Shown: positions 1 through 64,000 of the stretch, piece after piece | Position numbering within the stretch: the stretch's first letter is position 1 | How the letters are laid out: every line of letters starts with the position of its first letter | IMG/VR virus record: IMGVR_UViG_3300042549_004140 | Strand: one strand, 5' to 3' | Length of the DNA stretch: 64,000 nt | From: an uncultured virus (IMG/VR IMGVR_UViG_3300042549_004140) | Taxonomy: Duplodnaviria > Heunggongvirae > Uroviricota > Caudoviricetes | Position numbers and translations under genes: made by a program | The notes under the pieces: model-generated | Told to the model about the DNA's origin: nothing | The model's input: only the letters and a program-made list of their open reading frames with translations | Databases searched by the model: none

Positions 1-96
1 ATTTCTAGCATCGTTAGCGAAGATTGCTCCGCAACTACAAGCGGCTCGGTAGTCGTTGGTTGACTCATACCAAGTGTCGATAATTTCGTGGTTCAT
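1..96 (-). CDS. Hypothetical protein (partial, runs off the window)
   Basis: ATG at 96 preceded by AAGGAG, a leader hairpin and a promoter. Confidence 0.6.
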   Translation of the reverse strand, partial: MNHEIIDTWYESTNDYRAACSCGAIFANDARN

Positions 97-133
97 CTGT
101 TTCTCCTTGCGGATTGGTTGGCTCCGCTCTTCA

Positions 134-162
134 AGTCTACGGCACATCGCAAGACAAGTCAA
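134..162 (-). promoter_or_regulatory. Sigma-70/SigA-type promoter, representative of the one in each cassette
   Basis: Minus strand TTGACT (162-157), N17, TAGACT (139-134). Similar TTGAC-N17/18-TANNNT-like pairs lie upstream of nearly every cassette and at ~12130-12160, 13300-13330, 14420-14450 and 16340-16370. Confidence 0.85.
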
Positions 163-242
163 GGATGGTCGCGTCGGTTTCTCTTTTTGGATTCCTGGTT
201 TTCTTATTCTGTTTGAGCGGAGCTCAAATTTCAATTTCAACG

Positions 243-269
243 AAAAACCCCCTAACCGAAGTTAGGGGG
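243..269 (-). terminator. Intrinsic terminator, representative of those closing the cassettes
   Basis: AAAAA-CCCCCTAAC-CGAA-GTTAGGGGG gives a hairpin plus U-tract on the minus strand, just after a stop codon. Confidence 0.85.
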
Positions 270-275
270 CAGTGA

Positions 276-425
276 TTACCAATTTTCGTTGATGAACTCT
301 AAGAGTTCTCTGTATGATTTTCCATCTGAAACCATTTTTACCAACTCGGCGTTTTCAGAAAGCAAGTCCGCCGGAACGGTGGTATCTCCTGAAAGCATAG
401 CGAGAGTATGGATTATCGTTGCCAT
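276..425 (-). CDS. Hypothetical protein, 49 aa
   Basis: ORF MATIIHTL...NENW ending just before the terminator. Confidence 0.6.
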   Translation of the reverse strand: MATIIHTLAMLSGDTTVPADLLSENAELVKMVSDGKSYRELLEFINENW

Positions 426-486
426 TTGTTTCTCTTTTCTTCTTGGTTGTGGTGAGCCTTTTTACAACTTGCTCGGGTTGTGGAAC

Positions 487-687
487 TTAGAGAGCGGTCT
501 GAACTACTTCAAACTTCACTCCACGCTGACGCAACTCAACTAGAAAGTCGCTGGCGTCGTATTCGTCTAACCAGACGAAATCGTTGTGCTTGGCAAATGC
601 TCGGTAGGCAGTAACGAATTTGAACTCGTTCTTATCTACTCGGAGAAAACCTTCGCCTTGTGCTTTCGCAAAAACAAACTTGGTCAT
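487..687 (-). CDS. Hypothetical protein
   Basis: GAGGAG RBS before MTKFVF; cassette context. Confidence 0.7.
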   Translation of the reverse strand: MTKFVFAKAQGEGFLRVDKNEFKFVTAYRAFAKHNDFVWLDEYDASDFLVELRQRGVKFEVVQTAL

Positions 688-893
688 TTCTCCTCCTCTC
701 GATTTGTTAGAGGCTTCCCCTTGCGGGCTGGACACTACGAGCCTATCACGATTGGGGCAGCCAAGTCAAATACTAAGCGACCGCGGCGGATTTTCTTTTT
801 TGGATTCCTGGTTTTGTTATTCTGTTTGAGCGGAGCTCCAATTTCAATTTCCCGGCACGAAGAAAGAGCCAACCTTTCGGCTGGCTCTCTCGT

Positions 894-1250
894 CTACTCG
901 CTTTCACAATAGCCGCACAGACCTTCTTGGTGAATAAACCAATCGTGGGGACAAAAGTCGGTTTCTTGTCGGTGAGCGATTGCGTCATCAACAAAAGCAA
1001 GAGCCTCGGCGTAGGTGTATTCCACTTCATCAACGACAATCGTCTTACCTAAATCCATTGAGGAAGTGTAAATCCTAGATACTTCGCGAAGTGTGTCTAG
1101 CGAATACTCAAGATACGGATTTGGCTTTGGCTCAAATGACTTCGCGAAGTCGTCAAAGTTTTCAGCGGTGAGCGTTCCGCCATTGGCGATAAACTCACTA
1201 ACGGCAAGCAACACTTCGTCAATGCCTTCTTGTTTTTTGGGTGTGGTCAT
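894..1250 (-). CDS. Hypothetical protein
   Basis: AAGGAG RBS before MTTPKK; cassette context. Confidence 0.75.
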   Translation of the reverse strand: MTTPKKQEGIDEVLLAVSEFIANGGTLTAENFDDFAKSFEPKPNPYLEYSLDTLREVSRIYTSSMDLGKTIVVDEVEYTYAEALAFVDDAIAHRQETDFCPHDWFIHQEGLCGYCESE

Positions 1251-1439
1251 TTTTATCTCCTTACGGATTGGTTGTATCCGCATACCTAGGTTATCACGCC
1301 AGCCTGACATAAGTCAAGAACCGAGCCGCGGCGGCTTTTTCTTTGGATTCAGGGGTTTCTTATTCTGTTTGAGCGGAGCTCAAATTTCAATTTCACGGCA
1401 CGCCGAAAAGCCTAACCCTTTCGGGCTAGGCTCTCGGTG

Positions 1440-2027
1440 CTAGGCGAACAAGTCGTATTTGTGCCTGTTCTCGTCTATGCGATTGGTCAGCCAATCCTGC
1501 GGAATGGTGTAGGCTCGCTTGCTGTTGTGCCAAGAGATAGGGGCATCATTGAAAGCAACCTCCACGACGGTTTCGTGAATGAATAGTCGCTCACCATTTC
1601 TGTTGAAGTAGTAGGCAAAGAAGTAATCAGACCAATACTTACTCCAACTAGGCACTCCGCGGTAGTTGTCGCTTGGCAACACAAACCTAGCGTAGTGAAG
1701 TCGGTATCTACCTCGCTCGGCTCTCGGTCTGCGGATAAGTTCTTCCAGACCGAACGGCTGACGAATGAACAAATCGCTATCTATCCAATTCTCAACAGCA
1801 ACCCTCCACTCGTAGTCGTTATCAACAAGAGCGATTTTTAGTGGTTCGGCGGTTTTGCTGTATCCGCCGATTTGTCCGTAATCTCTCGGCTTTGGGTAGT
1901 CATACTTGACAAACTGCGAGGGCATAAGGATTTTGTTATCGGCTGGCGTTTCCAAAACTCTGTGCGTTGGTATGCTATCAACGCTGTCGTCTAGGAAGTG
2001 GGTTCGTGCTTTGTAGACATCAAACAT
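1440..2027 (-). CDS. Hypothetical protein
   Basis: 195-aa ORF with GAGGAG RBS filling one cassette. Confidence 0.8.
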   Translation of the reverse strand: MFDVYKARTHFLDDSVDSIPTHRVLETPADNKILMPSQFVKYDYPKPRDYGQIGGYSKTAEPLKIALVDNDYEWRVAVENWIDSDLFIRQPFGLEELIRRPRAERGRYRLHYARFVLPSDNYRGVPSWSKYWSDYFFAYYFNRNGERLFIHETVVEVAFNDAPISWHNSKRAYTIPQDWLTNRIDENRHKYDLFA

Positions 2028-2211
2028 AGGTTCTCCTCTGCGGTTGGTTGTATCCGCTCTCTAAGTCTTTCATAGATAGTGAGGTTAGTCAAGTAGGCTG
2101 ACCGCGGCGACTTTTTTTTCTGAGAAGGGTTCTTTTATTCTGTTTGAGCGGAGCTCAATTTTCAATTTTCAAATGCCAAACGACCTACCCTTTCGGGCAG
2201 GTCGCTCTTGG

Positions 2212-2586
2212 CTATTCCTTGTAAAGTTGTTCGAGTGCTTGTCGCTGGACTTCTGCCATTCGCATTACTAGTTCTAGCATTTGGTCATTCAAACCTTCGG
2301 TGTATCCCTCTGGGTCTGTTCCGCCTGTAAAGACGACAGGACCGAGGATACATTGGTTCTCTACGCCAACGGCATCTTCGTAAATGGCAGTTGCCATAAA
2401 GTTTTCGGTGAAGTCGTTGCGGAATAAGCCTTCCTCGTTACACCACATAGTTAGGTTCGGTGGTCGAACATCTACGGGCTGTATCAAACCATCAACGGCT
2501 TTCTGTAAAACTGCGAGTGAGTTGTCGTTGTTGAATTCAACGATTTCCGATTTTCCGTCGGTCTGGACTACTAGTGCTTTCTTCAT
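2212..2586 (-). CDS. DUF3846-like protein
   Basis: LQKAVDGLIQPV...MWCNEEG...N..ATAIY...ILGPVVFTG pattern; AGGAG RBS. Confidence 0.65.
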   Translation of the reverse strand: MKKALVVQTDGKSEIVEFNNDNSLAVLQKAVDGLIQPVDVRPPNLTMWCNEEGLFRNDFTENFMATAIYEDAVGVENQCILGPVVFTGGTDPEGYTEGLNDQMLELVMRMAEVQRQALEQLYKE

Positions 2587-2779
2587 TATTTCTCCTGTGT
2601 GGCTGGTTGTATCCACACCTCAATCCTTTCACAGATGGCTAGGTATGTCAAGAACCCCCGGGGCGCGGTTTTCTTTTTTGGATTCCGGTTTTAATTATTT
2701 TGTATGCGCGGAGCGCTAATTCAATTTCCGGCAGCGAACCAAACCAGCCACCTGCTGAAAGCAGCTGGCTGGTCTTTGG

Positions 2780-3016
2780 TTACTCGGTGAAAGTTGTTGC
2801 TTTCTCTAACGCCGAAGAAAGTTTTGCGATTAGTTCAATCGTTTCTTCTAGCGAAAAAGCGGTGTCGCTTGACGAGATAATCCCGCCTCTCTCAACGTGA
2901 GTTGATAGAGTTAGTTGGACAACCTTGCCTTCTGGTAGGTAGTCGCTGTCCTCCTGGGTGCGGTCTACGGCAATAGCGGTTACGAGGGTTCTTGCTTTTC
3001 TTAGTGTCGTGGTCAT
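2780..3016 (-). CDS. Hypothetical protein
   Basis: GAGGTG RBS; fills one cassette. Confidence 0.7.
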   Translation of the reverse strand: MTTTLRKARTLVTAIAVDRTQEDSDYLPEGKVVQLTLSTHVERGGIISSSDTAFSLEETIELIAKLSSALEKATTFTE

Positions 3017-3180
3017 CTTCTCACCTCTTTTCCGGGGAAGCCTTCCCCTAAGTCCAGTCTAGCCGGACAGGGTGCGGCGGTCAAGTGTGGCTGCCGGCGC
3101 GGTTTTCTTTTTGGATATCTTGATTTAATTATTCTGTTTGCGCGGAGCGCGAATTTCAATTTCCGGAACGGCGAATAGCC

Positions 3181-3348
3181 TCACCTTGCGGTGAGGTATT
3201 CGTCAAGTAGGACTTCTTTTACAAAAAACCCGTCCTTCTTAGGTCGGCTGGGGTGAGCCAGCCACTCATAGGCGTAGTCGGAGTCGGTAACAACTTCAAT
3301 GATTGCGAAGTTGCGACCGAGGACATAGACGGTCTTGGGCTTACTCAT
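3181..3348 (-). CDS. Hypothetical protein
   Basis: GAGGAG RBS; overlaps the upstream stop. Confidence 0.6.
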   Translation of the reverse strand: MSKPKTVYVLGRNFAIIEVVTDSDYAYEWLAHPSRPKKDGFFVKEVLLDEYLTAR

Positions 3349-3679
3349 TGTCGCTCTCCTCAATCGGTGGCGAGCAAGTCAGGCAAACCTCGGTGTCGTC
3401 ATAAGCGTCACGCACATCTTCGGGAATGAACTCGTTACAGTAGTTACAAAGGTAAAGCAAGTCCTCGGTGAAATACTCCTTGATGAAGAAGTCGGTAGCA
3501 CCGTTCGGGTAGCCCTCTTTACAATCTCGGCACAGCCAGAAGTAAGTCAGTTCGCGAGCCTTCTGTGAGTCTTTGATGCCCTCTGGAATACTTGCGTTGA
3601 TTTCCACCAGAGCGAATGGGTCGCCGTCGTGAAAGACCGAACAACTGTCGCATTGGATTTCGCTGTATCTGCTAATCAT
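3341..3679 (-). CDS. Cys-rich (CxxC x4) hypothetical protein
   Basis: AGGAG RBS; four CxxC pairs. Confidence 0.75.
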   Translation of the reverse strand: MISRYSEIQCDSCSVFHDGDPFALVEINASIPEGIKDSQKARELTYFWLCRDCKEGYPNGATDFFIKEYFTEDLLYLCNYCNEFIPEDVRDAYDDTEVCLTCSPPIEESDNE

Positions 3680-3872
3680 AGATTTCTCCTATTGTGGTTG
3701 GTTGTGTCCACACTACAATTCTTCCACAGACGGTGCGGTATGTCAAACACCGATTTTGTCGCGGTCTTTTTCTTCTGAAAATGGGTTTTGTTATTCTGTC
3801 TGCGCGGAGCGCTAATTTCAATTTCAGCGAATGGCCGAAGCCACCTAACCATTTCTGATTAGGTGGCGTTGG

Positions 3873-4265
3873 CTATACTGCGACGGGTTCTATTCCCTCG
3901 GCCTTTTCAAGCGATTTAGCGAAGTTACGCTGGCTGTCCTCAATGGTGCGGTTGCCGATACGCTTTATCCATTGGCCGAACGTTTCGTTGCTGACGTTGG
4001 TTCCGTAGCCGATTACGCTTAGTAGGAAGTCGTAGTCATAGAGCGAAGTCTTGACTTTGGTTTCCTCGTCGTAGCGGTAACGAACGGGGCCGTAAAGGGC
4101 GTTCCAGATTTTGATACGGGTGTAAATGTCGCCTAAGTTTTCCTTAGTAACCTTGTTCACTCCGATTGCCATAAGTGCGTAGCAAAAGTAAGCAACGCTT
4201 TCTTTCCACTCCTCAGTGCCTTCGCTCCAATTAGCGACGCGTTCTGCGTTCCAATCTAGGGACAT
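3873..4265 (-). CDS. Hypothetical protein
   Basis: 130-aa ORF filling one cassette. Confidence 0.75.
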   Translation of the reverse strand: MSLDWNAERVANWSEGTEEWKESVAYFCYALMAIGVNKVTKENLGDIYTRIKIWNALYGPVRYRYDEETKVKTSLYDYDFLLSVIGYGTNVSNETFGQWIKRIGNRTIEDSQRNFAKSLEKAEGIEPVAV

Positions 4266-4619
4266 AGTGTCCTGCTTTCTGCGGTTGGTTGTGTCCGCAT
4301 AATAATTCTTTCACACTTACGCGGTCTTGTCAAACACAAGAGGTCGGCGCGGGCGTTTTTTTCTTCTGAAAAGGTTTTTAGTTATTCTGCTTGCGCGGAG
4401 CGCGAATTTCAATTTCAGCGGTAGGTCACAGGGGCTACCCGAAGATAGCCCCTGCTGGCGATAGTTTTTCGTGTCTCAACTTCGGATTGCTCCTAAGCCC
4501 TCACTCCGCTTACCAACGGCTAGTATTGCGGTCTACTAGCAGACGCCAAGTCTCAGCACATTCTAGAAAACTGTCTTGGCTCGTAGTGAGCAGTTTAGCC
4601 ACTTGCTCAGGTGGGTGGT

Positions 4620-4928
4620 TTATTCAGACGGACTTACGATTTCCTCGAACGCCTTGTTGACTTTGTCGGTTTCGGCTTTCTCGGCTCGTTCGATAATGTT
4701 GTGGACTAGTTCGCCAGCCTTGTCGGCGGCTCTAATGCCATTCATCATCAAGCCTAGCATTCCGCCGTGTTCCACAATGTCTTTTGGAAGTGCGTCTGCT
4801 GGAACATCTGGGTCTACTCCGTAGTGAATGGTCATCGCCATAATTCCACAGAGAGCAACAAGGTTCTTGACTTCTTCTTGAGACAAGTCGAAGTCTGGTA
4901 ACTCATTTGGGTTTCTTGCTGAAAGCAT
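4620..4928 (-). CDS. Hypothetical protein
   Basis: AAGGAG RBS; cassette context. Confidence 0.75.
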   Translation of the reverse strand: MLSARNPNELPDFDLSQEEVKNLVALCGIMAMTIHYGVDPDVPADALPKDIVEHGGMLGLMMNGIRAADKAGELVHNIIERAEKAETDKVNKAFEEIVSPSE

Positions 4929-5132
4929 AGTTTCTCCTTCGCGGTTGGTTGTGTCCGCATAATCAGTTTAGCGGTTCTGCCTGACATCTGTCAAGAGAGG
5001 CGGCGCGTTCTTTTTTTTTTTTGGATTTCTGGTTTTGATTATTCTGTTTGCGCGGAGCGCAATTTAGAATTTCACGCACCAAAACCTCAAGCCGAGGGAT
5101 TGGGGGGAGGCTCGGCTTGAGGCGGTCTTTGG

Positions 5133-5417
5133 TTAGAGGATTAGCAAAGCCTCTTTTGCGTCTTTCAGGGTTGTGTATCCCTGAAACTCGCCAAGAGTTT
5201 CTATTCCTTGTTTGGTGGCAACTCTGACGGTGTAAAGGTTTTTAGTTCCGTCAAAGTTTTTTTCGCTTGACACAAAACGCCAGCCGTCGTCGTGCTTGGC
5301 TAGGGTGTCGAAGTAGACGATAGATTGCCAAAACTTCATTGACTCTGGGCTAAACCAAGTAGGATTTGCCTTTTGGATTTGTGTCCAAGTTTTATTGGTT
5401 GCGGAAGTGTTCATCAT
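5133..5417 (-). CDS. Hypothetical protein
   Basis: AAGGAG RBS before MMNTS; cassette context. Confidence 0.75.
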   Translation of the reverse strand: MMNTSATNKTWTQIQKANPTWFSPESMKFWQSIVYFDTLAKHDDGWRFVSSEKNFDGTKNLYTVRVATKQGIETLGEFQGYTTLKDAKEALLIL

Positions 5418-5607
5418 TTTTATCTCCTTATGGTTGGTTGTGTCCACACTACAAGGTTACCATTTACGGCAACCTCGGTCAAGTATGGTCGGGCGGACTT
5501 TTTTCTTTGGATGTTTGTTTTTCTTATTCTGTTTGAACGGAGTTCAAATTATTCAATTTCCGGCCAGCCAGCCTCACCTCTCCTTTCGGAGAGGTTCGGC
5601 TTGAATA

Positions 5608-6123
5608 CTACTCGTATTCCTTACAGTTGGCACAGATACCGTTCTCGTCTTCGTAGACTTCGGCAGGAATACCTCCGTCACATTGCGAGCAAGACTCGGC
5701 TGGCGTGAATGTCCACCTGCCTGTCCCTGTCGGTTCATCGTGAGAATAACGAACGGCATACAACTCGTTACCCTTGATAGTAAACTTGTTCTTGAAGTCA
5801 CCGTCGATTTCCATAACCTTGTGGATTTCAGACACATCAACGAAACCTGCTCCGTTTGTACGATTCCATCGAATACTCTCAGCGATAACCATAACCTTGC
5901 CATCGTCTTTCAAGCCTCGGCGTTCTAGCCAAATAGGTAGGAAGTTGTCGTAAAACTGAAAGACTTCTTCTCGATAACAGTCATAGCACCATTCAGGTCG
6001 TTCTGGATAGCCGTACTCGTCTAACTTTGCCTCGCCTGTTTCTTCGTCATAGATTTCACAGACACAGTCGCTGGTTAGTGTTGCCTTGTATTCTTGTGTT
6101 TCCTCTGTCATTTGTTCCCTCAT
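5608..6123 (-). CDS. Acidic Cys-containing hypothetical protein
   Basis: 171-aa ORF filling one cassette. Confidence 0.75.
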   Translation of the reverse strand: MREQMTEETQEYKATLTSDCVCEIYDEETGEAKLDEYGYPERPEWCYDCYREEVFQFYDNFLPIWLERRGLKDDGKVMVIAESIRWNRTNGAGFVDVSEIHKVMEIDGDFKNKFTIKGNELYAVRYSHDEPTGTGRWTFTPAESCSQCDGGIPAEVYEDENGICANCKEYE

Positions 6124-6294
6124 TCTACGGATTGTCCCGTAAGTCTAGTCTTTCACACTTCGCGACTTGAGTCAAGTCGTGGGTCGGTCGCGAGCTTTTT
6201 TCTTTGGAAAATGCTTTTCTTATTCTGTCTGGGCGGAGCCCTAATTTCAATTTTCCAGCGGAAAAACCCCTAGCCTTTCGGCTAAGGGTCTTGA

Positions 6295-6684
6295 CTACTC
6301 TCCGCGAGTTTCTCCGCATAAGTCGTGAAAACCATTCATCAACTCATCTTCGTTGTCGCTTTCGATTAGTTGCTTACAATAGTGACAATAAACTTCTTCA
6401 TCATCATCATCATTGTCATACTCCATACGCTCACGCCAAGCGTCCGCAACATCACCGGGGTCTGCCTCGGTGTTGTATGGAGTTAGATAGGTGTCGCTGT
6501 CGCAAGAGCAACAGGGTCTATCCTCACATTGGCAACTGCCTCCGTTTGACGACATTAGGTATGGAAGTTCGGCTTTTGCTCGCTCGGCAAGTTCTCGCCA
6601 AGACGAACGGTTGAATGGGTGAGAGTTACGCTCGGCGTGTCCAAGAGCCTCAATGATTTTGTTGTATTCGTATTCAGATAACAT
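6295..6684 (-). CDS. Acidic Cys-rich hypothetical protein
   Basis: AGGGAG RBS before MLSEY; CQCEDRPCCSC motif. Confidence 0.75.
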   Translation of the reverse strand: MLSEYEYNKIIEALGHAERNSHPFNRSSWRELAERAKAELPYLMSSNGGSCQCEDRPCCSCDSDTYLTPYNTEADPGDVADAWRERMEYDNDDDDEEVYCHYCKQLIESDNEDELMNGFHDLCGETRGE

Positions 6685-6875
6685 AGTGTTCTCCCTTGTG
6701 GCTGGTTGTATCCACAGGTCAAGGTTATCACGATAGCCTGACATTCGTCAAGAGCGGTTCGTCGGACTTTTTTCTTCTGAAAATAGTTTTTCTTATTCTG
6801 TCTGGGCGGAGCCCTAATTTCAATTTTTGGCCAGAAAGCCAGAAACCACACCTTTCGGTGTGGCTCTGGTTCGGT

Positions 6876-7322
6876 TTAGTAGCCTCGGTCTTTGATTTCT
6901 ACTTCTGTTCCGTAGTCAAGGTCAAGGTCGTATCCGTCATTTCGGCGGTCATACGACAGCGAGATTTCGGCTTCAATCTCATCTTCCAAGCCTTCAAGCG
7001 ACTTACCAAGCGGAGTGGTAATCGTTCCTGTAACTTCAATGATGATTTTGACAGAGTGTTCTTCGGTTAGTTCCCACTCAAAGATTTCAGCAAGGCTAGT
7101 AACAAACTCGCTGTCGCCGTCAAGCACTTCTTCCTTGACAGCCTCAACGACAAGATTTTCGGCTTGTGTGATTTGGCTTTTGAGTTCGTTGCGGTCTGCG
7201 ATTGCTCGGTCAAACTGCGAGGTCTTGTAAGCCAAGTTGCTTTCAAGAGAGGCTACCTTTGCGAGTAGGGTTTCAATAGAAACTTCCTCGGTTGGTGTTT
7301 CTGGGTTTTCGTGTTCGGACAT
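6876..7322 (-). CDS. Acidic coiled-coil hypothetical protein
   Basis: GAGGG RBS before MSEHE; cassette context. Confidence 0.75.
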   Translation of the reverse strand: MSEHENPETPTEEVSIETLLAKVASLESNLAYKTSQFDRAIADRNELKSQITQAENLVVEAVKEEVLDGDSEFVTSLAEIFEWELTEEHSVKIIIEVTGTITTPLGKSLEGLEDEIEAEISLSYDRRNDGYDLDLDYGTEVEIKDRGY

Positions 7323-7521
7323 AATGCCCTCTGCTTTCTGTGGTTGGTTGTATCCACATAATAATTCAACCACAATCCGTATTCCAAGTCAAGTAGGGGT
7401 CGGCGGACTTTTTTCTTCTGAAAATAGTTTTTAATTATTCTGTTTGTGCGGAGCACTAATTTCAATTTCCGCCGAGCAACGAAAAACCCCCAACTTTCGT
7501 TGAGGGTTGTTCGTTGAATGT

Positions 7522-7896
7522 TTATCCGTAGACTAACTTTCCAAAGAAAGCGTATTGAAGGATTGCGTCTGAACCACAAAAGTCCAAGTCCTCCCAATCT
7601 ATCTTTGCCCCGCAGTGGTGGTAGTCGTCTTTGATTGCGAGAGCGTAGCCACGAACAAGGTCATCAATGTTGAGTTCCTTCTTTACGAACTTGTCGTAAT
7701 CTTCGGGGTCCTCACACCAGAGCGTAAGTAACCCTGGTTCGTTCCAATCCGAGCCTTCGCTGTATTTCCACTTCTGCCACCAAGAGCCTTCCTCCCAGCC
7801 ACTACCGAGAACGCAAGACCAGAACTCTCTTACATCAACAGCGAACGGAATAATGATACTTCCGTAGTTCTTTTTTACTTCTAGTTTTTCACTCAT
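7522..7896 (-). CDS. Hypothetical protein
   Basis: GAGGA RBS before MSEKL. Confidence 0.7.
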   Translation of the reverse strand: MSEKLEVKKNYGSIIIPFAVDVREFWSCVLGSGWEEGSWWQKWKYSEGSDWNEPGLLTLWCEDPEDYDKFVKKELNIDDLVRGYALAIKDDYHHCGAKIDWEDLDFCGSDAILQYAFFGKLVYG

Positions 7897-8110
7897 TTTG
7901 TTCCTCATTTCCTAGATAGTGAGTGTTTGTGTTTTCGTCTGTCCAATACATAGCGGTTTGGCAGTTTGGGCAGAACGGGGTTGTGTAGTTATCCATACAG
8001 CCATACCAGCCAGAATACCAAACATCAGATTTGGCACAGGTGTCAGAGCAGTAGAGAACTTCGTCAATGGTGTCGCCATTTATGTCTTGAATAAAAACTA
8101 CATTAGCCAT
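7889..8110 (-). CDS. Small Cys-containing hypothetical protein
   Basis: ORF coupled to both neighbours. Confidence 0.65.
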   Translation of the reverse strand: MANVVFIQDINGDTIDEVLYCSDTCAKSDVWYSGWYGCMDNYTTPFCPNCQTAMYWTDENTNTHYLGNEEQNE

Positions 8111-8258
8111 TATTTATCTTCTTCATTTCCGCACGAAACAACTGCGTTGCCTCACGCTTGGTGTAAAAGAAATACTGACGAGATACTAAGTATCCGTTTT
8201 TGTCGGAGGCGTAAAGTTCCCACGCACCCTGAAAAGTTCTTCGGTAATTGATTGCCAT
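8103..8258 (-). CDS. Hypothetical protein, 51 aa
   Basis: AGGAG RBS before MAINYRR. Confidence 0.6.
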   Translation of the reverse strand: MAINYRRTFQGAWELYASDKNGYLVSRQYFFYTKREATQLFRAEMKKINNG

Positions 8259-8702
8259 TTTTTCTCCTAGTTGGTTGATAGGTAGAACCGAGTGAGAGAG
8301 TGAATGAGGGGGAGGTCTTTACTCTATCTCACTCGGTTCTAAGTCAAGTCTAAACGAAAGCCCTGACATTTGTCAATACAAGTTTGAGGTCGGCGGACTT
8401 TTTCTTTTTTGAAAAAGGTTTTAATTATTCTGTTTTGGGCGGAGCCCAATTTTCAATTTCCGCTCAAAGGCGTTAGTCGCCTACCGAGGAGAAAGCATAA
8501 CGCCTCGGTAGACGACCTCAACACACTATTTACAGAAAGGAGATTTCTATGAATAGAGCCTTTTTCTAACTTGCTCAGGTTACTTGCCAATGTCATCTCT
8601 GAATAATGTAGTTTGGGGGGAAACTACCTCAATGTTGAACTTACAAGGCGAAGTCTTGGTGGTAAGCAGTTTTACAACTTGCTTAGGTTGTGGAGGGTGC
8701 GA

Positions 8703-9023
8703 CTACGCAGTTCTGATGTAGTCGTATTCGGTTGTCCGTAGAGTGGCTTGGAAAGCCTCTGGAAACATAGTTTCCAACATCTCTCGGTCAAACGAAGTGT
8801 TCTTGCTAGATACCAACGAGAACGCTTTGGTCTTGCCAACATAGCCAACCTTTTTGCCAGCCTTGTCAAGAGCCTCGCGAAGTAGTTGCTCGGCTTGTGC
8901 CTTGCGTTCCTTTGCTGATTTTTCGTCTGCCTTTGCCTGAACAAAGTCAGCGATAGCGTCTTTCACCTTTTTTGAAGTGATAGATACTGCGTCGTCTGGC
9001 AACTGAAATTCGTTATTGCTCAT
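8703..9023 (-). CDS. Hypothetical protein
   Basis: AAGGAG RBS; cassette context. Confidence 0.75.
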   Translation of the reverse strand: MSNNEFQLPDDAVSITSKKVKDAIADFVQAKADEKSAKERKAQAEQLLREALDKAGKKVGYVGKTKAFSLVSSKNTSFDREMLETMFPEAFQATLRTTEYDYIRTA

Positions 9024-9229
9024 TTGTATTTCTCCTTGTGAGATTGTCTATTTGCCTCACATAACAATCTAACCACACAGCACCGACATTTGTCAATACC
9101 AACTTTGGAGGGTCGCGACTTTTTTCTTTTGAAAAAGGTTTTTAATTATTCTGTTTTGAGCGGAGCTCAATTATTCAATTTCCGCTGGCAAACCAAAGCC
9201 CGAACGGATTTCTCCATTCGGGCTATCGG

Positions 9230-9670
9230 TTAGGAAACTTTGACCCAACGACTAGCGGTTTGTAGCAAGTGGTCGTAGTCGCCACTTGTGCTTTCCTTGT
9301 AGTATTCGTCAAGTTCCGTCTGTGGAACGCCAGCCTTACGGAGTGCCTTTTGAACAGCACCCATAATCGCAAAGGCGTTTCCGTCTGTGCCTGTGAGTTT
9401 TACTTTTACATCTGGGTATTTGATGTTTGACATTTTTTCACTTTCGGTTAGTTTGATTTTTGTTGCTAGGGCATCAACGCCACCTTGTCGGTATGCGTCA
9501 AGTATGTCCTCGATAATCCTGTCATTTATGACTTCAAGGAAGTTTCCGTCATTGACTTCTTCTCCCATCATAAAGGACAAGTCCTCGGTGTCGTATTCCA
9601 TTACGATTGTGATTTTGGCTTTCACTTTGTTACCTTTCGTCATTCGGGTCATAGTCCGCGAAGTAATCAT
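9230..9670 (-). CDS. Hypothetical protein (start uncertain; possibly two fused modules)
   Basis: The C-terminal half (VKLTGTDGNAFAIMGAV..ALRKAG..SGDYDHLL) resembles a small conserved phage protein. Confidence 0.65.
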   Translation of the reverse strand: MITSRTMTRMTKGNKVKAKITIVMEYDTEDLSFMMGEEVNDGNFLEVINDRIIEDILDAYRQGGVDALATKIKLTESEKMSNIKYPDVKVKLTGTDGNAFAIMGAVQKALRKAGVPQTELDEYYKESTSGDYDHLLQTASRWVKVS

Positions 9671-9878
9671 CTCGGTCTTGGTCGAGGCTACTCTCTCGGT
9701 TGGTTACTCCGCAGAACTCACATTCCACAGAGTAGTTGCCCCAATCGTCAGTTGTTGCTTGACTTGCCTCGTTGGTTTTTTCGCACTCCTCGTTCTCGCA
9801 ATCGAACTCGTCATACGAAACTTCCTGTGCGTAGATACCAGACCCACGCATAGAACCCTCTGGGTAGTTGCTACTCAT
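9630..9878 (-). CDS. Acidic Zn-ribbon-like hypothetical protein
   Basis: CxxxxC...CxxC; coupled ORF. Confidence 0.65.
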   Translation of the reverse strand: MSSNYPEGSMRGSGIYAQEVSYDEFDCENEECEKTNEASQATTDDWGNYSVECEFCGVTNRESSLDQDRDDYFADYDPNDER

Positions 9879-10123
9879 TAGTCCTCCTTTGGTCTTAGAA
9901 TAATGATTGGTGTGTTCTCGTCATAGTCATACGAGTTCGTTAGTAGTTCTTCTAGCGTGTCTACCCACAAGCAACCTACTCCGTCTGGTGAGTAGAAGTA
10001 GTCGGTTTGGCGACCCATTTCATCTTGGTAGATTACATCTGTTCGCCAGCCCTCCTCCATACCACGCCATTCGTAGTCTGCGTGGGTTAGATACATAACT
10101 GATTTTTTGGTTGGTTTAGTCAT
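9878..10123 (-). CDS. Hypothetical protein
   Basis: AAAGGA RBS before MTKPT. Confidence 0.65.
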   Translation of the reverse strand: MTKPTKKSVMYLTHADYEWRGMEEGWRTDVIYQDEMGRQTDYFYSPDGVGCLWVDTLEELLTNSYDYDENTPIIILRPKED

Positions 10124-10378
10124 TGTGTTCCTTTCCATAATACAAGTCTAGCGGTTTGGGCTGACAAGTCAAGCGTGGGTCGAGGTCGGCGTTCTTTTTC
10201 TTTTGAAAAAGGTTTTAGTTATTCTGGCTGTGCGGAGCACGAATTATTCAATTTCCGGCCAGAAAGGGTGAACCCCCCTAGCAACCAATCTAGGGGGGTT
10301 CGGCAGAGGTGAAAGTAAACAAAGCCCTCTGCGGTTATCGGTAGGGGAAATGAGAATAAAAAACCTACCGATAAGTTG

Positions 10379-10777
10379 TTACACGATTTCTGGTTCTGGC
10401 TCTAACGCACTTGGCTTTTCACGAACCAAGACATTACGAGTGAATGAGGAGTTTCCCCACGCTAGGTCGTGTGAAATGCTGTCTGCCTCAATCTCGACAG
10501 AAGTTCCTGCTCGCTCTCCGTTATCCCAATCTCGGATAACGATACTTCCTGTTAGAGATACACGCTCGCCTTTGTGGATAGAACCTGCGGTGTTGATAGC
10601 CAACTGACGGAACGAAGTGATTGTATACCAATTCGTGTGTTCCTTGTATTTTCCGTCAGCGTTGCTGGTGTAGCCCTCGGTTTCCGCTACTCGGAATGAA
10701 GTTATTGGTAATCCCTCTGCGGTTACTATGTGTCGTGGTGTGGTCGCTACTAGACCTGTGATTGTGATTTTTGCCAT
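10379..10777 (-). CDS. ssb: Single-stranded DNA-binding protein
   Basis: ITITGLVATTP...ITSFRVA...TNWYTITSFRQLAIN...KGERVSLTG...SVEIEADSISHDL is an actinobacterial SSB OB-fold pattern. Confidence 0.9.
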   Translation of the reverse strand: MAKITITGLVATTPRHIVTAEGLPITSFRVAETEGYTSNADGKYKEHTNWYTITSFRQLAINTAGSIHKGERVSLTGSIVIRDWDNGERAGTSVEIEADSISHDLAWGNSSFTRNVLVREKPSALEPEPEIV

Positions 10778-10783
10778 TTTGTC

Positions 10784-11053
10784 CTACTTTCCGTATCGGC
10801 GTTGGTGCTTGGTTAGTTTGGTTTCTGAAATCATTTGGACTACTTCTTGGCGTTCGCTACGGAATTTGGTTTCCACAGCCACAGCCTCGGAGTAGCATAG
10901 TGATTTGATTTGTGTTTCTGTGATTGCTCGGAACACTCGTAGTTCTGCGGAGGTCTGCTCGTTTAGAAGTTCGAGTGCTTTTTTGAGGCTTGGTAGAACC
11001 TCAATGAGCGTGATGTTATCGGTGTTGGTGTCGTAGATTGCGTAGTTGGTCAT
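10784..11053 (-). CDS. Hypothetical protein
   Basis: ORF with AAAGG RBS in the operon. Confidence 0.65.
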   Translation of the reverse strand: MTNYAIYDTNTDNITLIEVLPSLKKALELLNEQTSAELRVFRAITETQIKSLCYSEAVAVETKFRSERQEVVQMISETKLTKHQRRYGK

Positions 11054-11074
11054 TTTTACCTTTCTACTGAAAGT

Positions 11075-11365
11075 CTACTTGTTTTGGAGTTCCAAGTCAA
11101 GAAGGAACTTTTTGTCGAATTCTGTCGCTCGCATTTTCATTCTCCAGCCCGCCAAAATAACTAAGTCGCATAGGTCGTAATCTAACGCTTTTGCTAGGCA
11201 CTCCAAGATTTCTGACGAACCTTCTTTCTGCCCTCGCTCGACTTCCGAGATGTAACCAAGAGCCACAGACGACTTCGTTGAAAGTTGGCGTAGCGTTAGC
11301 ATTTTCTCCTCGGTGCGGATTTCTTTTATGATTTCTCCGATTGCGTGGTTGAATTTCATTTTCAC
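11075..11365 (-). CDS. XRE-family HTH regulator, ClgR-like
   Basis: LTLRQLS..SSVALGYISEVERGQKEGSSEILECLAKALD matches the actinobacterial ClgR HTH pattern. Confidence 0.8.
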   Translation of the reverse strand: MKMKFNHAIGEIIKEIRTEEKMLTLRQLSTKSSVALGYISEVERGQKEGSSEILECLAKALDYDLCDLVILAGWRMKMRATEFDKKFLLDLELQNK

Positions 11366-11367
11366 TC

Positions 11368-11790
11368 CTAGTAAATAAGGTTTGGTTCTTCTGGGTTGAG
11401 GTCTGGCTTATTGCGTTCCTCTTGTTGAGCATACGCAAAAGCAACTGCCTCGTCTAGTTCAAAGATTGGCTCGGAGTAATAATCGAGGTCGGTGTCCGAG
11501 TAAACCTCGAACCAAGGATTGTTATACCAAGTTATTAGGTCTTTGTCGGCTAGTCGTTTGAGGTCGGTGTCGCTTTTGATACCTGCCTCCTCTAAGTCGG
11601 CTGGTTGCCTAATGTCGTGTTCTTTGCCCTCCTCGTCTACGAGAAGTATTCGAGTATCGCCACAGGCGACAACATAGAAGTCGCAATCGTCAGATTTCCA
11701 GACAACCTCTACATCACCGCTTGTGTAAAAAATAGCGTCTTGCTGGTCGAGGTCTGTGCCATAGGCACTAAGGTTCTCAATGAGAGCCAC
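11368..11790 (-). CDS. Acidic hypothetical protein, ends EEPNLIY
   Basis: ORF track; operon context. Confidence 0.75.
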   Translation of the reverse strand: MALIENLSAYGTDLDQQDAIFYTSGDVEVVWKSDDCDFYVVACGDTRILLVDEEGKEHDIRQPADLEEAGIKSDTDLKRLADKDLITWYNNPWFEVYSDTDLDYYSEPIFELDEAVAFAYAQQEERNKPDLNPEEPNLIY

Positions 11791-12101
11791 TACTCGACCT
11801 CCCTCGGCTCATACTCAATCGCACCGGTATCGGCATTGACAATGACAGGTGGGTTGTCGTCAGCGTAGTCAATGTCGCTGGCAACGCTAATCCCGAAACC
11901 GAGGTTGCCTGTGTAGTTGCCGAGTTCAGCGAACTTGTGGAAAATCTGTGCTGTCAAGTAAGAGGGGTCGCCAACTCGGTCTGTGTGAGTTAGCACTTCC
12001 TCAACTGCCTTGATGTTATCTTCGCCTGACCAATGCCCGTAGAGGTGGATTGGTTTTTCGAATTGTTCCGAAGTGATGTAGATACTTGCTCTGTCGCCCA
12101 T
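11790..12101 (-). CDS. Hypothetical protein
   Basis: MGDRA...LYGHWSG; own promoter and RBS. Confidence 0.75.
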   Translation of the reverse strand: MGDRASIYITSEQFEKPIHLYGHWSGEDNIKAVEEVLTHTDRVGDPSYLTAQIFHKFAELGNYTGNLGFGISVASDIDYADDNPPVIVNADTGAIEYEPREVE

Positions 12102-12161
12102 TTTGTTTGTCCTTTCTCTGGGTCTAATCCAAGTCTAGTCTTTTGGTGGTGCTTGTCAAGT

Positions 12162-12509
12162 TTAGTAAACGATTTCTTTTTCTTCGCCTGAACAAGACAC
12201 GCAGACTTTCTCTCCCTTGTCTTTTTCTTTGGCATTGTAGTCATAACCAAAGCAATCTTGACATTTGAACTTTACGAGAGTGTCGTGTAGCGAACTTCTG
12301 AAAGTGTCCTGCGTAATGTCGGCCAGATAGTCGGTGTCCATTCCGTCAATAACTTTCAACCAATCTTCGTCTTTTATCTCGAAGTCCTCCACATCTCCGT
12401 TGTGGAGTTCAGCAACCTCGTCTTTGTCGTAGATGATTGCGAAAACCTGCTCGTCAGGGTCTTTCCTTGCGAAATAGTCCGCGAGCCACTTATTCGTGTA
12501 AACAGCCAT
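12162..12509 (-). CDS. Zn-ribbon protein, paralog 1, ends EEKEIVY
   Basis: C-terminal CxxC..CxxC; similar to the 12509 and 13330 ORFs. Confidence 0.8.
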   Translation of the reverse strand: MAVYTNKWLADYFARKDPDEQVFAIIYDKDEVAELHNGDVEDFEIKDEDWLKVIDGMDTDYLADITQDTFRSSLHDTLVKFKCQDCFGYDYNAKEKDKGEKVCVSCSGEEKEIVY

Positions 12510-12856
12510 TAGTAGACCTCATCTTCTTCTTCGCCACAGCCCTTACAGATGTTCTCGCCTGTGTCGCCAGCGTTTTTGAGTTCGTAGTCGAGAGTGTCGC
12601 ATTGTTCGCACTTATAGCCCGACATTACATCATAAACGCTGTCCGAGAAGTCCTCGTAATAGCCCTCGTAAATCCTACTTCGATTTTCGACAGCAGTAGC
12701 GATTGTCGCCCAATGCTCGTCTTTGATTTTGAAACGAGCGTCAAACCCGCCTCCGTAGAAACTGCTCTCCACATCTCGGCGGTCAAACCAAGTGATGATG
12801 ATTTCATCTTCTGGGTCTAACCCAGAGAGTGCCTCTAAAACTTTGCTAACTTTCAT
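12509..12856 (-). CDS. Zn-ribbon protein, paralog 2, ends EEEDEVY
   Basis: Same architecture as the 12162 ORF. Confidence 0.8.
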   Translation of the reverse strand: MKVSKVLEALSGLDPEDEIIITWFDRRDVESSFYGGGFDARFKIKDEHWATIATAVENRSRIYEGYYEDFSDSVYDVMSGYKCEQCDTLDYELKNAGDTGENICKGCGEEEDEVY

Positions 12857-12866
12857 TTTGTCCTCT

Positions 12867-13292
12867 CTAAATCAAGTTTGGTTCATAAGCAGGGAGGCTG
12901 TCAAGCCATTCGACTAACTTTCTTGGGGCAATCCCACCGCTTTTGTTCACTAGGTCGTTCACATAGTCGGAGGTGTTGCCCAAGTAGGTAGTCCACTCGT
13001 CTAGGTCGCCTATTGCTAACCAATCTGGCATACCGAGTTTGTAGCAGAGCAGGTAGTCAATCATTTTGTAGTCTGCCTCTTTATCGGGGTAAAAGTTCTC
13101 TGTGAAATACTCTGCGCTGTAATCTGTGCCGAGGACTTCCTCTGGGTCGTCTTTATCAACCGATAGTTGATACGCTGTGATGTTCAGCACTCCGCTTTCG
13201 AGCGACCAGATGTTTATGTCATAGTTGCGATAGCCCGAATACATTATTGGGGGCGTAACCAAGTCTGGTTCTTCGTAGATTTTTCTGTCCAT
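12867..13292 (-). CDS. Hypothetical protein
   Basis: 141-aa ORF directly behind a promoter (possibly leaderless). Confidence 0.7.
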   Translation of the reverse strand: MDRKIYEEPDLVTPPIMYSGYRNYDINIWSLESGVLNITAYQLSVDKDDPEEVLGTDYSAEYFTENFYPDKEADYKMIDYLLCYKLGMPDWLAIGDLDEWTTYLGNTSDYVNDLVNKSGGIAPRKLVEWLDSLPAYEPNLI

Positions 13293-13329
13293 ACCTAAAT
13301 CCTAAGTTCTAACGAACTTCGTGTCAAGT

Positions 13330-13647
13330 TTAGTAAACGATTTCTTTTTCTTCTCCGCACTTCGAGCAAATAAACCCTCGTTTGTCTAGGTCTTGGGCTT
13401 TGTAGTCATACAGCCCACACTTGTCGCATAGGAACTCTCCGTCCACGCAATCCGCCAGCGTTTCGACTACATACTCCCAATCGCCACTAAATTCATTTAT
13501 GAACTTCGTGAAATCATCATCAGAGATTTCACAGCCCTCAACGAAGTATTCGCTAACATCATCTTTGCCAGCGTAAGCCCACCAGAGCAGAGTGTCTGGT
13601 GGCATTTTTGATAGCCTGTCAATCAGGTCTTTTGCTGTGTAACTCAT
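13330..13647 (-). CDS. Zn-ribbon protein, paralog 3, ends EEKEIVY
   Basis: ATG overlaps the upstream TAA; same architecture as the 12162 ORF. Confidence 0.8.
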   Translation of the reverse strand: MSYTAKDLIDRLSKMPPDTLLWWAYAGKDDVSEYFVEGCEISDDDFTKFINEFSGDWEYVVETLADCVDGEFLCDKCGLYDYKAQDLDKRGFICSKCGEEKEIVY

Positions 13648-14387
13648 TAGTAGACCACATCTGGTTCTTCGACAGCACCCTCGCACTCACAGCCGTCATA
13701 GCCGTATTCGAGGTGGTGTCGCTTGATTTCGAGTGCCTTGTCTGGGCAATCGTCATACCAATCGTGAGGTTCATCTTCTGACCACTCGCATTGGCAAGTT
13801 CTATCACGCTTGGCGTTATCTTCGTGGCTGTCTGGTATGTCCCAAGTTTCCGTAATAGTGAACTCACCCTCGACACCAGAGTAGGTAGCCCCCCAGCCCT
13901 GTTCTTCTTCGCCCTCGAAGTCGAATGACAACTCTGGGTGCTGTTCAGTAATAGCCCTAAATCCCTGCTCTGGGATAGACCACTTGCTCTCGAACGAGTA
14001 GTTCACGCTGGCAGTTTTTCCGTCATCAGAAATCTCAATCTCGGCTGGGTTGGTCAGTTCCCAAATGTCGTGGCTAATGCCCCAATTGCGATAGTTCCAA
14101 TCGGAGGCGTTCTTGCCAGAGAAAGACATTCGCCAAGCCAACTGCTTTTCGTCTGACCACTTCTCATAGCCCTTTGGCTTTTCCTCTTGCTTGCGACCAT
14201 AGTAGTAGTCCAAGTCCTCCTCTGGTGGTCGCACGAAGTTCCAGAAAGCAAATCCGCAATCCATAACTTCTTCTTTGTCGCTGTTCGACCATTTCTGGGA
14301 GTAAGGCTTTCCAGCCTTAGCCATAAAAGCCTGAATGTCCTCGGTGCTACCGCTGACACCAAACCAATTGCTTACATAGTTTGCCAT
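13647..14387 (-). CDS. DUF1281/YubB ferredoxin-like domain protein, ends EEPDVVY
   Basis: MANYVSN...DWNYRNWG...YSFESKWSIP...HPELSF...EEQGWG pattern. Confidence 0.65.
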   Translation of the reverse strand: MANYVSNWFGVSGSTEDIQAFMAKAGKPYSQKWSNSDKEEVMDCGFAFWNFVRPPEEDLDYYYGRKQEEKPKGYEKWSDEKQLAWRMSFSGKNASDWNYRNWGISHDIWELTNPAEIEISDDGKTASVNYSFESKWSIPEQGFRAITEQHPELSFDFEGEEEQGWGATYSGVEGEFTITETWDIPDSHEDNAKRDRTCQCEWSEDEPHDWYDDCPDKALEIKRHHLEYGYDGCECEGAVEEPDVVY

Positions 14388-14497
14388 TTCGTTTGTCCTT
14401 TCGTTTGGCTATACCTCAATGTTAGTTCCAACGAAACTTCGTGTCAAGTTGGATTTTGGAGGAGGGCAGAGAGGAATTTGCCCTCCCCCAAGTTTGG

Positions 14498-16309
14498 TCA
14501 GTAAGCGTTTCGCTTACCAATGCTTTCGAGAGCCTTTGCCCCAGCCTCACCAATCAGGATTGCCGATTGCTCAACCGACTTGCCAGATAGCGAAACAGCG
14601 TGAGCCGAACTGCCAGCCCCGAAGTAGTTTTCGACCTGTGAGGTGCTGTTGTCGAAAGTCAGCCAGAGAACCGCCACGCCAAGTCTGTCGCACTCGGCAA
14701 TCCACTTCTTAGCGTGGCTTGGCTCTGACCCTGCGTAGTGTCCGTCAGAAACGATTACCAGCAACCTCGCACCTTTTCCGTCTAGCAAGTTGAGGTGTCC
14801 GTCAATGGCTCGGAACGCTTGGTCGAACTTCTCTGTTCCGTCTGGGGCTGTGTAGACCCTGACTTCATCAAGTGGCTCACCTTTTCTAAGCGTTGGGAAT
14901 ACGCCAGAGCCGAAGTAGACCATAGCAGTTGAGGCTTGGATACGCCGACCAGCGTTTGCCAGCACCCACGCTGTAATCGCCATTGGTGTCATAGCCCCAC
15001 CCATTGAGCCTGAAATGTCTACCATTACTCCAATGGACAAGGTTGGCTCGTCTGTGTGCTTGCGAGTTTTGTGTTCCCACGCCTCGACCTGCGTGTGGAT
15101 ACCTTTTGATTTGAGAGCCTGTGCCTGAACCAATGCCCTCGACTTCAAGCGACCCTGTGGCAAGACCGAGCGAACGATAGTTACATCACGCTCGCGATAC
15201 TTTGCCTTTTCTAACATCTGGGCGACCTTGACCGAGGCTACTCGCTCAACCGAGGTTGGCTTGCGAACTTCGGAAAGTTTTGAGGAGGAGGAGGTTTCAC
15301 CAGCACCAGAGTTCTTGGCAAAGGTCTTGTTAGCCTCTTTCTTGTTTTCATCTCGGCGTTTGCTGTCGTTGGACTTTTCCTTGACTTCGTTCTCCCAGCG
15401 TTCGTCTTGTTGCTGGTCGCCAATCTCAACGACAACTTGGAAACCTGTTTCCTCCGCACCATTTTCGAGAGCCTCTTTGATTTTGTCAATCATCTCTTGG
15501 GGCATTGGGAAACCACAGCCACCCTCGCCACCCTCGCCCTCGCCCTCGCCCTCGCCATTCTCTTTGGCTTTGTCCTCGACCAACTTATCCCACTCGATAG
15601 CAAGTTGGTAAAGAGGTTCAGCGTTGTTGTGGATTGTGTAGTTTTGAGCCTTACGCCAGATAGTGCGTAGTTGCCCATAAAGTTCTTCACCGAGGTTGAA
15701 CTTCACTAGGTCAATCACATCTGCTACATCAGAAAGTTCCAAAACGCCAGCATCAATTCTTGCCCCGACCAGCCCTGCGATTTTGGCACAGGCTCGCGTG
15801 GTGCTGTGTAGTCCGAGGTCGTCTGGGTTGAGGTCAGCGATAACGATTTCCATAGCACAGGCTCGGAGGAACACTCTGTTCTTCGGGAAAGTCAAAACGC
15901 CCATAGCCTCAATGCGACCCTCCTCTAACAAGTGGAGTGCCTCATTCTGCCCTCTGGTCAAATCTTCGTTGGACTTCATCAAATCCCATTGAGTGAACCG
16001 AGCGTGTAAGGCTTCGTGGAGGATAGCACCTGTGGCTCTTGGGAACTCGAACATCATTTCCCTATCGTTCAGGTCGCCAATGATTTCTGGTTCAGTAACC
16101 CCGAAAGCCACTTTGGTATTGACTTCGATTTCTGCTGTGCGTGGGTCGAATAGGGCTGGGGCTGGGGCAGACATAACCTCACCAACATAAACCACTAGGT
16201 CGTTTCGTTCAGCCCACTTGTTTACAAGTTGCCCAACCTGTGAGCCAACTTTGAGCCACTCGCTAGGAGTGTTCTTTACTGCTGTTTTGCTAGTTCCGAA
16301 GTGCGACAT
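14498..16309 (-). CDS. VWA-domain protein with N-terminal HExxH region (CobT/MoxR-partner-like)
   Basis: MIDAS motif VDISGSM, GT, VIVSDG; HEALH; acidic GE-repeat linker. Confidence 0.85.
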   Translation of the reverse strand: MSHFGTSKTAVKNTPSEWLKVGSQVGQLVNKWAERNDLVVYVGEVMSAPAPALFDPRTAEIEVNTKVAFGVTEPEIIGDLNDREMMFEFPRATGAILHEALHARFTQWDLMKSNEDLTRGQNEALHLLEEGRIEAMGVLTFPKNRVFLRACAMEIVIADLNPDDLGLHSTTRACAKIAGLVGARIDAGVLELSDVADVIDLVKFNLGEELYGQLRTIWRKAQNYTIHNNAEPLYQLAIEWDKLVEDKAKENGEGEGEGEGGEGGCGFPMPQEMIDKIKEALENGAEETGFQVVVEIGDQQQDERWENEVKEKSNDSKRRDENKKEANKTFAKNSGAGETSSSSKLSEVRKPTSVERVASVKVAQMLEKAKYRERDVTIVRSVLPQGRLKSRALVQAQALKSKGIHTQVEAWEHKTRKHTDEPTLSIGVMVDISGSMGGAMTPMAITAWVLANAGRRIQASTAMVYFGSGVFPTLRKGEPLDEVRVYTAPDGTEKFDQAFRAIDGHLNLLDGKGARLLVIVSDGHYAGSEPSHAKKWIAECDRLGVAVLWLTFDNSTSQVENYFGAGSSAHAVSLSGKSVEQSAILIGEAGAKALESIGKRNAY

Positions 16310-16439
16310 TTGTTTTCCTCTCGTTTGTCGTCTAAGTCCAAGTTACCAGATTTGATTTGTTTGTCAAGTCTGATAAAAAACGAGGGAGGGTAGTGGGGGA
16401 ACTACCCTCCCTCTCAACAAAATCTAGTTGGACAAATAA

Positions 16440-17480
16440 CTAGATTTTGGCTGGTCGGCACTCCTCGCCAAACACTCTGGTAAATGTTTCAGCGACTACT
16501 GCCCTGTCATTTTCAGGTGAGGAGGCGAGCAAGTTCTCGATTGCGAACTTAGTGCCAAAGGTGTTTGCGTTATCTCGGAAACCCTCCAACTCTCGCATTT
16601 GAGGCGACCAAGAGATTTGACCCTCTTGTTGCTTTTTTGCGAGGTTGAGCGAGGCTGTGATAGCCATAGCAGGGATACCAAGTTTTTTGGCTAGTCCATA
16701 GTCTGTCGTCATTTCAGCCTGAATGATGAAACGAGATAGCAGAGCCTCGGACAAGCGAACGCCAGGTGCGTTTGGATTGGTAGCACCAATCACGAAGAAA
16801 CCCTCTTGGGCTTTGACCAGCCCTCGCTCTGGGTTTTGCGTGATTGTGATTTCGCCACGACCATCTATCAAGCCATAGAGAGCCGAGAGAACCTTAGTGT
16901 CAATCAGACCAATCTCGTCAATCAGTAGTGGGCGACCCTGTTCAGCCGCTTTTACCAAATCTCCGTCTACCCACTCGAAACCGCCACTTGGTGTCTGAAC
17001 ATAGCCACCAATGAAGTCTGCTAATTCTGTGTCGCCAGAGCCGAGGATAGTGAACAAGTCCTCACCAAAAGCCGCCTCGACCAGAGCAGTTTTGCCACAG
17101 CCCGGACTACCATAAAGCAAGGTGTAAAGTTTCTTCGAGCGAGCCATTCGCAACACCTCAACATCAGCGTTGTCAGTAGACCCCCACTTGCGAGCGTGAT
17201 ACGCCACTCCATTCGGGCGAATGTAAGTTCCCTCGCCAACGAGTGCCTCTGTTTCCACAGCAGTTTCCTCTTTCGTTCCTGCCCCACGCTTGGTCAGTTT
17301 GCCAGCGTTGGGAAAGTAGGTGTCAAGGGCTGGGTTGGTAGCGAACTTTTCGCTAAGACCCTGACCAGCGATAGATACAATCAGGTCGCCTAGACCCTCA
17401 AACATTCTATCAGAGGTCGAAATTCTGTCTTTGGTGTTGAGTTCCTCGAACTCGATTTCTGTGTAATTCGCAGTAGTCAT
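16440..17480 (-). CDS. MoxR/CbbQ-NirQ-type AAA+ ATPase
   Basis: Walker A GSPGCGKT, Walker B LLIDE, ATNP, LSEALLSRF; adjacent to the VWA gene. Confidence 0.9.
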   Translation of the reverse strand: MTTANYTEIEFEELNTKDRISTSDRMFEGLGDLIVSIAGQGLSEKFATNPALDTYFPNAGKLTKRGAGTKEETAVETEALVGEGTYIRPNGVAYHARKWGSTDNADVEVLRMARSKKLYTLLYGSPGCGKTALVEAAFGEDLFTILGSGDTELADFIGGYVQTPSGGFEWVDGDLVKAAEQGRPLLIDEIGLIDTKVLSALYGLIDGRGEITITQNPERGLVKAQEGFFVIGATNPNAPGVRLSEALLSRFIIQAEMTTDYGLAKKLGIPAMAITASLNLAKKQQEGQISWSPQMRELEGFRDNANTFGTKFAIENLLASSPENDRAVVAETFTRVFGEECRPAKI

Positions 17481-17492
17481 TGTTTGTCCTCT

Positions 17493-17981
17493 CTACTCTG
17501 CGTTTTCGTTTAGTAGTTCATCTGGGAAACCTAGTTCTTTTCTTGCTCGCATTATTCTACGAACCAGAGCCGAGGGAGTTTCCCATTCCTTAGTGTTCAG
17601 CAAGTCCTCCATAGAGAATTCCAGAACGATTGGGGCTTTGTAAAGTTCCCACTTGTTATTGTGGAGGTTGTTCAGGGTCTTTGTCAATTCGACAATCATT
17701 TCCTGTGCCATTGGCTCTGGGTCAATACCCTCTGGTAGTGGAACTACCTTGCCGACATTCTGTTCCTTGCGTTCCGAGAGCGTAGCCTCGTTTGGTGCTG
17801 TGTAGCATTTCCAAGGCTTTTTAGGCGACCAAGTAGAAATCTGCCTACGCCAAGTTGATACAGGAACATAGTTCCCCTCGCTGTCAAAGCCCTCTGGCGT
17901 GATAACGATTTGTGCTGTGTTTACACCTTTGCGGAATTCAAGGTAGAGTGCCTTGCCGATTAGGTTTGCGTGGTCTGACAT
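17493..17981 (-). CDS. Hypothetical protein
   Basis: AAAGGA RBS before MSDHA. Confidence 0.75.
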   Translation of the reverse strand: MSDHANLIGKALYLEFRKGVNTAQIVITPEGFDSEGNYVPVSTWRRQISTWSPKKPWKCYTAPNEATLSERKEQNVGKVVPLPEGIDPEPMAQEMIVELTKTLNNLHNNKWELYKAPIVLEFSMEDLLNTKEWETPSALVRRIMRARKELGFPDELLNENAE

Positions 17982-18061
17982 TGTTTGTCCTTTCGTTTGT
18001 CTGACATTACTGACATTACTCTCGTTGAAAGTTCGTGTCAAGTTTATTTTGATTTATTTTT

Positions 18062-18667
18062 TTAGTGGTGGAAATCAACAGGGATTAGGTATTGCTTTTG
18101 TGGGTTCTTCGCACAGCGTTCGTGGTAGTCGCGAAGTGAGGCTGTCCAAGAAGATAAGTCATAGATAGCACTCTCATAGTTCCAATCATCACCGAGCAGT
18201 TCGATTAGTTTTCCTAGTTTCCAGAAATCGTGAGCAAGGAATGGAACACCTGCTGGGTTGTATTCATCAACCAAAGTTGATAGGTCTGGAATACCTACTG
18301 CTGGAACGCACTCACGCATAGCCTGTTTGCGATAGCCGAGAAACCTGTCCATTACATAGTCAGCAAGTTCGGGATTGTCTGCGTAGCAGAGGTAGTTAGG
18401 AATGGTGTCCTTGTCCAGAGTGCCAGCCTCAATAAGAGCCTCTTGCTCTGGTGTGATGAAAACCTGACCAGACCAACGCCCAGCGAAGTTCATACTTGCG
18501 TAGTCGCTGGCATTGTGCCAATCAGACCAAGCGGGGGTGTGGTCGTTTTCTAAGGTCATCTCGATTTCTCGAAACGCCTCCTCTGGGCTGTCTGCCTCGA
18601 CCAGAATTATTTGGATTGTGTGAATGGTGTGTCCTCTCGTAAAAGTGCCATAAGAGAAGTAAAGCAC
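18062..18667 (-). CDS. Hypothetical protein (start uncertain)
   Basis: ~200-aa ORF. Confidence 0.7.
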   Translation of the reverse strand: MLYFSYGTFTRGHTIHTIQIILVEADSPEEAFREIEMTLENDHTPAWSDWHNASDYASMNFAGRWSGQVFITPEQEALIEAGTLDKDTIPNYLCYADNPELADYVMDRFLGYRKQAMRECVPAVGIPDLSTLVDEYNPAGVPFLAHDFWKLGKLIELLGDDWNYESAIYDLSSWTASLRDYHERCAKNPQKQYLIPVDFHH

Positions 18668-18739
18668 ACGCCACCGACATTTGGCAAGTTATTACGAAAG
18701 TTCGTGAAAAGTGTTTATAACGAAATGGTAACGATACGC

Positions 18740-18976
18740 CTAAAAGCCTTGTGGGTCTATGACAGGCGTGTAACACTCATCACATACAAACCAAACTTCA
18801 TCAGCAGATAGGACAACAGCAAATGGATAGAACTCGTCAAGGTCAGAGCCGACCACCTCTTCGCAGTTCTCGCACTGAAGTTTCTCTTCAGGTTCAAGGA
18901 GACCAGCAGTGATGGCGTGGGTAATGTCAATGTCGCTCGTGAGCAGATGTACTTCGAAGTGTTCCATACGTAACAT
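18740..18976 (-). CDS. Small CxxC protein
   Basis: Two CxxC motifs. Confidence 0.6.
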   Translation of the reverse strand: MLRMEHFEVHLLTSDIDITHAITAGLLEPEEKLQCENCEEVVGSDLDEFYPFAVVLSADEVWFVCDECYTPVIDPQGF

Positions 18977-19012
18977 CTTAAAACATCTAGCGGTTGCCTA
19001 TTTTAGGCGCGG

Positions 19013-19264
19013 TTACAGGCCTGTGTCTCCCAAAGACAAGCCACGGTTCGTGGCACGCCATACACTGGCCGAGTGGTTAGCTTCGATACTCGCCTTGGCT
19101 TCAGGGTCCTCATACAGACGTAGGATGTGGACGCATGGGTCCTCGCCATCTTCGAACGCGGTTTCCTCATCCTGGGTCATAGGCATGCCGTCATGCGTTT
19201 CACATACTGGCGGGCCAGCCCATCCGTTATCAATACCAATCTGTAGCCATGCCTCGAAGTCCAT
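19013..19264 (-). CDS. Hypothetical protein
   Basis: AAAGG RBS; GPPVCETHDG...DPCVHILR. Confidence 0.7.
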   Translation of the reverse strand: MDFEAWLQIGIDNGWAGPPVCETHDGMPMTQDEETAFEDGEDPCVHILRLYEDPEAKASIEANHSASVWRATNRGLSLGDTGL

Positions 19265-19406
19265 CGGTTAACCTTTCCTGGCCCTATAGCAGGCCGCTGT
19301 CTCGATTCTATCATCTCGAGCGGTTCAAATATTAGCAACGGTTGCACGCCTGCAAGTTTTTGCATGCCGTGACTCGTCAGTCAAGCTGCGAGCTTCGCAC
19401 GAATCT

Positions 19407-19859
19407 TCGTTAAAAGTTTCCGCCGGATCCGCCTTCACCCGTCGGCGGGACATCGTTCGTTAAAAGTTGATGTCGCCTTCCGGATCCGGGCCCGGCGGCG
19501 GGACATCGAATGAGGTTCGTTAAAAGTTTTACCTGGAGTTACTCAACTACGCGGAACACGCCAGTCAACTTTGCAAGTACTCGCAATGAGTTGACGTCGG
19601 GTACACCGGAAGCTGCGTCTCCGATATAACCAAGGCTTCGTTGAAAGTTTGCGAAGGCGGCCCTGGTCTTGTGATCAAACTCTCCCCGCGGCGCAGACTT
19701 CAAACCAACAGTCATCGAAAGTGCTACCTGGATGAGCGCGACGTACGGGTGCTTCATGCCAAGTTTGATCGAGGGCCCCTGGATGACTGGAATCTCTTTC
19801 GTTAAAAGTTCTCCTGGATCCGACATCCGGGAAGCTTCAAGCTCAGCTCGTTGAAAGTT
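19407..19859 (+). repeat. Direct repeats TCGTTRAAAGTT
   Basis: Copies at 19407, 19457, 19517, 19638, 19799 and 19848, also 18022; variant at 21439. Confidence 0.85.
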
Positions 19860-20324
19860 TGGGCGGGCGAAGGCGAGCACGTCGTATGCATAGCGGTTAC
19901 GTCGATACACACCGTTGCGTGCTGCGAGTCCCTTTGGCGTGCCGCTGTCTGTTTGACCTTCGATGCACTGGAACATCCCATGCTTACTGTAGTGAGAGAC
20001 GTCGGTTACTATTCCCACGTGTGGCTGGCCGAGATTCGAATCACTGGCCGTTTGAAAAAAGACGATGTCTCCAGGTTCTGGCCGCGGGAAGATCCGGTTA
20101 GTTTTAATGAAGCTCGCCAAAGCGCTCGCGGTTGATATAAACGACGGCAGATGCAGGCCGGCCTTCTTTGCACAGACGTCAATGAATGGACCTGCCCATG
20201 GAATGCCTGGCCGTCCAACTGCAGAACTAAACATATCGGCTACAGATTGATTCGCCGTGTATCCAACATGGGACTCGGCTTCCTGGATGAGTCGGCTAGC
20301 TGCCGTGGATTTCTTTTTGAACAT
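19539..20324 (-). CDS. CHAP-like domain plus peptidoglycan-binding domain protein
   Basis: PEPGDIVFF...HVGIV...IEGQT; C-terminal VALIQVAL..GEFD..T.AA..FQR.....GV PG-binding pattern. Confidence 0.75.
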   Translation of the reverse strand: MFKKKSTAASRLIQEAESHVGYTANQSVADMFSSAVGRPGIPWAGPFIDVCAKKAGLHLPSFISTASALASFIKTNRIFPRPEPGDIVFFQTASDSNLGQPHVGIVTDVSHYSKHGMFQCIEGQTDSGTPKGLAARNGVYRRNRYAYDVLAFARPNFQRAELEASRMSDPGELLTKEIPVIQGPSIKLGMKHPYVALIQVALSMTVGLKSAPRGEFDHKTRAAFANFQRSLGYIGDAASGVPDVNSLRVLAKLTGVFRVVE

Positions 20325-20471
20325 TTAACGTCTCTTCGATCTGCTGCACAAGCAGCGCGGCCTCGTTGGCCCTTGTAGTTAATCTTACATGCTCGATGCG
20401 CGTCGATGCCAACTTTACGTCATCGGCAAGTTGCCGGGCCAAAGCCTTCGCAAGTTCTAACGTAGTTTCGT

Positions 20472-21491
20472 TCATTCTTTTTCTCCGGCTTCCGGTGACT
20501 CGTCAGTCACAATCTCAGCGTCGACGATCTTTGGATCCGCCGCTTCAACGTCGTTAGAAGTTATCGCGATCCCGGCGTCGTGCAATCTTGCAGCTGCGTC
20601 AGCTGCGTTGACCGCGAGTCTGTTCAAACGTTCAGCAATGATGCTGGCCGCGGGGCGGACATCGATATTGACGTTCGTGTCAAGTTCTACTCCACCCCGG
20701 ATGCCGGCGCGATCCAAAATCTCCGTGGCAGCTTTTAGCTTTACGGGCTCGGACTCCGCGAACTCCATCATAGTCTCGAGGACGTCGACTGCGTAAGGGG
20801 CCGCCTGGGTCAACTTTGCACGAGCTCGTTCAATGTCATCTCCCGGACGATGTTTGATCGAACGTAGGTGCACGCGACATAGCGAGTCATCCTGTAGACG
20901 TCCCGATGACCACAACTGGCATCTGATCCCGTCGTCCTTGACGGCGGCACATCTCGTTGGAAGTGTAGCTGGTTGACGTTTACCAGACTTAGGCGGTTCA
21001 TTCTGTTCTTTAGTCCAAGCACGTGTAGCACCTACAACCCAAGGCGGTACGAGATAGTCAGAGGCTTCTTCGGCTAGGAGGTCGTATCCGGTTATGTAAT
21101 CGCTGTTACGGTTATTAGGGTCTACAAGGAGAGGCCGCTTCTCTCCCAAAGAGATGATGCGCTTCTGCGTGGCCATCTCCTGGGAGACTGCTTGGATCAA
21201 TCCGGTTGGCACGCCGTTCGTTGCATATACCGGGATCCAGTTCATACGAGCTCGACGTAAGATGTGACGGTTCTCATATGTATCTTCGCAGATGCCGCGA
21301 TCTGTTTCGTCGATGCCGAGTTCCGATAGGTCTGGACGTAGATTGACAGCGGTGTCAATTTCTATAATAGGTTTCTCTTCAATCGGCTTGCCGAATGGGT
21401 CGGTATCGTCGAGCGCTTCGTTATCCAATGAACGTCCTTCGTTTAAAGTTAGCCGGGCCAGCTGGGGAGAGACTTGTGGCCCGACTAACAT
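20472..21491 (-). CDS. Hypothetical protein, possibly terminase small subunit-like
   Basis: C..C..CxxH finger followed by helical AAPYAVDVL..M...ESEPVKLKAATEILDRAG, as seen in some TerS-like proteins. Confidence 0.4.
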   Translation of the reverse strand: MLVGPQVSPQLARLTLNEGRSLDNEALDDTDPFGKPIEEKPIIEIDTAVNLRPDLSELGIDETDRGICEDTYENRHILRRARMNWIPVYATNGVPTGLIQAVSQEMATQKRIISLGEKRPLLVDPNNRNSDYITGYDLLAEEASDYLVPPWVVGATRAWTKEQNEPPKSGKRQPATLPTRCAAVKDDGIRCQLWSSGRLQDDSLCRVHLRSIKHRPGDDIERARAKLTQAAPYAVDVLETMMEFAESEPVKLKAATEILDRAGIRGGVELDTNVNIDVRPAASIIAERLNRLAVNAADAAARLHDAGIAITSNDVEAADPKIVDAEIVTDESPEAGEKE

Positions 21492-21727
21492 TTTTTGAGG
21501 TTTTATTATCTAAGTTTCAACGTCGATAAGAACTTCAGTAGAGGTAGTCTCTTCCGTCGAACTAAGTTTTGACGAAGTTCGATAGTTACATTGTTACATG
21601 GAGTTCAAAAAGTTTTTTTCGCTCGTGGAGAGAGATAGCAGCATTTTCTCTTTACAAACAAAAGAAAAACCCTGTAAAATCAAGGGGTCTGATTTTGACA
21701 GGGTCTCTTTTTAAAATGCTTTGAGAA

Positions 21728-21958
21728 TTAGACGAAAGTTCCGTCTTTCTTTCTCTTGCGATATGCCTTTGAAGTTCTGTTACCTCGGCGTTGTTGTCCT
21801 AACTCAAGTTGCTCTTGGACTTCGATTGGGTCGACTTGGTAGTTCCATTTGTTGCCAAGGGTGAAGTGTTTCTTCACATAGCCACGCTTGGTGAGATAGG
21901 TAATCATCTCTGGGCTGACTCCGCAGAGTGTCGCAGCGACTTTCCTATCAACCAGCAT
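21728..21958 (-). CDS. Small HTH (excisionase/MerR-like) DNA-binding protein
   Basis: RKVAATLCGVSPEMITYLTKRG. Confidence 0.55.
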   Translation of the reverse strand: MLVDRKVAATLCGVSPEMITYLTKRGYVKKHFTLGNKWNYQVDPIEVQEQLELGQQRRGNRTSKAYRKRKKDGTFV

Positions 21959-22126
21959 GATTGCACATCCGTTCTAATCTAGCCATCAACTTTTCTTGGG
22001 ACTCGAATGGTCGCTGGGTCAGTTGAACTTTGTGGATGGGGCAAAAAGCACTGGCTCTACTTTTTAGCATTAGCCCTCTTTTGAGATACTGGGTGACGTT
22101 TCTTTGAAGCCTGTAACTTCTCGAGT

Positions 22127-22357
22127 TCAGCTTGCTTTTGTTTCTTCGTCTTGAATAGGTTCTTCAACCACTTCTTCATTCGTCATTCCTTCTTCCTGCT
22201 CGTCTTGAGCATTCTTTGAGTCTACCCTCTGGGGGTGACATTTTTCACAACTACAATCCCAGACCTTATCGAAATAGGTAATACTAGTTTTACAGTCTTC
22301 ATGGTTTCCTGTCAAGCACCACCCACATCTGGTGCTACCTGTTGCTCCTCGACTCAC
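22127..22357 (-). CDS. Small Cys-rich protein
   Basis: CGWC...H..C...CSC..CH. Confidence 0.6.
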   Translation of the reverse strand: MSRGATGSTRCGWCLTGNHEDCKTSITYFDKVWDCSCEKCHPQRVDSKNAQDEQEEGMTNEEVVEEPIQDEETKAS

Positions 22358-23022
22358 GCTGGTGGCAACTCGTAGATTACAGATTTGTGATGCTTGACTC
22401 GAACGGTTGGCTCGACATAGGTTTTGAATCCATTGCGATAGGCGTTCATACAGAACGAGTAGTCTTCACCAACATTGGTGTCGAAGTCTAGTTCGAACCA
22501 TCGAATGTGTTCAATCTTGAACCAAGGTCTATCGCACTTCTCAAAGACACCTTGCTTGATTGCCACAAATCCAAATCCGACTCCGAACACTTCGACAGGT
22601 TCATCTGCCATAAAGAAATCTGTCTCATGGACTTTTTCAGGTAGGCCTAGCGCATCTCGGAATGAGCAGGCGACAGTTCCATTTGGATGACTCTGATACA
22701 AACCTCCGATGATATCTAGTTCGTGTTCGTATAACTTTTGGAAGTCCGAGACTTCCCATTCGATATCTGAATCAATCCAGAAGATTTTGTCGTAGGTGTA
22801 TTGACCTGCTCCAACCTCTCGGGTATCCCAGTCATTCTGATACAAATCTAAAGCGGTTAGCTCTCGACCTGATGGAATGAATGAACTTGCTTTGGTTAGG
22901 AACTTGTAAGTCAGTCCTTGCGAACTTAGCCAAGCACAAGTCTTGACCAAACTCTCGACAAAGGCTGGCTCCATACTTTTGCCAGGCGTTGCAATGAGAA
23001 CGTTATAGTGTGGTTTGGACAT
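22354..23022 (-). CDS. Glycosyltransferase-like (GT-A) protein
   Basis: IATP, FWIDSD (DxD), GFGFVAIK.GVFE, GEDYSFC, H. Confidence 0.75.
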   Translation of the reverse strand: MSKPHYNVLIATPGKSMEPAFVESLVKTCAWLSSQGLTYKFLTKASSFIPSGRELTALDLYQNDWDTREVGAGQYTYDKIFWIDSDIEWEVSDFQKLYEHELDIIGGLYQSHPNGTVACSFRDALGLPEKVHETDFFMADEPVEVFGVGFGFVAIKQGVFEKCDRPWFKIEHIRWFELDFDTNVGEDYSFCMNAYRNGFKTYVEPTVRVKHHKSVIYELPPA

Positions 23023-23236
23023 TCTCATCTTCCGGGTAGCACTGACCATTCAGTTCGCAAGTAGTTGGGGTGCTGTCGCAGAGTCCGCAGATTGTTCCCT
23101 CTTCGCAGTGGGCGCATTCTTTCCAAAGGTCTTGGATTGCGTAGCCATCTTCGTCAAACCCAATCTTTGGTATCTGACCTTGGCCCTCGCATTGAGGGCA
23201 GGTGTCGTAAACAAAGTTTTCTTCAAACGCTGACAT
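23003..23236 (-). CDS. DnaJ-type Zn-finger-like small protein
   Basis: CPQCEGQG...CAHCEEG. Confidence 0.55.
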   Translation of the reverse strand: MSAFEENFVYDTCPQCEGQGQIPKIGFDEDGYAIQDLWKECAHCEEGTICGLCDSTPTTCELNGQCYPEDENVQTTL

Positions 23237-23586
23237 TAGAACTCTCCACTCTTAGCATCATCTTCAGGACCTCCAATGCTGGAGAGTCTGTTACTTGTTA
23301 CCATCCACTGTTGCATGATACGGTTCAGTTCTTTCATCGACATAGATGAGAACTTTCTATCCCAGTCTTCTGGATCAACTAGACAAAGTTGGAAGGCCTC
23401 GACCATCAACAGCATCCGACCCTCTCCAGAGTTTTCCATAATCTCTTGCATCTGCAATAGTGGAATCTCCTCAAGTGAGATTAACTGAACTGCACCCATT
23501 GTAGTTTGAATCTCCATCAGATCTACAACATCCTTGAATGCCTCGTTAATCATTTTTACTCTGCGATTATCGTCGCGTTTTCCCAT
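23236..23586 (-). CDS. Hypothetical protein
   Basis: AAAGGA RBS; loosely resembles the 32700 ORF (SMS.KE....WM). Confidence 0.7.
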   Translation of the reverse strand: MGKRDDNRRVKMINEAFKDVVDLMEIQTTMGAVQLISLEEIPLLQMQEIMENSGEGRMLLMVEAFQLCLVDPEDWDRKFSSMSMKELNRIMQQWMVTSNRLSSIGGPEDDAKSGEF

Positions 23587-23623
23587 CTGTTAATTTCCTT
23601 TCTGTTTATTTACTGTAACACAC

Positions 23624-24097
23624 TTAGTTCCCTGAACGGCAGTTTCTGCACAATAATGCATCATAGCCTGTTGCTTCAAATTGTACAATACCTTCGCGAG
23701 TTGTTGGTACAGGACTAACATTACCCTCTGCACCGCACTTATCGCAAATCATATCAATCAGCCACTCAACATCTTTGCCATCGTCATACGATGCCAAGAT
23801 ACCTCGAGCCAATGCATGCTCTGGTCCAGGTCCCATAGTCTTACGCAAAAACTTGCGAGCATCTCCAGCTAACAACACTGGTCGAACATTCTTACAAGGG
23901 CACACCATTCTTGATGGCGTACAAAGAACAATCCCACTCGAACTTACAGTGTGACTATTCATCGGATGACCACAGGTGCAGATTCTCTTATCCCTATCCG
24001 GGCGAGACATACCTTTGATCTTTTCTTCAGCGGTTCGAACTTCTTCAACATCGAAGTCAAAGAACTCGAACGGGTTTTCTTTATTTTCCATATTCAC
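23624..24097 (-). CDS. Cys-rich hypothetical protein
   Basis: CTCGH..H, CPC and two CxxC motifs. Confidence 0.7.
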   Translation of the reverse strand: MNMENKENPFEFFDFDVEEVRTAEEKIKGMSRPDRDKRICTCGHPMNSHTVSSSGIVLCTPSRMVCPCKNVRPVLLAGDARKFLRKTMGPGPEHALARGILASYDDGKDVEWLIDMICDKCGAEGNVSPVPTTREGIVQFEATGYDALLCRNCRSGN

Positions 24098-24407
24098 ATC
24101 CTAGCACAACTTACCAACCTTTTGTCAACCAAACTTCACAAGTTACCTCGAGTCTACGAGTTCCGATTAAATATTCTGCCACCCTATACACACGCGCACA
24201 CGCGTATAGTAAATTAAGTTGACAATCGTAAATAGGTTGACATAGGTTGACATACTATACGTTTTTACCAATTTATTTTTCCTCTTTTCTTATAGTATCT
24301 CCAACACCCTTTTTCAGAGATACTATACGTTTCGACTTGACATATTTTCCAAAAGCTCATAGTATCCAATACAGAACTAAAAACTAATACTTTAAGGAGT
24401 AAGCAAC

Positions 24408-24662
24408 ATGCTAACCATGTCACTCATGCCAATCGCAATTTGGATCGTTTTATTATCTATTTTTTGGCCTCTGACTCTCGGATATGCCATCCAACACCTA
24501 ACCAAAAATACCAAAGCAACCACAATACTGACGTCCATTATTACAGTCACCACTCTTTATTTTGCCCTCACCACCCCATACACATACAACATCTTCTTCT
24601 ATGCATCTCTGATTTCTGTCTGCGCAGCTCTCTTTACATGGATGTACGACATGGCTTCATAG
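24408..24662 (+). CDS. Small membrane protein
   Basis: AAGGAG RBS; three hydrophobic segments. Confidence 0.7.
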   Translation: MLTMSLMPIAIWIVLLSIFWPLTLGYAIQHLTKNTKATTILTSIITVTTLYFALTTPYTYNIFFYASLISVCAALFTWMYDMAS

Positions 24663-24739
24663 CCCAAAATAAAGTCAGCCCGCCCCGAATTTGCTACAAT
24701 TGAAGGGCTTGGGAGAGCATACAGAAGGCACTCTCCCCA

Positions 24740-27412
24740 ATGAAAAAGTCCCCCAAAGGAAGAGGACCACTGTTTATTACAGTGGCCCTCATTTTTGCTG
24801 CACCAATCTGCATAGCAGAATCAGCGCACGCTACTTCTTTCCAGGGGTCTTCTTTTCAGCGACCTTCTGCAACTGCGCCTGTTCCAACTTCTTTGTATTA
24901 CGGACAGTCACTATGGTTGCAATCACAAGCAGGCTCAACACACCTACTACAAAACCAACCCAGAACGAATCCAAGTTCACGGTTACTAGCATCTTCACTC
25001 CCTTCTTTAGAGGATATCAACAACCTCGAGTTTACACTAAGTAACCTAAAAACTCAACTAAATACGCTAAAAAGCAAAAAAGTTAATCCCACAACCATTT
25101 CCAGCATCCAGGGTCAAATCTCCGACCTCGAAACAGCAATCCAAGATGCAAAAGATGCTAGAACCTCATACGAACGTGCTCAAGCAACCCTCAAGACTCT
25201 TCTAAGCGACCTTGAGAAGCAAAAAAGCACTAACGAGACACTTCTAACTCAAAAAACTACTGCCCAAGCAGAGCTAGAGGCAAAGAAGCTCACTCTTACA
25301 GAGATTCAAGCAATCCAGACTGCTGCACAGGCTTCCCTAGCAGAGACCCGGACTCTTCTAAGCCAAGCACAGACAGAACTTGATGCCTACAACACGTCAA
25401 TGATTGCTCAGACAGAAGTCAAGAACCAAGCACAGGAAAATCTAACTGCACGTCAAGAGGCTTTCGTCTTAGCAACAGCAGACTTGGAAACTGCAAGTCA
25501 GCAACTCGCAATCGCCACGCAAGAACTTCAGCAAGCACAGCACAACTACGACAACAACCTCATTCCAGACCCAGACTGGACAGCACCTACTTATCAAAAA
25601 GAAAACATCCGCACAGTCGAGAACACCAGAACGGTAGAAGTTCGTACTCTTGTTCCACACACAACCACCACACTTCAGGAACAAGTAATCCCAAACCTAC
25701 TCTTCAACTCAGACTTCTCACGAGGCACAGAGGGTTGGTCTGGTGTAAACCCAGGGTGGCAAGGCTCCAACCCAGCACTTATAAATGGGGAGGTTGTATT
25801 CTCTTACCAAACTCAAACAGTAAGTCAAGGTCTGTTCTCTGGTCCTTTCCAGAACGCTACCCTCACCCTATCTGCCGACTGGTTTAACAATGATTCCAAC
25901 ACGGGCAGGGTAGACAACTACTCGATGACTGTCGAAGCTAAGGACATCAATCAAAACACAGTAGGTTCAGCGACCTACACATCAACCGGAGCACACGACT
26001 GGGATAGAAAGTCTGTCTCACTCACAGCAACAGGTCCTGTTTCCTACATCACAGTCTCATTTACGGGTGTTGACTCTGGTTTTTGGTACGGAGTTTATGG
26101 ACCTCACGTTAAGAACCCAGTTCTTCAAGTTTCTCACGGGCAGATGGTGACTGAAACAACCTATGAAGAAGTCATCACTTACGAGCAGGAAACCTACTAC
26201 ACCTACGAGACCTACTACACCACCGAACTAGTTACCACCGAGGGAACTCTCAATGTAAAGATTAATGAAGGCGGTCAAGCAACTTTCAACGCACCAGCAG
26301 GTGCAACCTTTACCTCATCTAACCTACGCTACGAATCAATCAACAACCCAACTTGCGGGCGTAACATTGCACCAAACATCAACGGACTTTCTAGCATCAC
26401 AATCCAAGCACTCAACTCTGTTTGGGGTGACCCTTGTGGCGGACAATACAAGCACATCACAGGGACTATCTCGTACCTAGGCGCTCCTACTGCACCACTC
26501 ATCAAAGACCCAGCACTTCTACCAATTCTTCAACAGAAGCAAGCAGCGTTTACTGAAGCACAAACTAGCTACGACGCAAAACTTTCAACGAAGAACTCGT
26601 TGCAAGAACTTAAGACATCGGCAGAAGCAACACTTCTAACGGAGATGCAGGAGCTCGACGCTATCACAACTTCTTACGAAGCAAAACAAGCAACGGTTCA
26701 GGACATCCAGGTTCAGGAACAACAAGCAGTTTCTCAAGTTACAGAAGCTACAACGAACGTCGAAGTTGCTTCATCAAATGTTGTCGCCGCCGAACAAACC
26801 TTCCAGGCGGCGTCTACTTTGCACGAAGAATCTAACACTCAGCTCAGCGAAACAGAAGCTCAGGTTACTCAAGCTAAAACAACAGAAGCGACTTCATTAA
26901 ATGTTGCTGCACAAACATACACACAAGCATCACAAAAAGCAAGCACAACATCTAACGAAATCGAATCCATTCCGGAGGAAGGTTCACAAGAACTTCCCGC
27001 AGAGATCACAGCCGACTCCCTACTTGAAACCGACCTAACCCAAGTTGACCCAACAGAGATGACACCAGAGCAGGCTGAAGAACTAAAGGAAGCAGCCCTC
27101 GAAGTATTCCTCACAGCCGAAGAAGGCTCCGCCGAATATGAGCAAGCCCTTGACGCCCTCTATCTAGCCGCGGAGCAAGATGACATTGTGCTTGACCCAT
27201 CTTTAGCCGCGATTCCGGGTCTAGCAGCCGCTACAGAGCTTGTTAACTTCTTTGGCAACGCAGGCTCAGATATGTCTCCAAAGACTCGTGAAGAGTCCGA
27301 GAAGGTGGTTGTTACAGCGGTTGTTGCCGCTGGAGCAGCCATTCAAAGTGCAGCAGCCGCTGCCTCAACAGCTTCCGTTTCATCAAGCGGATCTAGAAAG
27401 ATAGGAAAATAA
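24740..27412 (+). CDS. Large secreted/membrane coiled-coil protein with an inserted carbohydrate-binding-like beta domain
   Basis: Signal peptide (..AESAHA), two Q/E/A-rich coiled-coil tracts around a NLLFNSDFS..W beta-rich domain, Ala-rich C-terminus. Confidence 0.75.
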   Translation: MKKSPKGRGPLFITVALIFAAPICIAESAHATSFQGSSFQRPSATAPVPTSLYYGQSLWLQSQAGSTHLLQNQPRTNPSSRLLASSLPSLEDINNLEFTLSNLKTQLNTLKSKKVNPTTISSIQGQISDLETAIQDAKDARTSYERAQATLKTLLSDLEKQKSTNETLLTQKTTAQAELEAKKLTLTEIQAIQTAAQASLAETRTLLSQAQTELDAYNTSMIAQTEVKNQAQENLTARQEAFVLATADLETASQQLAIATQELQQAQHNYDNNLIPDPDWTAPTYQKENIRTVENTRTVEVRTLVPHTTTTLQEQVIPNLLFNSDFSRGTEGWSGVNPGWQGSNPALINGEVVFSYQTQTVSQGLFSGPFQNATLTLSADWFNNDSNTGRVDNYSMTVEAKDINQNTVGSATYTSTGAHDWDRKSVSLTATGPVSYITVSFTGVDSGFWYGVYGPHVKNPVLQVSHGQMVTETTYEEVITYEQETYYTYETYYTTELVTTEGTLNVKINEGGQATFNAPAGATFTSSNLRYESINNPTCGRNIAPNINGLSSITIQALNSVWGDPCGGQYKHITGTISYLGAPTAPLIKDPALLPILQQKQAAFTEAQTSYDAKLSTKNSLQELKTSAEATLLTEMQELDAITTSYEAKQATVQDIQVQEQQAVSQVTEATTNVEVASSNVVAAEQTFQAASTLHEESNTQLSETEAQVTQAKTTEATSLNVAAQTYTQASQKASTTSNEIESIPEEGSQELPAEITADSLLETDLTQVDPTEMTPEQAEELKEAALEVFLTAEEGSAEYEQALDALYLAAEQDDIVLDPSLAAIPGLAAATELVNFFGNAGSDMSPKTREESEKVVVTAVVAAGAAIQSAAAAASTASVSSSGSRKIGK

Positions 27413-27413
27413 T

Positions 27414-27599
27414 ATGAAGAAGTTTCTACTGGGACTATTTAAAGACATAATCGAACAGGCTTGGACCCTTTTAGGTATGGCAGTCGCATGGCTCGTACTT
27501 GAAGGCTCTGCTAAAGATTTAACAGGAAACCTCATCCTGATAACTCTTTGCGTCTGGGTTCTTACGTTCCCTCTACGTCGCGACAAGGATGAAGACTAA
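27414..27599 (+). CDS. Small 2-TM membrane protein
   Basis: Two hydrophobic helices and a charged tail. Confidence 0.65.
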   Translation: MKKFLLGLFKDIIEQAWTLLGMAVAWLVLEGSAKDLTGNLILITLCVWVLTFPLRRDKDED

Positions 27600-27829
27600 T
27601 GAAACGCTTCTTTCTTTATCTAAAGTTCTACAGCGAACCAAACAAGTACGATGTCCAGAAACTTGCAACGAAGAGCTGGCGCGACTATGTGGGTACCAAC
27701 AAAGACAAGCGTTATGATATGACGTTCTGCCAAAACTACCTAGCAGGCTATGAAAAGCACTACAGAACTGCCTATGCAACCACTGCAATCGAATCACTAA
27801 ACCCAAGCAAGAGTAAAATTAGTAAGTAG
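27599..27829 (+). CDS. Hypothetical protein
   Basis: TAATG-coupled ORF. Confidence 0.55.
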   Translation: MKRFFLYLKFYSEPNKYDVQKLATKSWRDYVGTNKDKRYDMTFCQNYLAGYEKHYRTAYATTAIESLNPSKSKISK

Positions 27830-27865
27830 AGAACCTCTCTCATATTCACTTCGAAGGAATAAGTA

Positions 27866-28696
27866 ATGGCAAAATCACAGTGGCCGGTAGACGGCAAACC
27901 TGGTAAGGCGTGGAAGGTAACCAGCCCGTTCGGTTGGCGCGTCCACCCTATCAAGAAAACAAAGAAGCACCACAACGGTGTTGACATCTGGAAGGGTGGA
28001 GAACCCACCTACCTAGAGGCATGGGCTGACGGAAAAGTAATTGCAGTTAAGCCTAACGACTCACCAACATCAGGCGGACATTCAGTTATTGTCCAATCAA
28101 CAGTCATGGGCAAGAAGGTCACATGGACCTACTTCCACATGGTCAAGGGTTCAATCAAAGTCAAGAAGGGTCAGCGCGTCGAAGCTGGCACAATCATCGG
28201 CAAGATGGGTATGACCGGTTTCGCAACTGGTAAGCACCTCCACTGGGAAATCTGGGCAGGACACATCAAGGGTCAGCCAATGGCAGGCTTCCACAATGGT
28301 AAGGGCTACTACAACCCAATGACTTTCTGCAAGGCTGTCATTGAGTTTGAGAGAGCTCACGTCGAAGCAGGCAAGGAAACCCCTGAAGATGCCCCAGTAA
28401 CTCTCGCTCCAACTCACTCTGTACCAGAGATCCCAACAGTTGCAGTTCCAAAGGAAGCCCCTATTGTGAAGCCAGAGGCTGTAGTTGCTGCACCAGTTGC
28501 CGCCCCTACTGCTAAGCAAATACTAAAGGTAGGCTCAAAGGGAACTGCTGTAAAGGTAGTCCAGAAGAAGATTGGTGTTGCCCCTGACGGAGCATTTGGT
28601 CCAAAGACTCAGGCTGCTTTAAAGGCATACCAAACCAAGCACGGAATCCCAGCGACAGGCGTTGTTGACGCTGCAACCTGGGCCAAACTAGGCTAA
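27866..28696 (+). CDS. M23 peptidase plus peptidoglycan-binding domain (endolysin-like)
   Basis: SPFGWR.HP, HNGVD, YFHM, TGKHLHWE; C-terminal DGAFGPKT..ALKAYQ..HG...TGVVD..TW. Confidence 0.9.
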   Translation: MAKSQWPVDGKPGKAWKVTSPFGWRVHPIKKTKKHHNGVDIWKGGEPTYLEAWADGKVIAVKPNDSPTSGGHSVIVQSTVMGKKVTWTYFHMVKGSIKVKKGQRVEAGTIIGKMGMTGFATGKHLHWEIWAGHIKGQPMAGFHNGKGYYNPMTFCKAVIEFERAHVEAGKETPEDAPVTLAPTHSVPEIPTVAVPKEAPIVKPEAVVAAPVAAPTAKQILKVGSKGTAVKVVQKKIGVAPDGAFGPKTQAALKAYQTKHGIPATGVVDAATWAKLG

Positions 28697-28744
28697 CCGG
28701 AAATAAAAGTAATTATTACATAATACAATACGCCGGTAGAGAGA

Positions 28745-28777
28745 ACCCCCCACCTTTCGAGGTAGGGGGGCTTCTTT
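28745..28777. terminator. Terminator between convergent genes
   Basis: CCCCCCACCT-TTCG-AGGTAGGGGGG followed by a T-rich tail. Confidence 0.75.
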
Positions 28778-29283
28778 TACCCGCGTTGGCGGGCTTGATA
28801 GATCCAGTCGTGGACAGTTCTCACGTTTACATTAAGAATGTCAGAGAGTAGTTGAGCGATTTCCTTGACTCGGAACTGCTGAGCAAGGCTGTAAGCAGCC
28901 ACAAAACGATCTTTAGCACCGACAAACACCCCAGAATCCACATAGTAAGTGATATGACGTCTGGCAATCTCGAACTTTAGGCTCTTTGTAGGCGTTGAAT
29001 GCACCTTTGCACCCCCGTCATACACGCTTAGAATCAGGTCTAAAACGGTCTTCCGTAAGTGTACGACCTTCTTACTGGCATCTTCCAGTGTCTCACCCCA
29101 CACAGGCACACACAGGGAGCCGACAACCAGTAACTCCCCCTCAAAGTTACCGGACACCCACCACTCAGTACTATAGCCACCATCCGTCTTGATGATTTCA
29201 ACAGTTGCAAAGAACGAATCTCCACCCAGATTTATAATCTCAGGGACGTCGACAGCAACAACTTCAGTAGTTTTGTTTCTCAT
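28777..29283 (-). CDS. Protein with a C-terminal HTH
   Basis: LSDILNVNVRTVHDWIYQARQRG. Confidence 0.65.
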   Translation of the reverse strand: MRNKTTEVVAVDVPEIINLGGDSFFATVEIIKTDGGYSTEWWVSGNFEGELLVVGSLCVPVWGETLEDASKKVVHLRKTVLDLILSVYDGGAKVHSTPTKSLKFEIARRHITYYVDSGVFVGAKDRFVAAYSLAQQFRVKEIAQLLSDILNVNVRTVHDWIYQARQRG

Positions 29284-29302
29284 AGCGCCATCCTACCATA
29301 TC

Positions 29303-29782
29303 TTAGGCAGGAACGTGCGTCACCCAGTAGTAGTTGCACTTCTCGCAGCATGGCTCATTCCACGCGTCCTCCACAGCATTACAGAAGTCCACATAGAAGT
29401 AAGGGTCTTTCTTATAGAGGTTGGCTCTGTGCGTCATAACGACACGATTGAGAGCCTCTGCATTGCTAAACCACTCAGGAAGACCATAGCCCCACATGTG
29501 ACCAGCACGATCACGCAAGGCTCGCAGGTTCTCTACGTTCTTGTCTGTCTTGATGCCTCGGCGGTCAGCCTCTTCAACACACTCGAAGATATAGTTCCAT
29601 AGAGCCACCTCGTGACCTCTCCACATCTTTACTGCAGGGTGATTGCGCCATCCAGCGCGAGGGTCGTCATTACTAAGGACGTTGAGGATCTGGTATCCCT
29701 CAAGGATTTGCTTGTTTAGTCGCTTGCTGTCCAGGGCCTTAGCTGACTCACTGAACTCAATAAAAGGTAGAAATGTTTGCAT
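29303..29782 (-). CDS. Pyrimidine-dimer DNA glycosylase/endonuclease V-like (MSMEG_6728 family)
   Basis: MQTFLP...LD.KRL.KQ..E..QIL...GW.NHPAVKMWRG...HRANL..KDP.FY. Confidence 0.85.
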   Translation of the reverse strand: MQTFLPFIEFSESAKALDSKRLNKQILEGYQILNVLSNDDPRAGWRNHPAVKMWRGHEVALWNYIFECVEEADRRGIKTDKNVENLRALRDRAGHMWGYGLPEWFSNAEALNRVVMTHRANLYKKDPYFYVDFCNAVEDAWNEPCCEKCNYYWVTHVPA

Positions 29783-29953
29783 AGTTAGAAATTAGCACTA
29801 CACAAATAGTTTGTCAAGTCGAAAAACCCCCCGATTTCTCGAGGGGCTTTTCTTGACAGAAAGGAGAAACATGGCTGATAACGTCCATGCTAGTGCTGGC
29901 AACAACTCCCGCACTAACTAAATTGTATCACAATGTTTGCTAAATATGTCGTT

Positions 29954-30145
29954 TTATGCACGAACAACAAAAGCGAATCCAAGCAAGTTCCAGAGAACGT
30001 TGAACATAATAGTGGAGATAACGAACTCCCAAAGAGCACGGTCACGCGACCAGAACAAGATGATGAAGATCCCTAGAAGATAAACAAGAAGTCCCGGAAT
30101 CGAGAACAACCACGGCCCCATAGTAACTACGCCATAAGAATCCAT
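29954..30145 (-). CDS. Small membrane protein
   Basis: Two hydrophobic segments. Confidence 0.55.
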   Translation of the reverse strand: MDSYGVVTMGPWLFSIPGLLVYLLGIFIILFWSRDRALWEFVISTIMFNVLWNLLGFAFVVRA

Positions 30146-30840
30146 TATGGTGCCACGCGTCCGTTCTTGTTGAAGGCTTCATAGGTAAGAGGCATCTTCT
30201 CTGCGAAGTGGCACTCCATCTGCTCAGCAACCATTTCGATTTCACGCTGAGGGAAACTAGGGAAGTGCGTTCCCTCACGGGTAGTACGTAACGACAGGAA
30301 GTTCATCAAAGCACGAGCATTCATAGTTACATACATAGAAGAATACAAACCAACAGGAAGAACTCCACGAGCAATCTCTCGGGCTACACCAGCGTGCAAC
30401 ATCTTCTGATACTCCTCATAGGCAGCCTTGTTCGCATTGTAACTTGAGCGATAAACAGTAGCCAACTGACTAATGTCTCCAAGCTCAAACTCGTAAGCAC
30501 CTGGCTTACCTTTTTGAACCAACTTACGTTCTAGGTTAGGGACGTAGAACACAGGCTCCAGCTCCTTGTAACGTCCACTCTCCTCATTGTAAGAAGCCAT
30601 GCGGTGACGCATAAACTCACGGAACACGAAGATAGGAGCTTCAATGTAGAACGTAAAAGCGTTGTGTTCAAACGGAGAACCATGACGATCTCGCATCAGG
30701 TAGTTGATTAGTCCGGCTTCTTTTTCCGGAGTGCTCTCCACAGCACCAGTTGATACGCGGGCAGCCAGTGTTACTGCCGAGTCCGAAGCCATGCTCTGCA
30801 CAAGCTTAACGGTCATGTCACTGCGGTATTTGATTTCCAT
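30145..30840 (-). CDS. thyX: Flavin-dependent thymidylate synthase
   Basis: HGSPFEH, REFMRHRMASYNEESGRY, NARALMNFLSLR. Confidence 0.97.
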   Translation of the reverse strand: MEIKYRSDMTVKLVQSMASDSAVTLAARVSTGAVESTPEKEAGLINYLMRDRHGSPFEHNAFTFYIEAPIFVFREFMRHRMASYNEESGRYKELEPVFYVPNLERKLVQKGKPGAYEFELGDISQLATVYRSSYNANKAAYEEYQKMLHAGVAREIARGVLPVGLYSSMYVTMNARALMNFLSLRTTREGTHFPSFPQREIEMVAEQMECHFAEKMPLTYEAFNKNGRVAP

Positions 30841-30865
30841 AACGCAATACTAGCACAGCGTTTTG

Positions 30866-31045
30866 TTATTCGTCAATACGAAGATACACAATGGACGTCC
30901 ACGGGTAGAACACAGTATTACGTTTTACCTGAACAAGAACCCCTATTGAACTCTCCTCAATAACTACACCCTCAGCTGCACCCATCTCGATTACATATCG
31001 AAGTCCGATGGAAACCTTTTTTCCGACAAAGGAGTTAGTAGACAA
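30866..31045 (-). CDS. Hypothetical protein (TTG start)
   Basis: Start embedded in the upstream EEPDIVY junction. Confidence 0.6.
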   Translation of the reverse strand: MSTNSFVGKKVSIGLRYVIEMGAAEGVVIEESSIGVLVQVKRNTVFYPWTSIVYLRIDE

Positions 31046-31373
31046 TATCAGGTTCCTCAACATTCATAAGACAAACACGTTCATGTCTAATCTTACACCC
31101 TTCGCTGCAGTACCAAGTCTTACCCTCCCCCACCACAAACCTCTGATCAGACAAATCAAACTCAGACTCGCAGCACTCACAGGTCCTAAAGAACGACATT
31201 GCAGGAGGCTCAAGGCAATCCTCATTATGTAGGAGGATAGGCTCACCAGTATCTACTGCAGCCCACTCACTATAAGTCTCTTCATCTTCATCCGAAAGAT
31301 CTTCACCACATCTAAAGCAGCGGTAGTCCGGCTCAGGGTAATCCTCTATGCCAAACTCAGGCTCAGTAGACAA
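31035..31373 (-). CDS. Cys-rich protein, ends EEPDIVY
   Basis: ORF track; TTG start in the junction motif. Confidence 0.75.
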   Translation of the reverse strand: MSTEPEFGIEDYPEPDYRCFRCGEDLSDEDEETYSEWAAVDTGEPILLHNEDCLEPPAMSFFRTCECCESEFDLSDQRFVVGEGKTWYCSEGCKIRHERVCLMNVEEPDIVY

Positions 31374-31650
31374 TGTCCGGTTCCTCATATTTACCAGGAA
31401 TCAGAGATTCATCTAACCAGCGCTCCACGATACCCCTACGTTCATGCGGCTCAAGGTCCACAAACATTTGATAGGTATATTCAGTGGACTTAACGAGAGC
31501 GTATCTAGCAAACGTATCCTCAGCTATATTCATAGCGCGGTATTTGATTATGTAAGGAACATACTCTCCACCAGTTTCCCCCTGCAGTTCGAGCAGAGGC
31601 TTAGCAAAGAGAACCATACCCTTGTGATTGATTCTAATGTCAGTAGACAA
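31363..31650 (-). CDS. Hypothetical protein, ends EEPDIVY
   Basis: ORF track; TTG start in the junction motif. Confidence 0.75.
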   Translation of the reverse strand: MSTDIRINHKGMVLFAKPLLELQGETGGEYVPYIIKYRAMNIAEDTFARYALVKSTEYTYQMFVDLEPHERRGIVERWLDESLIPGKYEEPDIVY

Positions 31651-31885
31651 TATTTGGCTCCTCACCAAGATTAAGATGACTCACCACTGGTCCAGCAACT
31701 CGAATAAGTTGATTATCAGTCACAGGGTACTCTTTTCCATCTTCCGAAGCAACCATAACTACACGCTCAATATTAAAGCCATAACCACTCGTAACGATAC
31801 GAACAACCTTATAGACGTCAGCGGTGTGTATGTCAGGGCTGTTTTTAAAGACAGCGTAATCCCCAAGCTGTAAATCAGTAGACAA
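31640..31885 (-). CDS. Hypothetical protein, ends EEPNIVY
   Basis: ORF track; TTG start in the junction motif. Confidence 0.75.
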   Translation of the reverse strand: MSTDLQLGDYAVFKNSPDIHTADVYKVVRIVTSGYGFNIERVVMVASEDGKEYPVTDNQLIRVAGPVVSHLNLGEEPNIVY

Positions 31886-32171
31886 TGTCAGGCTCTTCTC
31901 CATTATTTAGGGACGTCGACAAACCTACACCATTACAGGCGTCATACCAAACTTTGATTACGCGAAGCTTCACAGGATTCGCTAACGAGTTAAAAACATC
32001 TTTGTCACGCTTAGTCTTCAAAGCCGAAAGCATGTAAGGCAGAAAAGAAAACGTAATCTCCCCACCACTCATAGCTAGCGAACGCGTCATACCAAAGTTC
32101 AGCTCAATGTCCTCTTTGTAGTTCTTAGCCACAAAAGGAAACCCACCAACTCGAAACTCAAGATCTGCCAT
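31875..32171 (-). CDS. Hypothetical protein, ends EEPDIVY
   Basis: ORF track; start uncertain. Confidence 0.7.
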   Translation of the reverse strand: MADLEFRVGGFPFVAKNYKEDIELNFGMTRSLAMSGGEITFSFLPYMLSALKTKRDKDVFNSLANPVKLRVIKVWYDACNGVGLSTSLNNGEEPDIVY

Positions 32172-32493
32172 AGTCATCTTCCAATCTTTCAATGTCTTCT
32201 TCATGGTACACACCTTTTATGATTTCCGCAACATATCCAACATCACTCCCATCATTGATTAGTCTATGAACCATACCGACGTCGACGATATAGGTTTTGC
32301 CAACCACCAAATCATACATACCAGCGCCTATGCGAGCTGACAGCCCGCCAGTAATCGGACGCCACTCTTCCGAACGAAGAGCGTGAGTTTGCAGCGACAG
32401 GCGCTTTCCAGGAAGCACCTTGAGAATCTTCATGGTAACTTCAGGGCTACTGTAAACAATCATGTAGCCGCCCCAAGGTCTCTCAATAAACAA
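32158..32493 (-). CDS. Cupin, mannose-6-phosphate isomerase type II C-terminal-like
   Basis: ERPWGGY...KILKVLPGKRLSLQTH..RSEEW...HRL.N...EEDIERLEDDYGR. Confidence 0.85.
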   Translation of the reverse strand: MFIERPWGGYMIVYSSPEVTMKILKVLPGKRLSLQTHALRSEEWRPITGGLSARIGAGMYDLVVGKTYIVDVGMVHRLINDGSDVGYVAEIIKGVYHEEDIERLEDDYGRS

Positions 32494-32707
32494 TGTCCGG
32501 CTCCTCTTTGTTAAAAACTCTAGGACTCAGCATACAGTCAATCGCGAAGATGTGGTAGAGCTTTCCATCATCATCTGTAGCGACATTACGAACGCGGTCC
32601 TCGTTGAACCCCTTATAGATAGCTCCATCGCAAACCTTGCACCTAGGCCAAGGGATAGTCTCTATACCGATACTAGAACCAATAGCGTGCTCAGCAATCC
32701 TAGACAA
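32483..32707 (-). CDS. Hypothetical protein, ends EEPDIVY
   Basis: ORF track; TTG start in the junction motif. Confidence 0.7.
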   Translation of the reverse strand: MSRIAEHAIGSSIGIETIPWPRCKVCDGAIYKGFNEDRVRNVATDDDGKLYHIFAIDCMLSPRVFNKEEPDIVY

Positions 32708-32975
32708 TCTCTGGCTCCTCTCCATCACGCTCCGTTGACTTGCTCATCCACTCAGTAACCAAAGCAACCGCCTCACTAGCAGACATACCGTCAATCACGT
32801 CCACGTCCTCCTCCTCCAGTTGCTCGCACAGAGCCTCCAAAGACAACATGAACTGTTGGTTAGGATCCTTTTCCTTAAGGATTACCATCATAGTTTTTAC
32901 AGGAAGATCTAGATACTTAGGGACGTCGACGATTCGATCCCCAATCTTCAACGACACTGTTTCTTTAGTAGACAA
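32700..32975 (-). CDS. Hypothetical protein, ends EEPEIV
   Basis: ORF track; TTG start in the junction motif. Confidence 0.7.
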   Translation of the reverse strand: MSTKETVSLKIGDRIVDVPKYLDLPVKTMMVILKEKDPNQQFMLSLEALCEQLEEEDVDVIDGMSASEAVALVTEWMSKSTERDGEEPEIV

Positions 32976-33183
32976 CGTCTGGCTCCTCACCATTGTTTTC
33001 CGGAATATAAAAGGTGTTCACTACAACAGGACCACCTATGTATTTATCGTAGCACTCATCCGAGCAAATTGCATCTTCAGCCCCGCCCTCCACGACACTA
33101 TCTGCAGCACTGAACTCACGCGCACACTCTCCGCAATACGCGATTCCGTTGTCCCAGTCCGCCTCCATACTTCTCCAGCCCAT
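32965..33183 (-). CDS. Cys-containing protein, ends EEPDVVY
   Basis: ORF track. Confidence 0.7.
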   Translation of the reverse strand: MGWRSMEADWDNGIAYCGECAREFSAADSVVEGGAEDAICSDECYDKYIGGPVVVNTFYIPENNGEEPDVVY

Positions 33184-33338
33184 TAGTAAATCACTTCCTC
33201 TTCTTCACGGTTGAAGCACTCAGGGCTAGAGAAAGTATTCTCAGCAGAGTATCGGCCACAACCACACACACAGCGCGGAGTATTTACAGCCTCGCGGAGG
33301 ATCTCCTCTAGAGACTTCTTACTATACGTTGCGCTCAC
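33183..33338 (-). CDS. Small protein, ends EEEEVIY
   Basis: Read manually: GTG start, CVCGC motif, TAATG overlap with the next gene. Confidence 0.55.
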   Translation of the reverse strand: MSATYSKKSLEEILREAVNTPRCVCGCGRYSAENTFSSPECFNREEEEVIY

Positions 33339-33499
33339 AGCGACTCAACCTTTCTTCCTTACGTTGACGTTTTGCTTGTTCATACAGGCGCTTTTGCTGC
33401 ATCAAACGCTCAAGCTTTATTTGCTTAGCGACGCGCTCACACTCTTTTTGAAAGTCGTTCATATATACATCTTAGGGACGTCGACGACATTTTGTCAAG

Positions 33500-33730
33500 T
33501 CAGAGTTCAGAAAGTTTTTCGTAGACCCAAGAGAGAACTTCTACCGCCACCGAATCTCCGGCAGCATCCTTCTCCCCAATCAGCTCTCGGAGCTTCTCAA
33601 AGAACTCAACGCGCTGACGGTCTTCACCGAGTTGCTCGGCTCTTCTAACTTGGTCCACAGCGTAGGCTTCTAGTTTTTCTAGTTCGAAGTCAATGTCTTC
33701 TAGCCCCGCGGGAGAGTGCGGATCTTTCAT
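33500..33730 (-). CDS. Hypothetical protein
   Basis: ORF track. Confidence 0.6.
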   Translation of the reverse strand: MKDPHSPAGLEDIDFELEKLEAYAVDQVRRAEQLGEDRQRVEFFEKLRELIGEKDAAGDSVAVEVLSWVYEKLSEL

Positions 33731-33749
33731 ACTTCTATTGTAACTTATC

Positions 33750-33824
33750 TGGAGCCCCCAGTGAATTCCGAGATCACAACCTCCGCTTTACAAGAGCGGC
33801 GCTCTACCGTTGAGCTATAAGGGC
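33750..33824 (-). tRNA. tRNA-Thr(UGU) with atypical T-arm
   Basis: Acceptor stem GCCCTTA/TGGGGGC plus TCCA; D arm GCTC/GAGC; anticodon arm CCGCT-CTTGTAA-AGCGG. Confidence 0.9.
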
Positions 33825-34074
33825 AGTTTGCCAGATGAATCCTTACTGGCGTGTCCGGAACCGTTCCGGCAAGGCGCATAGAAGAACCACCAAATAGCGC
33901 CTGATTCGAGATTATTCTAGCACACCTAGTCAGTCAACCTTTGCAGAACATCAAGCTGTGCTTCAATAAGGTCTAGTTTCTCACGGAGCACTTTCAAAGT
34001 AATCTCCACAATCTCAATCTTCTCTCCAAGGATTTCCCTCTGGACGTCGACGTTTTCGTTTTCTGACATAAGCC

Positions 34075-34605
34075 CTAGATTCCTTGCCTTCCTTGAGTCC
34101 AGTCAATCTTTCTACCAGAGGCTACAGCCTCTTTCACTCTACGCAACCTACCAGAGATTATGTCTTTAGATGTACCAAGCAGCTTTCCGATCTCGCTCAA
34201 TGAGAGGTCTGGATTATTGATTCGCGCCTGAAGTATGTCAAAGGTCTCCAGAGGCATACCTTCCCGTTGCTCTTCTAGGGCCTGCTTGTATAGGTGAATG
34301 CTTGCCTCCAAAGCCATTCTTGGCCGGTCAGCGTTTACGGCCCTGGCCACTACCAATGCATGACCTTTCGGCTTGTCAGTGCCCCTGGCAACTCGGCGTC
34401 TCTCCCTCTCCGTTAGACCACCCCAGACTCCAACTTCATCAAGCATTGTCAGCCCCATGTCTCGACACTCCTTTTGAACAGGGCATCTCATGCAAATAGA
34501 CTTTGCATAACGCAGGGTCTCGCGGTCATAGGCACCATCATCATCTGGAAAGAAGACGTCCAAATCTTTTTCGTCTTTGCAGACTCCTTGAGTCATATCA
34601 AACAT
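34075..34605 (-). CDS. whiB: WhiB-family regulator fused to a WhiA-like C-terminal HTH
   Basis: C..FFP..AKSICMRCPVQKEC..GVWGGLTERERR, then ARINNPDLSLSEIGKLLGTSKDIISGRLRR. Confidence 0.85.
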   Translation of the reverse strand: MFDMTQGVCKDEKDLDVFFPDDDGAYDRETLRYAKSICMRCPVQKECRDMGLTMLDEVGVWGGLTERERRRVARGTDKPKGHALVVARAVNADRPRMALEASIHLYKQALEEQREGMPLETFDILQARINNPDLSLSEIGKLLGTSKDIISGRLRRVKEAVASGRKIDWTQGRQGI

Positions 34606-34851
34606 TTATTTCTTAACCTTCTTTTTCTCCGCGATGCGAACTTTCTCGATATAGCGATCTGCCCACTTAGTGAAACTAACGACTAGGGTAATAACTATCC
34701 CAGCCGCCACAAAAAGCAGGAAGATCTGAATCTCAAGGACCTGGGTAGCTGCATAAACAAATAGCCCAAGCAGCCCAAAAAGAGCAGCGCCAAGCACAAC
34801 GTAAACAGTTGTCATCCACGAACGTGCGACATAGTATTTCCAGTCTCTCAC
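34606..34851 (-). CDS. 2-TM membrane protein
   Basis: Hydrophobic helices and a basic tail. Confidence 0.65.
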   Translation of the reverse strand: MRDWKYYVARSWMTTVYVVLGAALFGLLGLFVYAATQVLEIQIFLLFVAAGIVITLVVSFTKWADRYIEKVRIAEKKKVKK

Positions 34852-35093
34852 TCGTTCTCTCCGTCTCTATCAAACTCAACCTTGTCCGAAAACGCAATCT
34901 CGTCAATCAAGTCATTTAGGTCGTTGACTGACATTGACCCCTTAAGGACGTCGACCATCTCAGACATCTTACGCTCTAGGATAGTCAGCGTGCGCTCGCG
35001 CTCAACCTTAGTCGCGTGACAGATGGGGCAACCCATGTCGTCAGCAGGGTCCCAGCTCCAACCATGTACTTCACACTCACTACTTAGTGCCAT
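34848..35093 (-). CDS. Hypothetical protein
   Basis: CEVH...CPIC; coupled ORF. Confidence 0.65.
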   Translation of the reverse strand: MALSSECEVHGWSWDPADDMGCPICHATKVERERTLTILERKMSEMVDVLKGSMSVNDLNDLIDEIAFSDKVEFDRDGENE

Positions 35094-35529
35094 TAACTCT
35101 CTCCTTATAGTCTTTCAGAATCCAGCTCGAGCTGTTCTTCTTGTCTTCCCCACCTACGCCAAAAACGAAGTGAAGTCTTTCCGACTCTACCACCATCTCA
35201 GGGATATTCTCAAGCGTCCTATCCCCGCCATTGGCAAAGATAACCTCGTCCTCAGGGTAAAGCTCGAGAACCTGCTTAATCGCGTCTATTGCTGTACCAT
35301 CTGCGTCATCAAACTCAATAACGACGTCGACAGACTTGAACTCCTCAATGATGCCGCCACGCTCGTCAAAGGGCATGAAAGGCTCACCTTTCTTGCGAGC
35401 CAACCAAGCGTCCGAGTTGACTCCAACAATAAGGACGTCGCCCAACCCACGCGCGGCTCGGATGTACGAGATGTGACCGGAGTGCACAGGGTCGAACCCT
35501 CCGGTCACCAGAACAATCTTTTTAGGCAA
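35080..35529 (-). CDS. Cytidylyltransferase-family nucleotidyltransferase
   Basis: TGGFDPVHSGH, VGVNSD.WL.RKKG.PFM, FANGGDR, KKNSSSWIL; probable TTG start. Confidence 0.9.
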   Translation of the reverse strand: MPKKIVLVTGGFDPVHSGHISYIRAARGLGDVLIVGVNSDAWLARKKGEPFMPFDERGGIIEEFKSVDVVIEFDDADGTAIDAIKQVLELYPEDEVIFANGGDRTLENIPEMVVESERLHFVFGVGGEDKKNSSSWILKDYKERVNGTK

Positions 35530-35691
35530 TGTTAAGTTCCTTCTTAACGAACTGCCAGAAGTCCTCCATGTCCTCGATATAGATTTCATCGCTGACTTCC
35601 TGGACGTCGCCACTTCGCTTTTCGCGGAAGTAGTGCATTGAGCACATCCCCCGCCCAAAAACCTTTTTCTCGCAACTGTCAATCTTGCACA

Positions 35692-36015
35692 CTACTTCTG
35701 CTCTCCTAGCATCTCTAGTATCTGTCTTTTCAGGTCCGATAGCGCAATGTCTCCACGCATCGGAGGGTTTTTCATCATCTTGTCAATCAGGTCCAGAATC
35801 TCTTCTGTTTCCGATAGTTTCCTTATGGACGTCGACAAATCGGTCTCGAAGACCTCATCATTCGACATGGACTTACCACAGTTGCATACATACTTGGCTC
35901 CACCTTGCGGAGTCTTGTAGAAGGTGTGAATGTGCTCATCCAGAGAATACTCTTCAGTATCCTTAGCTTTCAGCGGATTGTACTTGCTGAACAGTTCAAA
36001 GAAATCTTTACTCAT
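35692..36015 (-). CDS. Hypothetical protein
   Basis: ORF track. Confidence 0.6.
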   Translation of the reverse strand: MSKDFFELFSKYNPLKAKDTEEYSLDEHIHTFYKTPQGGAKYVCNCGKSMSNDEVFETDLSTSIRKLSETEEILDLIDKMMKNPPMRGDIALSDLKRQILEMLGEQK

Positions 36016-36234
36016 ATCTACATCTTACATCCCCCCAAAGAAATATGTCAAATCAGCACGAACGCGCGGATCTAGCTCCGACACAACTTATCACGAAGCT
36101 TCGTTCAAACTTCTACCGGACGTCGAGATTTTATTATATAAAGTATCATATTGTACAGAAAAGGCCCCCCGAAGGGAGCCTCTTTTGTGCGTGTAAACTT
36201 AAACCTAAACTATTTATAATCTTATACGGTTTTA

Positions 36235-36924
36235 CTAGCTGAGCCTGTCATATATGTTTTTTACACTAGTTGGATACCACTTACCACCATTAGATGTAGG
36301 TACGCTATCCTTATTTAAACCCGCGGCTATTTTACCAAAACTAGTACCAGACCTACGCTCCGCTAAAATCCTATCCTTTACCTCTTTAGGCGTTTTATCC
36401 TTGGGGCCAACATCCATCCCCCACACCAACCCGCTATCCCTAAGGCTTTGATGTCTACCTTTAGCTTTTTCACTCATTAACTTGATCTGCTCTTCAGTGA
36501 AGACATGCTTAGGCCTGCTCATAGTCCTATCCCTCTGAGCCGCCCTCTTTTCCGGAGTCCAGTAGGCCCTAATCTTTTCTATAGACTCACTAGTGTGAGA
36601 CCCGCCAACAAAACCATCTCCGCCATCAGTGACATTAAGTAGACTAGAATCTTTTACTCGATAGTCGCTAATATGAGAAGCCTCTAAGACGCAGGCTTCA
36701 TCCCAGGATAGGCCAGACTCTAGTATCACATACCCAATAGAGAATCCATCTGACTCATGTCTGTTTATCCATTTGTAGACCGGAAGATGTTTTACCTTAT
36801 TGCCGTTTCTAGCCGAGCTAAGGTGGGCAGCAAATCTTTTATCAGCATTCTCATATTTACTAATCCCAATGTAACGAATCCTATCAGGCTCTTTAGTTGA
36901 GAATAAACCATATACGCAGCTCAT
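36235..36924 (-). CDS. GIY-YIG-like endonuclease with a recombinase-type C-terminal DNA-binding domain
   Basis: VYGL...RYIGIS...RF..H...E...LLN.T.GGDG, a NUMOD-like HTSESIEKI segment, and a C-terminus homologous to the 55142 ORF. Confidence 0.75.
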   Translation of the reverse strand: MSCVYGLFSTKEPDRIRYIGISKYENADKRFAAHLSSARNGNKVKHLPVYKWINRHESDGFSIGYVILESGLSWDEACVLEASHISDYRVKDSSLLNVTDGGDGFVGGSHTSESIEKIRAYWTPEKRAAQRDRTMSRPKHVFTEEQIKLMSEKAKGRHQSLRDSGLVWGMDVGPKDKTPKEVKDRILAERRSGTSFGKIAAGLNKDSVPTSNGGKWYPTSVKNIYDRLS

Positions 36925-36961
36925 AACTCTAGTATATCTTAACTTTATATGACTGACTTAT

Positions 36962-37231
36962 TTAGCCTAATACAGCGAAGACATCTTCTTCTGCAAGGAC
37001 TAGGTATTCCTTAGATCCAAGGGTCAGGGTAGTGCCAGCGTACTTCGAGTAGATTACGGTGTCGCCTACAGCGATGTCCTCTACCTTACTGCCGATGGCA
37101 ACTACTTCACCCTGCTGCGGCTTCTCCTGCGCTACGTCTGGAATGATTAGTCCAGAGGCAGTTGTCTGCTCTGCATCTTTCTGCAGGATGGCAACTCGGT
37201 TGCCGATTGGCTTAATCTTGATCTGACTCAT
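36962..37231 (-). CDS. groES: Co-chaperonin GroES
   Basis: IKPIGNRV, TTASGLIIPD.AQEKPQQGEVVAIG, VGDTVIYSKYAGT. Confidence 0.95.
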   Translation of the reverse strand: MSQIKIKPIGNRVAILQKDAEQTTASGLIIPDVAQEKPQQGEVVAIGSKVEDIAVGDTVIYSKYAGTTLTLGSKEYLVLAEEDVFAVLG

Positions 37232-37556
37232 TGAGTTCTTCTTTCTTATCTTTTAACTTCTGCTTGTATTCAGCAGCAAGGTTCTGTACGGTTTGGTTCT
37301 TGTAGTGGACTGTCTTTACTCGGTCCAGCTTGAAGCTTCGCATCTGCTCAGCCCCCTTCTTTCCGCCCCACACATCTAACCACTCGGTTGTCGGAGTGAC
37401 AATGTATTGGACAAATCTATAACGCCCACGCTCCCCGCGTATCTTCAGCTCGGTTCCCTTGCTGACGTTCCTCCCGTTGATCTGCATCTCCAGGATGTAC
37501 TTCCAGCTGTCGTTAGGGCGAGGTCCTTCAGGACCCTTGCTCTTTTTCCTACCCAC
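37212..37556 (-). CDS. Hypothetical protein
   Basis: GTELKIRGERGRYRF; operon context. Confidence 0.7.
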   Translation of the reverse strand: MGRKKSKGPEGPRPNDSWKYILEMQINGRNVSKGTELKIRGERGRYRFVQYIVTPTTEWLDVWGGKKGAEQMRSFKLDRVKTVHYKNQTVQNLAAEYKQKLKDKKEELNESDQD

Positions 37557-38110
37557 TATACCTCATTCCCCCAAACGCTCCAACCTTCCATTGGACGTCT
37601 GGCAAACATCTCCAGCTTTGTAGCGTCTGGGTATAGACGCTCAATCCTGCGGTGGACCTCGTCCGGCTTCCGCGAATGCTCCATCTTAGCAGCAAGAATA
37701 GTATGAGGCACACCCTCATCTGAAATAGGCAGCGGTCTGCCTTTAGGAATGTTCGAAGCAACCAGCACGTACTCGGCTGTTGGCTTCACTACGCTTGGGC
37801 GAACACCCTGCGCCCCGATTGGAGTAACTCCATCCGCCCTGGTCTTAATCCAGGTGAACGCTACCCCACGATAAGTTAGCCCCCAATGCCGGAGAAGATC
37901 GATGGCAAAGTCCAAGCGAGGAGAGGTAACCCACATAAAAACCACTCCAGGCTTTTCCAAAATGCCCTTGATGTCCATTGCCATCAGATCTTCGTCCGAC
38001 ATAGTCGGATAGAACTTCGCAGCTGCACCCATCTTATCCTGGGCACCATAATAAGACCAGGGTGGATCCATAAGGATAACCTGGTACTTAGAGTCTGGAA
38101 GTTCGGTCAC
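37556..38110 (-). CDS. MT-A70-family adenine methyltransferase
   Basis: YQVILMDPPW, FMWVT, WG..Y....F.WIK, HSRKP, LEMFAR..GW.VWGNE. Confidence 0.92.
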   Translation of the reverse strand: MTELPDSKYQVILMDPPWSYYGAQDKMGAAAKFYPTMSDEDLMAMDIKGILEKPGVVFMWVTSPRLDFAIDLLRHWGLTYRGVAFTWIKTRADGVTPIGAQGVRPSVVKPTAEYVLVASNIPKGRPLPISDEGVPHTILAAKMEHSRKPDEVHRRIERLYPDATKLEMFARRPMEGWSVWGNEV

Positions 38111-38112
38111 GA

Positions 38113-38484
38113 CTACTTCTGGTGAATCATTAGGTCTAGGCCATTGTCTGGGTGGTATGACCACTCAGCCTCAAAGCCGTCCCAGTCACCAGTCTGCTTA
38201 CCGTCAAGAGCACGAGTAGTCTCGATACTGTTGATGATAAACTCAGGCATCTTGATACGCTGCGACTGAACTACGCAGACGATATCATCGATGTTGGCAC
38301 CAGTGTATTCGTCTTCACCCATCATGTCTAGGGACAGGGTCTTACCTTCGTCACCAATCCGAAAACCGTCAGACAGGTTGCACTCTTCAGAAACCTTCTG
38401 AAGTGTGGTAGGCCCTGCAGCGCATCCGGAAAGTGTTGCTGCCAATAGGCCAGCGATGCCAAAAATGGCAAGTGTCTTTTTCAT
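38113..38484 (-). CDS. Lipoprotein
   Basis: Lipobox LSGC after a hydrophobic signal. Confidence 0.8.
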   Translation of the reverse strand: MKKTLAIFGIAGLLAATLSGCAAGPTTLQKVSEECNLSDGFRIGDEGKTLSLDMMGEDEYTGANIDDIVCVVQSQRIKMPEFIINSIETTRALDGKQTGDWDGFEAEWSYHPDNGLDLMIHQK

Positions 38485-38621
38485 ACGTCTTCTATCATTG
38501 AGGGGACATGCTTATCATAGCACACAAAATAAAAACCTCATCCGAAGATGAGGCTTTATCCCCAGGCATCGAGCCGACCGTCCGGACGGCCATTACCTGT
38601 TCGACCGCCTAACGGTCTGGT

Positions 38622-38964
38622 TAGTGGAGATGGGGGCATCCGAGAGCCCCGTCCGCTAAATATTTAATCGTTCTTCTACAAGCTTAGGCAGTTTATATTT
38701 CCAGGACCGAACTGCCACATCCTGTGGTGCTGGGGTTTAACGTCCACAGCATCGACGTACTACAGGTTGTTCTACTTATTTAGAACCTGACTGCCCAGCT
38801 AGAACTACTGCTTTGTCAGGGGCCTTAGCGGAGTAGCGAGGCTACGCTGCTAGTGCGAATGCGGAACGTGAGTTTGCATTTAGGGGTTTGCCACACTTAA
38901 GAGTGCGTGGCCGTCTCTGCTTGCTTCACCGACTTCAGATTTAACGTCGAAACCTGTCATCCCC
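38622..38964 (-). ncRNA. ssrA: tmRNA; tag peptide ANSRSAFALAA
   Basis: 5' GGGGATGACAGGTTTCGAC pairs with 3' CATCTCC-A including G3-U70; tag ORF 38877-38842. Confidence 0.95.
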
Positions 38965-38985
38965 GTGAACACTATTCAGTTGTAA

Positions 38986-39381
38986 TTAAAGTGTAGCAGA
39001 TTTTTGCGCATCGCGCCAGCTGAGGATGTGTTCTTCTTTACATGTAAAGCAGCGGCAACCATTCTCAAACTTTTCTGCTGTACCACAAGCGAGAAGGGCA
39101 GCTTCGCCATTCTTGCTGTTCTGGAGAGCAGTCTTGTCTTCGTGACACGACTCACACAGAACTTGGCAGTCCTTAAGCTCTTTCTTACGAACCTCTTCGC
39201 TACGAGACCAGATGTCTCGAGGATTGAAGGTCTTGTTGTCTTGGTCCTTGTGATCAACTTCAAGGTTCCGAGTAGAGCCACACTTGACGCACTTACCGCC
39301 CTTGGACTCAATCCACTCGCGTTTGCGTTTAGTTACAAAGGCGAGCTGGTAGTCGCGTTTCTTTTTTCCTGTATAGCCCAT
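38986..39381 (-). CDS. HNH endonuclease
   Basis: CVKCG...LEVDH...CQVLCESCH..KT. Confidence 0.85.
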   Translation of the reverse strand: MGYTGKKKRDYQLAFVTKRKREWIESKGGKCVKCGSTRNLEVDHKDQDNKTFNPRDIWSRSEEVRKKELKDCQVLCESCHEDKTALQNSKNGEAALLACGTAEKFENGCRCFTCKEEHILSWRDAQKSATL

Positions 39382-39390
39382 GCTTCTATT

Positions 39391-40128
39391 TTACAGCAGA
39401 TTACGAATTAGGACTAGCGTCTCTTCCGGGCTAAACACATGCTGAAAGTCTACTCCAGTACCTATAACAGGGAAGTCGTTGCCGCCAGGCTCAAGCCGAT
39501 CTCCAACAAACAGAATACTGTCTGGGGATATGTGAGTACGCTTGCAGAGCTCATAGATTCCATAGCTTTTATCGATACCAAGCCTAGTAATGTCTATGCT
39601 AGTAGACCCACCTGACCGCACATCGAACTCAGGCAGCATTGAAGCTACGGTTCTCCTCAGCTGATCACGCCTAGATTTATCAGGATCCCAGGCTTCTTTC
39701 TCTTCCAACGGGGCATCTTGCCCTAGAGCGGAGAATGTTATCTGAGAGCCGCGATTGTCGATTACCTCGCCATATGGATTGTCCGGCCACACCCCAAGCA
39801 ATGCAGCAGACACGTGCAACACACTAATAATTCTCTCAGCCTGAGCTGGAGTAAAGTCTTCCGAGTATACAGTACGCCAACGACCAAAGTGGCGCTTGAG
39901 GTAACGAGCACCGCTTGTCGGCATTAGGTGTAGGTTTCGGAGGTTAGCACCGGCAGGAAGCTTACTAACTACCTGAGACATAATCTGCTGCTCGGTACCG
40001 CCGCTAATGATGCACACCTGCGTGATATCTAGAAGACTCTTAAGAGCCTTAGCCATCTCGCACGAAATAGGACCCTTGCTAGGTGCAAGGGTCCCATCGA
40101 GATCGAAAGCAATGAGCTTAAGACCCAT
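39391..40128 (-). CDS. HAD-IIB hydrolase, phosphomannomutase-like
   Basis: FDLDGTLA, ISGG, RGSQITFSALGQ, GGSTSID, FVGD...GGND. Confidence 0.88.
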   Translation of the reverse strand: MGLKLIAFDLDGTLAPSKGPISCEMAKALKSLLDITQVCIISGGTEQQIMSQVVSKLPAGANLRNLHLMPTSGARYLKRHFGRWRTVYSEDFTPAQAERIISVLHVSAALLGVWPDNPYGEVIDNRGSQITFSALGQDAPLEEKEAWDPDKSRRDQLRRTVASMLPEFDVRSGGSTSIDITRLGIDKSYGIYELCKRTHISPDSILFVGDRLEPGGNDFPVIGTGVDFQHVFSPEETLVLIRNLL

Positions 40129-40370
40129 TAGTCGCGAGTAACCAGTCGGCGCTTGATTGCGTCAAAAATCTTTGGACGCTTCTTAGCAGCCTTACCGTTC
40201 GTGCGTGAGTCGTTACGAGCTGGACCGGACTTCTGTCCGCCTCCGCCTTTACCTTTTGCCATTTGGGCTCCTGTCTTCAGAACTACATTCTAACACAAAG
40301 ATTAGCAAAAATTAGTTTGCAATTTATCATTACACCTATTATTATGTAAGTACCAGATAAAAGGAGCAAC

Positions 40371-40847
40371 ATGAACGAAGAGATCTTCGAATACTACGCG
40401 ATACAGATGGAGCCACTGCTTCCGCTAGCTAGAAAAGCCTACGGCTCTAGAACAACCAAGTCGCCGCAGCATGACGCTTCCCGCGAGTACACTCGACTCC
40501 TAGTCGAGTTCTACCGCAAGGGCGGGAGCCTAATACAGATGGCAAAGCGTCTGGACGTAACCTACCCTGGCATCCGCAGAAGAATTTTGACCGATGAAAT
40601 TCCAGCAGAGCCAAAAGGTAAGAACAGCAAGTCCTCACCGCATGAAGTGGTAGAAGCCGCAGTACGAGTTAAGTTGGCTCACCTAGAGGATGGGTCAGCC
40701 GCATACCACGACCAGATCCGCCATGAGTACGAGGTCAACAAGATATCCCTAGCGAAGCTTGCTAAGGAGCTCGGGCTTAGCTCAGCCAACCCACTCTACT
40801 ATGCAGTGACTCGATCAAGACTCAATAGTCGACAAGACGCCCTGTAA
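40371..40847 (+). CDS. Putative double-HTH DNA-binding protein
   Basis: SLIQMAKRLDVTYPGIRRR and SLAKLAKELGLS; AAGGAG RBS. Confidence 0.65.
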   Translation: MNEEIFEYYAIQMEPLLPLARKAYGSRTTKSPQHDASREYTRLLVEFYRKGGSLIQMAKRLDVTYPGIRRRILTDEIPAEPKGKNSKSSPHEVVEAAVRVKLAHLEDGSAAYHDQIRHEYEVNKISLAKLAKELGLSSANPLYYAVTRSRLNSRQDAL

Positions 40848-40888
40848 AAGAATACCCCCTCGAAAGAGGGGGTATCTTTTTACTCAGT

Positions 40889-41155
40889 TTAGAGTTCTGA
40901 TGCAGCCTTGTTCTTAGCAACCTCTGCTTCAGCAGACGATGCAAAAGCAACGTTGATTTCGTCTTCGTCAAGAACACCGTCTACAACGTAGGCACGTGCT
41001 AGAGACTCAGCAACTTCCATGACACCAACAAATGCGGCGACAAGGGCTGACTGCCAGAGTTCGACTCCGGCGATTGAACCAGCGGCTAGAACACCGCTAA
41101 CTTTTAGGATCACAAGAGCAATAGTTCTCTTGAAAATCTTCTTTGCAATTTCCAT
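40889..41155 (-). CDS. Small membrane protein (holin-like?)
   Basis: Two hydrophobic segments. Confidence 0.5.
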   Translation of the reverse strand: MEIAKKIFKRTIALVILKVSGVLAAGSIAGVELWQSALVAAFVGVMEVAESLARAYVVDGVLDEDEINVAFASSAEAEVAKNKAASEL

Positions 41156-41220
41156 TTGGATCTCCCAGGGGTAGGTTAATGAATAACCCTCTCCCAGGTC
41201 TAATCCAATTATACATCAGA

Positions 41221-41547
41221 TTATGTATGACGACGAGACGGTATGATTGGCGTGATACGAAGACCGCGACGAATCTTTGAGCGATCAATCTCAGTGGTTC
41301 CGCCCCAGATTCCTTCAAGTTCAGGACGCTTCATAGCGTAGGCACGACACGCGTGCATGTACTCACAGCCACCGCATATCTTCTTAGCTTCACGCTCGTA
41401 GGTGTATCGCCCGCGAGCCTTCTTCATCGAGCCCTCCGGAGCATCTTCCGAGAAAAATGCTTCAGGGTTAGACTCTGTGCAAGGAGGCGGACCATACAGC
41501 TCGAAGTCTGGGTAGTCTTCTTCTGGCTGGAATACAAAAATTGTCAT
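41221..41547 (-). CDS. whiB: WhiB-family regulator
   Basis: C...PEAFF...AKKICGGC....C......GIWGGTTE.DR. Confidence 0.9.
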   Translation of the reverse strand: MTIFVFQPEEDYPDFELYGPPPCTESNPEAFFSEDAPEGSMKKARGRYTYEREAKKICGGCEYMHACRAYAMKRPELEGIWGGTTEIDRSKIRRGLRITPIIPSRRHT

Positions 41548-41567
41548 GCGTCTCTGTCTCTTTCGTT

Positions 41568-41759
41568 CTACACGAAGGGCTTGTTAGTGCTGAATCCGCC
41601 ACCCTTAAAACTAATTGGTGGTGCAGTAAACACTCTCTGAAGTTTACCAGAGCAACCCTCGCTAACGCAAGTCAGCTGCTTCTGGTCCTCGGACATGCTG
41701 CGTTCTTCGCTGTATTTGTGCTCGCTATTTTCAGAGCATTTGTATTCATAGGTAGGCAT
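41568..41759 (-). CDS. FmdB-family Zn-ribbon protein
   Basis: MPTYEYKC...C...C...RVF.APPI.FKGGGF. Confidence 0.85.
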   Translation of the reverse strand: MPTYEYKCSENSEHKYSEERSMSEDQKQLTCVSEGCSGKLQRVFTAPPISFKGGGFSTNKPFV

Positions 41760-41858
41760 ATCACAATCATACCGCATAAAGGAAAACCCCTCCCGAGGGA
41801 GAGGTTCTCATTTACTTATTAGAGCAGCAAGAGCAGCTACCGCACTCACAACCAAACA

Positions 41859-44947
<3,089 letters not shown>

Positions 44948-45333
44948 TCCATCTTCCTTTTAACTTCGAGTACATCGTCAGGAGTTCCAAATATTTCTAT
45001 TCGATGCAGCAATGGAACTCCCGTTTTTGCTGAAACGATTTCTGCGGCTTTACAGTAATGCTCGCCAAAGTTTGTGTTACCCAACCCCACAACACCTTTG
45101 ATGTGGGATCTATTTTGTGGAACATTGAGAAACTTAACTACTTGCCTAGGAACAGAGTGGGGTTCACTCCCACCACCGTATGTCGGTACAAATAGTATGT
45201 AATCAATGTCCACTAAAGTTGGTGCCTCATCGTCCCATCTAATAGGAATTCTAGTCGATGGTAGGTCCAGTTTTTCAATAAACCGATGAGTGTTGCCAGA
45301 ATAGTTGGAGAAATATACAATCTCCATGATTAA

Positions 45334-45555
45334 CTATTCGGCCAGTGATGAAATCTTGTCTGGACGAAATCCACTCCAGTGGGTGTCACCTGAAATAACA
45401 ACAGGAGCAGCCGCATACCCTAGCTCACGAACCATGTCCATAGCCTCAGAGTCTTGACTTAGGTCAACTACTTCAAATGGCGTTCCGTTCTTTGTAAGCA
45501 TACGCTTGGTGCTATCGCATTGGACACAGGCTGGGAGAGTATAAACGGTTACCAT
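45334..45555 (-). CDS. nrdH: Glutaredoxin-like NrdH
   Basis: CVQC, APVV, HWSGFRPDKI. Confidence 0.95.
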   Translation of the reverse strand: MVTVYTLPACVQCDSTKRMLTKNGTPFEVVDLSQDSEAMDMVRELGYAAAPVVISGDTHWSGFRPDKISSLAE

Positions 45556-45622
45556 TAGAGATCTTTCTAGATGAGGGAGGGTGGGGTATTCCAGTATAAG
45601 TCAAAAATCAAAAATCGATTTT

Positions 45623-45853
45623 CTACTTGAATGATGATACCGCATCTACTATGTCTTTGCAAATCGGGCAGACTTTTAGCTTCTGAGGGTCGCGGTGAGG
45701 TATAAAAACTTTACCACACAAGGCAACTACAGGGGTTCCCATTACGTAGCCCTCGGTGACCTTTGCCGCCTCCGCATAATGAGCCATAGGATCATCATCT
45801 TTTTCATCAACATCTAGGTCAACATCTGGCTTCTCAAGCACGTCTACGGACAC
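45623..45853 (-). CDS. DUF3039-like protein
   Basis: HY......E..V.GTPVVALCGKVF.P.RDP....VCP.CK. Confidence 0.85.
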   Translation of the reverse strand: MSVDVLEKPDVDLDVDEKDDDPMAHYAEAAKVTEGYVMGTPVVALCGKVFIPHRDPQKLKVCPICKDIVDAVSSFK

Positions 45854-46797
45854 TAAATTTCCTTCAAACTTTCTAAAACTGCTTCCAGTTTAATTTTACC
45901 AAGATACGAGGCCACATCTTTATACCCATAGGATACCACAACATCATCACCGCATACCACCAAACCAGCCGCAAACTCAATGTCGGCATCAGAAAGCTTA
46001 AACTTATCAGAGAGGTGAGTCAGTGTTCCGTTGTCGCTGTACCGAGCGAATCTGTGAAAATAACTTCTTTTAGTTTTAGTCACCAGCCCAAACTTTCTAG
46101 GAGAATAGTTGGTCTCTTCCCAGGTCACAACCTCATGCACGATTGCCAAGTTATAGTCGCCCATGCTCCACAAAGCACTACCCCCACGAATCTTATTCAA
46201 TAAAGACTCGTCCTTGTCTCTTCTATATATCTTACCTACCTCAGACTTATACACGGATGCGCCACTATATACATAGTCGCAGTCGTCTGGTTTTTTATAG
46301 AACGGCATCCAGTTCTTCTCGATCGGCTGCAGATCACCCTCAGTGTGGAGTTTCAATAGCACAGCTTTAGTGCCGTCTAGCTTGTATTTAGCAATCCTAG
46401 GGATGTCGTCACTAATATACGGCTCACGCATTACAGAAAGAATATGCCAAGCGCCGTCTTGCCAATACAAGCGACCATCCTCCGGCCCACGCAAAAACCG
46501 ACCGCATTCGGAAAAATCAATCTCTTCTAGGGTGGAGCTGTCTATTTGCCAATTTTTGTCGAGGCTGGCCATAAACATCCTATTTTTAACCCTATTTCCA
46601 ATAGTGGCAACCGCATCCCCAGTCTGAGGGTCGAAAAAATAGTTACTGGACCTAAATAAAATCACATACCCATGTTCCGGCGAATAGGCCACGGACGGGT
46701 TAAAAGCAGACCAACGTTTGTCATTTTCGTCTACAAACCTAAGAACGCGCCAAGTTTCGCCTCCAAGGTCGGAAAATGAGGTGTTTTTGCTTGACAT
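45853..46797 (-). CDS. Beta-propeller glycosidase-like protein
   Basis: FNPSV, EDGRL, EKNWMP, RGGS, HE, IEFAAG, SYG..D; paralog of the 53243 ORF. Confidence 0.7.
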   Translation of the reverse strand: MSSKNTSFSDLGGETWRVLRFVDENDKRWSAFNPSVAYSPEHGYVILFRSSNYFFDPQTGDAVATIGNRVKNRMFMASLDKNWQIDSSTLEEIDFSECGRFLRGPEDGRLYWQDGAWHILSVMREPYISDDIPRIAKYKLDGTKAVLLKLHTEGDLQPIEKNWMPFYKKPDDCDYVYSGASVYKSEVGKIYRRDKDESLLNKIRGGSALWSMGDYNLAIVHEVVTWEETNYSPRKFGLVTKTKRSYFHRFARYSDNGTLTHLSDKFKLSDADIEFAAGLVVCGDDVVVSYGYKDVASYLGKIKLEAVLESLKEI

Positions 46798-46882
46798 AGA
46801 TACTTTTATTGTACCCGATAAAACTTACCATGCAATAATTAAGGTAAAATAAGAGAAGCGTTATCTCCCACTAAGGACGTCA

Positions 46883-47242
46883 ATGAGCTGCTCAATTTCT
46901 GGTGTTTACAACATATCCTGTGATCAAGGTGCCACTTTCTCGCGAGTCATCACTTGGACCGACTCAGCACGCTCGCCATACAACATTACCGGCTATACCG
47001 CTAGAATGCACGTTAGATCCAATGTTACCGCTAATACCACCGCTATCACGCTCACAACAGAAAACAGCCGAATCACACTAGGCGGCGCAGCTGGAACCGT
47101 GACCCTAACTATTGCCGCAACAGACACAGCGAACTTAACTGCAGGTCTTTATGTATACGACCTAGAACTCGTCTCTTCGGCTAACGTTGTAACCCGTCTT
47201 ATTGAAGGTAACTTTAACGTTAAGGCCGAGGTGACGCGCTAG
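46883..47242 (+). CDS. Tail-fibre-associated Ig/BppU-like protein
   Basis: DQGATF...GYTARM.VR...YVYDLEL...RLIEG.F.V..EVTR, directly upstream of the fibre gene. Confidence 0.65.
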
Positions 47243-50200
47243 TGGCTGTAGAGTTTGAAGACACAAATAGAAAAGTAATAATCAACCAGCGTGACCAGAA
47301 CAAGGTCATAGTTCAAGATGTCATAAACAAGGTTGAAGTTGGCATAGGCGGCCCGCAAGGACAAGAAGGTGCTCAGGGGACTCAAGGAGTTCAAGGCACT
47401 AAGGGCAATCAAGGAGCCACAGGTACTCAAGGCGCAGTTGGAACACAGGGCATACTCGGTACAACTGGAGCACAAGGTGTAATAGGCTCTACCGGTGCTC
47501 AAGGCACAACAGGTATTCAAGGCTCACAAGGTGTGACCGGCTCCACAGGTGTACAGGGTGCAGCAGGGCAAACTGGATCGCAAGGCACCGTTGGAGCTCA
47601 GGGTGTGACCGGAACGCAGGGCACAACTGGCTCACAAGGTATTACAGGTGTTCAGGGTCAAATAGGTTCACAGGGCAACACTGGCGATACCGGTGCACAG
47701 GGTGTAACAGGTTCTACAGGTGTACAGGGTGTAACAGGTTCTACAGGTTTGCAAGGTGTTACGGGCGCACAGGGGACGACTGGCACAACAGGTTCTCAGG
47801 GAACTACAGGTTTTGTAGGCTCGCAAGGTATAACAGGCTCACAAGGCACAACGGGCGCAACAGGCTCACAGGGTGTGACCGGAACCACTGGCTCTACTGG
47901 TGTACAAGGTGTCACAGGCTCACAAGGAATTACAGGAGATGTAGGCGCTCAAGGAACCACAGGTTCAACTGGTGTTCAGGGTGCGGTTGGCACAACTGGA
48001 GCTCAGGGAGTAGTCGGCTCCCAGGGCACAACAGGAATCCAGGGTTTTAATGGTGCACAAGGCACAACAGGTATCCAAGGCAACACGGGCATCCAAGGAA
48101 CGCAAGGCACAACAGGTACACAAGGCACAACAGGTCCAACTGGCGATACAGGTCTGCCTGGTGAAACAGGCCCACAAGGTGCAACTGGACAAGGATTTGA
48201 TTTTCGAGGTCCATACACTCCAGGAGCAACTTACAACGAGTACTTTGTAGTAACTTACAATGGTTCTACCTACATCTGCCGCGATAATGGTGTTGTTAAT
48301 GTTGTACCAGGCTCTAGCCCGGCTTGGGATTTATTTACAGAAAAGGGTTCAACTGGTGCTCAAGGTACAACAGGCGCACAAGGAACACTAGGGGAGACCG
48401 GAGCGCAGGGGATTACAGGAGCTACCGGCAATACTGGTTCTCAGGGTACAACTGGCACCACGGGTTCCACTGGTATCCAAGGCACCACGGGTACGCAAGG
48501 CCTTACGGGAGACGTCGGTTCTCAGGGTGTGACAGGTTCAACTGGCGTCCAAGGAGCACTGGGCACCACTGGTGCGCAAGGTGCAGTAGGTTCAACTGGT
48601 ATTCAAGGTATAACAGGGACCACTGGTGCTCAAGGCACAATCGGTACAACTGGAGCTCAAGGAACTACAGGAGCACAAGGCACGACGGGGACCACCGGCG
48701 ACACGGGTATTCAGGGTGCAGTAGGTACAACGGGCTCAACGGGCGCACAAGGAACCACCGGTACGCAAGGAACAGTCGGAGCCACGGGAGCTCAAGGAAC
48801 AATAGGCTCTACTGGAATCCAGGGTATTACTGGAGGGACTGGCTCACAAGGTGTTCAGGGTATTCAGGGTCTTTCGATTCAAGGTCTTCAGGGTGTAGAC
48901 GGAACTCCAGGTGCCGGTGGATCTCAGGGATACTACGGCTCTTTCTTTGACACTACAGACCAACGAATAGTCACACCGTCCGTGGCTCAAGCAGTTACAA
49001 TAAACTCAGTTTATCCAAACGGTTACAGTGGAATTTCAGTTCTTGATGGTAGCGAAATAACTATTGCTAATCCAGGAACCTACACAATGACGGTTATTGC
49101 AAGGGTATCTAATGACGCAAACTCCGTTCAAGAAGCAACGTTCTGGCTAAAACTAAACAACAACGACTACCCGAACTCTGCAACTACAGTCACCTTGCAG
49201 CCTCGCAAATCTTCAAGTGAGCCATCTTTCCAGTTAATGACTCTTACTTTTACTGGAACTTCAACTAGTGCCAATGACTACGTTCAAATTTATTGGCATG
49301 GCACAAATACAAGTTTGTCCTTAGAGCATAGTGCTGCAGGGACATCACCGACTCACCCAGTAACTCCTTCAGTAATCGTTAGTATCACTCAGGTTATGTA
49401 CACCCAGCTCGGCCCTCAGGGTACGACCGGTACTCAAGGTTTGACAGGCGTTCAGGGCACCACAGGTGTGACCGGAACTCAAGGAACAACTGGAACTACA
49501 GGCTCACAAGGAACCATTGGAAGTCAGGGCACAATTGGTGCTACTGGTGCTCAGGGTACGACTGGCTCCACAGGTATCCAAGGTGCTGTAGGTTCAACGG
49601 GTTCTCAAGGAACTATTGGAAGCCAAGGAACTTCAGGTACAAATGGCGCGCAAGGAACAATCGGTGCAACGGGAAGCCAAGGCACAACCGGCTCTACTGG
49701 AGAGACAGGCACGCAGGGTACAACTGGAACGCAAGGTGTCACGGGTACACAAGGAACCACCGGCACAACGGGAGCACAGGGAACTACTGGAACTCAAGGA
49801 ACTACTGGTGTTCAAGGTCTGACTGGCTCATTCGGCGGTGCAACATTTGAGTACGAGTTTGACAATGGAACTACAGACCCAGCAACTCTTGACACAGGAA
49901 CATTCAGACTAAACAACGCCGACCCAACTCTGGCAAACGTTATGTACATCTCGTTCAATGACGACCTTGGCGTAAACATATACAACTTCCTACAAACAAT
50001 CGACGACTCTACATCTCAAATCAAGGGTACGTTTAAAGCTACAAAAAAGACTGACACTAACGAGTTTGCTTTCTTTAACATCACAGGAAGCCACGTTCAC
50101 GACGACGACCATTTCAATGTTCCAATTTCTTTTGTTAGCGGAAATACATTTACTCCAGCTGACACAGAGGTATTCTACCTAACATTCCAGCGAACCGGTG

Positions 50201-52674
50201 ACATTGGTGACACTGGTGCGCAAGGAACAACTGGTACGCAGGGTGTTCAGGGTGTGCTAGGTTCTACAGGTATTCAGGGAACCACGGGTGCAACCGGGCC
50301 ACAGGGCACGACCGGACCGCAGGGTATTCAAGGCGGTGTCGGAACTCAAGGCACTACAGGTTCTACCGGTGTGCAAGGTCTGACCGGTTCGACCGGAAGT
50401 CAGGGAACAACGGGTACGACAGGCATACAGGGAACAACCGGCTCCACTGGCATCCAGGGAACTACGGGAGCAACCGGAAGTCAAGGTACAACTGGTACGA
50501 CCGGTGCTACAGGGTCTACTGGTATTCAGGGAGCAATTGGTTCACAAGGCACAACTGGAACAACGGGTGCCACAGGCATTCAGGGTATATCGGGAACTAA
50601 TGGTTCTCAAGGAACTACGGGAGCAACAGGTTCTACAGGTGCTACAGGTTCTCAAGGTCTTACCGGCTCTACAGGCATTCAAGGAACGACGGGGGCTACT
50701 GGTGTTCAAGGAACAACAGGCGCGACCGGGTCTCAGGGTATTACAGGCTCAACAGGAGCGACAGGTTCAACTGGTGTTCAGGGTGCCACCGGTACCACAG
50801 GCTTACAGGGTGTAACTGGCGCAACGGGAGCCACTGGTTCGCAGGGCACGACTGGAACAACTGGTAACACTGGTGCAACCGGTGCTCAAGGAGTTCAAGG
50901 TTTACTAGGTATTCAAGGCACAACTGGTGCGACCGGCGCGCAAGGAACCCTGGGAACAACTGGAGCACAGGGCACGACTGGTGCTACAGGCTCACAAGGT
51001 ATCACTGGTTCCACTGGTGCGACAGGTTCTACTGGTATTCAAGGAACAACAGGCGCAACTGGCTCACAAGGAACTACAGGCGCGACTGGAACAACAGGCG
51101 CAACTGGCTCACAAGGAACTACCGGAACTACCGGTTCTCAAGGTGTTCAGGGCACACTAGGTGCGCAAGGCACGACCGGCACTACTGGACTTCAGGGGCT
51201 AACTGGAGCTACAGGTAGTACAGGAGCCACTGGTTCGCAGGGCACGACTGGAACGCAGGGTACAACAGGTATTCAGGGAACAACAGGTTCAACTGGAGCG
51301 ACAGGTATTCAAGGAACAACTGGTACAACCGGTGCTACCGGTTCTCAAGGAACTACGGGAACAACGGGTGCTACTGGTGCTCAGGGGACTGTAGGCACAA
51401 CCGGTGCTCAGGGTACGACTGGCGCAACAGGCGCTCAGGGTATTATAGGCTCTACTGGTGCTACGGGTTCTACAGGTGCCCAGGGAACTACGGGAGCAAC
51501 TGGTTCAACAGGTGCGCAAGGTATTACTGGTACGACCGGTGCGACAGGTTCTCAGGGTACAACTGGAACTACAGGTAATACAGGAGCGACGGGCTCACAA
51601 GGTATTACTGGTTCGACCGGTATTCAGGGCTCAACAGGTGCTACTGGTATTCAAGGTTCAGTAGGTGCGCAAGGAACGACTGGCTCTACAGGTATTCAAG
51701 GTGCCACAGGCATACAGGGAACCACGGGAACCACTGGTGCCCAAGGAACCACGGGAGCAACCGGCGCGCAGGGCACCACAGGGGCCACCGGAACTCAAGG
51801 TATTACAGGTTCTACAGGTATTCAGGGAACCACGGGTGCGACGGGGTCTCAGGGTGTTACGGGCTCTACAGGTACTCAGGGTATTACGGGTACGGGAATT
51901 CAGGGTACTACTGGTGCACAAGGGACAACTGGAGCAACGTATTCACTTCCGACAGCAACCTCCACAACACTAGGAGGAATTGAGCTATTTTCCGATACAA
52001 CACAGTCTGTTGCAGCCAGTGCAGTCACTTCCACTGCATCAAGAACATACGGAATACAGTTAAACGCAACAGGTCAAGCAGTTGTCAACGTCCCATGGGT
52101 AGATACTGACACTAACACCTTTCCAACCACTTGGGCGTGGACTTCCGGAGCGGGGTCTGGTCCTACTGCTAATATTACTGGCACATCAGCCACTATCTCA
52201 GTAGCAGCAATTCCTTCGGCATCAAATACAGCGTCTGGAATCGTGACTACAGCTGCACAAACGTTTGCCGGAACTAAAACTTTTACCAGCAACATTTATG
52301 CAAATGACTCAGGTTGGATAACTACATCTTCTGCAGGTGTTCCTCTTACCGCATCAACTGGCTGGTCGCTCACTAGCTTCAGTGTCCGTCGCTTAAACGG
52401 CATGGTTAATGGAATCATTACAGTTAGCCGTACTGGTGCAAACATTACAGTACCTGCCACAGGTAACATTACTAACTCACAGATTGCATTTTTCTCAAGC
52501 GGTTGGTATGGCTCAACCGCCGCAAGCGGAATGGTTCTCACAAACGGTTCTGGTCCACTAATTGGTGGCTTTGTAGATGTTAGCGGAAATATTACTATTA
52601 GTGCGGCATCCTCTGGTGCAACAATCTCAACTGGAGATACTTTTAGCTTTACCATCTGGGAGATGCTGGATTAG
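47242..52674 (+). CDS. Collagen-like (Gly-X-Y) fibre protein, 1810 aa
   Basis: Long G-X-(T/Q) triplet blocks separated by globular inserts; C-terminal beta-rich tip. Confidence 0.9.
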
Positions 52675-52683
52675 GTAAACTAA

Positions 52684-53256
52684 CTAGACGTCTAGTCTAT
52701 CTAAATTATCTTTAGAGGCTTTTCTATAAATCTCCGGGCAATCCTTGTCGGCAGCAAGTTTTCTAAGTGCAGCCAAGCTTTCTGACTTACGGCCAATCCA
52801 CCACGCGGCAACCGCTTTTTGGAATGTTGCCGAATACCAGTCGTAATAGCCGACACTCACAGGCAATTCAAACACCTGTCTGTTGTGCGTTAGCGAAAGG
52901 CTAGCAAACGTGTAGCTCTCCTGCCATTGACCAGCAAGTTCATAAAAAACAGATAATGCCCAGTAAGCTTCCGGACGAGTAGGTAGATACTCCACGGCCT
53001 GAAGTAGGCTATTGCTAACGGTAAGCCCACGACCCGTCTGCCTATCAATACAAGATGCGACTTTGACAAGAGCCGCATACGTCAAGTCCATGTGAGTCTT
53101 GTATCCGTACTCAGCCGCACGCAGATAGAAACTGACAGCAGATGCAGTTTGACCGAGCTTTTCATACTCCACTGCCAAAGCAAGATTTTTTTCAGGATTG
53201 TAGGAGTCTTTAGATAGCTCTACCGTTAGAAATTCGATTCTTTTATTTGGATTCAT
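52684..53256 (-). CDS. TPR-like helical repeat protein
   Basis: LAVEYEKLGQTASAVSFYLRAAE, PTRPEAYWALS..YE, AVAAWWIG. Confidence 0.7.
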   Translation of the reverse strand: MNPNKRIEFLTVELSKDSYNPEKNLALAVEYEKLGQTASAVSFYLRAAEYGYKTHMDLTYAALVKVASCIDRQTGRGLTVSNSLLQAVEYLPTRPEAYWALSVFYELAGQWQESYTFASLSLTHNRQVFELPVSVGYYDWYSATFQKAVAAWWIGRKSESLAALRKLAADKDCPEIYRKASKDNLDRLDV

Positions 53257-54262
53257 ACTCTAAGGCCTCGCTAACTAAGTCATCAACCACACTAGATGGC
53301 ATTCTTAGGACAAAAGCGGCATTGTCTTGAAATCCAAAACTAACAAGCAAGTCGCCTTTATAGATTGCAGCGCCAGCAACAAACTCAATATCTCCCCCAA
53401 GAAAGACAAGCGGCATCTGAGACATGCCAATCAGCTTAAAGTCTTGATCCCAGACAACCAACCTATGCCTGTAGATGCCATCCTTTTGGTTTAGGTAGTT
53501 TCTTTCTAGGTCCACTTCATGCGTGAAAGCAATGTAGTAATCCCCCCACCTAACCACATGAGAACCGCCACGCTGGTCTTTTTCTGGAGCAAAAGATTCA
53601 ACTAGAGCAACCTGGGCACAACCGGCCGGCTCTTCTGGCCAAGTACGCACAACTTCAGTCGGTGACGTCCACTTTACAAAGTGGAAAGGCTTATCAAGAA
53701 TCGGCATCCAGTTTTTCTCGCAGTACGAGTTGTCTTCTCCAGGGGCAGGAATGCGTAGACGGGACACTTCTTTAACTGTCCAAGCATCTTCGTCGATCTC
53801 AATCTCGCTCAGTTCCATGCGACCCTGGCCATTAGTAGTTGTATCGCGCCGAACTCCGATTGCGTACCATCTGCCTTCCCACTTAACTAGGCGGCAGTCT
53901 TCTTCCCCAGCAAACTCCCAGAGAGGCGGAACGTCAAGTTTAGAAGTGTCAATGAGACCGAAGTCGGCCATTGAGAGATTCTCATCTAACTTACAGATGT
54001 AGTTAGTAGTACGTAGGTTCTGATCCGCTTCCGGATGCAGGTAAGCAAGTGGACCCCATCGACTAGGGAATCGCTGGTCATTTTCAGAATGATAGAGAGT
54101 GTAGTTAACGTGACGCAGGTTTACGTAGATTTCATCCTCGTCGGTAACAAAGACCGAAGGATTCATAAGTCCAGTCCCAGCGGTCAACCCCTGAGAAATA
54201 ACAAGAGGACTAAGTTGCCCGCCACTGGCTACAGATTTTTGCACAAGATTGTTGTTCGTCAT
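53243..54262 (-). CDS. Beta-propeller glycosidase-like protein
   Basis: MNPSV, EDCRL, EKNWMP, RGGS, HE, IEFVAG, SFGFQD. Confidence 0.75.
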   Translation of the reverse strand: MTNNNLVQKSVASGGQLSPLVISQGLTAGTGLMNPSVFVTDEDEIYVNLRHVNYTLYHSENDQRFPSRWGPLAYLHPEADQNLRTTNYICKLDENLSMADFGLIDTSKLDVPPLWEFAGEEDCRLVKWEGRWYAIGVRRDTTTNGQGRMELSEIEIDEDAWTVKEVSRLRIPAPGEDNSYCEKNWMPILDKPFHFVKWTSPTEVVRTWPEEPAGCAQVALVESFAPEKDQRGGSHVVRWGDYYIAFTHEVDLERNYLNQKDGIYRHRLVVWDQDFKLIGMSQMPLVFLGGDIEFVAGAAIYKGDLLVSFGFQDNAAFVLRMPSSVVDDLVSEALEYESK

Positions 54263-54325
54263 TAGACCAATTCTAGCACTTTTGCTAGGCCTTAGTGTAG
54301 ACTTATTCAAAGTGATAGGAACATA

Positions 54326-54589
54326 ATGACAACTAATAATCAAAAACTTTACCGCGTTGACTGGAAGCAATCGACCGACATAATCCCAGGGCAGTTCTTT
54401 GACGAGTACTCGTACGTCGCAGCTAAGTCAGAAACAGAGGCAATCAAAGACCTCTATGGAACTGATTTCAAAGTCAGGGAAGCGACGATTGAAGAGATGG
54501 AAGCCTACGTTCGAGGATATGAGGACGGCTATGACTCAGGCATCCTAACTGAGAGAATCAGAATTGCAGAAACCTCCGAAGAGGTCTAA
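54326..54589 (+). CDS. Hypothetical protein
   Basis: AGGA RBS. Confidence 0.65.
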   Translation: MTTNNQKLYRVDWKQSTDIIPGQFFDEYSYVAAKSETEAIKDLYGTDFKVREATIEEMEAYVRGYEDGYDSGILTERIRIAETSEEV

Positions 54590-54591
54590 AG

Positions 54592-55134
54592 GTGATTATT
54601 GGACTAAGCGGATACGCGCGCTCAGGCAAAGACACTATTGCTGATTATCTAGTCGAGCATCACGGATTTATCAAACTATCATTTGCTGCTCCGATGCGCG
54701 AAGCACTCTACAAACTAAACCCAGAGATTACGGATATGACTGGATTAGTTTATGGTTTTAGACAGGCCGTAAATCTATTTGGCTGGGACGATATGAAGAC
54801 ATACTTCCCCACCTACCGAGGGCTCATGCAACGTATGGGCACGGAGGTTGGCCGAGAGATGTTTGGCGAAAACTTTTGGGTGGAGCAGGCATTGAAGCAG
54901 GTAACCGAAGGGTCTAACTTCGTATTGTCTGACGTTAGATATCAAAACGAGGCCAACTCGGTTCAAGCAGTCGGCGGAGAGGTTTGGAGAGTAGAGCGCC
55001 CAGGGGTAAAAGCTGCCAACGACCACACCTCTGAGCACGACCTAGACGACTACAAGTTTGATCACCGCATTATGAACTATGGGCCCGTAGAGGATCTCTA
55101 TCAAACAGTAACAACTATTCTTACTGACCTATAA
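54592..55134 (+). CDS. Deoxynucleoside monophosphate kinase
   Basis: IIGLSGYARSGKDT, FAAP, RGLMQRMGTEVGR, SDVRY.NE, H.SE. Confidence 0.92.
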   Translation: MIIGLSGYARSGKDTIADYLVEHHGFIKLSFAAPMREALYKLNPEITDMTGLVYGFRQAVNLFGWDDMKTYFPTYRGLMQRMGTEVGREMFGENFWVEQALKQVTEGSNFVLSDVRYQNEANSVQAVGGEVWRVERPGVKAANDHTSEHDLDDYKFDHRIMNYGPVEDLYQTVTTILTDL

Positions 55135-55141
55135 TTAATAC

Positions 55142-55795
55142 GTGGACATAGAACCTACAGACTTAGCAATACTTTACGCACGCGTATCTACCCAACTACA
55201 GGTAAACGACGGCGTATCCCTTGACGTCCAAGAACGTCAACTGCAGCAGGCAGCCGAGATGGCTGGCTACACAAACATTGAACTTGTCCGAGAAGAAGGC
55301 CGCTCTGGAAAAAATATTAGCGGACGTCCAGCACTTACAGACGCACTAAAAAGATTAGATGCCGGAGAAGCTAAAGCACTATTTGTTACCCGCATTGATC
55401 GTCTAGCTCGCTCAACACAAGACTTCCTTAGCGTTGTAGACCGAGCCAACAAGAACGGTTGGCGTCTTGTGATGCTAGATCTAAACCTAGACACTTCTAG
55501 TTACCAAGGTCGCTTCGTAGTCACAATCATGTCAGCCCTAGCTGAGATGGAACGTGGGATCATTGCCGAGCGTCAGAAGGACGTACACAAAGACCGACGT
55601 GCACGCGGGGTAGTCTGGGGGGTTGACATGGGACCAAAGAATAAGACCCCAGAAGAGATCAAACAGCGCGTTACTGCTGAACGATCTTCCGGGGCCTCAT
55701 ACCGCAAGATTGCAGACGGACTAAACCGAGATCAAGTGCCTACTCAGAATGGTCGTCAGTGGTATCCGACAACTGTTCGGAATCTTTTACTTTAG
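55142..55795 (+). CDS. Serine recombinase (resolvase catalytic domain plus short recombinase-type DNA-binding domain)
   Basis: YARVST, SGKN..GRPAL, VTRIDRLARS, ALAEMER..I.ER. Confidence 0.93.
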   Translation: MDIEPTDLAILYARVSTQLQVNDGVSLDVQERQLQQAAEMAGYTNIELVREEGRSGKNISGRPALTDALKRLDAGEAKALFVTRIDRLARSTQDFLSVVDRANKNGWRLVMLDLNLDTSSYQGRFVVTIMSALAEMERGIIAERQKDVHKDRRARGVVWGVDMGPKNKTPEEIKQRVTAERSSGASYRKIADGLNRDQVPTQNGRQWYPTTVRNLLL

Positions 55796-56531
55796 TAGAC
55801 ATCTCATGTCTAAGCTGGACATCTTGAGCAAACCGACCACTGAACTGATAGTCACCGGCGTGGACCACATTTACCCACGGAGCGGCATAAACTTTACCGC
55901 CCATCTCGCGCCATTTACGGCAGAAGTGGTAGTCCTCGGATAGCAAAATCCCATCCTCTGTAATACTGGTAGCAAAGAACTCGGTAACCATCCGATCAAA
56001 GTCAAACTGACCGTTGGAACCATTCAAAGCATACTTAGGACAGAGCGGCTCCATCTCTTCAAACACACTTCGCTTAATCAACATTAGACCGGTAGCAACT
56101 TCTGTAACCTCAACCGGCTCATTCAGTTTAATGGTAGATGTTCCAGGAAGAAGATTCATTGCAAAAATACCAGAGTAGTCAGCTAGGTTTTCTTTCCCAG
56201 CCAGCGCAGCGGCACGGACACCGTCCCAGTTAATGTTTTTCATAGGATAAATCCCACCAATAACATCGGCCTCAATTTCAATCATTGCCACGACATCTGC
56301 AACATTAAAGCCCTCATCGGCATCGATAAAGAAGAGGTAGTCAGCGTCACTGTCTAAAAACTCCTTGACCAGATTATTTCTGGCCCTTGTGATAAGACTC
56401 TCATTGTAGATTTTAGAGAATGATATCTGATAACCTTTTCGAGCAAGCTCAAAGGTAAGGTTGATAACGCTGTCCATGTAGATGCCTTTACAGTTCCCAC
56501 CGTACATAGGTGTTGCAATGCGTATATGCAT
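55740..56531 (-). CDS. Glycosyltransferase-like (GT-A) protein
   Basis: IATPMYGG, ESLITRARN, FFIDAD, TGLMLIKR.VFE, LSEDYHFC..WR..GG. Confidence 0.8.
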   Translation of the reverse strand: MHIRIATPMYGGNCKGIYMDSVINLTFELARKGYQISFSKIYNESLITRARNNLVKEFLDSDADYLFFIDADEGFNVADVVAMIEIEADVIGGIYPMKNINWDGVRAAALAGKENLADYSGIFAMNLLPGTSTIKLNEPVEVTEVATGLMLIKRSVFEEMEPLCPKYALNGSNGQFDFDRMVTEFFATSITEDGILLSEDYHFCRKWREMGGKVYAAPWVNVVHAGDYQFSGRFAQDVQLRHEMSTKVKDSEQLSDTTDDHSE

Positions 56532-56655
56532 AAAAATCCTAACTAAAAAGAAGGGGCCGGGAAGGGAGACTACCCGGCCCCATTGTGCCTCTCTCCCAAG
56601 GAGCACAATCACATTCTATCGCACAATCGATAGAAAGTGTTAAATATTTACTTTT

Positions 56656-59280
56656 TTAGTTAGCGAGTCTGCTAGCCAAGTTCCAGTCGATACCATTCGA
56701 CTCAACAGCACGAGGAGCCATCACATACTCTTTCAGCTCAGCGCGAGAGCCCTGACCCATAATGGTTAGACCTCGGTCAGATAGCTTACGGTGGAATGCA
56801 ATCTGAGTCATAGGACGCTCACCACGTTCATCAGACCAAACTCGATACACCGCATAGACTTCTTTAACTCGAGTAGTCGCACCCTCAACCTGCTTCATTT
56901 CTTCGTTCAAGAACATACCAAGACGGTCTTCGTTCTTGCGGTACATGTCAGCAGCTTCAGCTACGGCAGTACACCAACCTAGAGGATCACGGGCAGAAGA
57001 ACCTAGATACTTGATCGCGCCCTCAACGGCCCAAGCAAGCACGGCTGGCAGACCACCTTCAGGGTCAAACAAGTATGCCTTCAGGTCTGGATCGGAAGAT
57101 TCAGGAACCTTGCTCCATGGAATCGGACGAATACGACGCCACATAGCATCATCAGTGATCATAGGGCGGTGGTTAGTGGTAACCCACAGCTTAGCCTGGG
57201 CCTTGAATGTAAACGGCTTCTCGCCAGGCGAACGCGCCGAGATTTCAGATGAACCAGTCAACTTCTTAATAGAGTTTTCCTTGATGCGCTCAGACTCTGG
57301 CAACTCGTCAACCCAAACCATACGCTTACCACGAAGTTCGGCCCAGTGATATAGGTCGGTGCTGCTGGTAGCTCCACCATTGTCAGCAAGGATGCTTGAA
57401 TCCAGCGGCCACGAATACTGCTGAGTTCCGAGAGCCTTAACGATTGCTTCAACAAATGTGTTCTTACCAGAGCCCGGAGGACCGTAGACCAAGAACATAA
57501 GGTCCTGATTATTTAGACCGGTGAGTGTGTAGCCAACAGCGCGCTGAATCCAATCCTGAAGCTCTTTGTCAGCACCGGTAGCAAAGTCTAGGAACTGCTC
57601 CCAGCGGACATTACGCATTCCAGGGGTATAGGCAACAGGGGTGCGCTTCGTGATATGCAAGTCTGGACGTCCACGCAAAAGCTCACCGGTGCGTAGGTTA
57701 ATAACACCATTGGCCACACCAAGAAGATACTCGTCGCCGTCCCATTCTTCTACAGGGACCACAACACGAGGGTCGGAGTTTGCGCTTTCGATTGCAGAGT
57801 TCAGGCGTGAGTTTGACTTAGCCTGATTAGCCCACTTCAAGACTTCATTCTTTTTATCTTGGTCGTCGTATTTGGCAACCTCAGTGGCAATAATAGTTGG
57901 AACACGCTTAGCAACCTCACGCATACCGAGGTCCTCGGCATCTGGACGCCAGTAGCTGCCGTCCCAGATAAACCAACCGATACCTGGAGTGTATCGAATT
58001 GAGGACCCAAACGAGTCTACGATTCGACGACCGTTACCGATATCAGAGAGCGAACGCCTACCAGGCGAGCCACCCTCATGCTCAGAGATAGCGTCTGGGT
58101 CCTTGGGAACGTCAACGTTACCACTGCTGAACGCATCGGCAATTGAAACACCGCTGTGGGCGGCGTCGGCCATAGCCGCGCCAATAGTGCCGTACACAAC
58201 TTCGGAGTGGCGTTCGTTGCCTTCGGAATCTTTAACCTTAGGGGCTGGATTAGATGGGGTAGATCTGGTCTCCTCTTGGTTACGCTTAGCCCAATCCTGA
58301 GCACCCGGCCAAATCAAATCGCCAACTGGGTTATTAGCAACAAAATCAATAGCACGTCGAACGTGCATCAGTAGGCCACCCTGGCCCTCAAGCTCTAGCG
58401 GTGGACGAACCTTCTCGTGGTTGAAGCGAATCATAAGAGTCTCTACTGCAAGCTTTCCAGCCTCAGAGTCCACGCCCATCTTGTTCGCAATTGCACATGC
58501 TAGCTTGTAGATGTCTACAGCACGAGAGCCTTCTTCAATACCTTCTTCAAGAAACTTGTTAATATCAACGCGCTCGTCGCCAGAGTTCAGATCCCCGAGC
58601 CAGCTCCAGTCACCTTGACCAAGGCTTGTCCCACCACGGCCACGGCTGCTACGCTTACGGATTGCATTTAAAAGTTCTTCGGGGGCCTCAGCCATACGCA
58701 TTTCCCATGGAGATTGTCCAGGTGCCCAGTCATATGTAACACCAGACCCGTGACGAGACGGCGACACCATAACGTAGCCGTTGTACTTAATGTCGATACC
58801 GTTCAAACCATAAGACTTTAGGTTTCCCATAAACTGGTCGCCGTCTTCGACCCTGAAGTACAGGTGACGTCCACGGTTTTGAGAACCCTGATAGCTATAC
58901 AAACCAGTCAGCGCTTCTACAGTCTTTGGAAGAGTTATCCCAAGTAGCTCTTCAAACTTCTCAAACGACTCGATACCGCCAGAGCGCGGGTCAATGTCGA
59001 CAACGATAAATCCAGAACCCTGGCAGTAAACACCAATGTTGTTTTCAGGATTGCGATCCCACCAAGACTCTACGATTTCTATCTCATCCGTAGCGCGGTT
59101 ATTCCAATCGCCAATCTGGGGGTGCTTACCAATGTCCTTTGGCTCAGCGTGCTGACCATTACAGGTACAGCGACCTCCATCTGTAATACCGAAGCAAGGG
59201 AGAATCTTCCATCCCTGCTTGGCGTACCAAACAGACCCTTTTGCTAGTCGTTCAGCGTGCGTCGTTTTGGGAGATGACAT
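56656..59280 (-). CDS. Bifunctional primase-polymerase / D5-like SF3 helicase
   Basis: GKHP, NIG, VVDIDPR, GRHLYF, YVMVSPS.H.SG; YGPPGSGKNT, WVDE, KKLTG, TNHRP, D.AMWRR. Confidence 0.93.
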   Translation of the reverse strand: MSSPKTTHAERLAKGSVWYAKQGWKILPCFGITDGGRCTCNGQHAEPKDIGKHPQIGDWNNRATDEIEIVESWWDRNPENNIGVYCQGSGFIVVDIDPRSGGIESFEKFEELLGITLPKTVEALTGLYSYQGSQNRGRHLYFRVEDGDQFMGNLKSYGLNGIDIKYNGYVMVSPSRHGSGVTYDWAPGQSPWEMRMAEAPEELLNAIRKRSSRGRGGTSLGQGDWSWLGDLNSGDERVDINKFLEEGIEEGSRAVDIYKLACAIANKMGVDSEAGKLAVETLMIRFNHEKVRPPLELEGQGGLLMHVRRAIDFVANNPVGDLIWPGAQDWAKRNQEETRSTPSNPAPKVKDSEGNERHSEVVYGTIGAAMADAAHSGVSIADAFSSGNVDVPKDPDAISEHEGGSPGRRSLSDIGNGRRIVDSFGSSIRYTPGIGWFIWDGSYWRPDAEDLGMREVAKRVPTIIATEVAKYDDQDKKNEVLKWANQAKSNSRLNSAIESANSDPRVVVPVEEWDGDEYLLGVANGVINLRTGELLRGRPDLHITKRTPVAYTPGMRNVRWEQFLDFATGADKELQDWIQRAVGYTLTGLNNQDLMFLVYGPPGSGKNTFVEAIVKALGTQQYSWPLDSSILADNGGATSSTDLYHWAELRGKRMVWVDELPESERIKENSIKKLTGSSEISARSPGEKPFTFKAQAKLWVTTNHRPMITDDAMWRRIRPIPWSKVPESSDPDLKAYLFDPEGGLPAVLAWAVEGAIKYLGSSARDPLGWCTAVAEAADMYRKNEDRLGMFLNEEMKQVEGATTRVKEVYAVYRVWSDERGERPMTQIAFHRKLSDRGLTIMGQGSRAELKEYVMAPRAVESNGIDWNLASRLAN

Positions 59281-59456
59281 ACGTATAAACCTTTCTGTAG
59301 TGTTATCAAAGACGATAATACACCCTAGGCGCTAAAAATCAAAATTGAATACAGCATCTGAGTGTCTTGAAGTGTAGCACGCCTAGGGCTAATCACTAAG
59401 TACAGGCTGTTGTACAATTATACATAGCCCGTGAAAACCCCATTGGATTCCCTATC

Positions 59457-59789
59457 ATGCCACTTGAGCTCATCTTTACAGTATCAGCTGTAGTCACCGC
59501 CATCGGCGTTATCGTCGGTGGCATTGTTGCAATCTACAGAATAGCACAGACTATTAGCAAATCTATTGGATTGGATGCAAAAGGTAGAACCATTTCTGAA
59601 CGACTAGACCGGGTAGAGCACCAACTCTGGGAAAACGGCGGTAGCTCTCTAGCCGACAGAGTCAATACAATTGAAGAGCATGCAATCAAAACAAGCACTG
59701 AATTAGAAATCATAAAAAACTTCTTAATCCCAGCTCAAACTAGTACAATACAACCAGCTAGAAAAACTAGAGCAAAAAAAGCTAGTTAA
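59457..59789 (+). CDS. Membrane protein (N-terminal TM, NGGSSL.D motif)
   Basis: TM helix plus a coiled segment typical of actinophage lysis-region proteins. Confidence 0.65.
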   Translation: MPLELIFTVSAVVTAIGVIVGGIVAIYRIAQTISKSIGLDAKGRTISERLDRVEHQLWENGGSSLADRVNTIEEHAIKTSTELEIIKNFLIPAQTSTIQPARKTRAKKAS

Positions 59790-59860
59790 TTCTTAGCAAA
59801 ATGGCGTTTTATACGCTAAGATGATTTAAAGACACAAATGACGAATGAAGGAGTTACAAC

Positions 59861-60127
59861 ATGTCACTGTCCGACAAGCTTCAAAAAGCTACTCAAATGG
59901 CAAAAGTATCGCTATGTAAAGTTGGCATATTGCTGTCTACCGACATACTTAATCCAAAAGATAAAGAACAGCTAGCAGCAATTCTAGCGGTCTCGATGGG
60001 TGACCCTAAACGAGTACCGAACTCTATGTTGGCAAAAGTCCTCCGAGAAGAGGGTCACGACATCTCAAATAGCGCAGTAGACCGCCACCGTCGCGGAGAC
60101 TGCAGCTGCGCCCGAAAGGTTATGTAA
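59861..60127 (+). CDS. Hypothetical protein
   Basis: AAGGAG RBS; RHRRGDCSC; coupled to the phosphoesterase gene. Confidence 0.7.
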   Translation: MSLSDKLQKATQMAKVSLCKVGILLSTDILNPKDKEQLAAILAVSMGDPKRVPNSMLAKVLREEGHDISNSAVDRHRRGDCSCARKVM

Positions 60128-61326
60128 TGGGTTTATCAGATAAACTAGAAGATTTAGCCAATCCAGGCAAATCTGGATCAGATTTCAAAGCACTTAATAC
60201 CCCAGAGAACTGGCGTTCAAAGATGGACGTCGACGACATCTCTGGAGGTTTTATCGTTTCTCAGCCTCGCCCAGCCGGCGAGCCTCAAGACGCTCGTCAG
60301 ATTCTTGAGGACTTTGACCTCAACCCTGACGACTGGAATGTCACTTCAATCCGCCGCGGTAAGTGGCAGAAGTACGACGGCGAGTACCTGGAGTCGCTGC
60401 GAGTAAACGTAGTGCCAAACCGAGTCGCATACGCGGACCGACTAGACGCCGAGAAACTAATTGACGAAATCAAGAAGTGGCGTCCAGAGCGTGGCATTAA
60501 AGTAGCCAACGGTACTGGATCATTCCTAGCCGCCCCAGCTGATCAGCAGATCGGTAAGAAGGCAGGTGGACAAGGCACTCAGCAATCGATTGACCGCATC
60601 CTAGCCCTGACTGACGCATCAGTACAAAAATTTAAAGACTACCAAAAGATGGGTCTAAATCTAGGGTCGATCACCCTAGCACTTCCAGGAGACCACGTTG
60701 AAGGTAACGTGTCACAGAATGGACGTCTACAAGGTCTAGCCGCATCAGACCTAGGCCTCACTGAGCAGGTCCGTGTTGCACGTCGACTTCTTATGGCTCA
60801 GATTAAAGCTTTCGCTCCACTAGCAGAGCGTATGGTTGTTCCGGTCATTAACGGGAACCACGACGAAGTAACACGTCAGGTTGCTGCCGATCCCGCTGAT
60901 GGCTGGAACGTCGAAATTGCTGCAGCAGTGCAAGACGCCTGCGCAGAGAACCCTGCGCTACAGCACGTAGAGTTCAGGTTCCCAGCCTCTGGTCACCAGA
61001 CTCTAGTTGTAGACATTGAAGGCACACACCTCGGGCTATTCCACGGCCACCAGGCGAACCAGAACAATGTACTGAAGTATCTATCGGGCCAGGCTGCCGG
61101 TCAGACCGCACTCGGTAACGCAGACGTCTGGGTGTCCGGACACTTCCACAACTTCCGCACAATGGATATCGGTGACCGTCTATGGTGTCAGTGCCCTACA
61201 ACGGATCCTGGCTCAGAGTGGTTCCGTGACCGTGCAGGTCTCGAGTCTAAGCCGGGTCTACTGACTATGGTACTAGGCAGAGACTTCGACCCAAGAGAGT
61301 TTATTAGCGTACTGCCAGTAAAATAG
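60127..61326 (+). CDS. Calcineurin-like metallophosphoesterase/nuclease
   Basis: DQQIG, GDHVEG, GNHD, HGH, GHFH. Confidence 0.85.
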   Translation: MGLSDKLEDLANPGKSGSDFKALNTPENWRSKMDVDDISGGFIVSQPRPAGEPQDARQILEDFDLNPDDWNVTSIRRGKWQKYDGEYLESLRVNVVPNRVAYADRLDAEKLIDEIKKWRPERGIKVANGTGSFLAAPADQQIGKKAGGQGTQQSIDRILALTDASVQKFKDYQKMGLNLGSITLALPGDHVEGNVSQNGRLQGLAASDLGLTEQVRVARRLLMAQIKAFAPLAERMVVPVINGNHDEVTRQVAADPADGWNVEIAAAVQDACAENPALQHVEFRFPASGHQTLVVDIEGTHLGLFHGHQANQNNVLKYLSGQAAGQTALGNADVWVSGHFHNFRTMDIGDRLWCQCPTTDPGSEWFRDRAGLESKPGLLTMVLGRDFDPREFISVLPVK

Positions 61327-61327
61327 T

Positions 61328-62152
61328 ATGAAAAAAACTAGCAAAATGTATATCCCGATCTGGGACCAGGTCCTGAAGAATGGGATCCGTATCGATGACC
61401 AGCTAACTAAAGCCGGGATCGAGTTCCTAATCTGGGACCTAAACCCAGTTCCTCAAAAACGAACTAACTGGGTTCCGGCAGAGAAAGTTTGGTATTACGG
61501 ACACTTCTACAACTCACTAGAAGATTTTGCTAAGACCGATCACGGCATCTTTATTTTCAATGCTGGAGATGCCTACAGTGACCAGCACGCCGAGTTTGTC
61601 AGACTTCTAGAAGACCAGATGACAGCAGACGAAGACATCTGGGTGATGTCACCACGTATGGTAAATGACGCCAGCGAGGGGATGTTCTCGCTAATTCAAA
61701 TGTCCAAAAGCCACGAGAACATGGGGTTAATGTCATTCATTAACGGTATCTATGTTGCGATGAATCGAGAAGCTGCATTAGATATTCTGGAATACTACCG
61801 CTGGCTTCTAGCGAACGACTACATGGACTTTTCAAAGATGGTAACCGGCCACTGCCTAGACAAGGTTTGCGGTGCCTGGGCAATCTACAACAATAAAAAG
61901 GTATACCGCAAATGGGACTTTTTTATGAGAACAGAAATCAGCACCTCGTACGCCTTAGAAACTGCAGCCAGTGACTGCAAAAACATTAAAGACAGATTTG
62001 CAGAATATCTAGAATATCTAGGAAAAGACTCTGCACCACTAAAAGTAATATACGAAGCAATCGAAGACAAAGCCAACTACCACTTCCGCACAGAGTACCC
62101 GATTGAAAAAATATACGCCAACTTGAAGAACATCGAGGATCTAGATTACTAA
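61328..62152 (+). CDS. Hypothetical protein (possibly glyco-related)
   Basis: 274-aa ORF coupled to the cytidylyltransferase gene. Confidence 0.65.
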   Translation: MKKTSKMYIPIWDQVLKNGIRIDDQLTKAGIEFLIWDLNPVPQKRTNWVPAEKVWYYGHFYNSLEDFAKTDHGIFIFNAGDAYSDQHAEFVRLLEDQMTADEDIWVMSPRMVNDASEGMFSLIQMSKSHENMGLMSFINGIYVAMNREAALDILEYYRWLLANDYMDFSKMVTGHCLDKVCGAWAIYNNKKVYRKWDFFMRTEISTSYALETAASDCKNIKDRFAEYLEYLGKDSAPLKVIYEAIEDKANYHFRTEYPIEKIYANLKNIEDLDY

Positions 62153-62580
62153 TGAATACTCCAGTTGTTTACACAGGAGGCACATTCGATCTCCCGCACC
62201 CAGGGCACTATCGACTCTTAGAACGAGCTGCAGACTTTGGCAAGGTTGTGGTAGCCCTAAACACAGACGAGTTTATCTACAACTACAAGGGAAAATACCC
62301 AGTTCTGACCTACAACGAACGCGAAGAGATTCTAATGGCCTGTAAATGGGTAGACCGCGTGATCCCAAACTTTGGCGGGGAGGACTCAACTATTTCGATT
62401 GATATGGTAAAGCCAGACTACATTATTATTGGGTCCGACTGGGCACGTAGAGACTACTACAAGCAAATGGGGTTTACTCAAGACTGGCTTGACGAGCGCG
62501 GGATTGGACTCATCTACGTGCCGTACACAAAAGGCATAAGTAGTACCGACATTAAGAAACGTATGAAGGATCTAGACTAA
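62152..62580 (+). CDS. Glycerol-3-phosphate cytidylyltransferase-like (TagD family)
   Basis: YTGGTFDLPHPGH, VALNTDEF, GSDW, YT.GISSTDIK. Confidence 0.9.
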   Translation: MNTPVVYTGGTFDLPHPGHYRLLERAADFGKVVVALNTDEFIYNYKGKYPVLTYNEREEILMACKWVDRVIPNFGGEDSTISIDMVKPDYIIIGSDWARRDYYKQMGFTQDWLDERGIGLIYVPYTKGISSTDIKKRMKDLD

Positions 62581-63119
62581 AAAAGTCTACCATCCAAGTC
62601 TTCTTCTAGCTCAGCAGCCTCTGCTGCAGCAATAGCTTCTAACTCTTTACGAAGTTTCTTTTCCGCAATCATAGATTTATAAGCATTTACAGCATTAGCA
62701 CTAGTGCGACTTCTCCAAGTAAATCCGCAGTCAGTACAACTGACAAGTCTAACTGTAGTCCAACGACCACCGTCCGGGTTCTCAGCAATCACTGGCTCAA
62801 GCTTTTTAGCTGTAGCACCGCAAAAAAGACACTGAGGGTAGCGGTCCCTGCGAATCTCAGCTCCGTCTGCATTTACAGATAAAGTACGACGAATCTCGTG
62901 CTCGTCTTTGCCTCCCCATATCCCCCAGATCTGGCTATTCTCTAGAGCCCACTTGATGCAATCTTTACGAACGGGGCAGAGGGCGCAGATACTCCGAGCA
63001 ACTGCTTTTTCCTTAGGATCTTCGGAAAAGAAAAATTCTACCTTTTCCATATTTTTATTTTTAGCGCACTCTGCATCAGACTGCCAATCCATGTCCTTGC
63101 TAGGAACCCATTCAACCAT
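62577..63119 (-). CDS. whiB: WhiB-family regulator with a C-terminal Zn ribbon
   Basis: WQSDAEC...FF...ARSICALCPVRKDC...WGIWGG, then CLFC...CTDC. Confidence 0.9.
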   Translation of the reverse strand: MVEWVPSKDMDWQSDAECAKNKNMEKVEFFFSEDPKEKAVARSICALCPVRKDCIKWALENSQIWGIWGGKDEHEIRRTLSVNADGAEIRRDRYPQCLFCGATAKKLEPVIAENPDGGRWTTVRLVSCTDCGFTWRSRTSANAVNAYKSMIAEKKLRKELEAIAAAEAAELEEDLDGRLF

Positions 63120-63522
63120 TAAGCTCTACCCACGTAATTTCTAGTATTTCATCAACAACATCACCAGAATCAGTTTCTCCAAACTCATTACAGACCGTGA
63201 GAAAGATCTCACCGTCAATATATCCACCAAAACCATGAGTAATCAACCCAGCATCTGCCAGCCGGTAGCCCTCACCAAGAGATATAGCTATACCATCTCT
63301 CTGCAGCGAAGACGCTAGAGCGCGTTTCACAACATCAATCTCAACGTCTACATGCTCAAAAGTGTAGAACATAATTGAAGAAGGTCTGAAGGGGACAAAC
63401 CCTTCTCCAGACCATTCTACCCATAGGCCCTCGCCTACTCTAGAATCCTTCAATTCACGCTCCTGATATACCTCTATTTTACAAGTTTTTCTGCCCATAA
63501 TTACAATAAAACCAAGCCACAA
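63112..63522 (-). CDS. Hypothetical protein (start uncertain)
   Basis: ORF overlapping the whiB start. Confidence 0.6.
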   Translation of the reverse strand: MWLGFIVIMGRKTCKIEVYQERELKDSRVGEGLWVEWSGEGFVPFRPSSIMFYTFEHVDVEIDVVKRALASSLQRDGIAISLGEGYRLADAGLITHGFGGYIDGEIFLTVCNEFGETDSGDVVDEILEITWVELNG

Positions 63523-63600
63523 AATTAAAACATAGGAGATTATAGGGGATGGATTTTCGTAGTAAAATTACTGTATACGTACTACGAATAGGAATACACA

Positions 63601-63768
63601 ATGTCAGACAACACTGAACTTTTCAACAACGTTCTAGCAGTCACCCGCGATCAACTAAGCAAGTCCATGGGACTAAATGCGGAACTTGAAGCACTGCTCA
63701 TGGTGGAGCGCAATAAGGTGGCTGAGCTAGAAAAGCAACTTGAAGAAGCTAAAAAAGAAAAGAAGTAG
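63601..63768 (+). CDS. Small coiled-coil protein
   Basis: AGGA RBS, 55 aa. Confidence 0.6.
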   Translation: MSDNTELFNNVLAVTRDQLSKSMGLNAELEALLMVERNKVAELEKQLEEAKKEKK

Positions 63769-63770
63769 TC

Positions 63771-64000
63771 ATGTACGAAGTTAAAGATGGTGCCAGAACT
63801 TTACAGTTCAACGGCACTCTTCTAGGCAAGTCTACTTCGTGGCGCAGGGGCTCAACCAGATGGATTGAGTTTGAACTTTACAAAACCGAGAGCGGCTCAT
63901 ACATCCTTTCTAGGATTGGAGTCTCTACGGTATTTCATGGAGCCGCATGCTCACTTGTGAAGCGATACGGACTTAGCGAAGCACACTACTCCTCGCTAAG
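63771..64000 (+). CDS. Hypothetical protein (partial)
   Basis: Open frame from ATG 63771 to the window end. Confidence 0.55.
   Translation, partial: MYEVKDGARTLQFNGTLLGKSTSWRRGSTRWIEFELYKTESGSYILSRIGVSTVFHGAACSLVKRYGLSEAHYSSL

Follow-up and report, generated by a model that had tools for sequence, protein, structure and literature searches.

The G53-C61 closing pair and the T54-A58 pair are textbook near-invariants of tRNA and tmRNA. Among known departures, the T loop of eukaryotic initiator tRNA has A54 and A60, and the T-loop motif is also found in RNase P, rRNA and riboswitches. All of these retain A58, together with a 54-58 contact that is not Watson-Crick. Like the variants described here, they depart naturally from T54 and the elbow or T-loop fold still forms, whereas in the variants position 58 varies as well and all four Watson-Crick combinations of 54 and 58 are used. 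Phage tRNAs that escape host anticodon nucleases likewise depart from the tRNAs of the host at loop positions that are usually conserved. There, however, the changes lie in the anticodon loop and the nuclease has been demonstrated; here the change lies in the T loop, affects a minority of the tRNAs of each phage, and is not known to be tied to a nuclease.

Compared with canonical tRNA (Rfam RF00005), the variant tRNAs have the same cloverleaf, 7/4/5/5-type stems, G18 G19, U55 C56 R57, 5-nt variable loop and isotype marks (e.g., G3:U70 in the Ala member). They differ in having U/U at 53:61, a covarying Watson-Crick 54:58 combination, and a D loop of 7 nt in 62 of 69 and 101 of 102 sequences (among the matches listed). 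The variant tmRNAs resemble the one-piece (RF00023) and permuted (RF04321) families in G3:U70, the GGAC junction, an ALAA-ending tag and a full-length match. On the other hand, they have an 8-nt T loop with C:G instead of G:C as its closing pair and with an internal Watson-Crick N:N' pair, and the copy studied here ends in CUA. The same tRNA frame and scaffold occur in two tRNAs of cultured phages, the tRNA-Val(UAC) of Rhodococcus phage Francesca and the tRNA-Asn(GUU) of Salmonella phage GEC_vB_MG, with U53/U61 flanks, AA at 59-60 and a 7-nt D loop. In contrast to the tRNA-Thr described below, both carry U54:A58, which explains why they are annotated normally. A search of main article texts, few of them from subscription journals, found neither C54:G58 nor a phage tRNA or tmRNA with this loop described.

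The tRNA-Thr and tmRNA genes

The window (the whole 64,000-nt stretch analyzed here, IMG/VR record IMGVR_UViG_3300042549_004140) is part of the genome of an uncultured virus, a probable lake phage of an actinobacterial host. It was compared with its nearest record (G001, 36% complete by CheckV) and with IMG/VR relatives. DNA runs from lakes or other freshwater contain the stretch in 24 cases, and at least half of its words are present in 15 of these; no RNA runs are listed for positions 33700-39000. Because the T arms of both the tRNA and the tmRNA recur unchanged in independent IMG/VR contigs and the stretch recurs in these 24 DNA runs, the two genes (Table 1) are not an assembly accident.

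Table 1. Positions of the two RNA genes and associated features in the window.
Feature	Position	Strand	Description	Basis
tRNA-Thr(UGU)	33753..33824	(-)	72 nt, full cloverleaf	Rfam RF00005, MFE fold, compensatory stem changes
tRNA-Thr T arm	33761..33777	(-)	4 bp stem, GUGA-U-CUCGGAA-U-UCAC	
Encoded 3' CCA	33750..33752	(-)	follows discriminator U73 of tRNA-Thr	sequence
tmRNA (ssrA)	38622..38964	(-)	one-piece, 343 nt, ends ACUA	Rfam RF00023
tmRNA T arm	38633..38650	(-)	8-nt loop UCUCGGAU on a 5 bp stem with C:G as closing pair	sequence
tmRNA tag frame	38842..38877	(-)	ANSRSAFALAA-stop	translation; at Rfam tag region position
Terminator-like hairpin	38532..38557	(-)	11 pairs and T run, 65 nt downstream of tmRNA	consensus scan only

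The tRNA-Thr gene matches RF00005 with 51.2 bits (gathering threshold 29; model positions 1-71), its minimum free energy (MFE) fold is the cloverleaf, and its 7-nt D loop (AACGGUA) contains G18 and G19. The T arm reads U53, C54 U55 C56 G57 G58 A59 A60, U61, so that both the G53-C61 closing pair and the T54-A58 pair are absent (U53/U61 and C54/G58 take their places). These two pairs, though near-invariant in tRNA, are not family-defining for RF00005. An identical T arm was found in 26 viral contigs with unrelated flanks, across which the acceptor and anticodon stems of the variant tRNA-Thr show compensatory changes. An encoded CCA, as in the window copy, is present in 31 of the 69 unique tRNAs of this class among the matches listed. 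The tRNA is predicted to read ACA/ACN threonine codons; ACA makes up 29.8% of the 1037 Thr codons in the long frames of the window.

The tmRNA gene matches RF00023 over the full model (1-374) with 98.1 bits against a gathering threshold of 47, and the same gene is present in G001 and two further IMG/VR contigs. It contains the G3:U70 alanine identity pair in its acceptor stem (GGGGAUG pairs with CAUCUCC) and a tag frame whose resume codon specifies alanine and whose hydrophobic ALAA end is followed by a stop. Its T arm, GGGGC-UCUCGGAU-GCCCC, lacks the canonical 7-nt T loop. This type of T arm recurs at 29 viral loci, on both one-piece and permuted tmRNAs, and C-UCUCGGAU-G is constant across eight different covarying T stems. 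In cultured phages, nothing related to this tmRNA was found beyond a 48-nt stretch. The gene does not encode CCA, ending instead in ACUA, a single C-to-U change common to the close relatives of the window; among the matches listed, the 42 unique variant tmRNA T arms are followed by CCA in 31 cases and CTA in nine. Hosts that add CCA post-transcriptionally would be expected to repair such an end. SmpB was not found among the 90 frames of the window, which covers part of the phage genome, and is expected to be supplied by the host. The first-pass annotation had described one non-canonical T loop in both RNAs, the departure of their T arms from G53/T54/A58/C61, and an ACTA in place of an ACCA end; the sequence bears out all three, and the Rfam placement of both genes supports the first.

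Covariation of positions 54 and 58

Both RNAs have CUCGG at T-loop positions 54-58. Judged from their sequences, the two loops are C:G alleles of a proposed alternative T-loop class, written U-N-UCG-N'-A(A)-U, in which U55 C56 G57 are invariant and the bases at 54 and 58 complementary (C54:G58 in the tRNA, C:G in the tmRNA). A generic-pattern search of viral contigs returned at least 119 loci, of which at least 97 passed a cloverleaf test, representing at least 69 unique tRNA sequences; among the matches listed, these 69 cover 11 anticodons and 12 complementary T stems. When only UCUCGGA was fixed in the pattern, AU were the next two bases in 67 of the 69 unique real tRNAs (among the matches listed), which extends the conserved loop module to nine bases. 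The likeness of the two loops thus exceeds chance, given this AU and the constancy of C-UCUCGGAU-G across the eight tmRNA T stems.

In the wider frame, in which only U53 and AAU61 flank the variable positions, the unique tRNAs among the matches listed comprise 67 with C:G, 59 with U:A, 39 with A:U and two with G:C at 54:58, against two G/G and two C/A mismatches. An alignment (A1) of 146 tRNA rows was pre-filtered for stem pairing and unfiltered on 54:58. In A1, 54:58 is paired in 143 of 146 tRNAs (C:G 55, U:A 50, A:U 36, G:C 2), and G18, G19, U55 and C56 are invariant columns among the 146 sequences. In these stem-filtered rows, 99.0% of stem cells are paired, compared with 63.0% in shuffles, and 17 of 21 stem pairs show double changes. 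Within one Thr lineage, two members (L033 and L310) differ at three of 72 bases, two of which are 54 and 58. In the phage tmRNAs, which include one-piece and permuted genes, N and N' are complementary in all 42 unique T arms among the matches listed (A:U 26, C:G 12, U:A 4). These tRNA and tmRNA allele frequencies come from the matches listed, with A1 stem-filtered, and are not population estimates. By all these comparisons, positions 54 and 58 covary as a Watson-Crick pair throughout the tRNA and tmRNA class.

Since U55, C56 and G18/G19 are retained, the elbow contact should survive. A study of a plant RNase P reports that, on a minimal substrate, U54C or A58G alone cut cleavage 7- to 47-fold (PMC4797305); such in vitro harm from single changes fits a need for paired change. 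A further 40 unique tRNAs combine C54:G58 with an ordinary G53:C61 (35) or with A53:U61 (five). These sequences, together with others that have a non-A59, contradict a model in which U53 pairs with A59, the helix runs without interruption up to a UCG triloop, and A60/U61 bulge out. Nearest-neighbour folding of the T arms yields the outer stem only and predicts no extra loop stability.

Distribution in phages and bacteria

In other phages, the distribution of the variant tRNA-Thr is independent of that of the variant tmRNA. Three relatives (G002, G003 and G004) combine the variant tRNA-Thr with a tmRNA of canonical type; in two (G005 and G007) the tmRNA is the variant and tRNA-Thr(UGU) is canonical. 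Large phages carry one to four variant tRNAs among 22-50 each, the rest being canonical. The low share of variants and their independent distribution argue against genome-wide remodelling: the coordinated elbow remodelling that the first-pass annotation had proposed for this phage does not hold. On the question it raised, whether all phage tRNAs share the loop, the other tRNAs of relatives are canonical.

The variant tRNA form was absent from 401 Chloroflexota and 401 Actinomycetota genomes, and wider tRNA patterns gave 0/151 and 0/101 in bacterial genomes; as a positive control, the search returned 108 canonical matches in five genomes. A form so frequent in viral contigs and absent from the bacteria searched could reflect phage-specific selection rather than neutral descent. 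That one loop recurs on tRNAs of 11 anticodons and on tmRNAs of both the one-piece and the permuted form suggests repeated gain or exchange, and a purely neutral account explains this recurrence on diverse scaffolds less easily. Among 50,697 GenBank phage records, a C:G T-arm query found no match at E-values up to 10.

Across 185,579 species genomes, the tmRNA pattern occurred in 11 places: six in Chloroflexia, one in a Chitinophagales MAG, and four in coding DNA. The Chitinophagales match is an extra tmRNA copy, and the four coding-DNA matches are due to chance. In four Chloroflexia genomes the variant is the sole tmRNA over the cut-off, and within the same order the 8-nt variant was present, as three alleles, in nine of 31 T arms inspected. 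As the native and sole tmRNA of some Chloroflexia, the variant needs no phage factor. Within the same 185,579 genomes the pattern was absent from Actinomycetota, the likely host phylum, and the loop was therefore not simply copied from the host.

Explanations and significance

It is probable that both genes encode working translation RNAs with alternative T-loop alleles, that no phage-specific helper is needed, and that their co-occurrence is coincidental. Both would be expressed and aminoacylated, the tmRNA serving in the rescue of stalled ribosomes. A Watson-Crick 54:58 pair (here C54:G58) would stand in place of the reverse-Hoogsteen T54-A58, and a U/U juxtaposition would replace, or add to, the usual G53-C61 closing pair. 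With U55, C56 and G57 invariant, the loop would still dock on G18/G19 and the elbow would form, and a loop with C54 and G58 would be unable to bear m5U54 or m1A58. The two variant genes would belong to separate lineages circulating widely among phages, so that finding both in one phage would be the coincidence of two common phage alleles and not a coordinated adaptation.

That the genes are functionless, either decaying copies or integration leftovers (partial tRNA or tmRNA of the attP type), is very improbable. ARAGORN calls no gene in the window, missing both, and the tmRNA lacks an encoded CCA; yet both genes are full length, which argues against an integration-site fragment, and their Rfam scores exceed the thresholds. 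In addition, the tag frame is unbroken, and covariation of the stems is seen in many contigs. That ARAGORN misses them is due to the allele, as the program calls only 14 of 55 C:G tRNAs of the alternative frame and all 50 U:A tRNAs. The earlier argument against decay is thus upheld by the conservation of both genes with compensatory stem changes. Avoidance of TTCGAA restriction sites was likewise rejected, because the window contains 12 such sites (about 16 expected) and relatives keep TTCGAA in other tRNAs.

T-loop-cleaving toxins exist, and phage tRNAs escape anticodon nucleases through loop changes. A loop with a Watson-Crick 54:58 pair might similarly escape a T-loop-directed RNase that cleaves canonical T-Psi-C loops, so that the variant RNAs survive infection. 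Such an enzyme might come from the host, as an anti-phage nuclease or a toxin, or from the phage itself as a weapon against the host. The absence of the tRNA form from all 802 bacterial genomes (against the canonical control matches), its abundance in viral contigs and the recurrence of one loop on unrelated scaffolds speak for such an escape, which is nonetheless doubtful. A general T-loop nuclease should press on all the tRNAs of a phage and not on one to four of 22-50, while the many isotypes do not fit an isoacceptor-specific one. Moreover, variant tRNA and variant tmRNA are unlinked across phages, and the variant is the native, sole tmRNA of some Chloroflexia. Within the window (a partial genome), no nuclease, RNA ligase or other RNA-repair gene, and no tRNA-modifying gene, was seen. 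Evasion of a nuclease or of modification had been offered in the first-pass annotation as an interpretation, of which the nuclease part is poorly supported. Similarly unlikely is the broader proposition that the tRNA elbow forms a second front of phage-host conflict beside the anticodon loop, with some hosts or phages destroying or disabling canonical T-Psi-C RNAs and the Watson-Crick 54:58 RNAs as resistant versions.

It is also conceivable, with rather low probability, that a hard-wired 54:58 pair lets the elbow form quickly without the m5U54 and m1A58 enzymes, or without chaperoning by T-loop enzymes, as would suit RNAs that work within one short infection cycle. By established chemistry, neither m5U nor m1A can be formed at C54 and G58; U55 and C56 are retained, and the tRNA form is biased to phages. 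The pair also matters, since a T-loop-dependent reaction in vitro suffers when 54 or 58 alone is altered (PMC4797305). However, the U:A allele, which could still be modified, is about as common (59 unique tRNAs among the matches listed), most tRNAs in the same phages are canonical, and nearest-neighbour folding gives the loop no extra stability.

Working RNAs with alternative T-loop alleles would have several implications. Hundreds of phage tRNAs replace T54-A58 with a covarying pair and keep U55 and C56, as do tmRNAs from dozens of phage loci and some of those native to Chloroflexia, indicating that there is a second way to build the elbow. For structural biology they provide a natural series of compensated T-loop variants, and for research on tRNA modification and RNase P they provide substrates without m5U54 and m1A58 sites. 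They also expose an annotation blind spot, and because ARAGORN overlooks most C:G members, the numbers of tRNAs counted in phages are probably too low. Should selection be the cause of the phage bias of the tRNA form, this would suggest that hosts or phages have a T-loop-directed activity so far unrecognised.

T arms of the tRNA-Thr and tmRNA genes

Two RNA genes of the window carry T loops that depart from the canonical arrangement, in which G53:C61 closes the stem and T54 and A58 form a reverse-Hoogsteen pair. Both genes are recovered by Rfam, and ARAGORN called neither of them on the window. The tRNA has a UGU (Thr) anticodon, a 7-nt D loop that retains G18 and G19, an AGGUU variable loop and a discriminator U followed by an encoded CCA, and its minimum-energy fold is a cloverleaf. 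Its T arm consists of four Watson-Crick pairs, then U53, C54, U55, C56, G57, G58, A59, A60, and U61. The tmRNA is full-length and bears the G3:U70 alanine mark; its T arm has five pairs, with C:G closing an 8-nt loop (UCUCGGAU), and a terminator-like hairpin, recognized by consensus match only, lies 65 nt downstream. The first-pass annotation thus described the anatomy of both T arms accurately. The tmRNA ends in ACUA, a one-base change that the nearest relatives of the window have in common: among at least 42 unique variant tmRNA T arms, CCA follows 31 and CTA follows 9. Such an end should be repairable through trimming and CCA addition.

Features of the window discussed in the text
Feature	Position	Strand	Basis or remark
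tRNA-Thr	33753-33824	-	Rfam, 51.2 bits (threshold 29)
Encoded CCA of tRNA-Thr	33750-33752		sequence
tmRNA	38622-38964	-	Rfam, 98.1 bits (threshold 47)
tmRNA tag frame, ANSRSAFALAA-stop	38842-38877	-	translation
WhiB-family gene	34075-34605		fused to WhiA-type HTH
WhiB-family gene	41221-41547		
WhiB-family gene	62577-63119		
Homing-endonuclease-like gene	36235-36924		phrog_314, weak Recombinase domain
MT-A70 methyltransferase gene	37556-38164		

A 22-nt stretch covering the variable loop and T arm of the tRNA was found in 26 IMG/VR contigs, in which the flanks are unrelated and the acceptor and anticodon stems differ compensatorily (GCCCUUA/UGGGGGC, GCUCCAA/UUGGAGC, and GCCUCAA/UUGAGGC). By these comparisons, the window-type tRNA is under selection. 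A generic pattern that fixed only the common D arm and UCUCGGA matched at least 119 loci, the tRNA scans being confined to isotypes with this D arm. A cloverleaf test (T stem 4/4 pairs, acceptor at least 6/7, anticodon stem at least 4/5) was passed by 97 of the 119 listed loci, representing at least 69 unique sequences; the 22 loci that failed look like chance matches. The 69 unique tRNAs listed include at least 12 distinct complementary T stems, the D loop is 7 nt long in 62 of them, and positions 53-61 read UCUCGGAAU in 67 and UCUCGGAAC in 2. Their anticodons are mostly Thr UGU (31), Ile GAU (9), Val UAC (8), Met CAU (6), and Phe GAA (5), with Asn and Pro (3 each) and Trp, His, Ala, and Val GAC (1 each) being rarer.

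Proposed pairing of positions 54 and 58

Other 54:58 combinations were sought in the same frame (U53, and AAU at 59-61). C:G was present in at least 67 unique sequences, U:A in at least 59, A:U in at least 39 (mostly tRNA-Asn), and G:C in at least 2, while G/G occurred in at least 2 and C/A in 2 (3 loci); neither U/G nor any further combination was seen among the matches listed for this frame. When 146 unique members of 72 nt were aligned, with rows pre-filtered on stem pairing and not on 54:58, these positions formed a standard pair in 143 (CG 55, UA 50, AU 36, GC 2). The whole structure is 99.0% paired, as compared with 36-47% in slid controls and 63.0% after shuffling (as high in 0 of 500 shuffles), a figure that is partly obtained by construction because the rows were stem-filtered. 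Two sequences of one tRNA-Thr lineage (L033 and L310) differ at 3 of 72 bases, two of which are 54 and 58 (C:G vs. A:U). Positions 54 and 58 of the tRNA are therefore proposed here, on covariation, as a predicted Watson-Crick pair.

Forty further unique C54:G58 tRNAs with ordinary 59-60 have G53:C61 (35) or A53:U61 (5). Position 53 thus still lies opposite 61, and a first structural model, in which U53 paired with A59, was excluded. A54 with U58 was likewise observed in the G53:C61 frame at two loci of phage record G007 (G007:C1:55560-55632 and G007:C1:153437-153509) and in Francesca tRNA-Pro (L255 10090-10161), the T loops being AUCGUUG, AUCGUAC, and AUCGUUC; the 54:58 swap is therefore not confined to the U53/U61 frame. 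In one in vitro study (PMC4797305), a plant protein-only RNase P cleaved a minimal substrate 7- to 47-fold less well when it carried U54C or A58G singly.

For the tmRNA, a degenerate pattern with a free T stem and closing pair matched 29 viral loci, in which eight distinct covarying T stems carry the loop; all have C-UCUCGGAU-G except one, with UCUCGGAG. Variant tmRNAs occur both as one-piece (L003, L006, L007, L062, L064, L079, L084) and as permuted two-piece molecules (L004, L005, L059, L060, L065, L066, L069, L071, L075, L077, L085, L087), and L072 gave no tmRNA match in this architecture check. Freeing the inner positions yielded at least 114 loci and at least 43 unique sequences; of the 43 listed, 42 have a perfect T stem. 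The inner pair is complementary in all 42, being A:U (26), C:G (12) or U:A (4). This is the pairing rule of the tRNA, and the two loops are thus one module, U-N-UCG-N'-A(A)-U, set on a 4-bp stem as a 9-nt loop in tRNA and on a 5-bp stem as an 8-nt loop in tmRNA.

Distribution among phages and cellular genomes

The first-pass annotation had read the shared loop as convergent elbow remodelling, and had proposed checking whether all phage tRNAs share it. They do not: where a large or complete phage has a variant tRNA, 1-4 of its 22-50 tRNAs are of this type. The two variants are also found separately, which speaks against a coordinated change in this phage; three phage records (G002, G003, G004) combine a variant tRNA-Thr with a canonical tmRNA T arm, two (G005, G007) combine a variant tmRNA with a canonical tRNA-Thr(UGU), and the remaining tRNAs of these five are canonical or deviate in other ways. 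Both variants occur together only in the window, its nearest record G001 and two IMG/VR contigs. G001 (59.5 kb, rated 36% complete) has the same single tRNA and tmRNA as the window.

One phage record, G823, has four class members side by side with differing alleles, as expected of tandem duplication. The same record contains a tRNA-Ile(GAU) (L279, G823:C1:36531-36601) with the T loop AGCGUUA (A54, G55, U58) and the D loop AAAAGUA, which is without the usual GG pair; the 18:55 elbow contact may have covaried here. An Rfam tRNA match of 121 nt (L279/L276, G823:C1:36318-36438) is longer by about 48 bases in the anticodon region, where there may be an intervening sequence.

A C:G T-arm query had no match in 50,697 GenBank phage records, and the U:A allele of this frame is found in tRNA-Val of Rhodococcus phage Francesca and tRNA-Asn of Salmonella phage GEC_vB_MG. 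ARAGORN detected 14 of 55 C:G, 50 of 50 U:A and 33 of 36 A:U members of the alignment, and its misses may explain why the C:G allele went unnoticed. An annotated tRNA-Ile of GEC_vB_MG (L629 550-622) has another non-canonical elbow, with the T loop AGCAAAG (A54, G55).

Bacterial tRNA searches spanned two phyla, Chloroflexota and Actinomycetota. The variant pattern was present in 0 of 401 genomes of each, and wider patterns were likewise missing from two sets of Actinomycetota genomes (0 of 151; 0 of 101); a canonical version, as control, gave 108 matches in five genomes (24 in the unpublished G419). Across 185,579 species genomes, the tmRNA pattern matched six Chloroflexia MAGs, one Chitinophagales MAG and four chance sequences. 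The Chitinophagales copy is extra and phage-like: this third, low-scoring tmRNA (L094, G015:C75:43833-44191) is directly followed by a tRNA, two other tmRNAs score higher, and it probably belongs to a prophage, or to phage DNA that was assigned to the bin of this MAG.

In four of the six Chloroflexia genomes the variant is the sole tmRNA above the cut-off; the design thus works in ordinary cells and needs no factor from a phage. A tmRNA was found in 33 of 40 genomes of their order. The 31 T arms taken comprise 20 canonical (one from an unpublished genome) and 9 with the 8-nt variant, 2 others from unpublished genomes being left out of inspection (unpublished set: G825, G826, G846). The nine variants are UCUCGGAU (6), UAUCGUAU (2), and UUUCGAAU (1), the last two types being the A:U and U:A alleles of native tmRNAs (L656, L657, and L641, from G841, G835, and G836). 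As these alleles stand beside canonical-loop relatives in the same order, the switch took place inside a bacterial lineage.

The phage, its likely host and the origin of the loops

The window is phage DNA, encoding endolysin-like proteins, a collagen-like tail fibre and a primase, together with a class I ribonucleotide reductase, NrdI, a glutaredoxin-like protein, ThyX, SSB, GroES, an MT-A70 methyltransferase and, between the tRNA and the tmRNA, the homing-endonuclease-like gene. The three WhiB-family genes, DUF3039 and NrdI point to an actinobacterial host, judging by where such families are known to occur. The stretch is contained in lake-water and freshwater metagenome runs. The 8-mer GGACGTCG has 12 copies (20780-60232; about 1.3 expected, 12 reached in 0 of 100 shuffles), all on the + strand where most genes lie on the - strand, and 10 of the 12 fall within 29244-36125. 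This motif may have a role in regulation or be related to methylation; the window also has the MT-A70 gene.

The bias of the tRNA form towards phages can be read in three ways. Evasion of a nuclease as the selected benefit is a reading that we consider unlikely; among the window genes, no SmpB, tRNA-modifying enzyme, RNA ligase or tRNA nuclease was recognized, and the lack of the last two tells against it. Folding that is independent of modification is a benefit we regard as equally doubtful. The remaining weight goes to descent inside the gene pool of phages, with constraint relaxed, as the probable account of the bias. For the two RNAs themselves, the best-supported reading is that both are functional, with an alternative T loop closed by a Watson-Crick pair that would keep the elbow contacts, and that they represent two independent phage gene lineages.

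Follow-up and report, generated by a model that had tools for sequence, protein, structure and literature searches.

A phage GIY-YIG homing endonuclease with the DNA-binding domain of a serine recombinase probably homes into the recombinase's own site

Introduction

Among GIY-YIG homing endonucleases, NUMOD-type DNA-binding modules mark the members treated as 'orthodox' in the account of Dunin-Horkawicz (2006, PMC1564403). Phage nucleases can also take their DNA-binding part from proteins of another kind. Vibrio phage ICP1 encodes Odn, an origin-directed chimeric nuclease with a DNA-binding domain highly similar to that of a site-specific protein of another element, and Odn binds and cleaves the site of that protein (Barth et al. 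2021, PMC8263062). Homing endonuclease genes are also described as exchanging DNA-binding domains with other genes of phages or satellites, a route to new specificities exemplified by T5orf172 nucleases with CapR zinc-finger and RepA_N domains (Barth et al. 2023, PMC10448857).

Here we describe what appears from its sequence to be a homing endonuclease with the DNA-binding domain of a recombinase, in a lake-water phage. The window analysed is a stretch of 64,000 nucleotides from an uncultured virus of the Caudoviricetes (IMG/VR IMGVR_UViG_3300042549_004140), and its relevant features are collected in Table 1. What is new is that both nuclease cassettes lie inside a single-copy 28-bp dyad linked to the recombinase gene.

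Table 1. Features of the nuclease and recombinase loci in the window (half-site scores alone are at noise level)
Feature	Coordinates	Strand	Basis
Predicted free-standing GIY-YIG homing endonuclease gene, 229 aa	36235..36924	-	ORF; PHROG 314/7168 'homing endonuclease'
GIY-YIG catalytic domain, about residues 1-100	36625..36924	-	fold match; weak Pfam PF01541
Linker with two NUMOD3-like helices, about residues 107-158	36451..36606	-	AF2 model; sequence read by eye
Putatively captured serine-recombinase DNA-binding domain (arm and three-helix HTH), residues 159-229	36238..36450	-	Pfam PF07508
Nuclease cassette, 749 bp, replaced by 16 bp in relative G002	36209..36957		blastn collinearity, base-level junctions
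Remnant of 28-bp dyad: one 12-bp arm, 4-bp centre, 3 nt of other arm	36190..36208		alignment with intact G002 dyad
Degenerate dyad-arm-like sequence, cassette 3' end	36213..36224	+	half-site score 13.4 bits, rank 2 in the 64-kb window
Degenerate dyad-arm-like sequence, nuclease 5' UTR	36929..36940	-	half-site score 12.5 bits, rank 3 in the window
Terminator-like G+C hairpin with flanking A and T runs	36159..36186		read from sequence
Unique promoter-like element, TGTACAA-N2-TGATAC then TATAAT-like box	36128..36157	-	only exact copy in the window
Cpn10/GroES-like gene, flank marker directly upstream of cassette	36962..37231	-	Pfam Cpn10, E 1.5e-25
dNMP kinase gene abutting the recombinase	54592..55134	+	Pfam DNMK, E 2e-21
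Small serine recombinase, 217 aa, conserved across the phage lineage	55142..55795	+	Pfam Resolvase PF00239
DNA-binding domain of the recombinase (arm and HTH), residues 156-217; putative source type of captured module	55607..55792	+	Pfam PF07508

A nuclease and a recombinase with related DNA-binding domains

An earlier note on this DNA had read one open reading frame as a GIY-YIG nuclease, a second as a serine recombinase and their common C-terminal part as a DNA-binding domain. Both frames lie where it placed them, and the three assignments are borne out by fold and Pfam matches, PF07508 being found in both proteins. The first product is, by its predicted structure, an I-TevI-type nuclease. 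Its AF2 model aligns with the I-TevI catalytic domain 1mk0 over 92 of 97 residues with Z 11.0 and rmsd 2.3 (VIA-align; Z 10.1 with 1ln0), Foldseek gives the GIY-YIG fold a probability of 1.00 and a TM of 0.73 on the target, and the match to I-TevI, UvrC and T4 EndoII spans model residues 1-99/103. The Pfam PF01541 (GIY-YIG) match is weak, with E 0.011 and 16.4 bits against a curated threshold of 22.6. Residues Y5, Y18, R30, H34, E81 and N97 are invariant in an alignment of 20 full-length relatives (55-74% identity), and they include the presumed counterparts of the catalytic residues of I-TevI (the GIY and YIG tyrosines, Arg, Glu and Asn). The linker helices of the model comprise residues 112-121, 124-135 and 144-163; Pfam reports no NUMOD family for the frame at E<=1, and two stretches are NUMOD3-like by eye. 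The related nuclease of L103 contains four NUMOD3 repeats (Pfam E 5.9e-24). The C-terminal domain, modelled with a pLDDT of 85-95, matches positions 8-48 of the 102 in the Recombinase profile PF07508. It aligns with the DNA-binding domains of SPbeta integrase, Bxb1, gamma-delta/Tn3 resolvase and Sin at Z 5.1-6.5 (VIA-align), which is no better than its fold matches to generic HTH domains. In the terms used in PMC1564403, the protein would count as an 'unorthodox' GIY-YIG member.

The second product matches the Resolvase profile PF00239 over positions 1-144 of 145 (E 2e-34). Its R14, S16, D86, R87 and R90 align with R8, S10, D67, R68 and R71 of gamma-delta resolvase, and by this alignment the catalytic residues are intact. 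The alignment stops at the domain boundary (ARGVVWGV / AKGVVFGR); the 62 residues that follow helix E match PF07508 positions 6-49 of 102, and the Pfam search reported no match to PF02796 (HTH_7). Large serine recombinases exceed 400 aa and combine a full recombinase domain with zinc-ribbon and coiled-coil domains. Membership of that group, as a phage integrase, is ruled out by the length of 217 aa and by the presence of only the first half of PF07508. Relatives of the recombinase were found in at least 596 stretches of viral contigs. It belongs to a phage of roughly 130-165 kb.

Origin of the shared module

BLASTP aligns nuclease residues 142-225 with recombinase residues 133-216 without gaps, 43 of the 84 C-terminal residues being identical (E 5e-31), and by this measure the two modules are related. 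Only 5 of the first 23 aligned residues are identical, as counted from this alignment, against 38 of 61 in the core beginning with GLVWG/GVVWG; the count of 38/60 in the earlier note agrees with the latter, and its description of the domains as near-identical was an overstatement. Identity is 51-62% in protein (62% in the core), 58% in DNA (107/183) and 18/61 at third codon positions, and the relationship must therefore be old, with no recent conversion. No further copy was found in the window by tblastn with either module, the next matches having E >= 0.59. The shared part is the whole DNA-binding domain of the recombinase, that is, the minor-groove arm together with the HTH.

Unrooted module trees (152 and 71 rows, 70 columns) unite every recombinase module of the lineage with the full set of 26-27 nuclease modules in one clade, with SH-aLRT 98 and 97. 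The clade leaves out 40+ other Resolvase-linked modules, and no further recombinase-linked copy from the 1.84 billion representatives lies within it. This location of the nuclease modules inside the lineage-recombinase clade argues for capture within the lineage, and the domain capture suggested earlier is, by the tree, the best explanation of the shared domain; a single-origin group of nuclease modules has support of only 81-85. In its third helix the HTH has V-K/R-N-I/L in nucleases and lineage recombinases alike, and INY, VKY, VKA or IGQ in outgroup modules. The shared module begins at the catalytic/DNA-binding boundary of gamma-delta resolvase, and both nuclease subfamilies have the same junction to it. 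A domain-architecture search, proposed in case such fusions were commonplace, showed that the combination of GIY-YIG and recombinase HTH recurs (P0030 and P0037, with HNH versions in P0093, P0114 and P0137) but is rare, and no published description of it was found. P0037 falls outside the clade, so captures recur.

The nuclease cassette and the 28-bp dyad

The window and its close relative G002 are collinear on both sides of the nuclease gene (35532-36208 and 36958-38625 with G002 1377-2053 and 2070-3738, respectively; blastn), and contigs from independent lake-water runs span the two junctions with no differences. G002 keeps the recombinase (95% identical) and Cpn10 (98%); no match to the nuclease N-terminus was found in it. 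In the second nuclease subfamily, L089 4492-5985 stands where L090/L093 have 223 bp. Two viral contigs contain the nuclease, versus the hundreds of recombinase stretches given above. These comparisons mark the gene as a free-standing homing-endonuclease cassette, occupying one site in some close relatives and missing from it in others.

Both available cassettes (window against G002, L089 against L090/L093) interrupt a dyad of 12+4+12 bp with the consensus TGTATAAACTTA-N4-TAAGTTTATACA, intact at G002:2035-2062. This geometry is that of resolvase/invertase crossover sites. The remnant beside the window's cassette is the top half-site match of the window (16.4 bits, a score that by itself is at noise level). 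A weight-matrix scan located one strong dyad in each of G002, G003, G004 and G005, the scores of G002, G004 and G005 being partly circular because those sites belonged to the training set; no strong dyad was found in the window, where the best score, 6.3 bits, is at noise level, or in G001. Among ten shuffled windows one reached 20.2 bits. One contig carries two dyads with different centres. The arm-like sequence at the 3' end of the cassette is not significant by itself, and the motif in the nuclease 5' UTR also precedes the nuclease of L089.

The dyad is linked to the recombinase gene. It is found at 21 of 64 distinct recombinase loci, always upstream and never downstream. A census centred on the dyad covered 25 loci in 18 distinct arrangements. 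In 18 of the loci (12 of the arrangements) a recombinase lies within 4 kb, and each of these 18 recombinases turns its 5' end towards the dyad. These linkage counts include near-duplicate contigs and related phages. In four lineages and in phage DSL-LC01 the distance to the recombinase start is 82-91 bp (91 bp from the ATG in DSL-LC01), and at 4 dyad loci the dNMP kinase gene is followed by the dyad after 20-45 bp. In G002-G005 the single dyad is about 14-100 kb away from the recombinase. The window offers no room for a dyad at its recombinase, because the dNMP kinase gene abuts it with a gap of 8 bp. With the cassette in the dyad, the nuclease-plus phage would lack an intact recombinase site, yet its recombinase gene is intact.

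The terminator-like hairpin sits between the dyad remnant and the promoter-like element, and the dyad of L090 is also adjoined by a hairpin. The promoter-like element is 18-45 bp from the dyad in many loci. As candidate targets the earlier note had named a hairpin and GGACGTCGAC. Neither stood up, since the element beside the cassette looks like a terminator and GGACGTCGAC is a separate, many-copy oriented motif.

Homing into the dyad and the alternatives

In the reading that we prefer, the module was captured from the lineage recombinase, the dyad is the recombinase's site and the nuclease homes into it, for which we would give a probability of about 0.55. The ancestor would have been a nuclease with GIY-YIG and NUMOD3, a kind that related phages still carry directly beside their recombinase genes; in L103/L104 a NUMOD3-type relative, 35% identical over 160-169 aa, overlaps the recombinase start. 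This ancestor would have exchanged its C-terminal DNA-binding end for the complete arm and HTH of the lineage's own small serine recombinase, which probably binds the unique dyad as a dimer. The borrowed domain would let the nuclease recognise a dyad arm and, by means of its flexible linker, cut nearby, and the nuclease gene would then be copied into the break. Recognition and cutting at the dyad would explain why both known cassette types split it. The homing endonuclease retargeted to a recombination site that was first proposed thus receives real though indirect support from cassettes that split a unique, recombinase-linked dyad.

The alternative that survives best, unlikely as we judge it, is that the specificities have diverged since the capture and that the dyad is the target of the nuclease, the operator of another protein or both, rather than a recombination site. 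The modules are old and only 62% identical, no dyad lies near the recombinase gene in G002-G005 or in the window, and a single dyad per genome leaves the recombinase without an intramolecular partner. The dyad arm, moreover, is similar to the -35-like TGTACAA in the promoter-like element beside it, an element that accompanies the dyad in most relatives, and the dyad could hence be an operator for another protein. Against this stand the crossover-like geometry, the linkage to the recombinase 5' end, with the spacing of 82-91 bp in four lineages and DSL-LC01, and the conserved third HTH helix.

Descent of both modules from a common pool of promiscuous stand-alone HTHs, with neither direct exchange nor functional link between the two genes, is improbable. 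The module does occur by itself, as tandem arrays and joined to Resolvase (70 of 150, counted by hand), GIY-YIG, HNH or a DpdA fragment, Pfam has a separate 'Recombinase-like HTH' family (PF20552), and P0037 lies outside the clade; but the nuclease modules group with the lineage recombinases apart from all other sampled copies, and their cassettes sit in the dyad linked to that recombinase. It is very improbable that the two proteins, which have a DNA-binding domain in common and are both intact in the window, cooperate as the cut-and-resolve pair once suggested, the nuclease cutting and the recombinase resolving or repairing at a common site in phage replication or packaging. Against such a pair, the nuclease is sporadic, rare overall and missing in close relatives in which the recombinase persists, and it acts like an insertion that breaks up the dyad and does not use it. 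Equally hard to credit is a catalytically dead protein that regulates by binding DNA, competing or repressing at the dyad for instance, as the sub-threshold Pfam score might suggest, given the invariant active-site residues, the strong fold match to I-TevI and the presence/absence pattern of an active homing element.

Returning to homing into the recombinase's site, a wider claim can be made tentatively, with somewhat less than an even chance. The nuclease would share the 12-bp half-site of the recombinase and would home into and split its single crossover or operator site, parasitising and disabling recombination; the dyad, moved by the activity of the recombinase or the nuclease, would mark rearrangement hot spots; and fusions of this kind would be a general route. 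If so, this is a natural homing endonuclease aimed by the DNA-binding domain of a site-specific recombinase, the dyads are rearrangement hot spots in an abundant group of freshwater actinophages, and the independent fusions in P0037, P0093, P0114 and P0137 represent a general way for nucleases to gain recombination-site targets.

Comparison with known systems

I-TevI and the Seg-type free-standing GIY-YIG homing endonucleases of T4-like phages have the same N-terminal catalytic fold as the window nuclease, joined by a flexible linker to a C-terminal DNA-binding end of minor-groove element and HTH, and likewise form free-standing intergenic cassettes that are present or absent among close relatives. 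The window nuclease differs in that its end is a serine-recombinase arm and HTH (the N-terminal half of PF07508) instead of NUMOD/IENR modules or a zinc finger, and in that its apparent target is a palindromic 28-bp intergenic site instead of conserved coding sequence.

The window recombinase resembles small serine recombinases (gamma-delta/Tn3 resolvase, Sin, Hin/Gin invertases) in its length of about 200 aa, its Resolvase domain with conserved Ser, Arg and Asp, and its helix E, arm and C-terminal HTH. Resolvase res sites lie upstream of the resolvase gene, by the promoter, and in relatives the candidate dyad with its inverted arms is similarly placed just upstream of the recombinase gene beside a promoter. 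Unlike in those systems, the HTH matches the first half of the 'Recombinase' domain of large serine recombinases and not HTH_7, a single candidate site was found per genome, and no clear accessory sites or enhancer were found.

The shuffling examples given in PMC10448857 mention neither a serine-recombinase domain nor a recombination site, unlike the present case. For Odn, binding and cleavage have been demonstrated; for the window nuclease they are predicted. The domain of Odn is a replication-initiator domain from a hostile satellite and is used for defence; here the donor would be the phage's own recombinase, the nuclease is of the GIY-YIG type and the apparent result is that it homes selfishly into the site. 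Both are chimeric phage nucleases that share a DNA-binding domain with a site-specific DNA-binding protein, and Odn provides the precedent for the same domain leading to the same target; in the window the shared domain is seen, and the nuclease gene lies within the candidate site.

Two genes with a common DNA-binding end

The C-termini of ORF A, a GIY-YIG nuclease gene, and ORF B, a serine recombinase gene, encode a common DNA-binding module. Residues 142-225 of the nuclease align without gaps with residues 133-216 of the recombinase (43/84 identities; BLASTP, E 5e-31), the alignment being weaker at its start, with 5 identities in the first 23 residues when counted by hand. The earlier note had proposed a shared C-terminal domain with 38 identities, and both the domain and the count hold, the 38 falling within a 61-residue core. 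Its term 'near-identical' overstates a core that agrees at 38/61 positions in protein and 107/183 in DNA. Given this DNA identity and the agreement of third positions in 18 of 61 cases, the relationship is therefore real but old. The window holds two copies of the module only, the next tblastn matches having E >= 0.59. A weak tblastn match (E 0.15) to nuclease residues 16-37, at 59888-59953 of the minus strand, could be due to chance or to a second, degenerate GIY-YIG gene.

Positions of the module-bearing genes, the cassette and neighbouring genes in the window
Feature	Position	Strand	Length
ORF A (GIY-YIG nuclease)	36235-36924	minus	229 aa
ORF B (serine recombinase)	55142-55795	plus	217 aa
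Cassette carrying ORF A	36209-36957		749 bp
MT-A70 DNA methyltransferase gene	37556-38164	minus	
Prim-Pol/D5-type primase-helicase gene	56656-59280	minus	

ORF B is a small serine recombinase. It contains a Resolvase domain (E 2e-34), and its R14, S16, D86, R87 and R90 align to the catalytic residues of gamma-delta resolvase. The alignment with gamma-delta resolvase spans helix E and stops at ARGVVWGV / AKGVVFGR; the module therefore starts where the catalytic domain gives way to the DNA-binding domain, and it consists of the arm and the helix-turn-helix (HTH). Of Pfam 'Recombinase', the C-termini of ORF A and ORF B match the first half only (positions 6-49 of 102).

ORF A encodes an enzyme of the I-TevI type whose DNA-binding end is unorthodox. 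Its Pfam GIY-YIG match is below threshold, and its PHROG matches are annotated as 'homing endonuclease'. The GIY-YIG site keeps its tyrosines, arginine, histidine, glutamate and asparagine without exception across the family, for which the protein database offered 21 full-length and three shorter relatives (53-100% identity). An AlphaFold2 model built from 20 relatives (mean pLDDT 74) superposes on the I-TevI catalytic domain with Z 11.0 and rmsd 2.3 A over 92 of 97 residues, a match with Foldseek probability 1.00; Foldseek with the whole model gave nothing at E<=0.001, GIY-YIG domains still being the top matches. The module of the nuclease folds confidently (pLDDT 85-95). Its superpositions on the DNA-binding domains from SPbeta integrase, Bxb1, gamma-delta/Tn3 resolvase and Sin have Z 5.1-6.5, no better than those obtained with generic HTH domains. 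By sequence, the module had no match in the PDB at E<=10.

Origin of the module

An exhaustive search with the 88-residue module against 1.84 billion representatives gave 338 matches at E<=1e-3, of which the best 150 were scanned with Pfam and tallied by hand. Among these 150, a Resolvase domain occurs in 70, an HNH domain in three (P0093, P0114 and P0137) and a DpdA fragment in one, while many stand-alone or tandem copies of the module also match Pfam 'Recombinase-like HTH'. Fusions of the module to a GIY-YIG domain, for which the earlier note had advised a domain-architecture search, were found in P0030 and P0037 besides three members of the ORF A family. From the architectures among these best matches, the module is thus portable and was joined to nucleases more than once; nucleases have recruited recombinase HTH modules repeatedly.

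Tandem arrays of 3-6 modules or short stand-alone proteins are represented by P0031, P0033, P0035, P0038, P0047 and P0060, and such arrays occur with or without a Resolvase domain. P0093, P0114, P0137, P0037 and P0166 are independent fusions of the module, to HNH, to GIY-YIG outside the lineage clade or to a DpdA fragment.

Maximum-likelihood trees of the module (152 and 71 rows, 70 columns each) join in one clade (SH-aLRT 98 and 97) all recombinase modules of the lineage and all nuclease modules of the ORF A family and the P0030/L088 subfamily. Every other Resolvase-linked module falls outside, as does P0037. Within the clade the nuclease modules form one group with weaker support (81-85), and the module junction is the same in both nuclease subfamilies, directly after the NUMOD3-like helix. 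The trees thus give good support to the domain capture that had been suggested. With a near-universal recombinase and sporadic nucleases in the lineage, the parsimonious reading would be a single capture, from the lineage's recombinase by a GIY-YIG homing endonuclease. P0029 was considered as a recombinase fragment and discarded, its module being identical to that of the L088-type nuclease.

In two related loci, L103 (on the same contig as L131) and L104, the gene of a 241-aa nuclease overlaps the start of the serine recombinase gene; this nuclease carries four NUMOD3 repeats and a GIY-YIG domain 35% identical to ORF A over 160-169 residues. In L088 and L089, a 197-aa nuclease bearing the recombinase module, with a full-length identity of 40% to ORF A, is encoded 0.57 kb upstream of the recombinase, and L089 4492-5985 is an insertion in place of 223 bp of L090/L093. 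GIY-YIG genes of that kind occur in 5 of 103 loci with a recombinase catalytic match (four contigs). Adjacency of nuclease and recombinase would provide a simple route to the chimera through the capture event that we infer.

A 159-aa ORF without Pfam match lies precisely between the ribosome-binding site and the start of the recombinase at L089 5522-6001, and also in L088; it is a second insertion relative to L090/L093, separate from the nuclease cassette. At L089 ~4590-4665 a tRNA-like sequence with a T-arm motif was seen by eye upstream of a terminator and a dyad arm.

Mobility of the nuclease cassette

The window is part of a large uncultured lake-water phage, whose nearest record, G001, has 59.5 kb and a completeness estimate of 36%. 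The runs containing the stretch derive from lake or freshwater metagenomes in 24/24 among the matches listed. Megablast of the region against 50,697 phage records gave no match, and Actinomycetia phage DSL-LC01 is the only named relative, its recombinase being the only tblastn match among named phages. The methyltransferase and primase-helicase genes of the table are neighbour genes in the window; in DSL-LC01, too, a primase/helicase gene lies near the recombinase.

G002, a close relative whose recombinase and Cpn10 are 95% and 98% identical to those of the window, has no match to the N-terminal domain of the nuclease. Collinearity of the window with G002 extends over 35532-36208 (G002 1377-2053) and 36958-38625 (G002 2070-3738), and at base level the 749 bp with ORF A stand in place of a 16-bp spacer between the Cpn10 stop codon and a terminator-like hairpin. 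Contigs from independent lake-water runs span both cassette junctions without difference, which rules out an assembly artefact as the source of the cassette. A nuclease-minus allele was sought in four lake-water runs, and none of their contigs joins across the cassette, though contigs cannot show absence. Viral contigs contain the recombinase in at least 596 stretches versus 2 for an ORF A-type nuclease; these numbers, together with the absence of the nuclease from G002, speak against the 'cut-and-resolve pair' envisaged in the earlier note. On the comparison of these alleles, the nuclease gene is evidently mobile. Family-alignment scans of viral and metagenome data, aimed at the genomic context of the 55-74% identical orthologues P0002-P0021, returned only window-type loci and distant GIY-YIG genes.

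Two further indels separate the window from G002 (L149): the latter has about 200 bp extra at 663-864 (window 35095/35096) and about 377 bp extra at 3738-4116 (window ~38622-38625).

A 28-bp dyad at the empty sites

The empty sites of G002 and L090 are alike, consisting of 28 bp with imperfect 12-bp inverted arms and a 4-bp centre (consensus TGTATAAACTTA-N4-TAAGTTTATACA). Both cassettes interrupt this dyad: that of the window leaves one arm, the centre and three bases (36190-36208), and that of L089 has one arm and the centre before it and a degenerate arm behind it. The related genomes G002, G003, G004 and G005 contain the dyad once each, where shuffled genomes give 0-1, and no intact copy is found in the window or G001. 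With a weight matrix built from 31 distinct dyads, the genome dyads, themselves in its training set, score 26-36 bits, the next best sites at most 6.4 and the best of the window 6.3; one of ten shuffled windows reached 20.2. No second, weaker dyad above shuffle level was detected in G002, G004, G005 or the window, further copies of dyad sub-motifs in the window have chance-level counts, inverted repeats near the recombinase (50-60 kb) are weak, chance-like pairs only, and L103/L104 have no dyad. The three best half-site matches of the 64-kb window are all at the cassette ends (36190, 36213 and 36940); half-site scores were rejected as evidence by themselves, since shuffled windows reach similar values.

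A dyad occurs in the flanks retrieved for 21 of 64 distinct recombinase loci, in all 21 upstream of the gene and never downstream, where the flanks are equally long; four dyads lie at -82 to -87 bp from the recombinase gene, some of these loci being near-duplicates. When the census started from the dyad, a recombinase was located within 4 kb in 18 of 25 loci (12 of 18 distinct arrangements, grouped by hand), with its 5' end facing the dyad in all 18. A dyad of this form also stands in DSL-LC01 (L192 3011-3038), 91 bp ahead of the ATG of the recombinase. A promoter-like element follows the dyad after 18-45 bp in most loci, the window copy being unique. The window recombinase gene adjoins a dNMP kinase gene, with no dyad there, and ~14-100 kb separate dyad and recombinase in G002-G005. 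In four loci (L168, L169, L175 and L183) the dNMP kinase gene is followed after 20-45 bp by the dyad, and no recombinase lies within 4 kb. A 126-kb viral contig (L168 and L184) carries two dyads at a distance of 31.5 kb whose 4-bp centres differ; one is 459 bp away from the recombinase, and the other follows the dNMP kinase gene after 20 bp. From genome to genome, the unit of dyad and promoter seems to switch neighbours.

Proposed mechanism and alternatives

Resolvases and invertases bind their crossover sites as dimers through arm and HTH. A dimer of the lineage's recombinase would bind the dyad in this way, and the dyad may double as operator of the adjoining promoter. The third helix of the nuclease module reads V-K/R-N-I/L, as in the lineage recombinases and not as in the outgroup modules, when the sequences are read side by side. 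The nuclease, with its recombinase-type domain, would bind a dyad arm and cut nearby; during co-infection its gene would be copied into the break from the nuclease-plus genome, and the filled allele, having no intact dyad, would be immune to the nuclease. Possible roles for a recombinase with a single site per genome would be multimer resolution or circularisation. The retargeting of the nuclease to the recombinase's site, as put forward in the earlier note, is plausible, and it rests on a 28-bp candidate split by both cassettes.

The dyad could instead belong to another regulator, since its arm looks like the -35-like box of the neighbouring promoter. Moreover, the site reading would leave the recombinase of a nuclease-plus phage without a site, yet ORF B is intact.

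The suggestion that a repeated motif of the window is the target finds nothing that connects GGACGTCGAC to either protein: the motif is many-copy and of one orientation, a single copy 90 bp away from the cassette being its sole link. Read as GTCGACGTCC along the gene strand, the motif is over-represented, having 32 matches with at most one mismatch versus 6.2 expected, and 10 exact copies, all on one strand. Its copies are placed at 20780-36127 and 60225 (for instance 29244, 31911, 32921, 33476, 34042, 34946, 35827 and 36118), between genes and inside ORFs in different reading frames, often followed by a TAAGAT/TAAATA-like -10 box. The motif is a separate DNA-level signal, probably one that serves to transcribe the block of leftward genes at 29-36 kb, and probably a phage-specific promoter or regulator box.

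Comparison with known systems

The routes by which homing endonucleases come to new targets have long been debated, and discussion usually centres on drift in sequence-tolerant binding modules. The present case looks like a wholesale solution, in which the DNA-binding domain of a resident recombinase would give access to a unique conserved genomic site in one step. It is unusually testable, as donor gene, recipient gene, empty site, two filled sites and a pre-capture relative, namely a GIY-YIG and NUMOD3 nuclease adjoining the recombinase gene, are all at hand. Moreover, it provides a candidate 28-bp site for a widespread family of ~217-aa phage serine recombinases (at least 596 viral contigs). 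Family and site could be put to use together as a compact recombinase/site pair and, as the nuclease demonstrates, arm and HTH form a module that is portable between catalytic domains.

In a search of openly available article texts, neither a homing endonuclease with a serine-recombinase DNA-binding domain nor homing into a recombination site was found reported. In the sections available, a 2006 survey of the GIY-YIG superfamily gives homing endonucleases with NUMOD patterns and a few other domains, a recombinase domain not being among them (PMC1564403), and one is likewise missing from the corresponding sections of a 2012 review on homing endonucleases and host proteins (PMC3384342). In ICP1-like phages, homing endonuclease genes are reported to undergo shuffling with other genes (PMC10448857). 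Odn of phage ICP1 is, by the description available, a nuclease of chimeric make-up: its DNA-binding domain copies the one in a satellite's origin-binding protein, and this enables it to bind and cut the satellite origin (PMC8263062). On that description, Odn is the closest functional precedent for ORF A.
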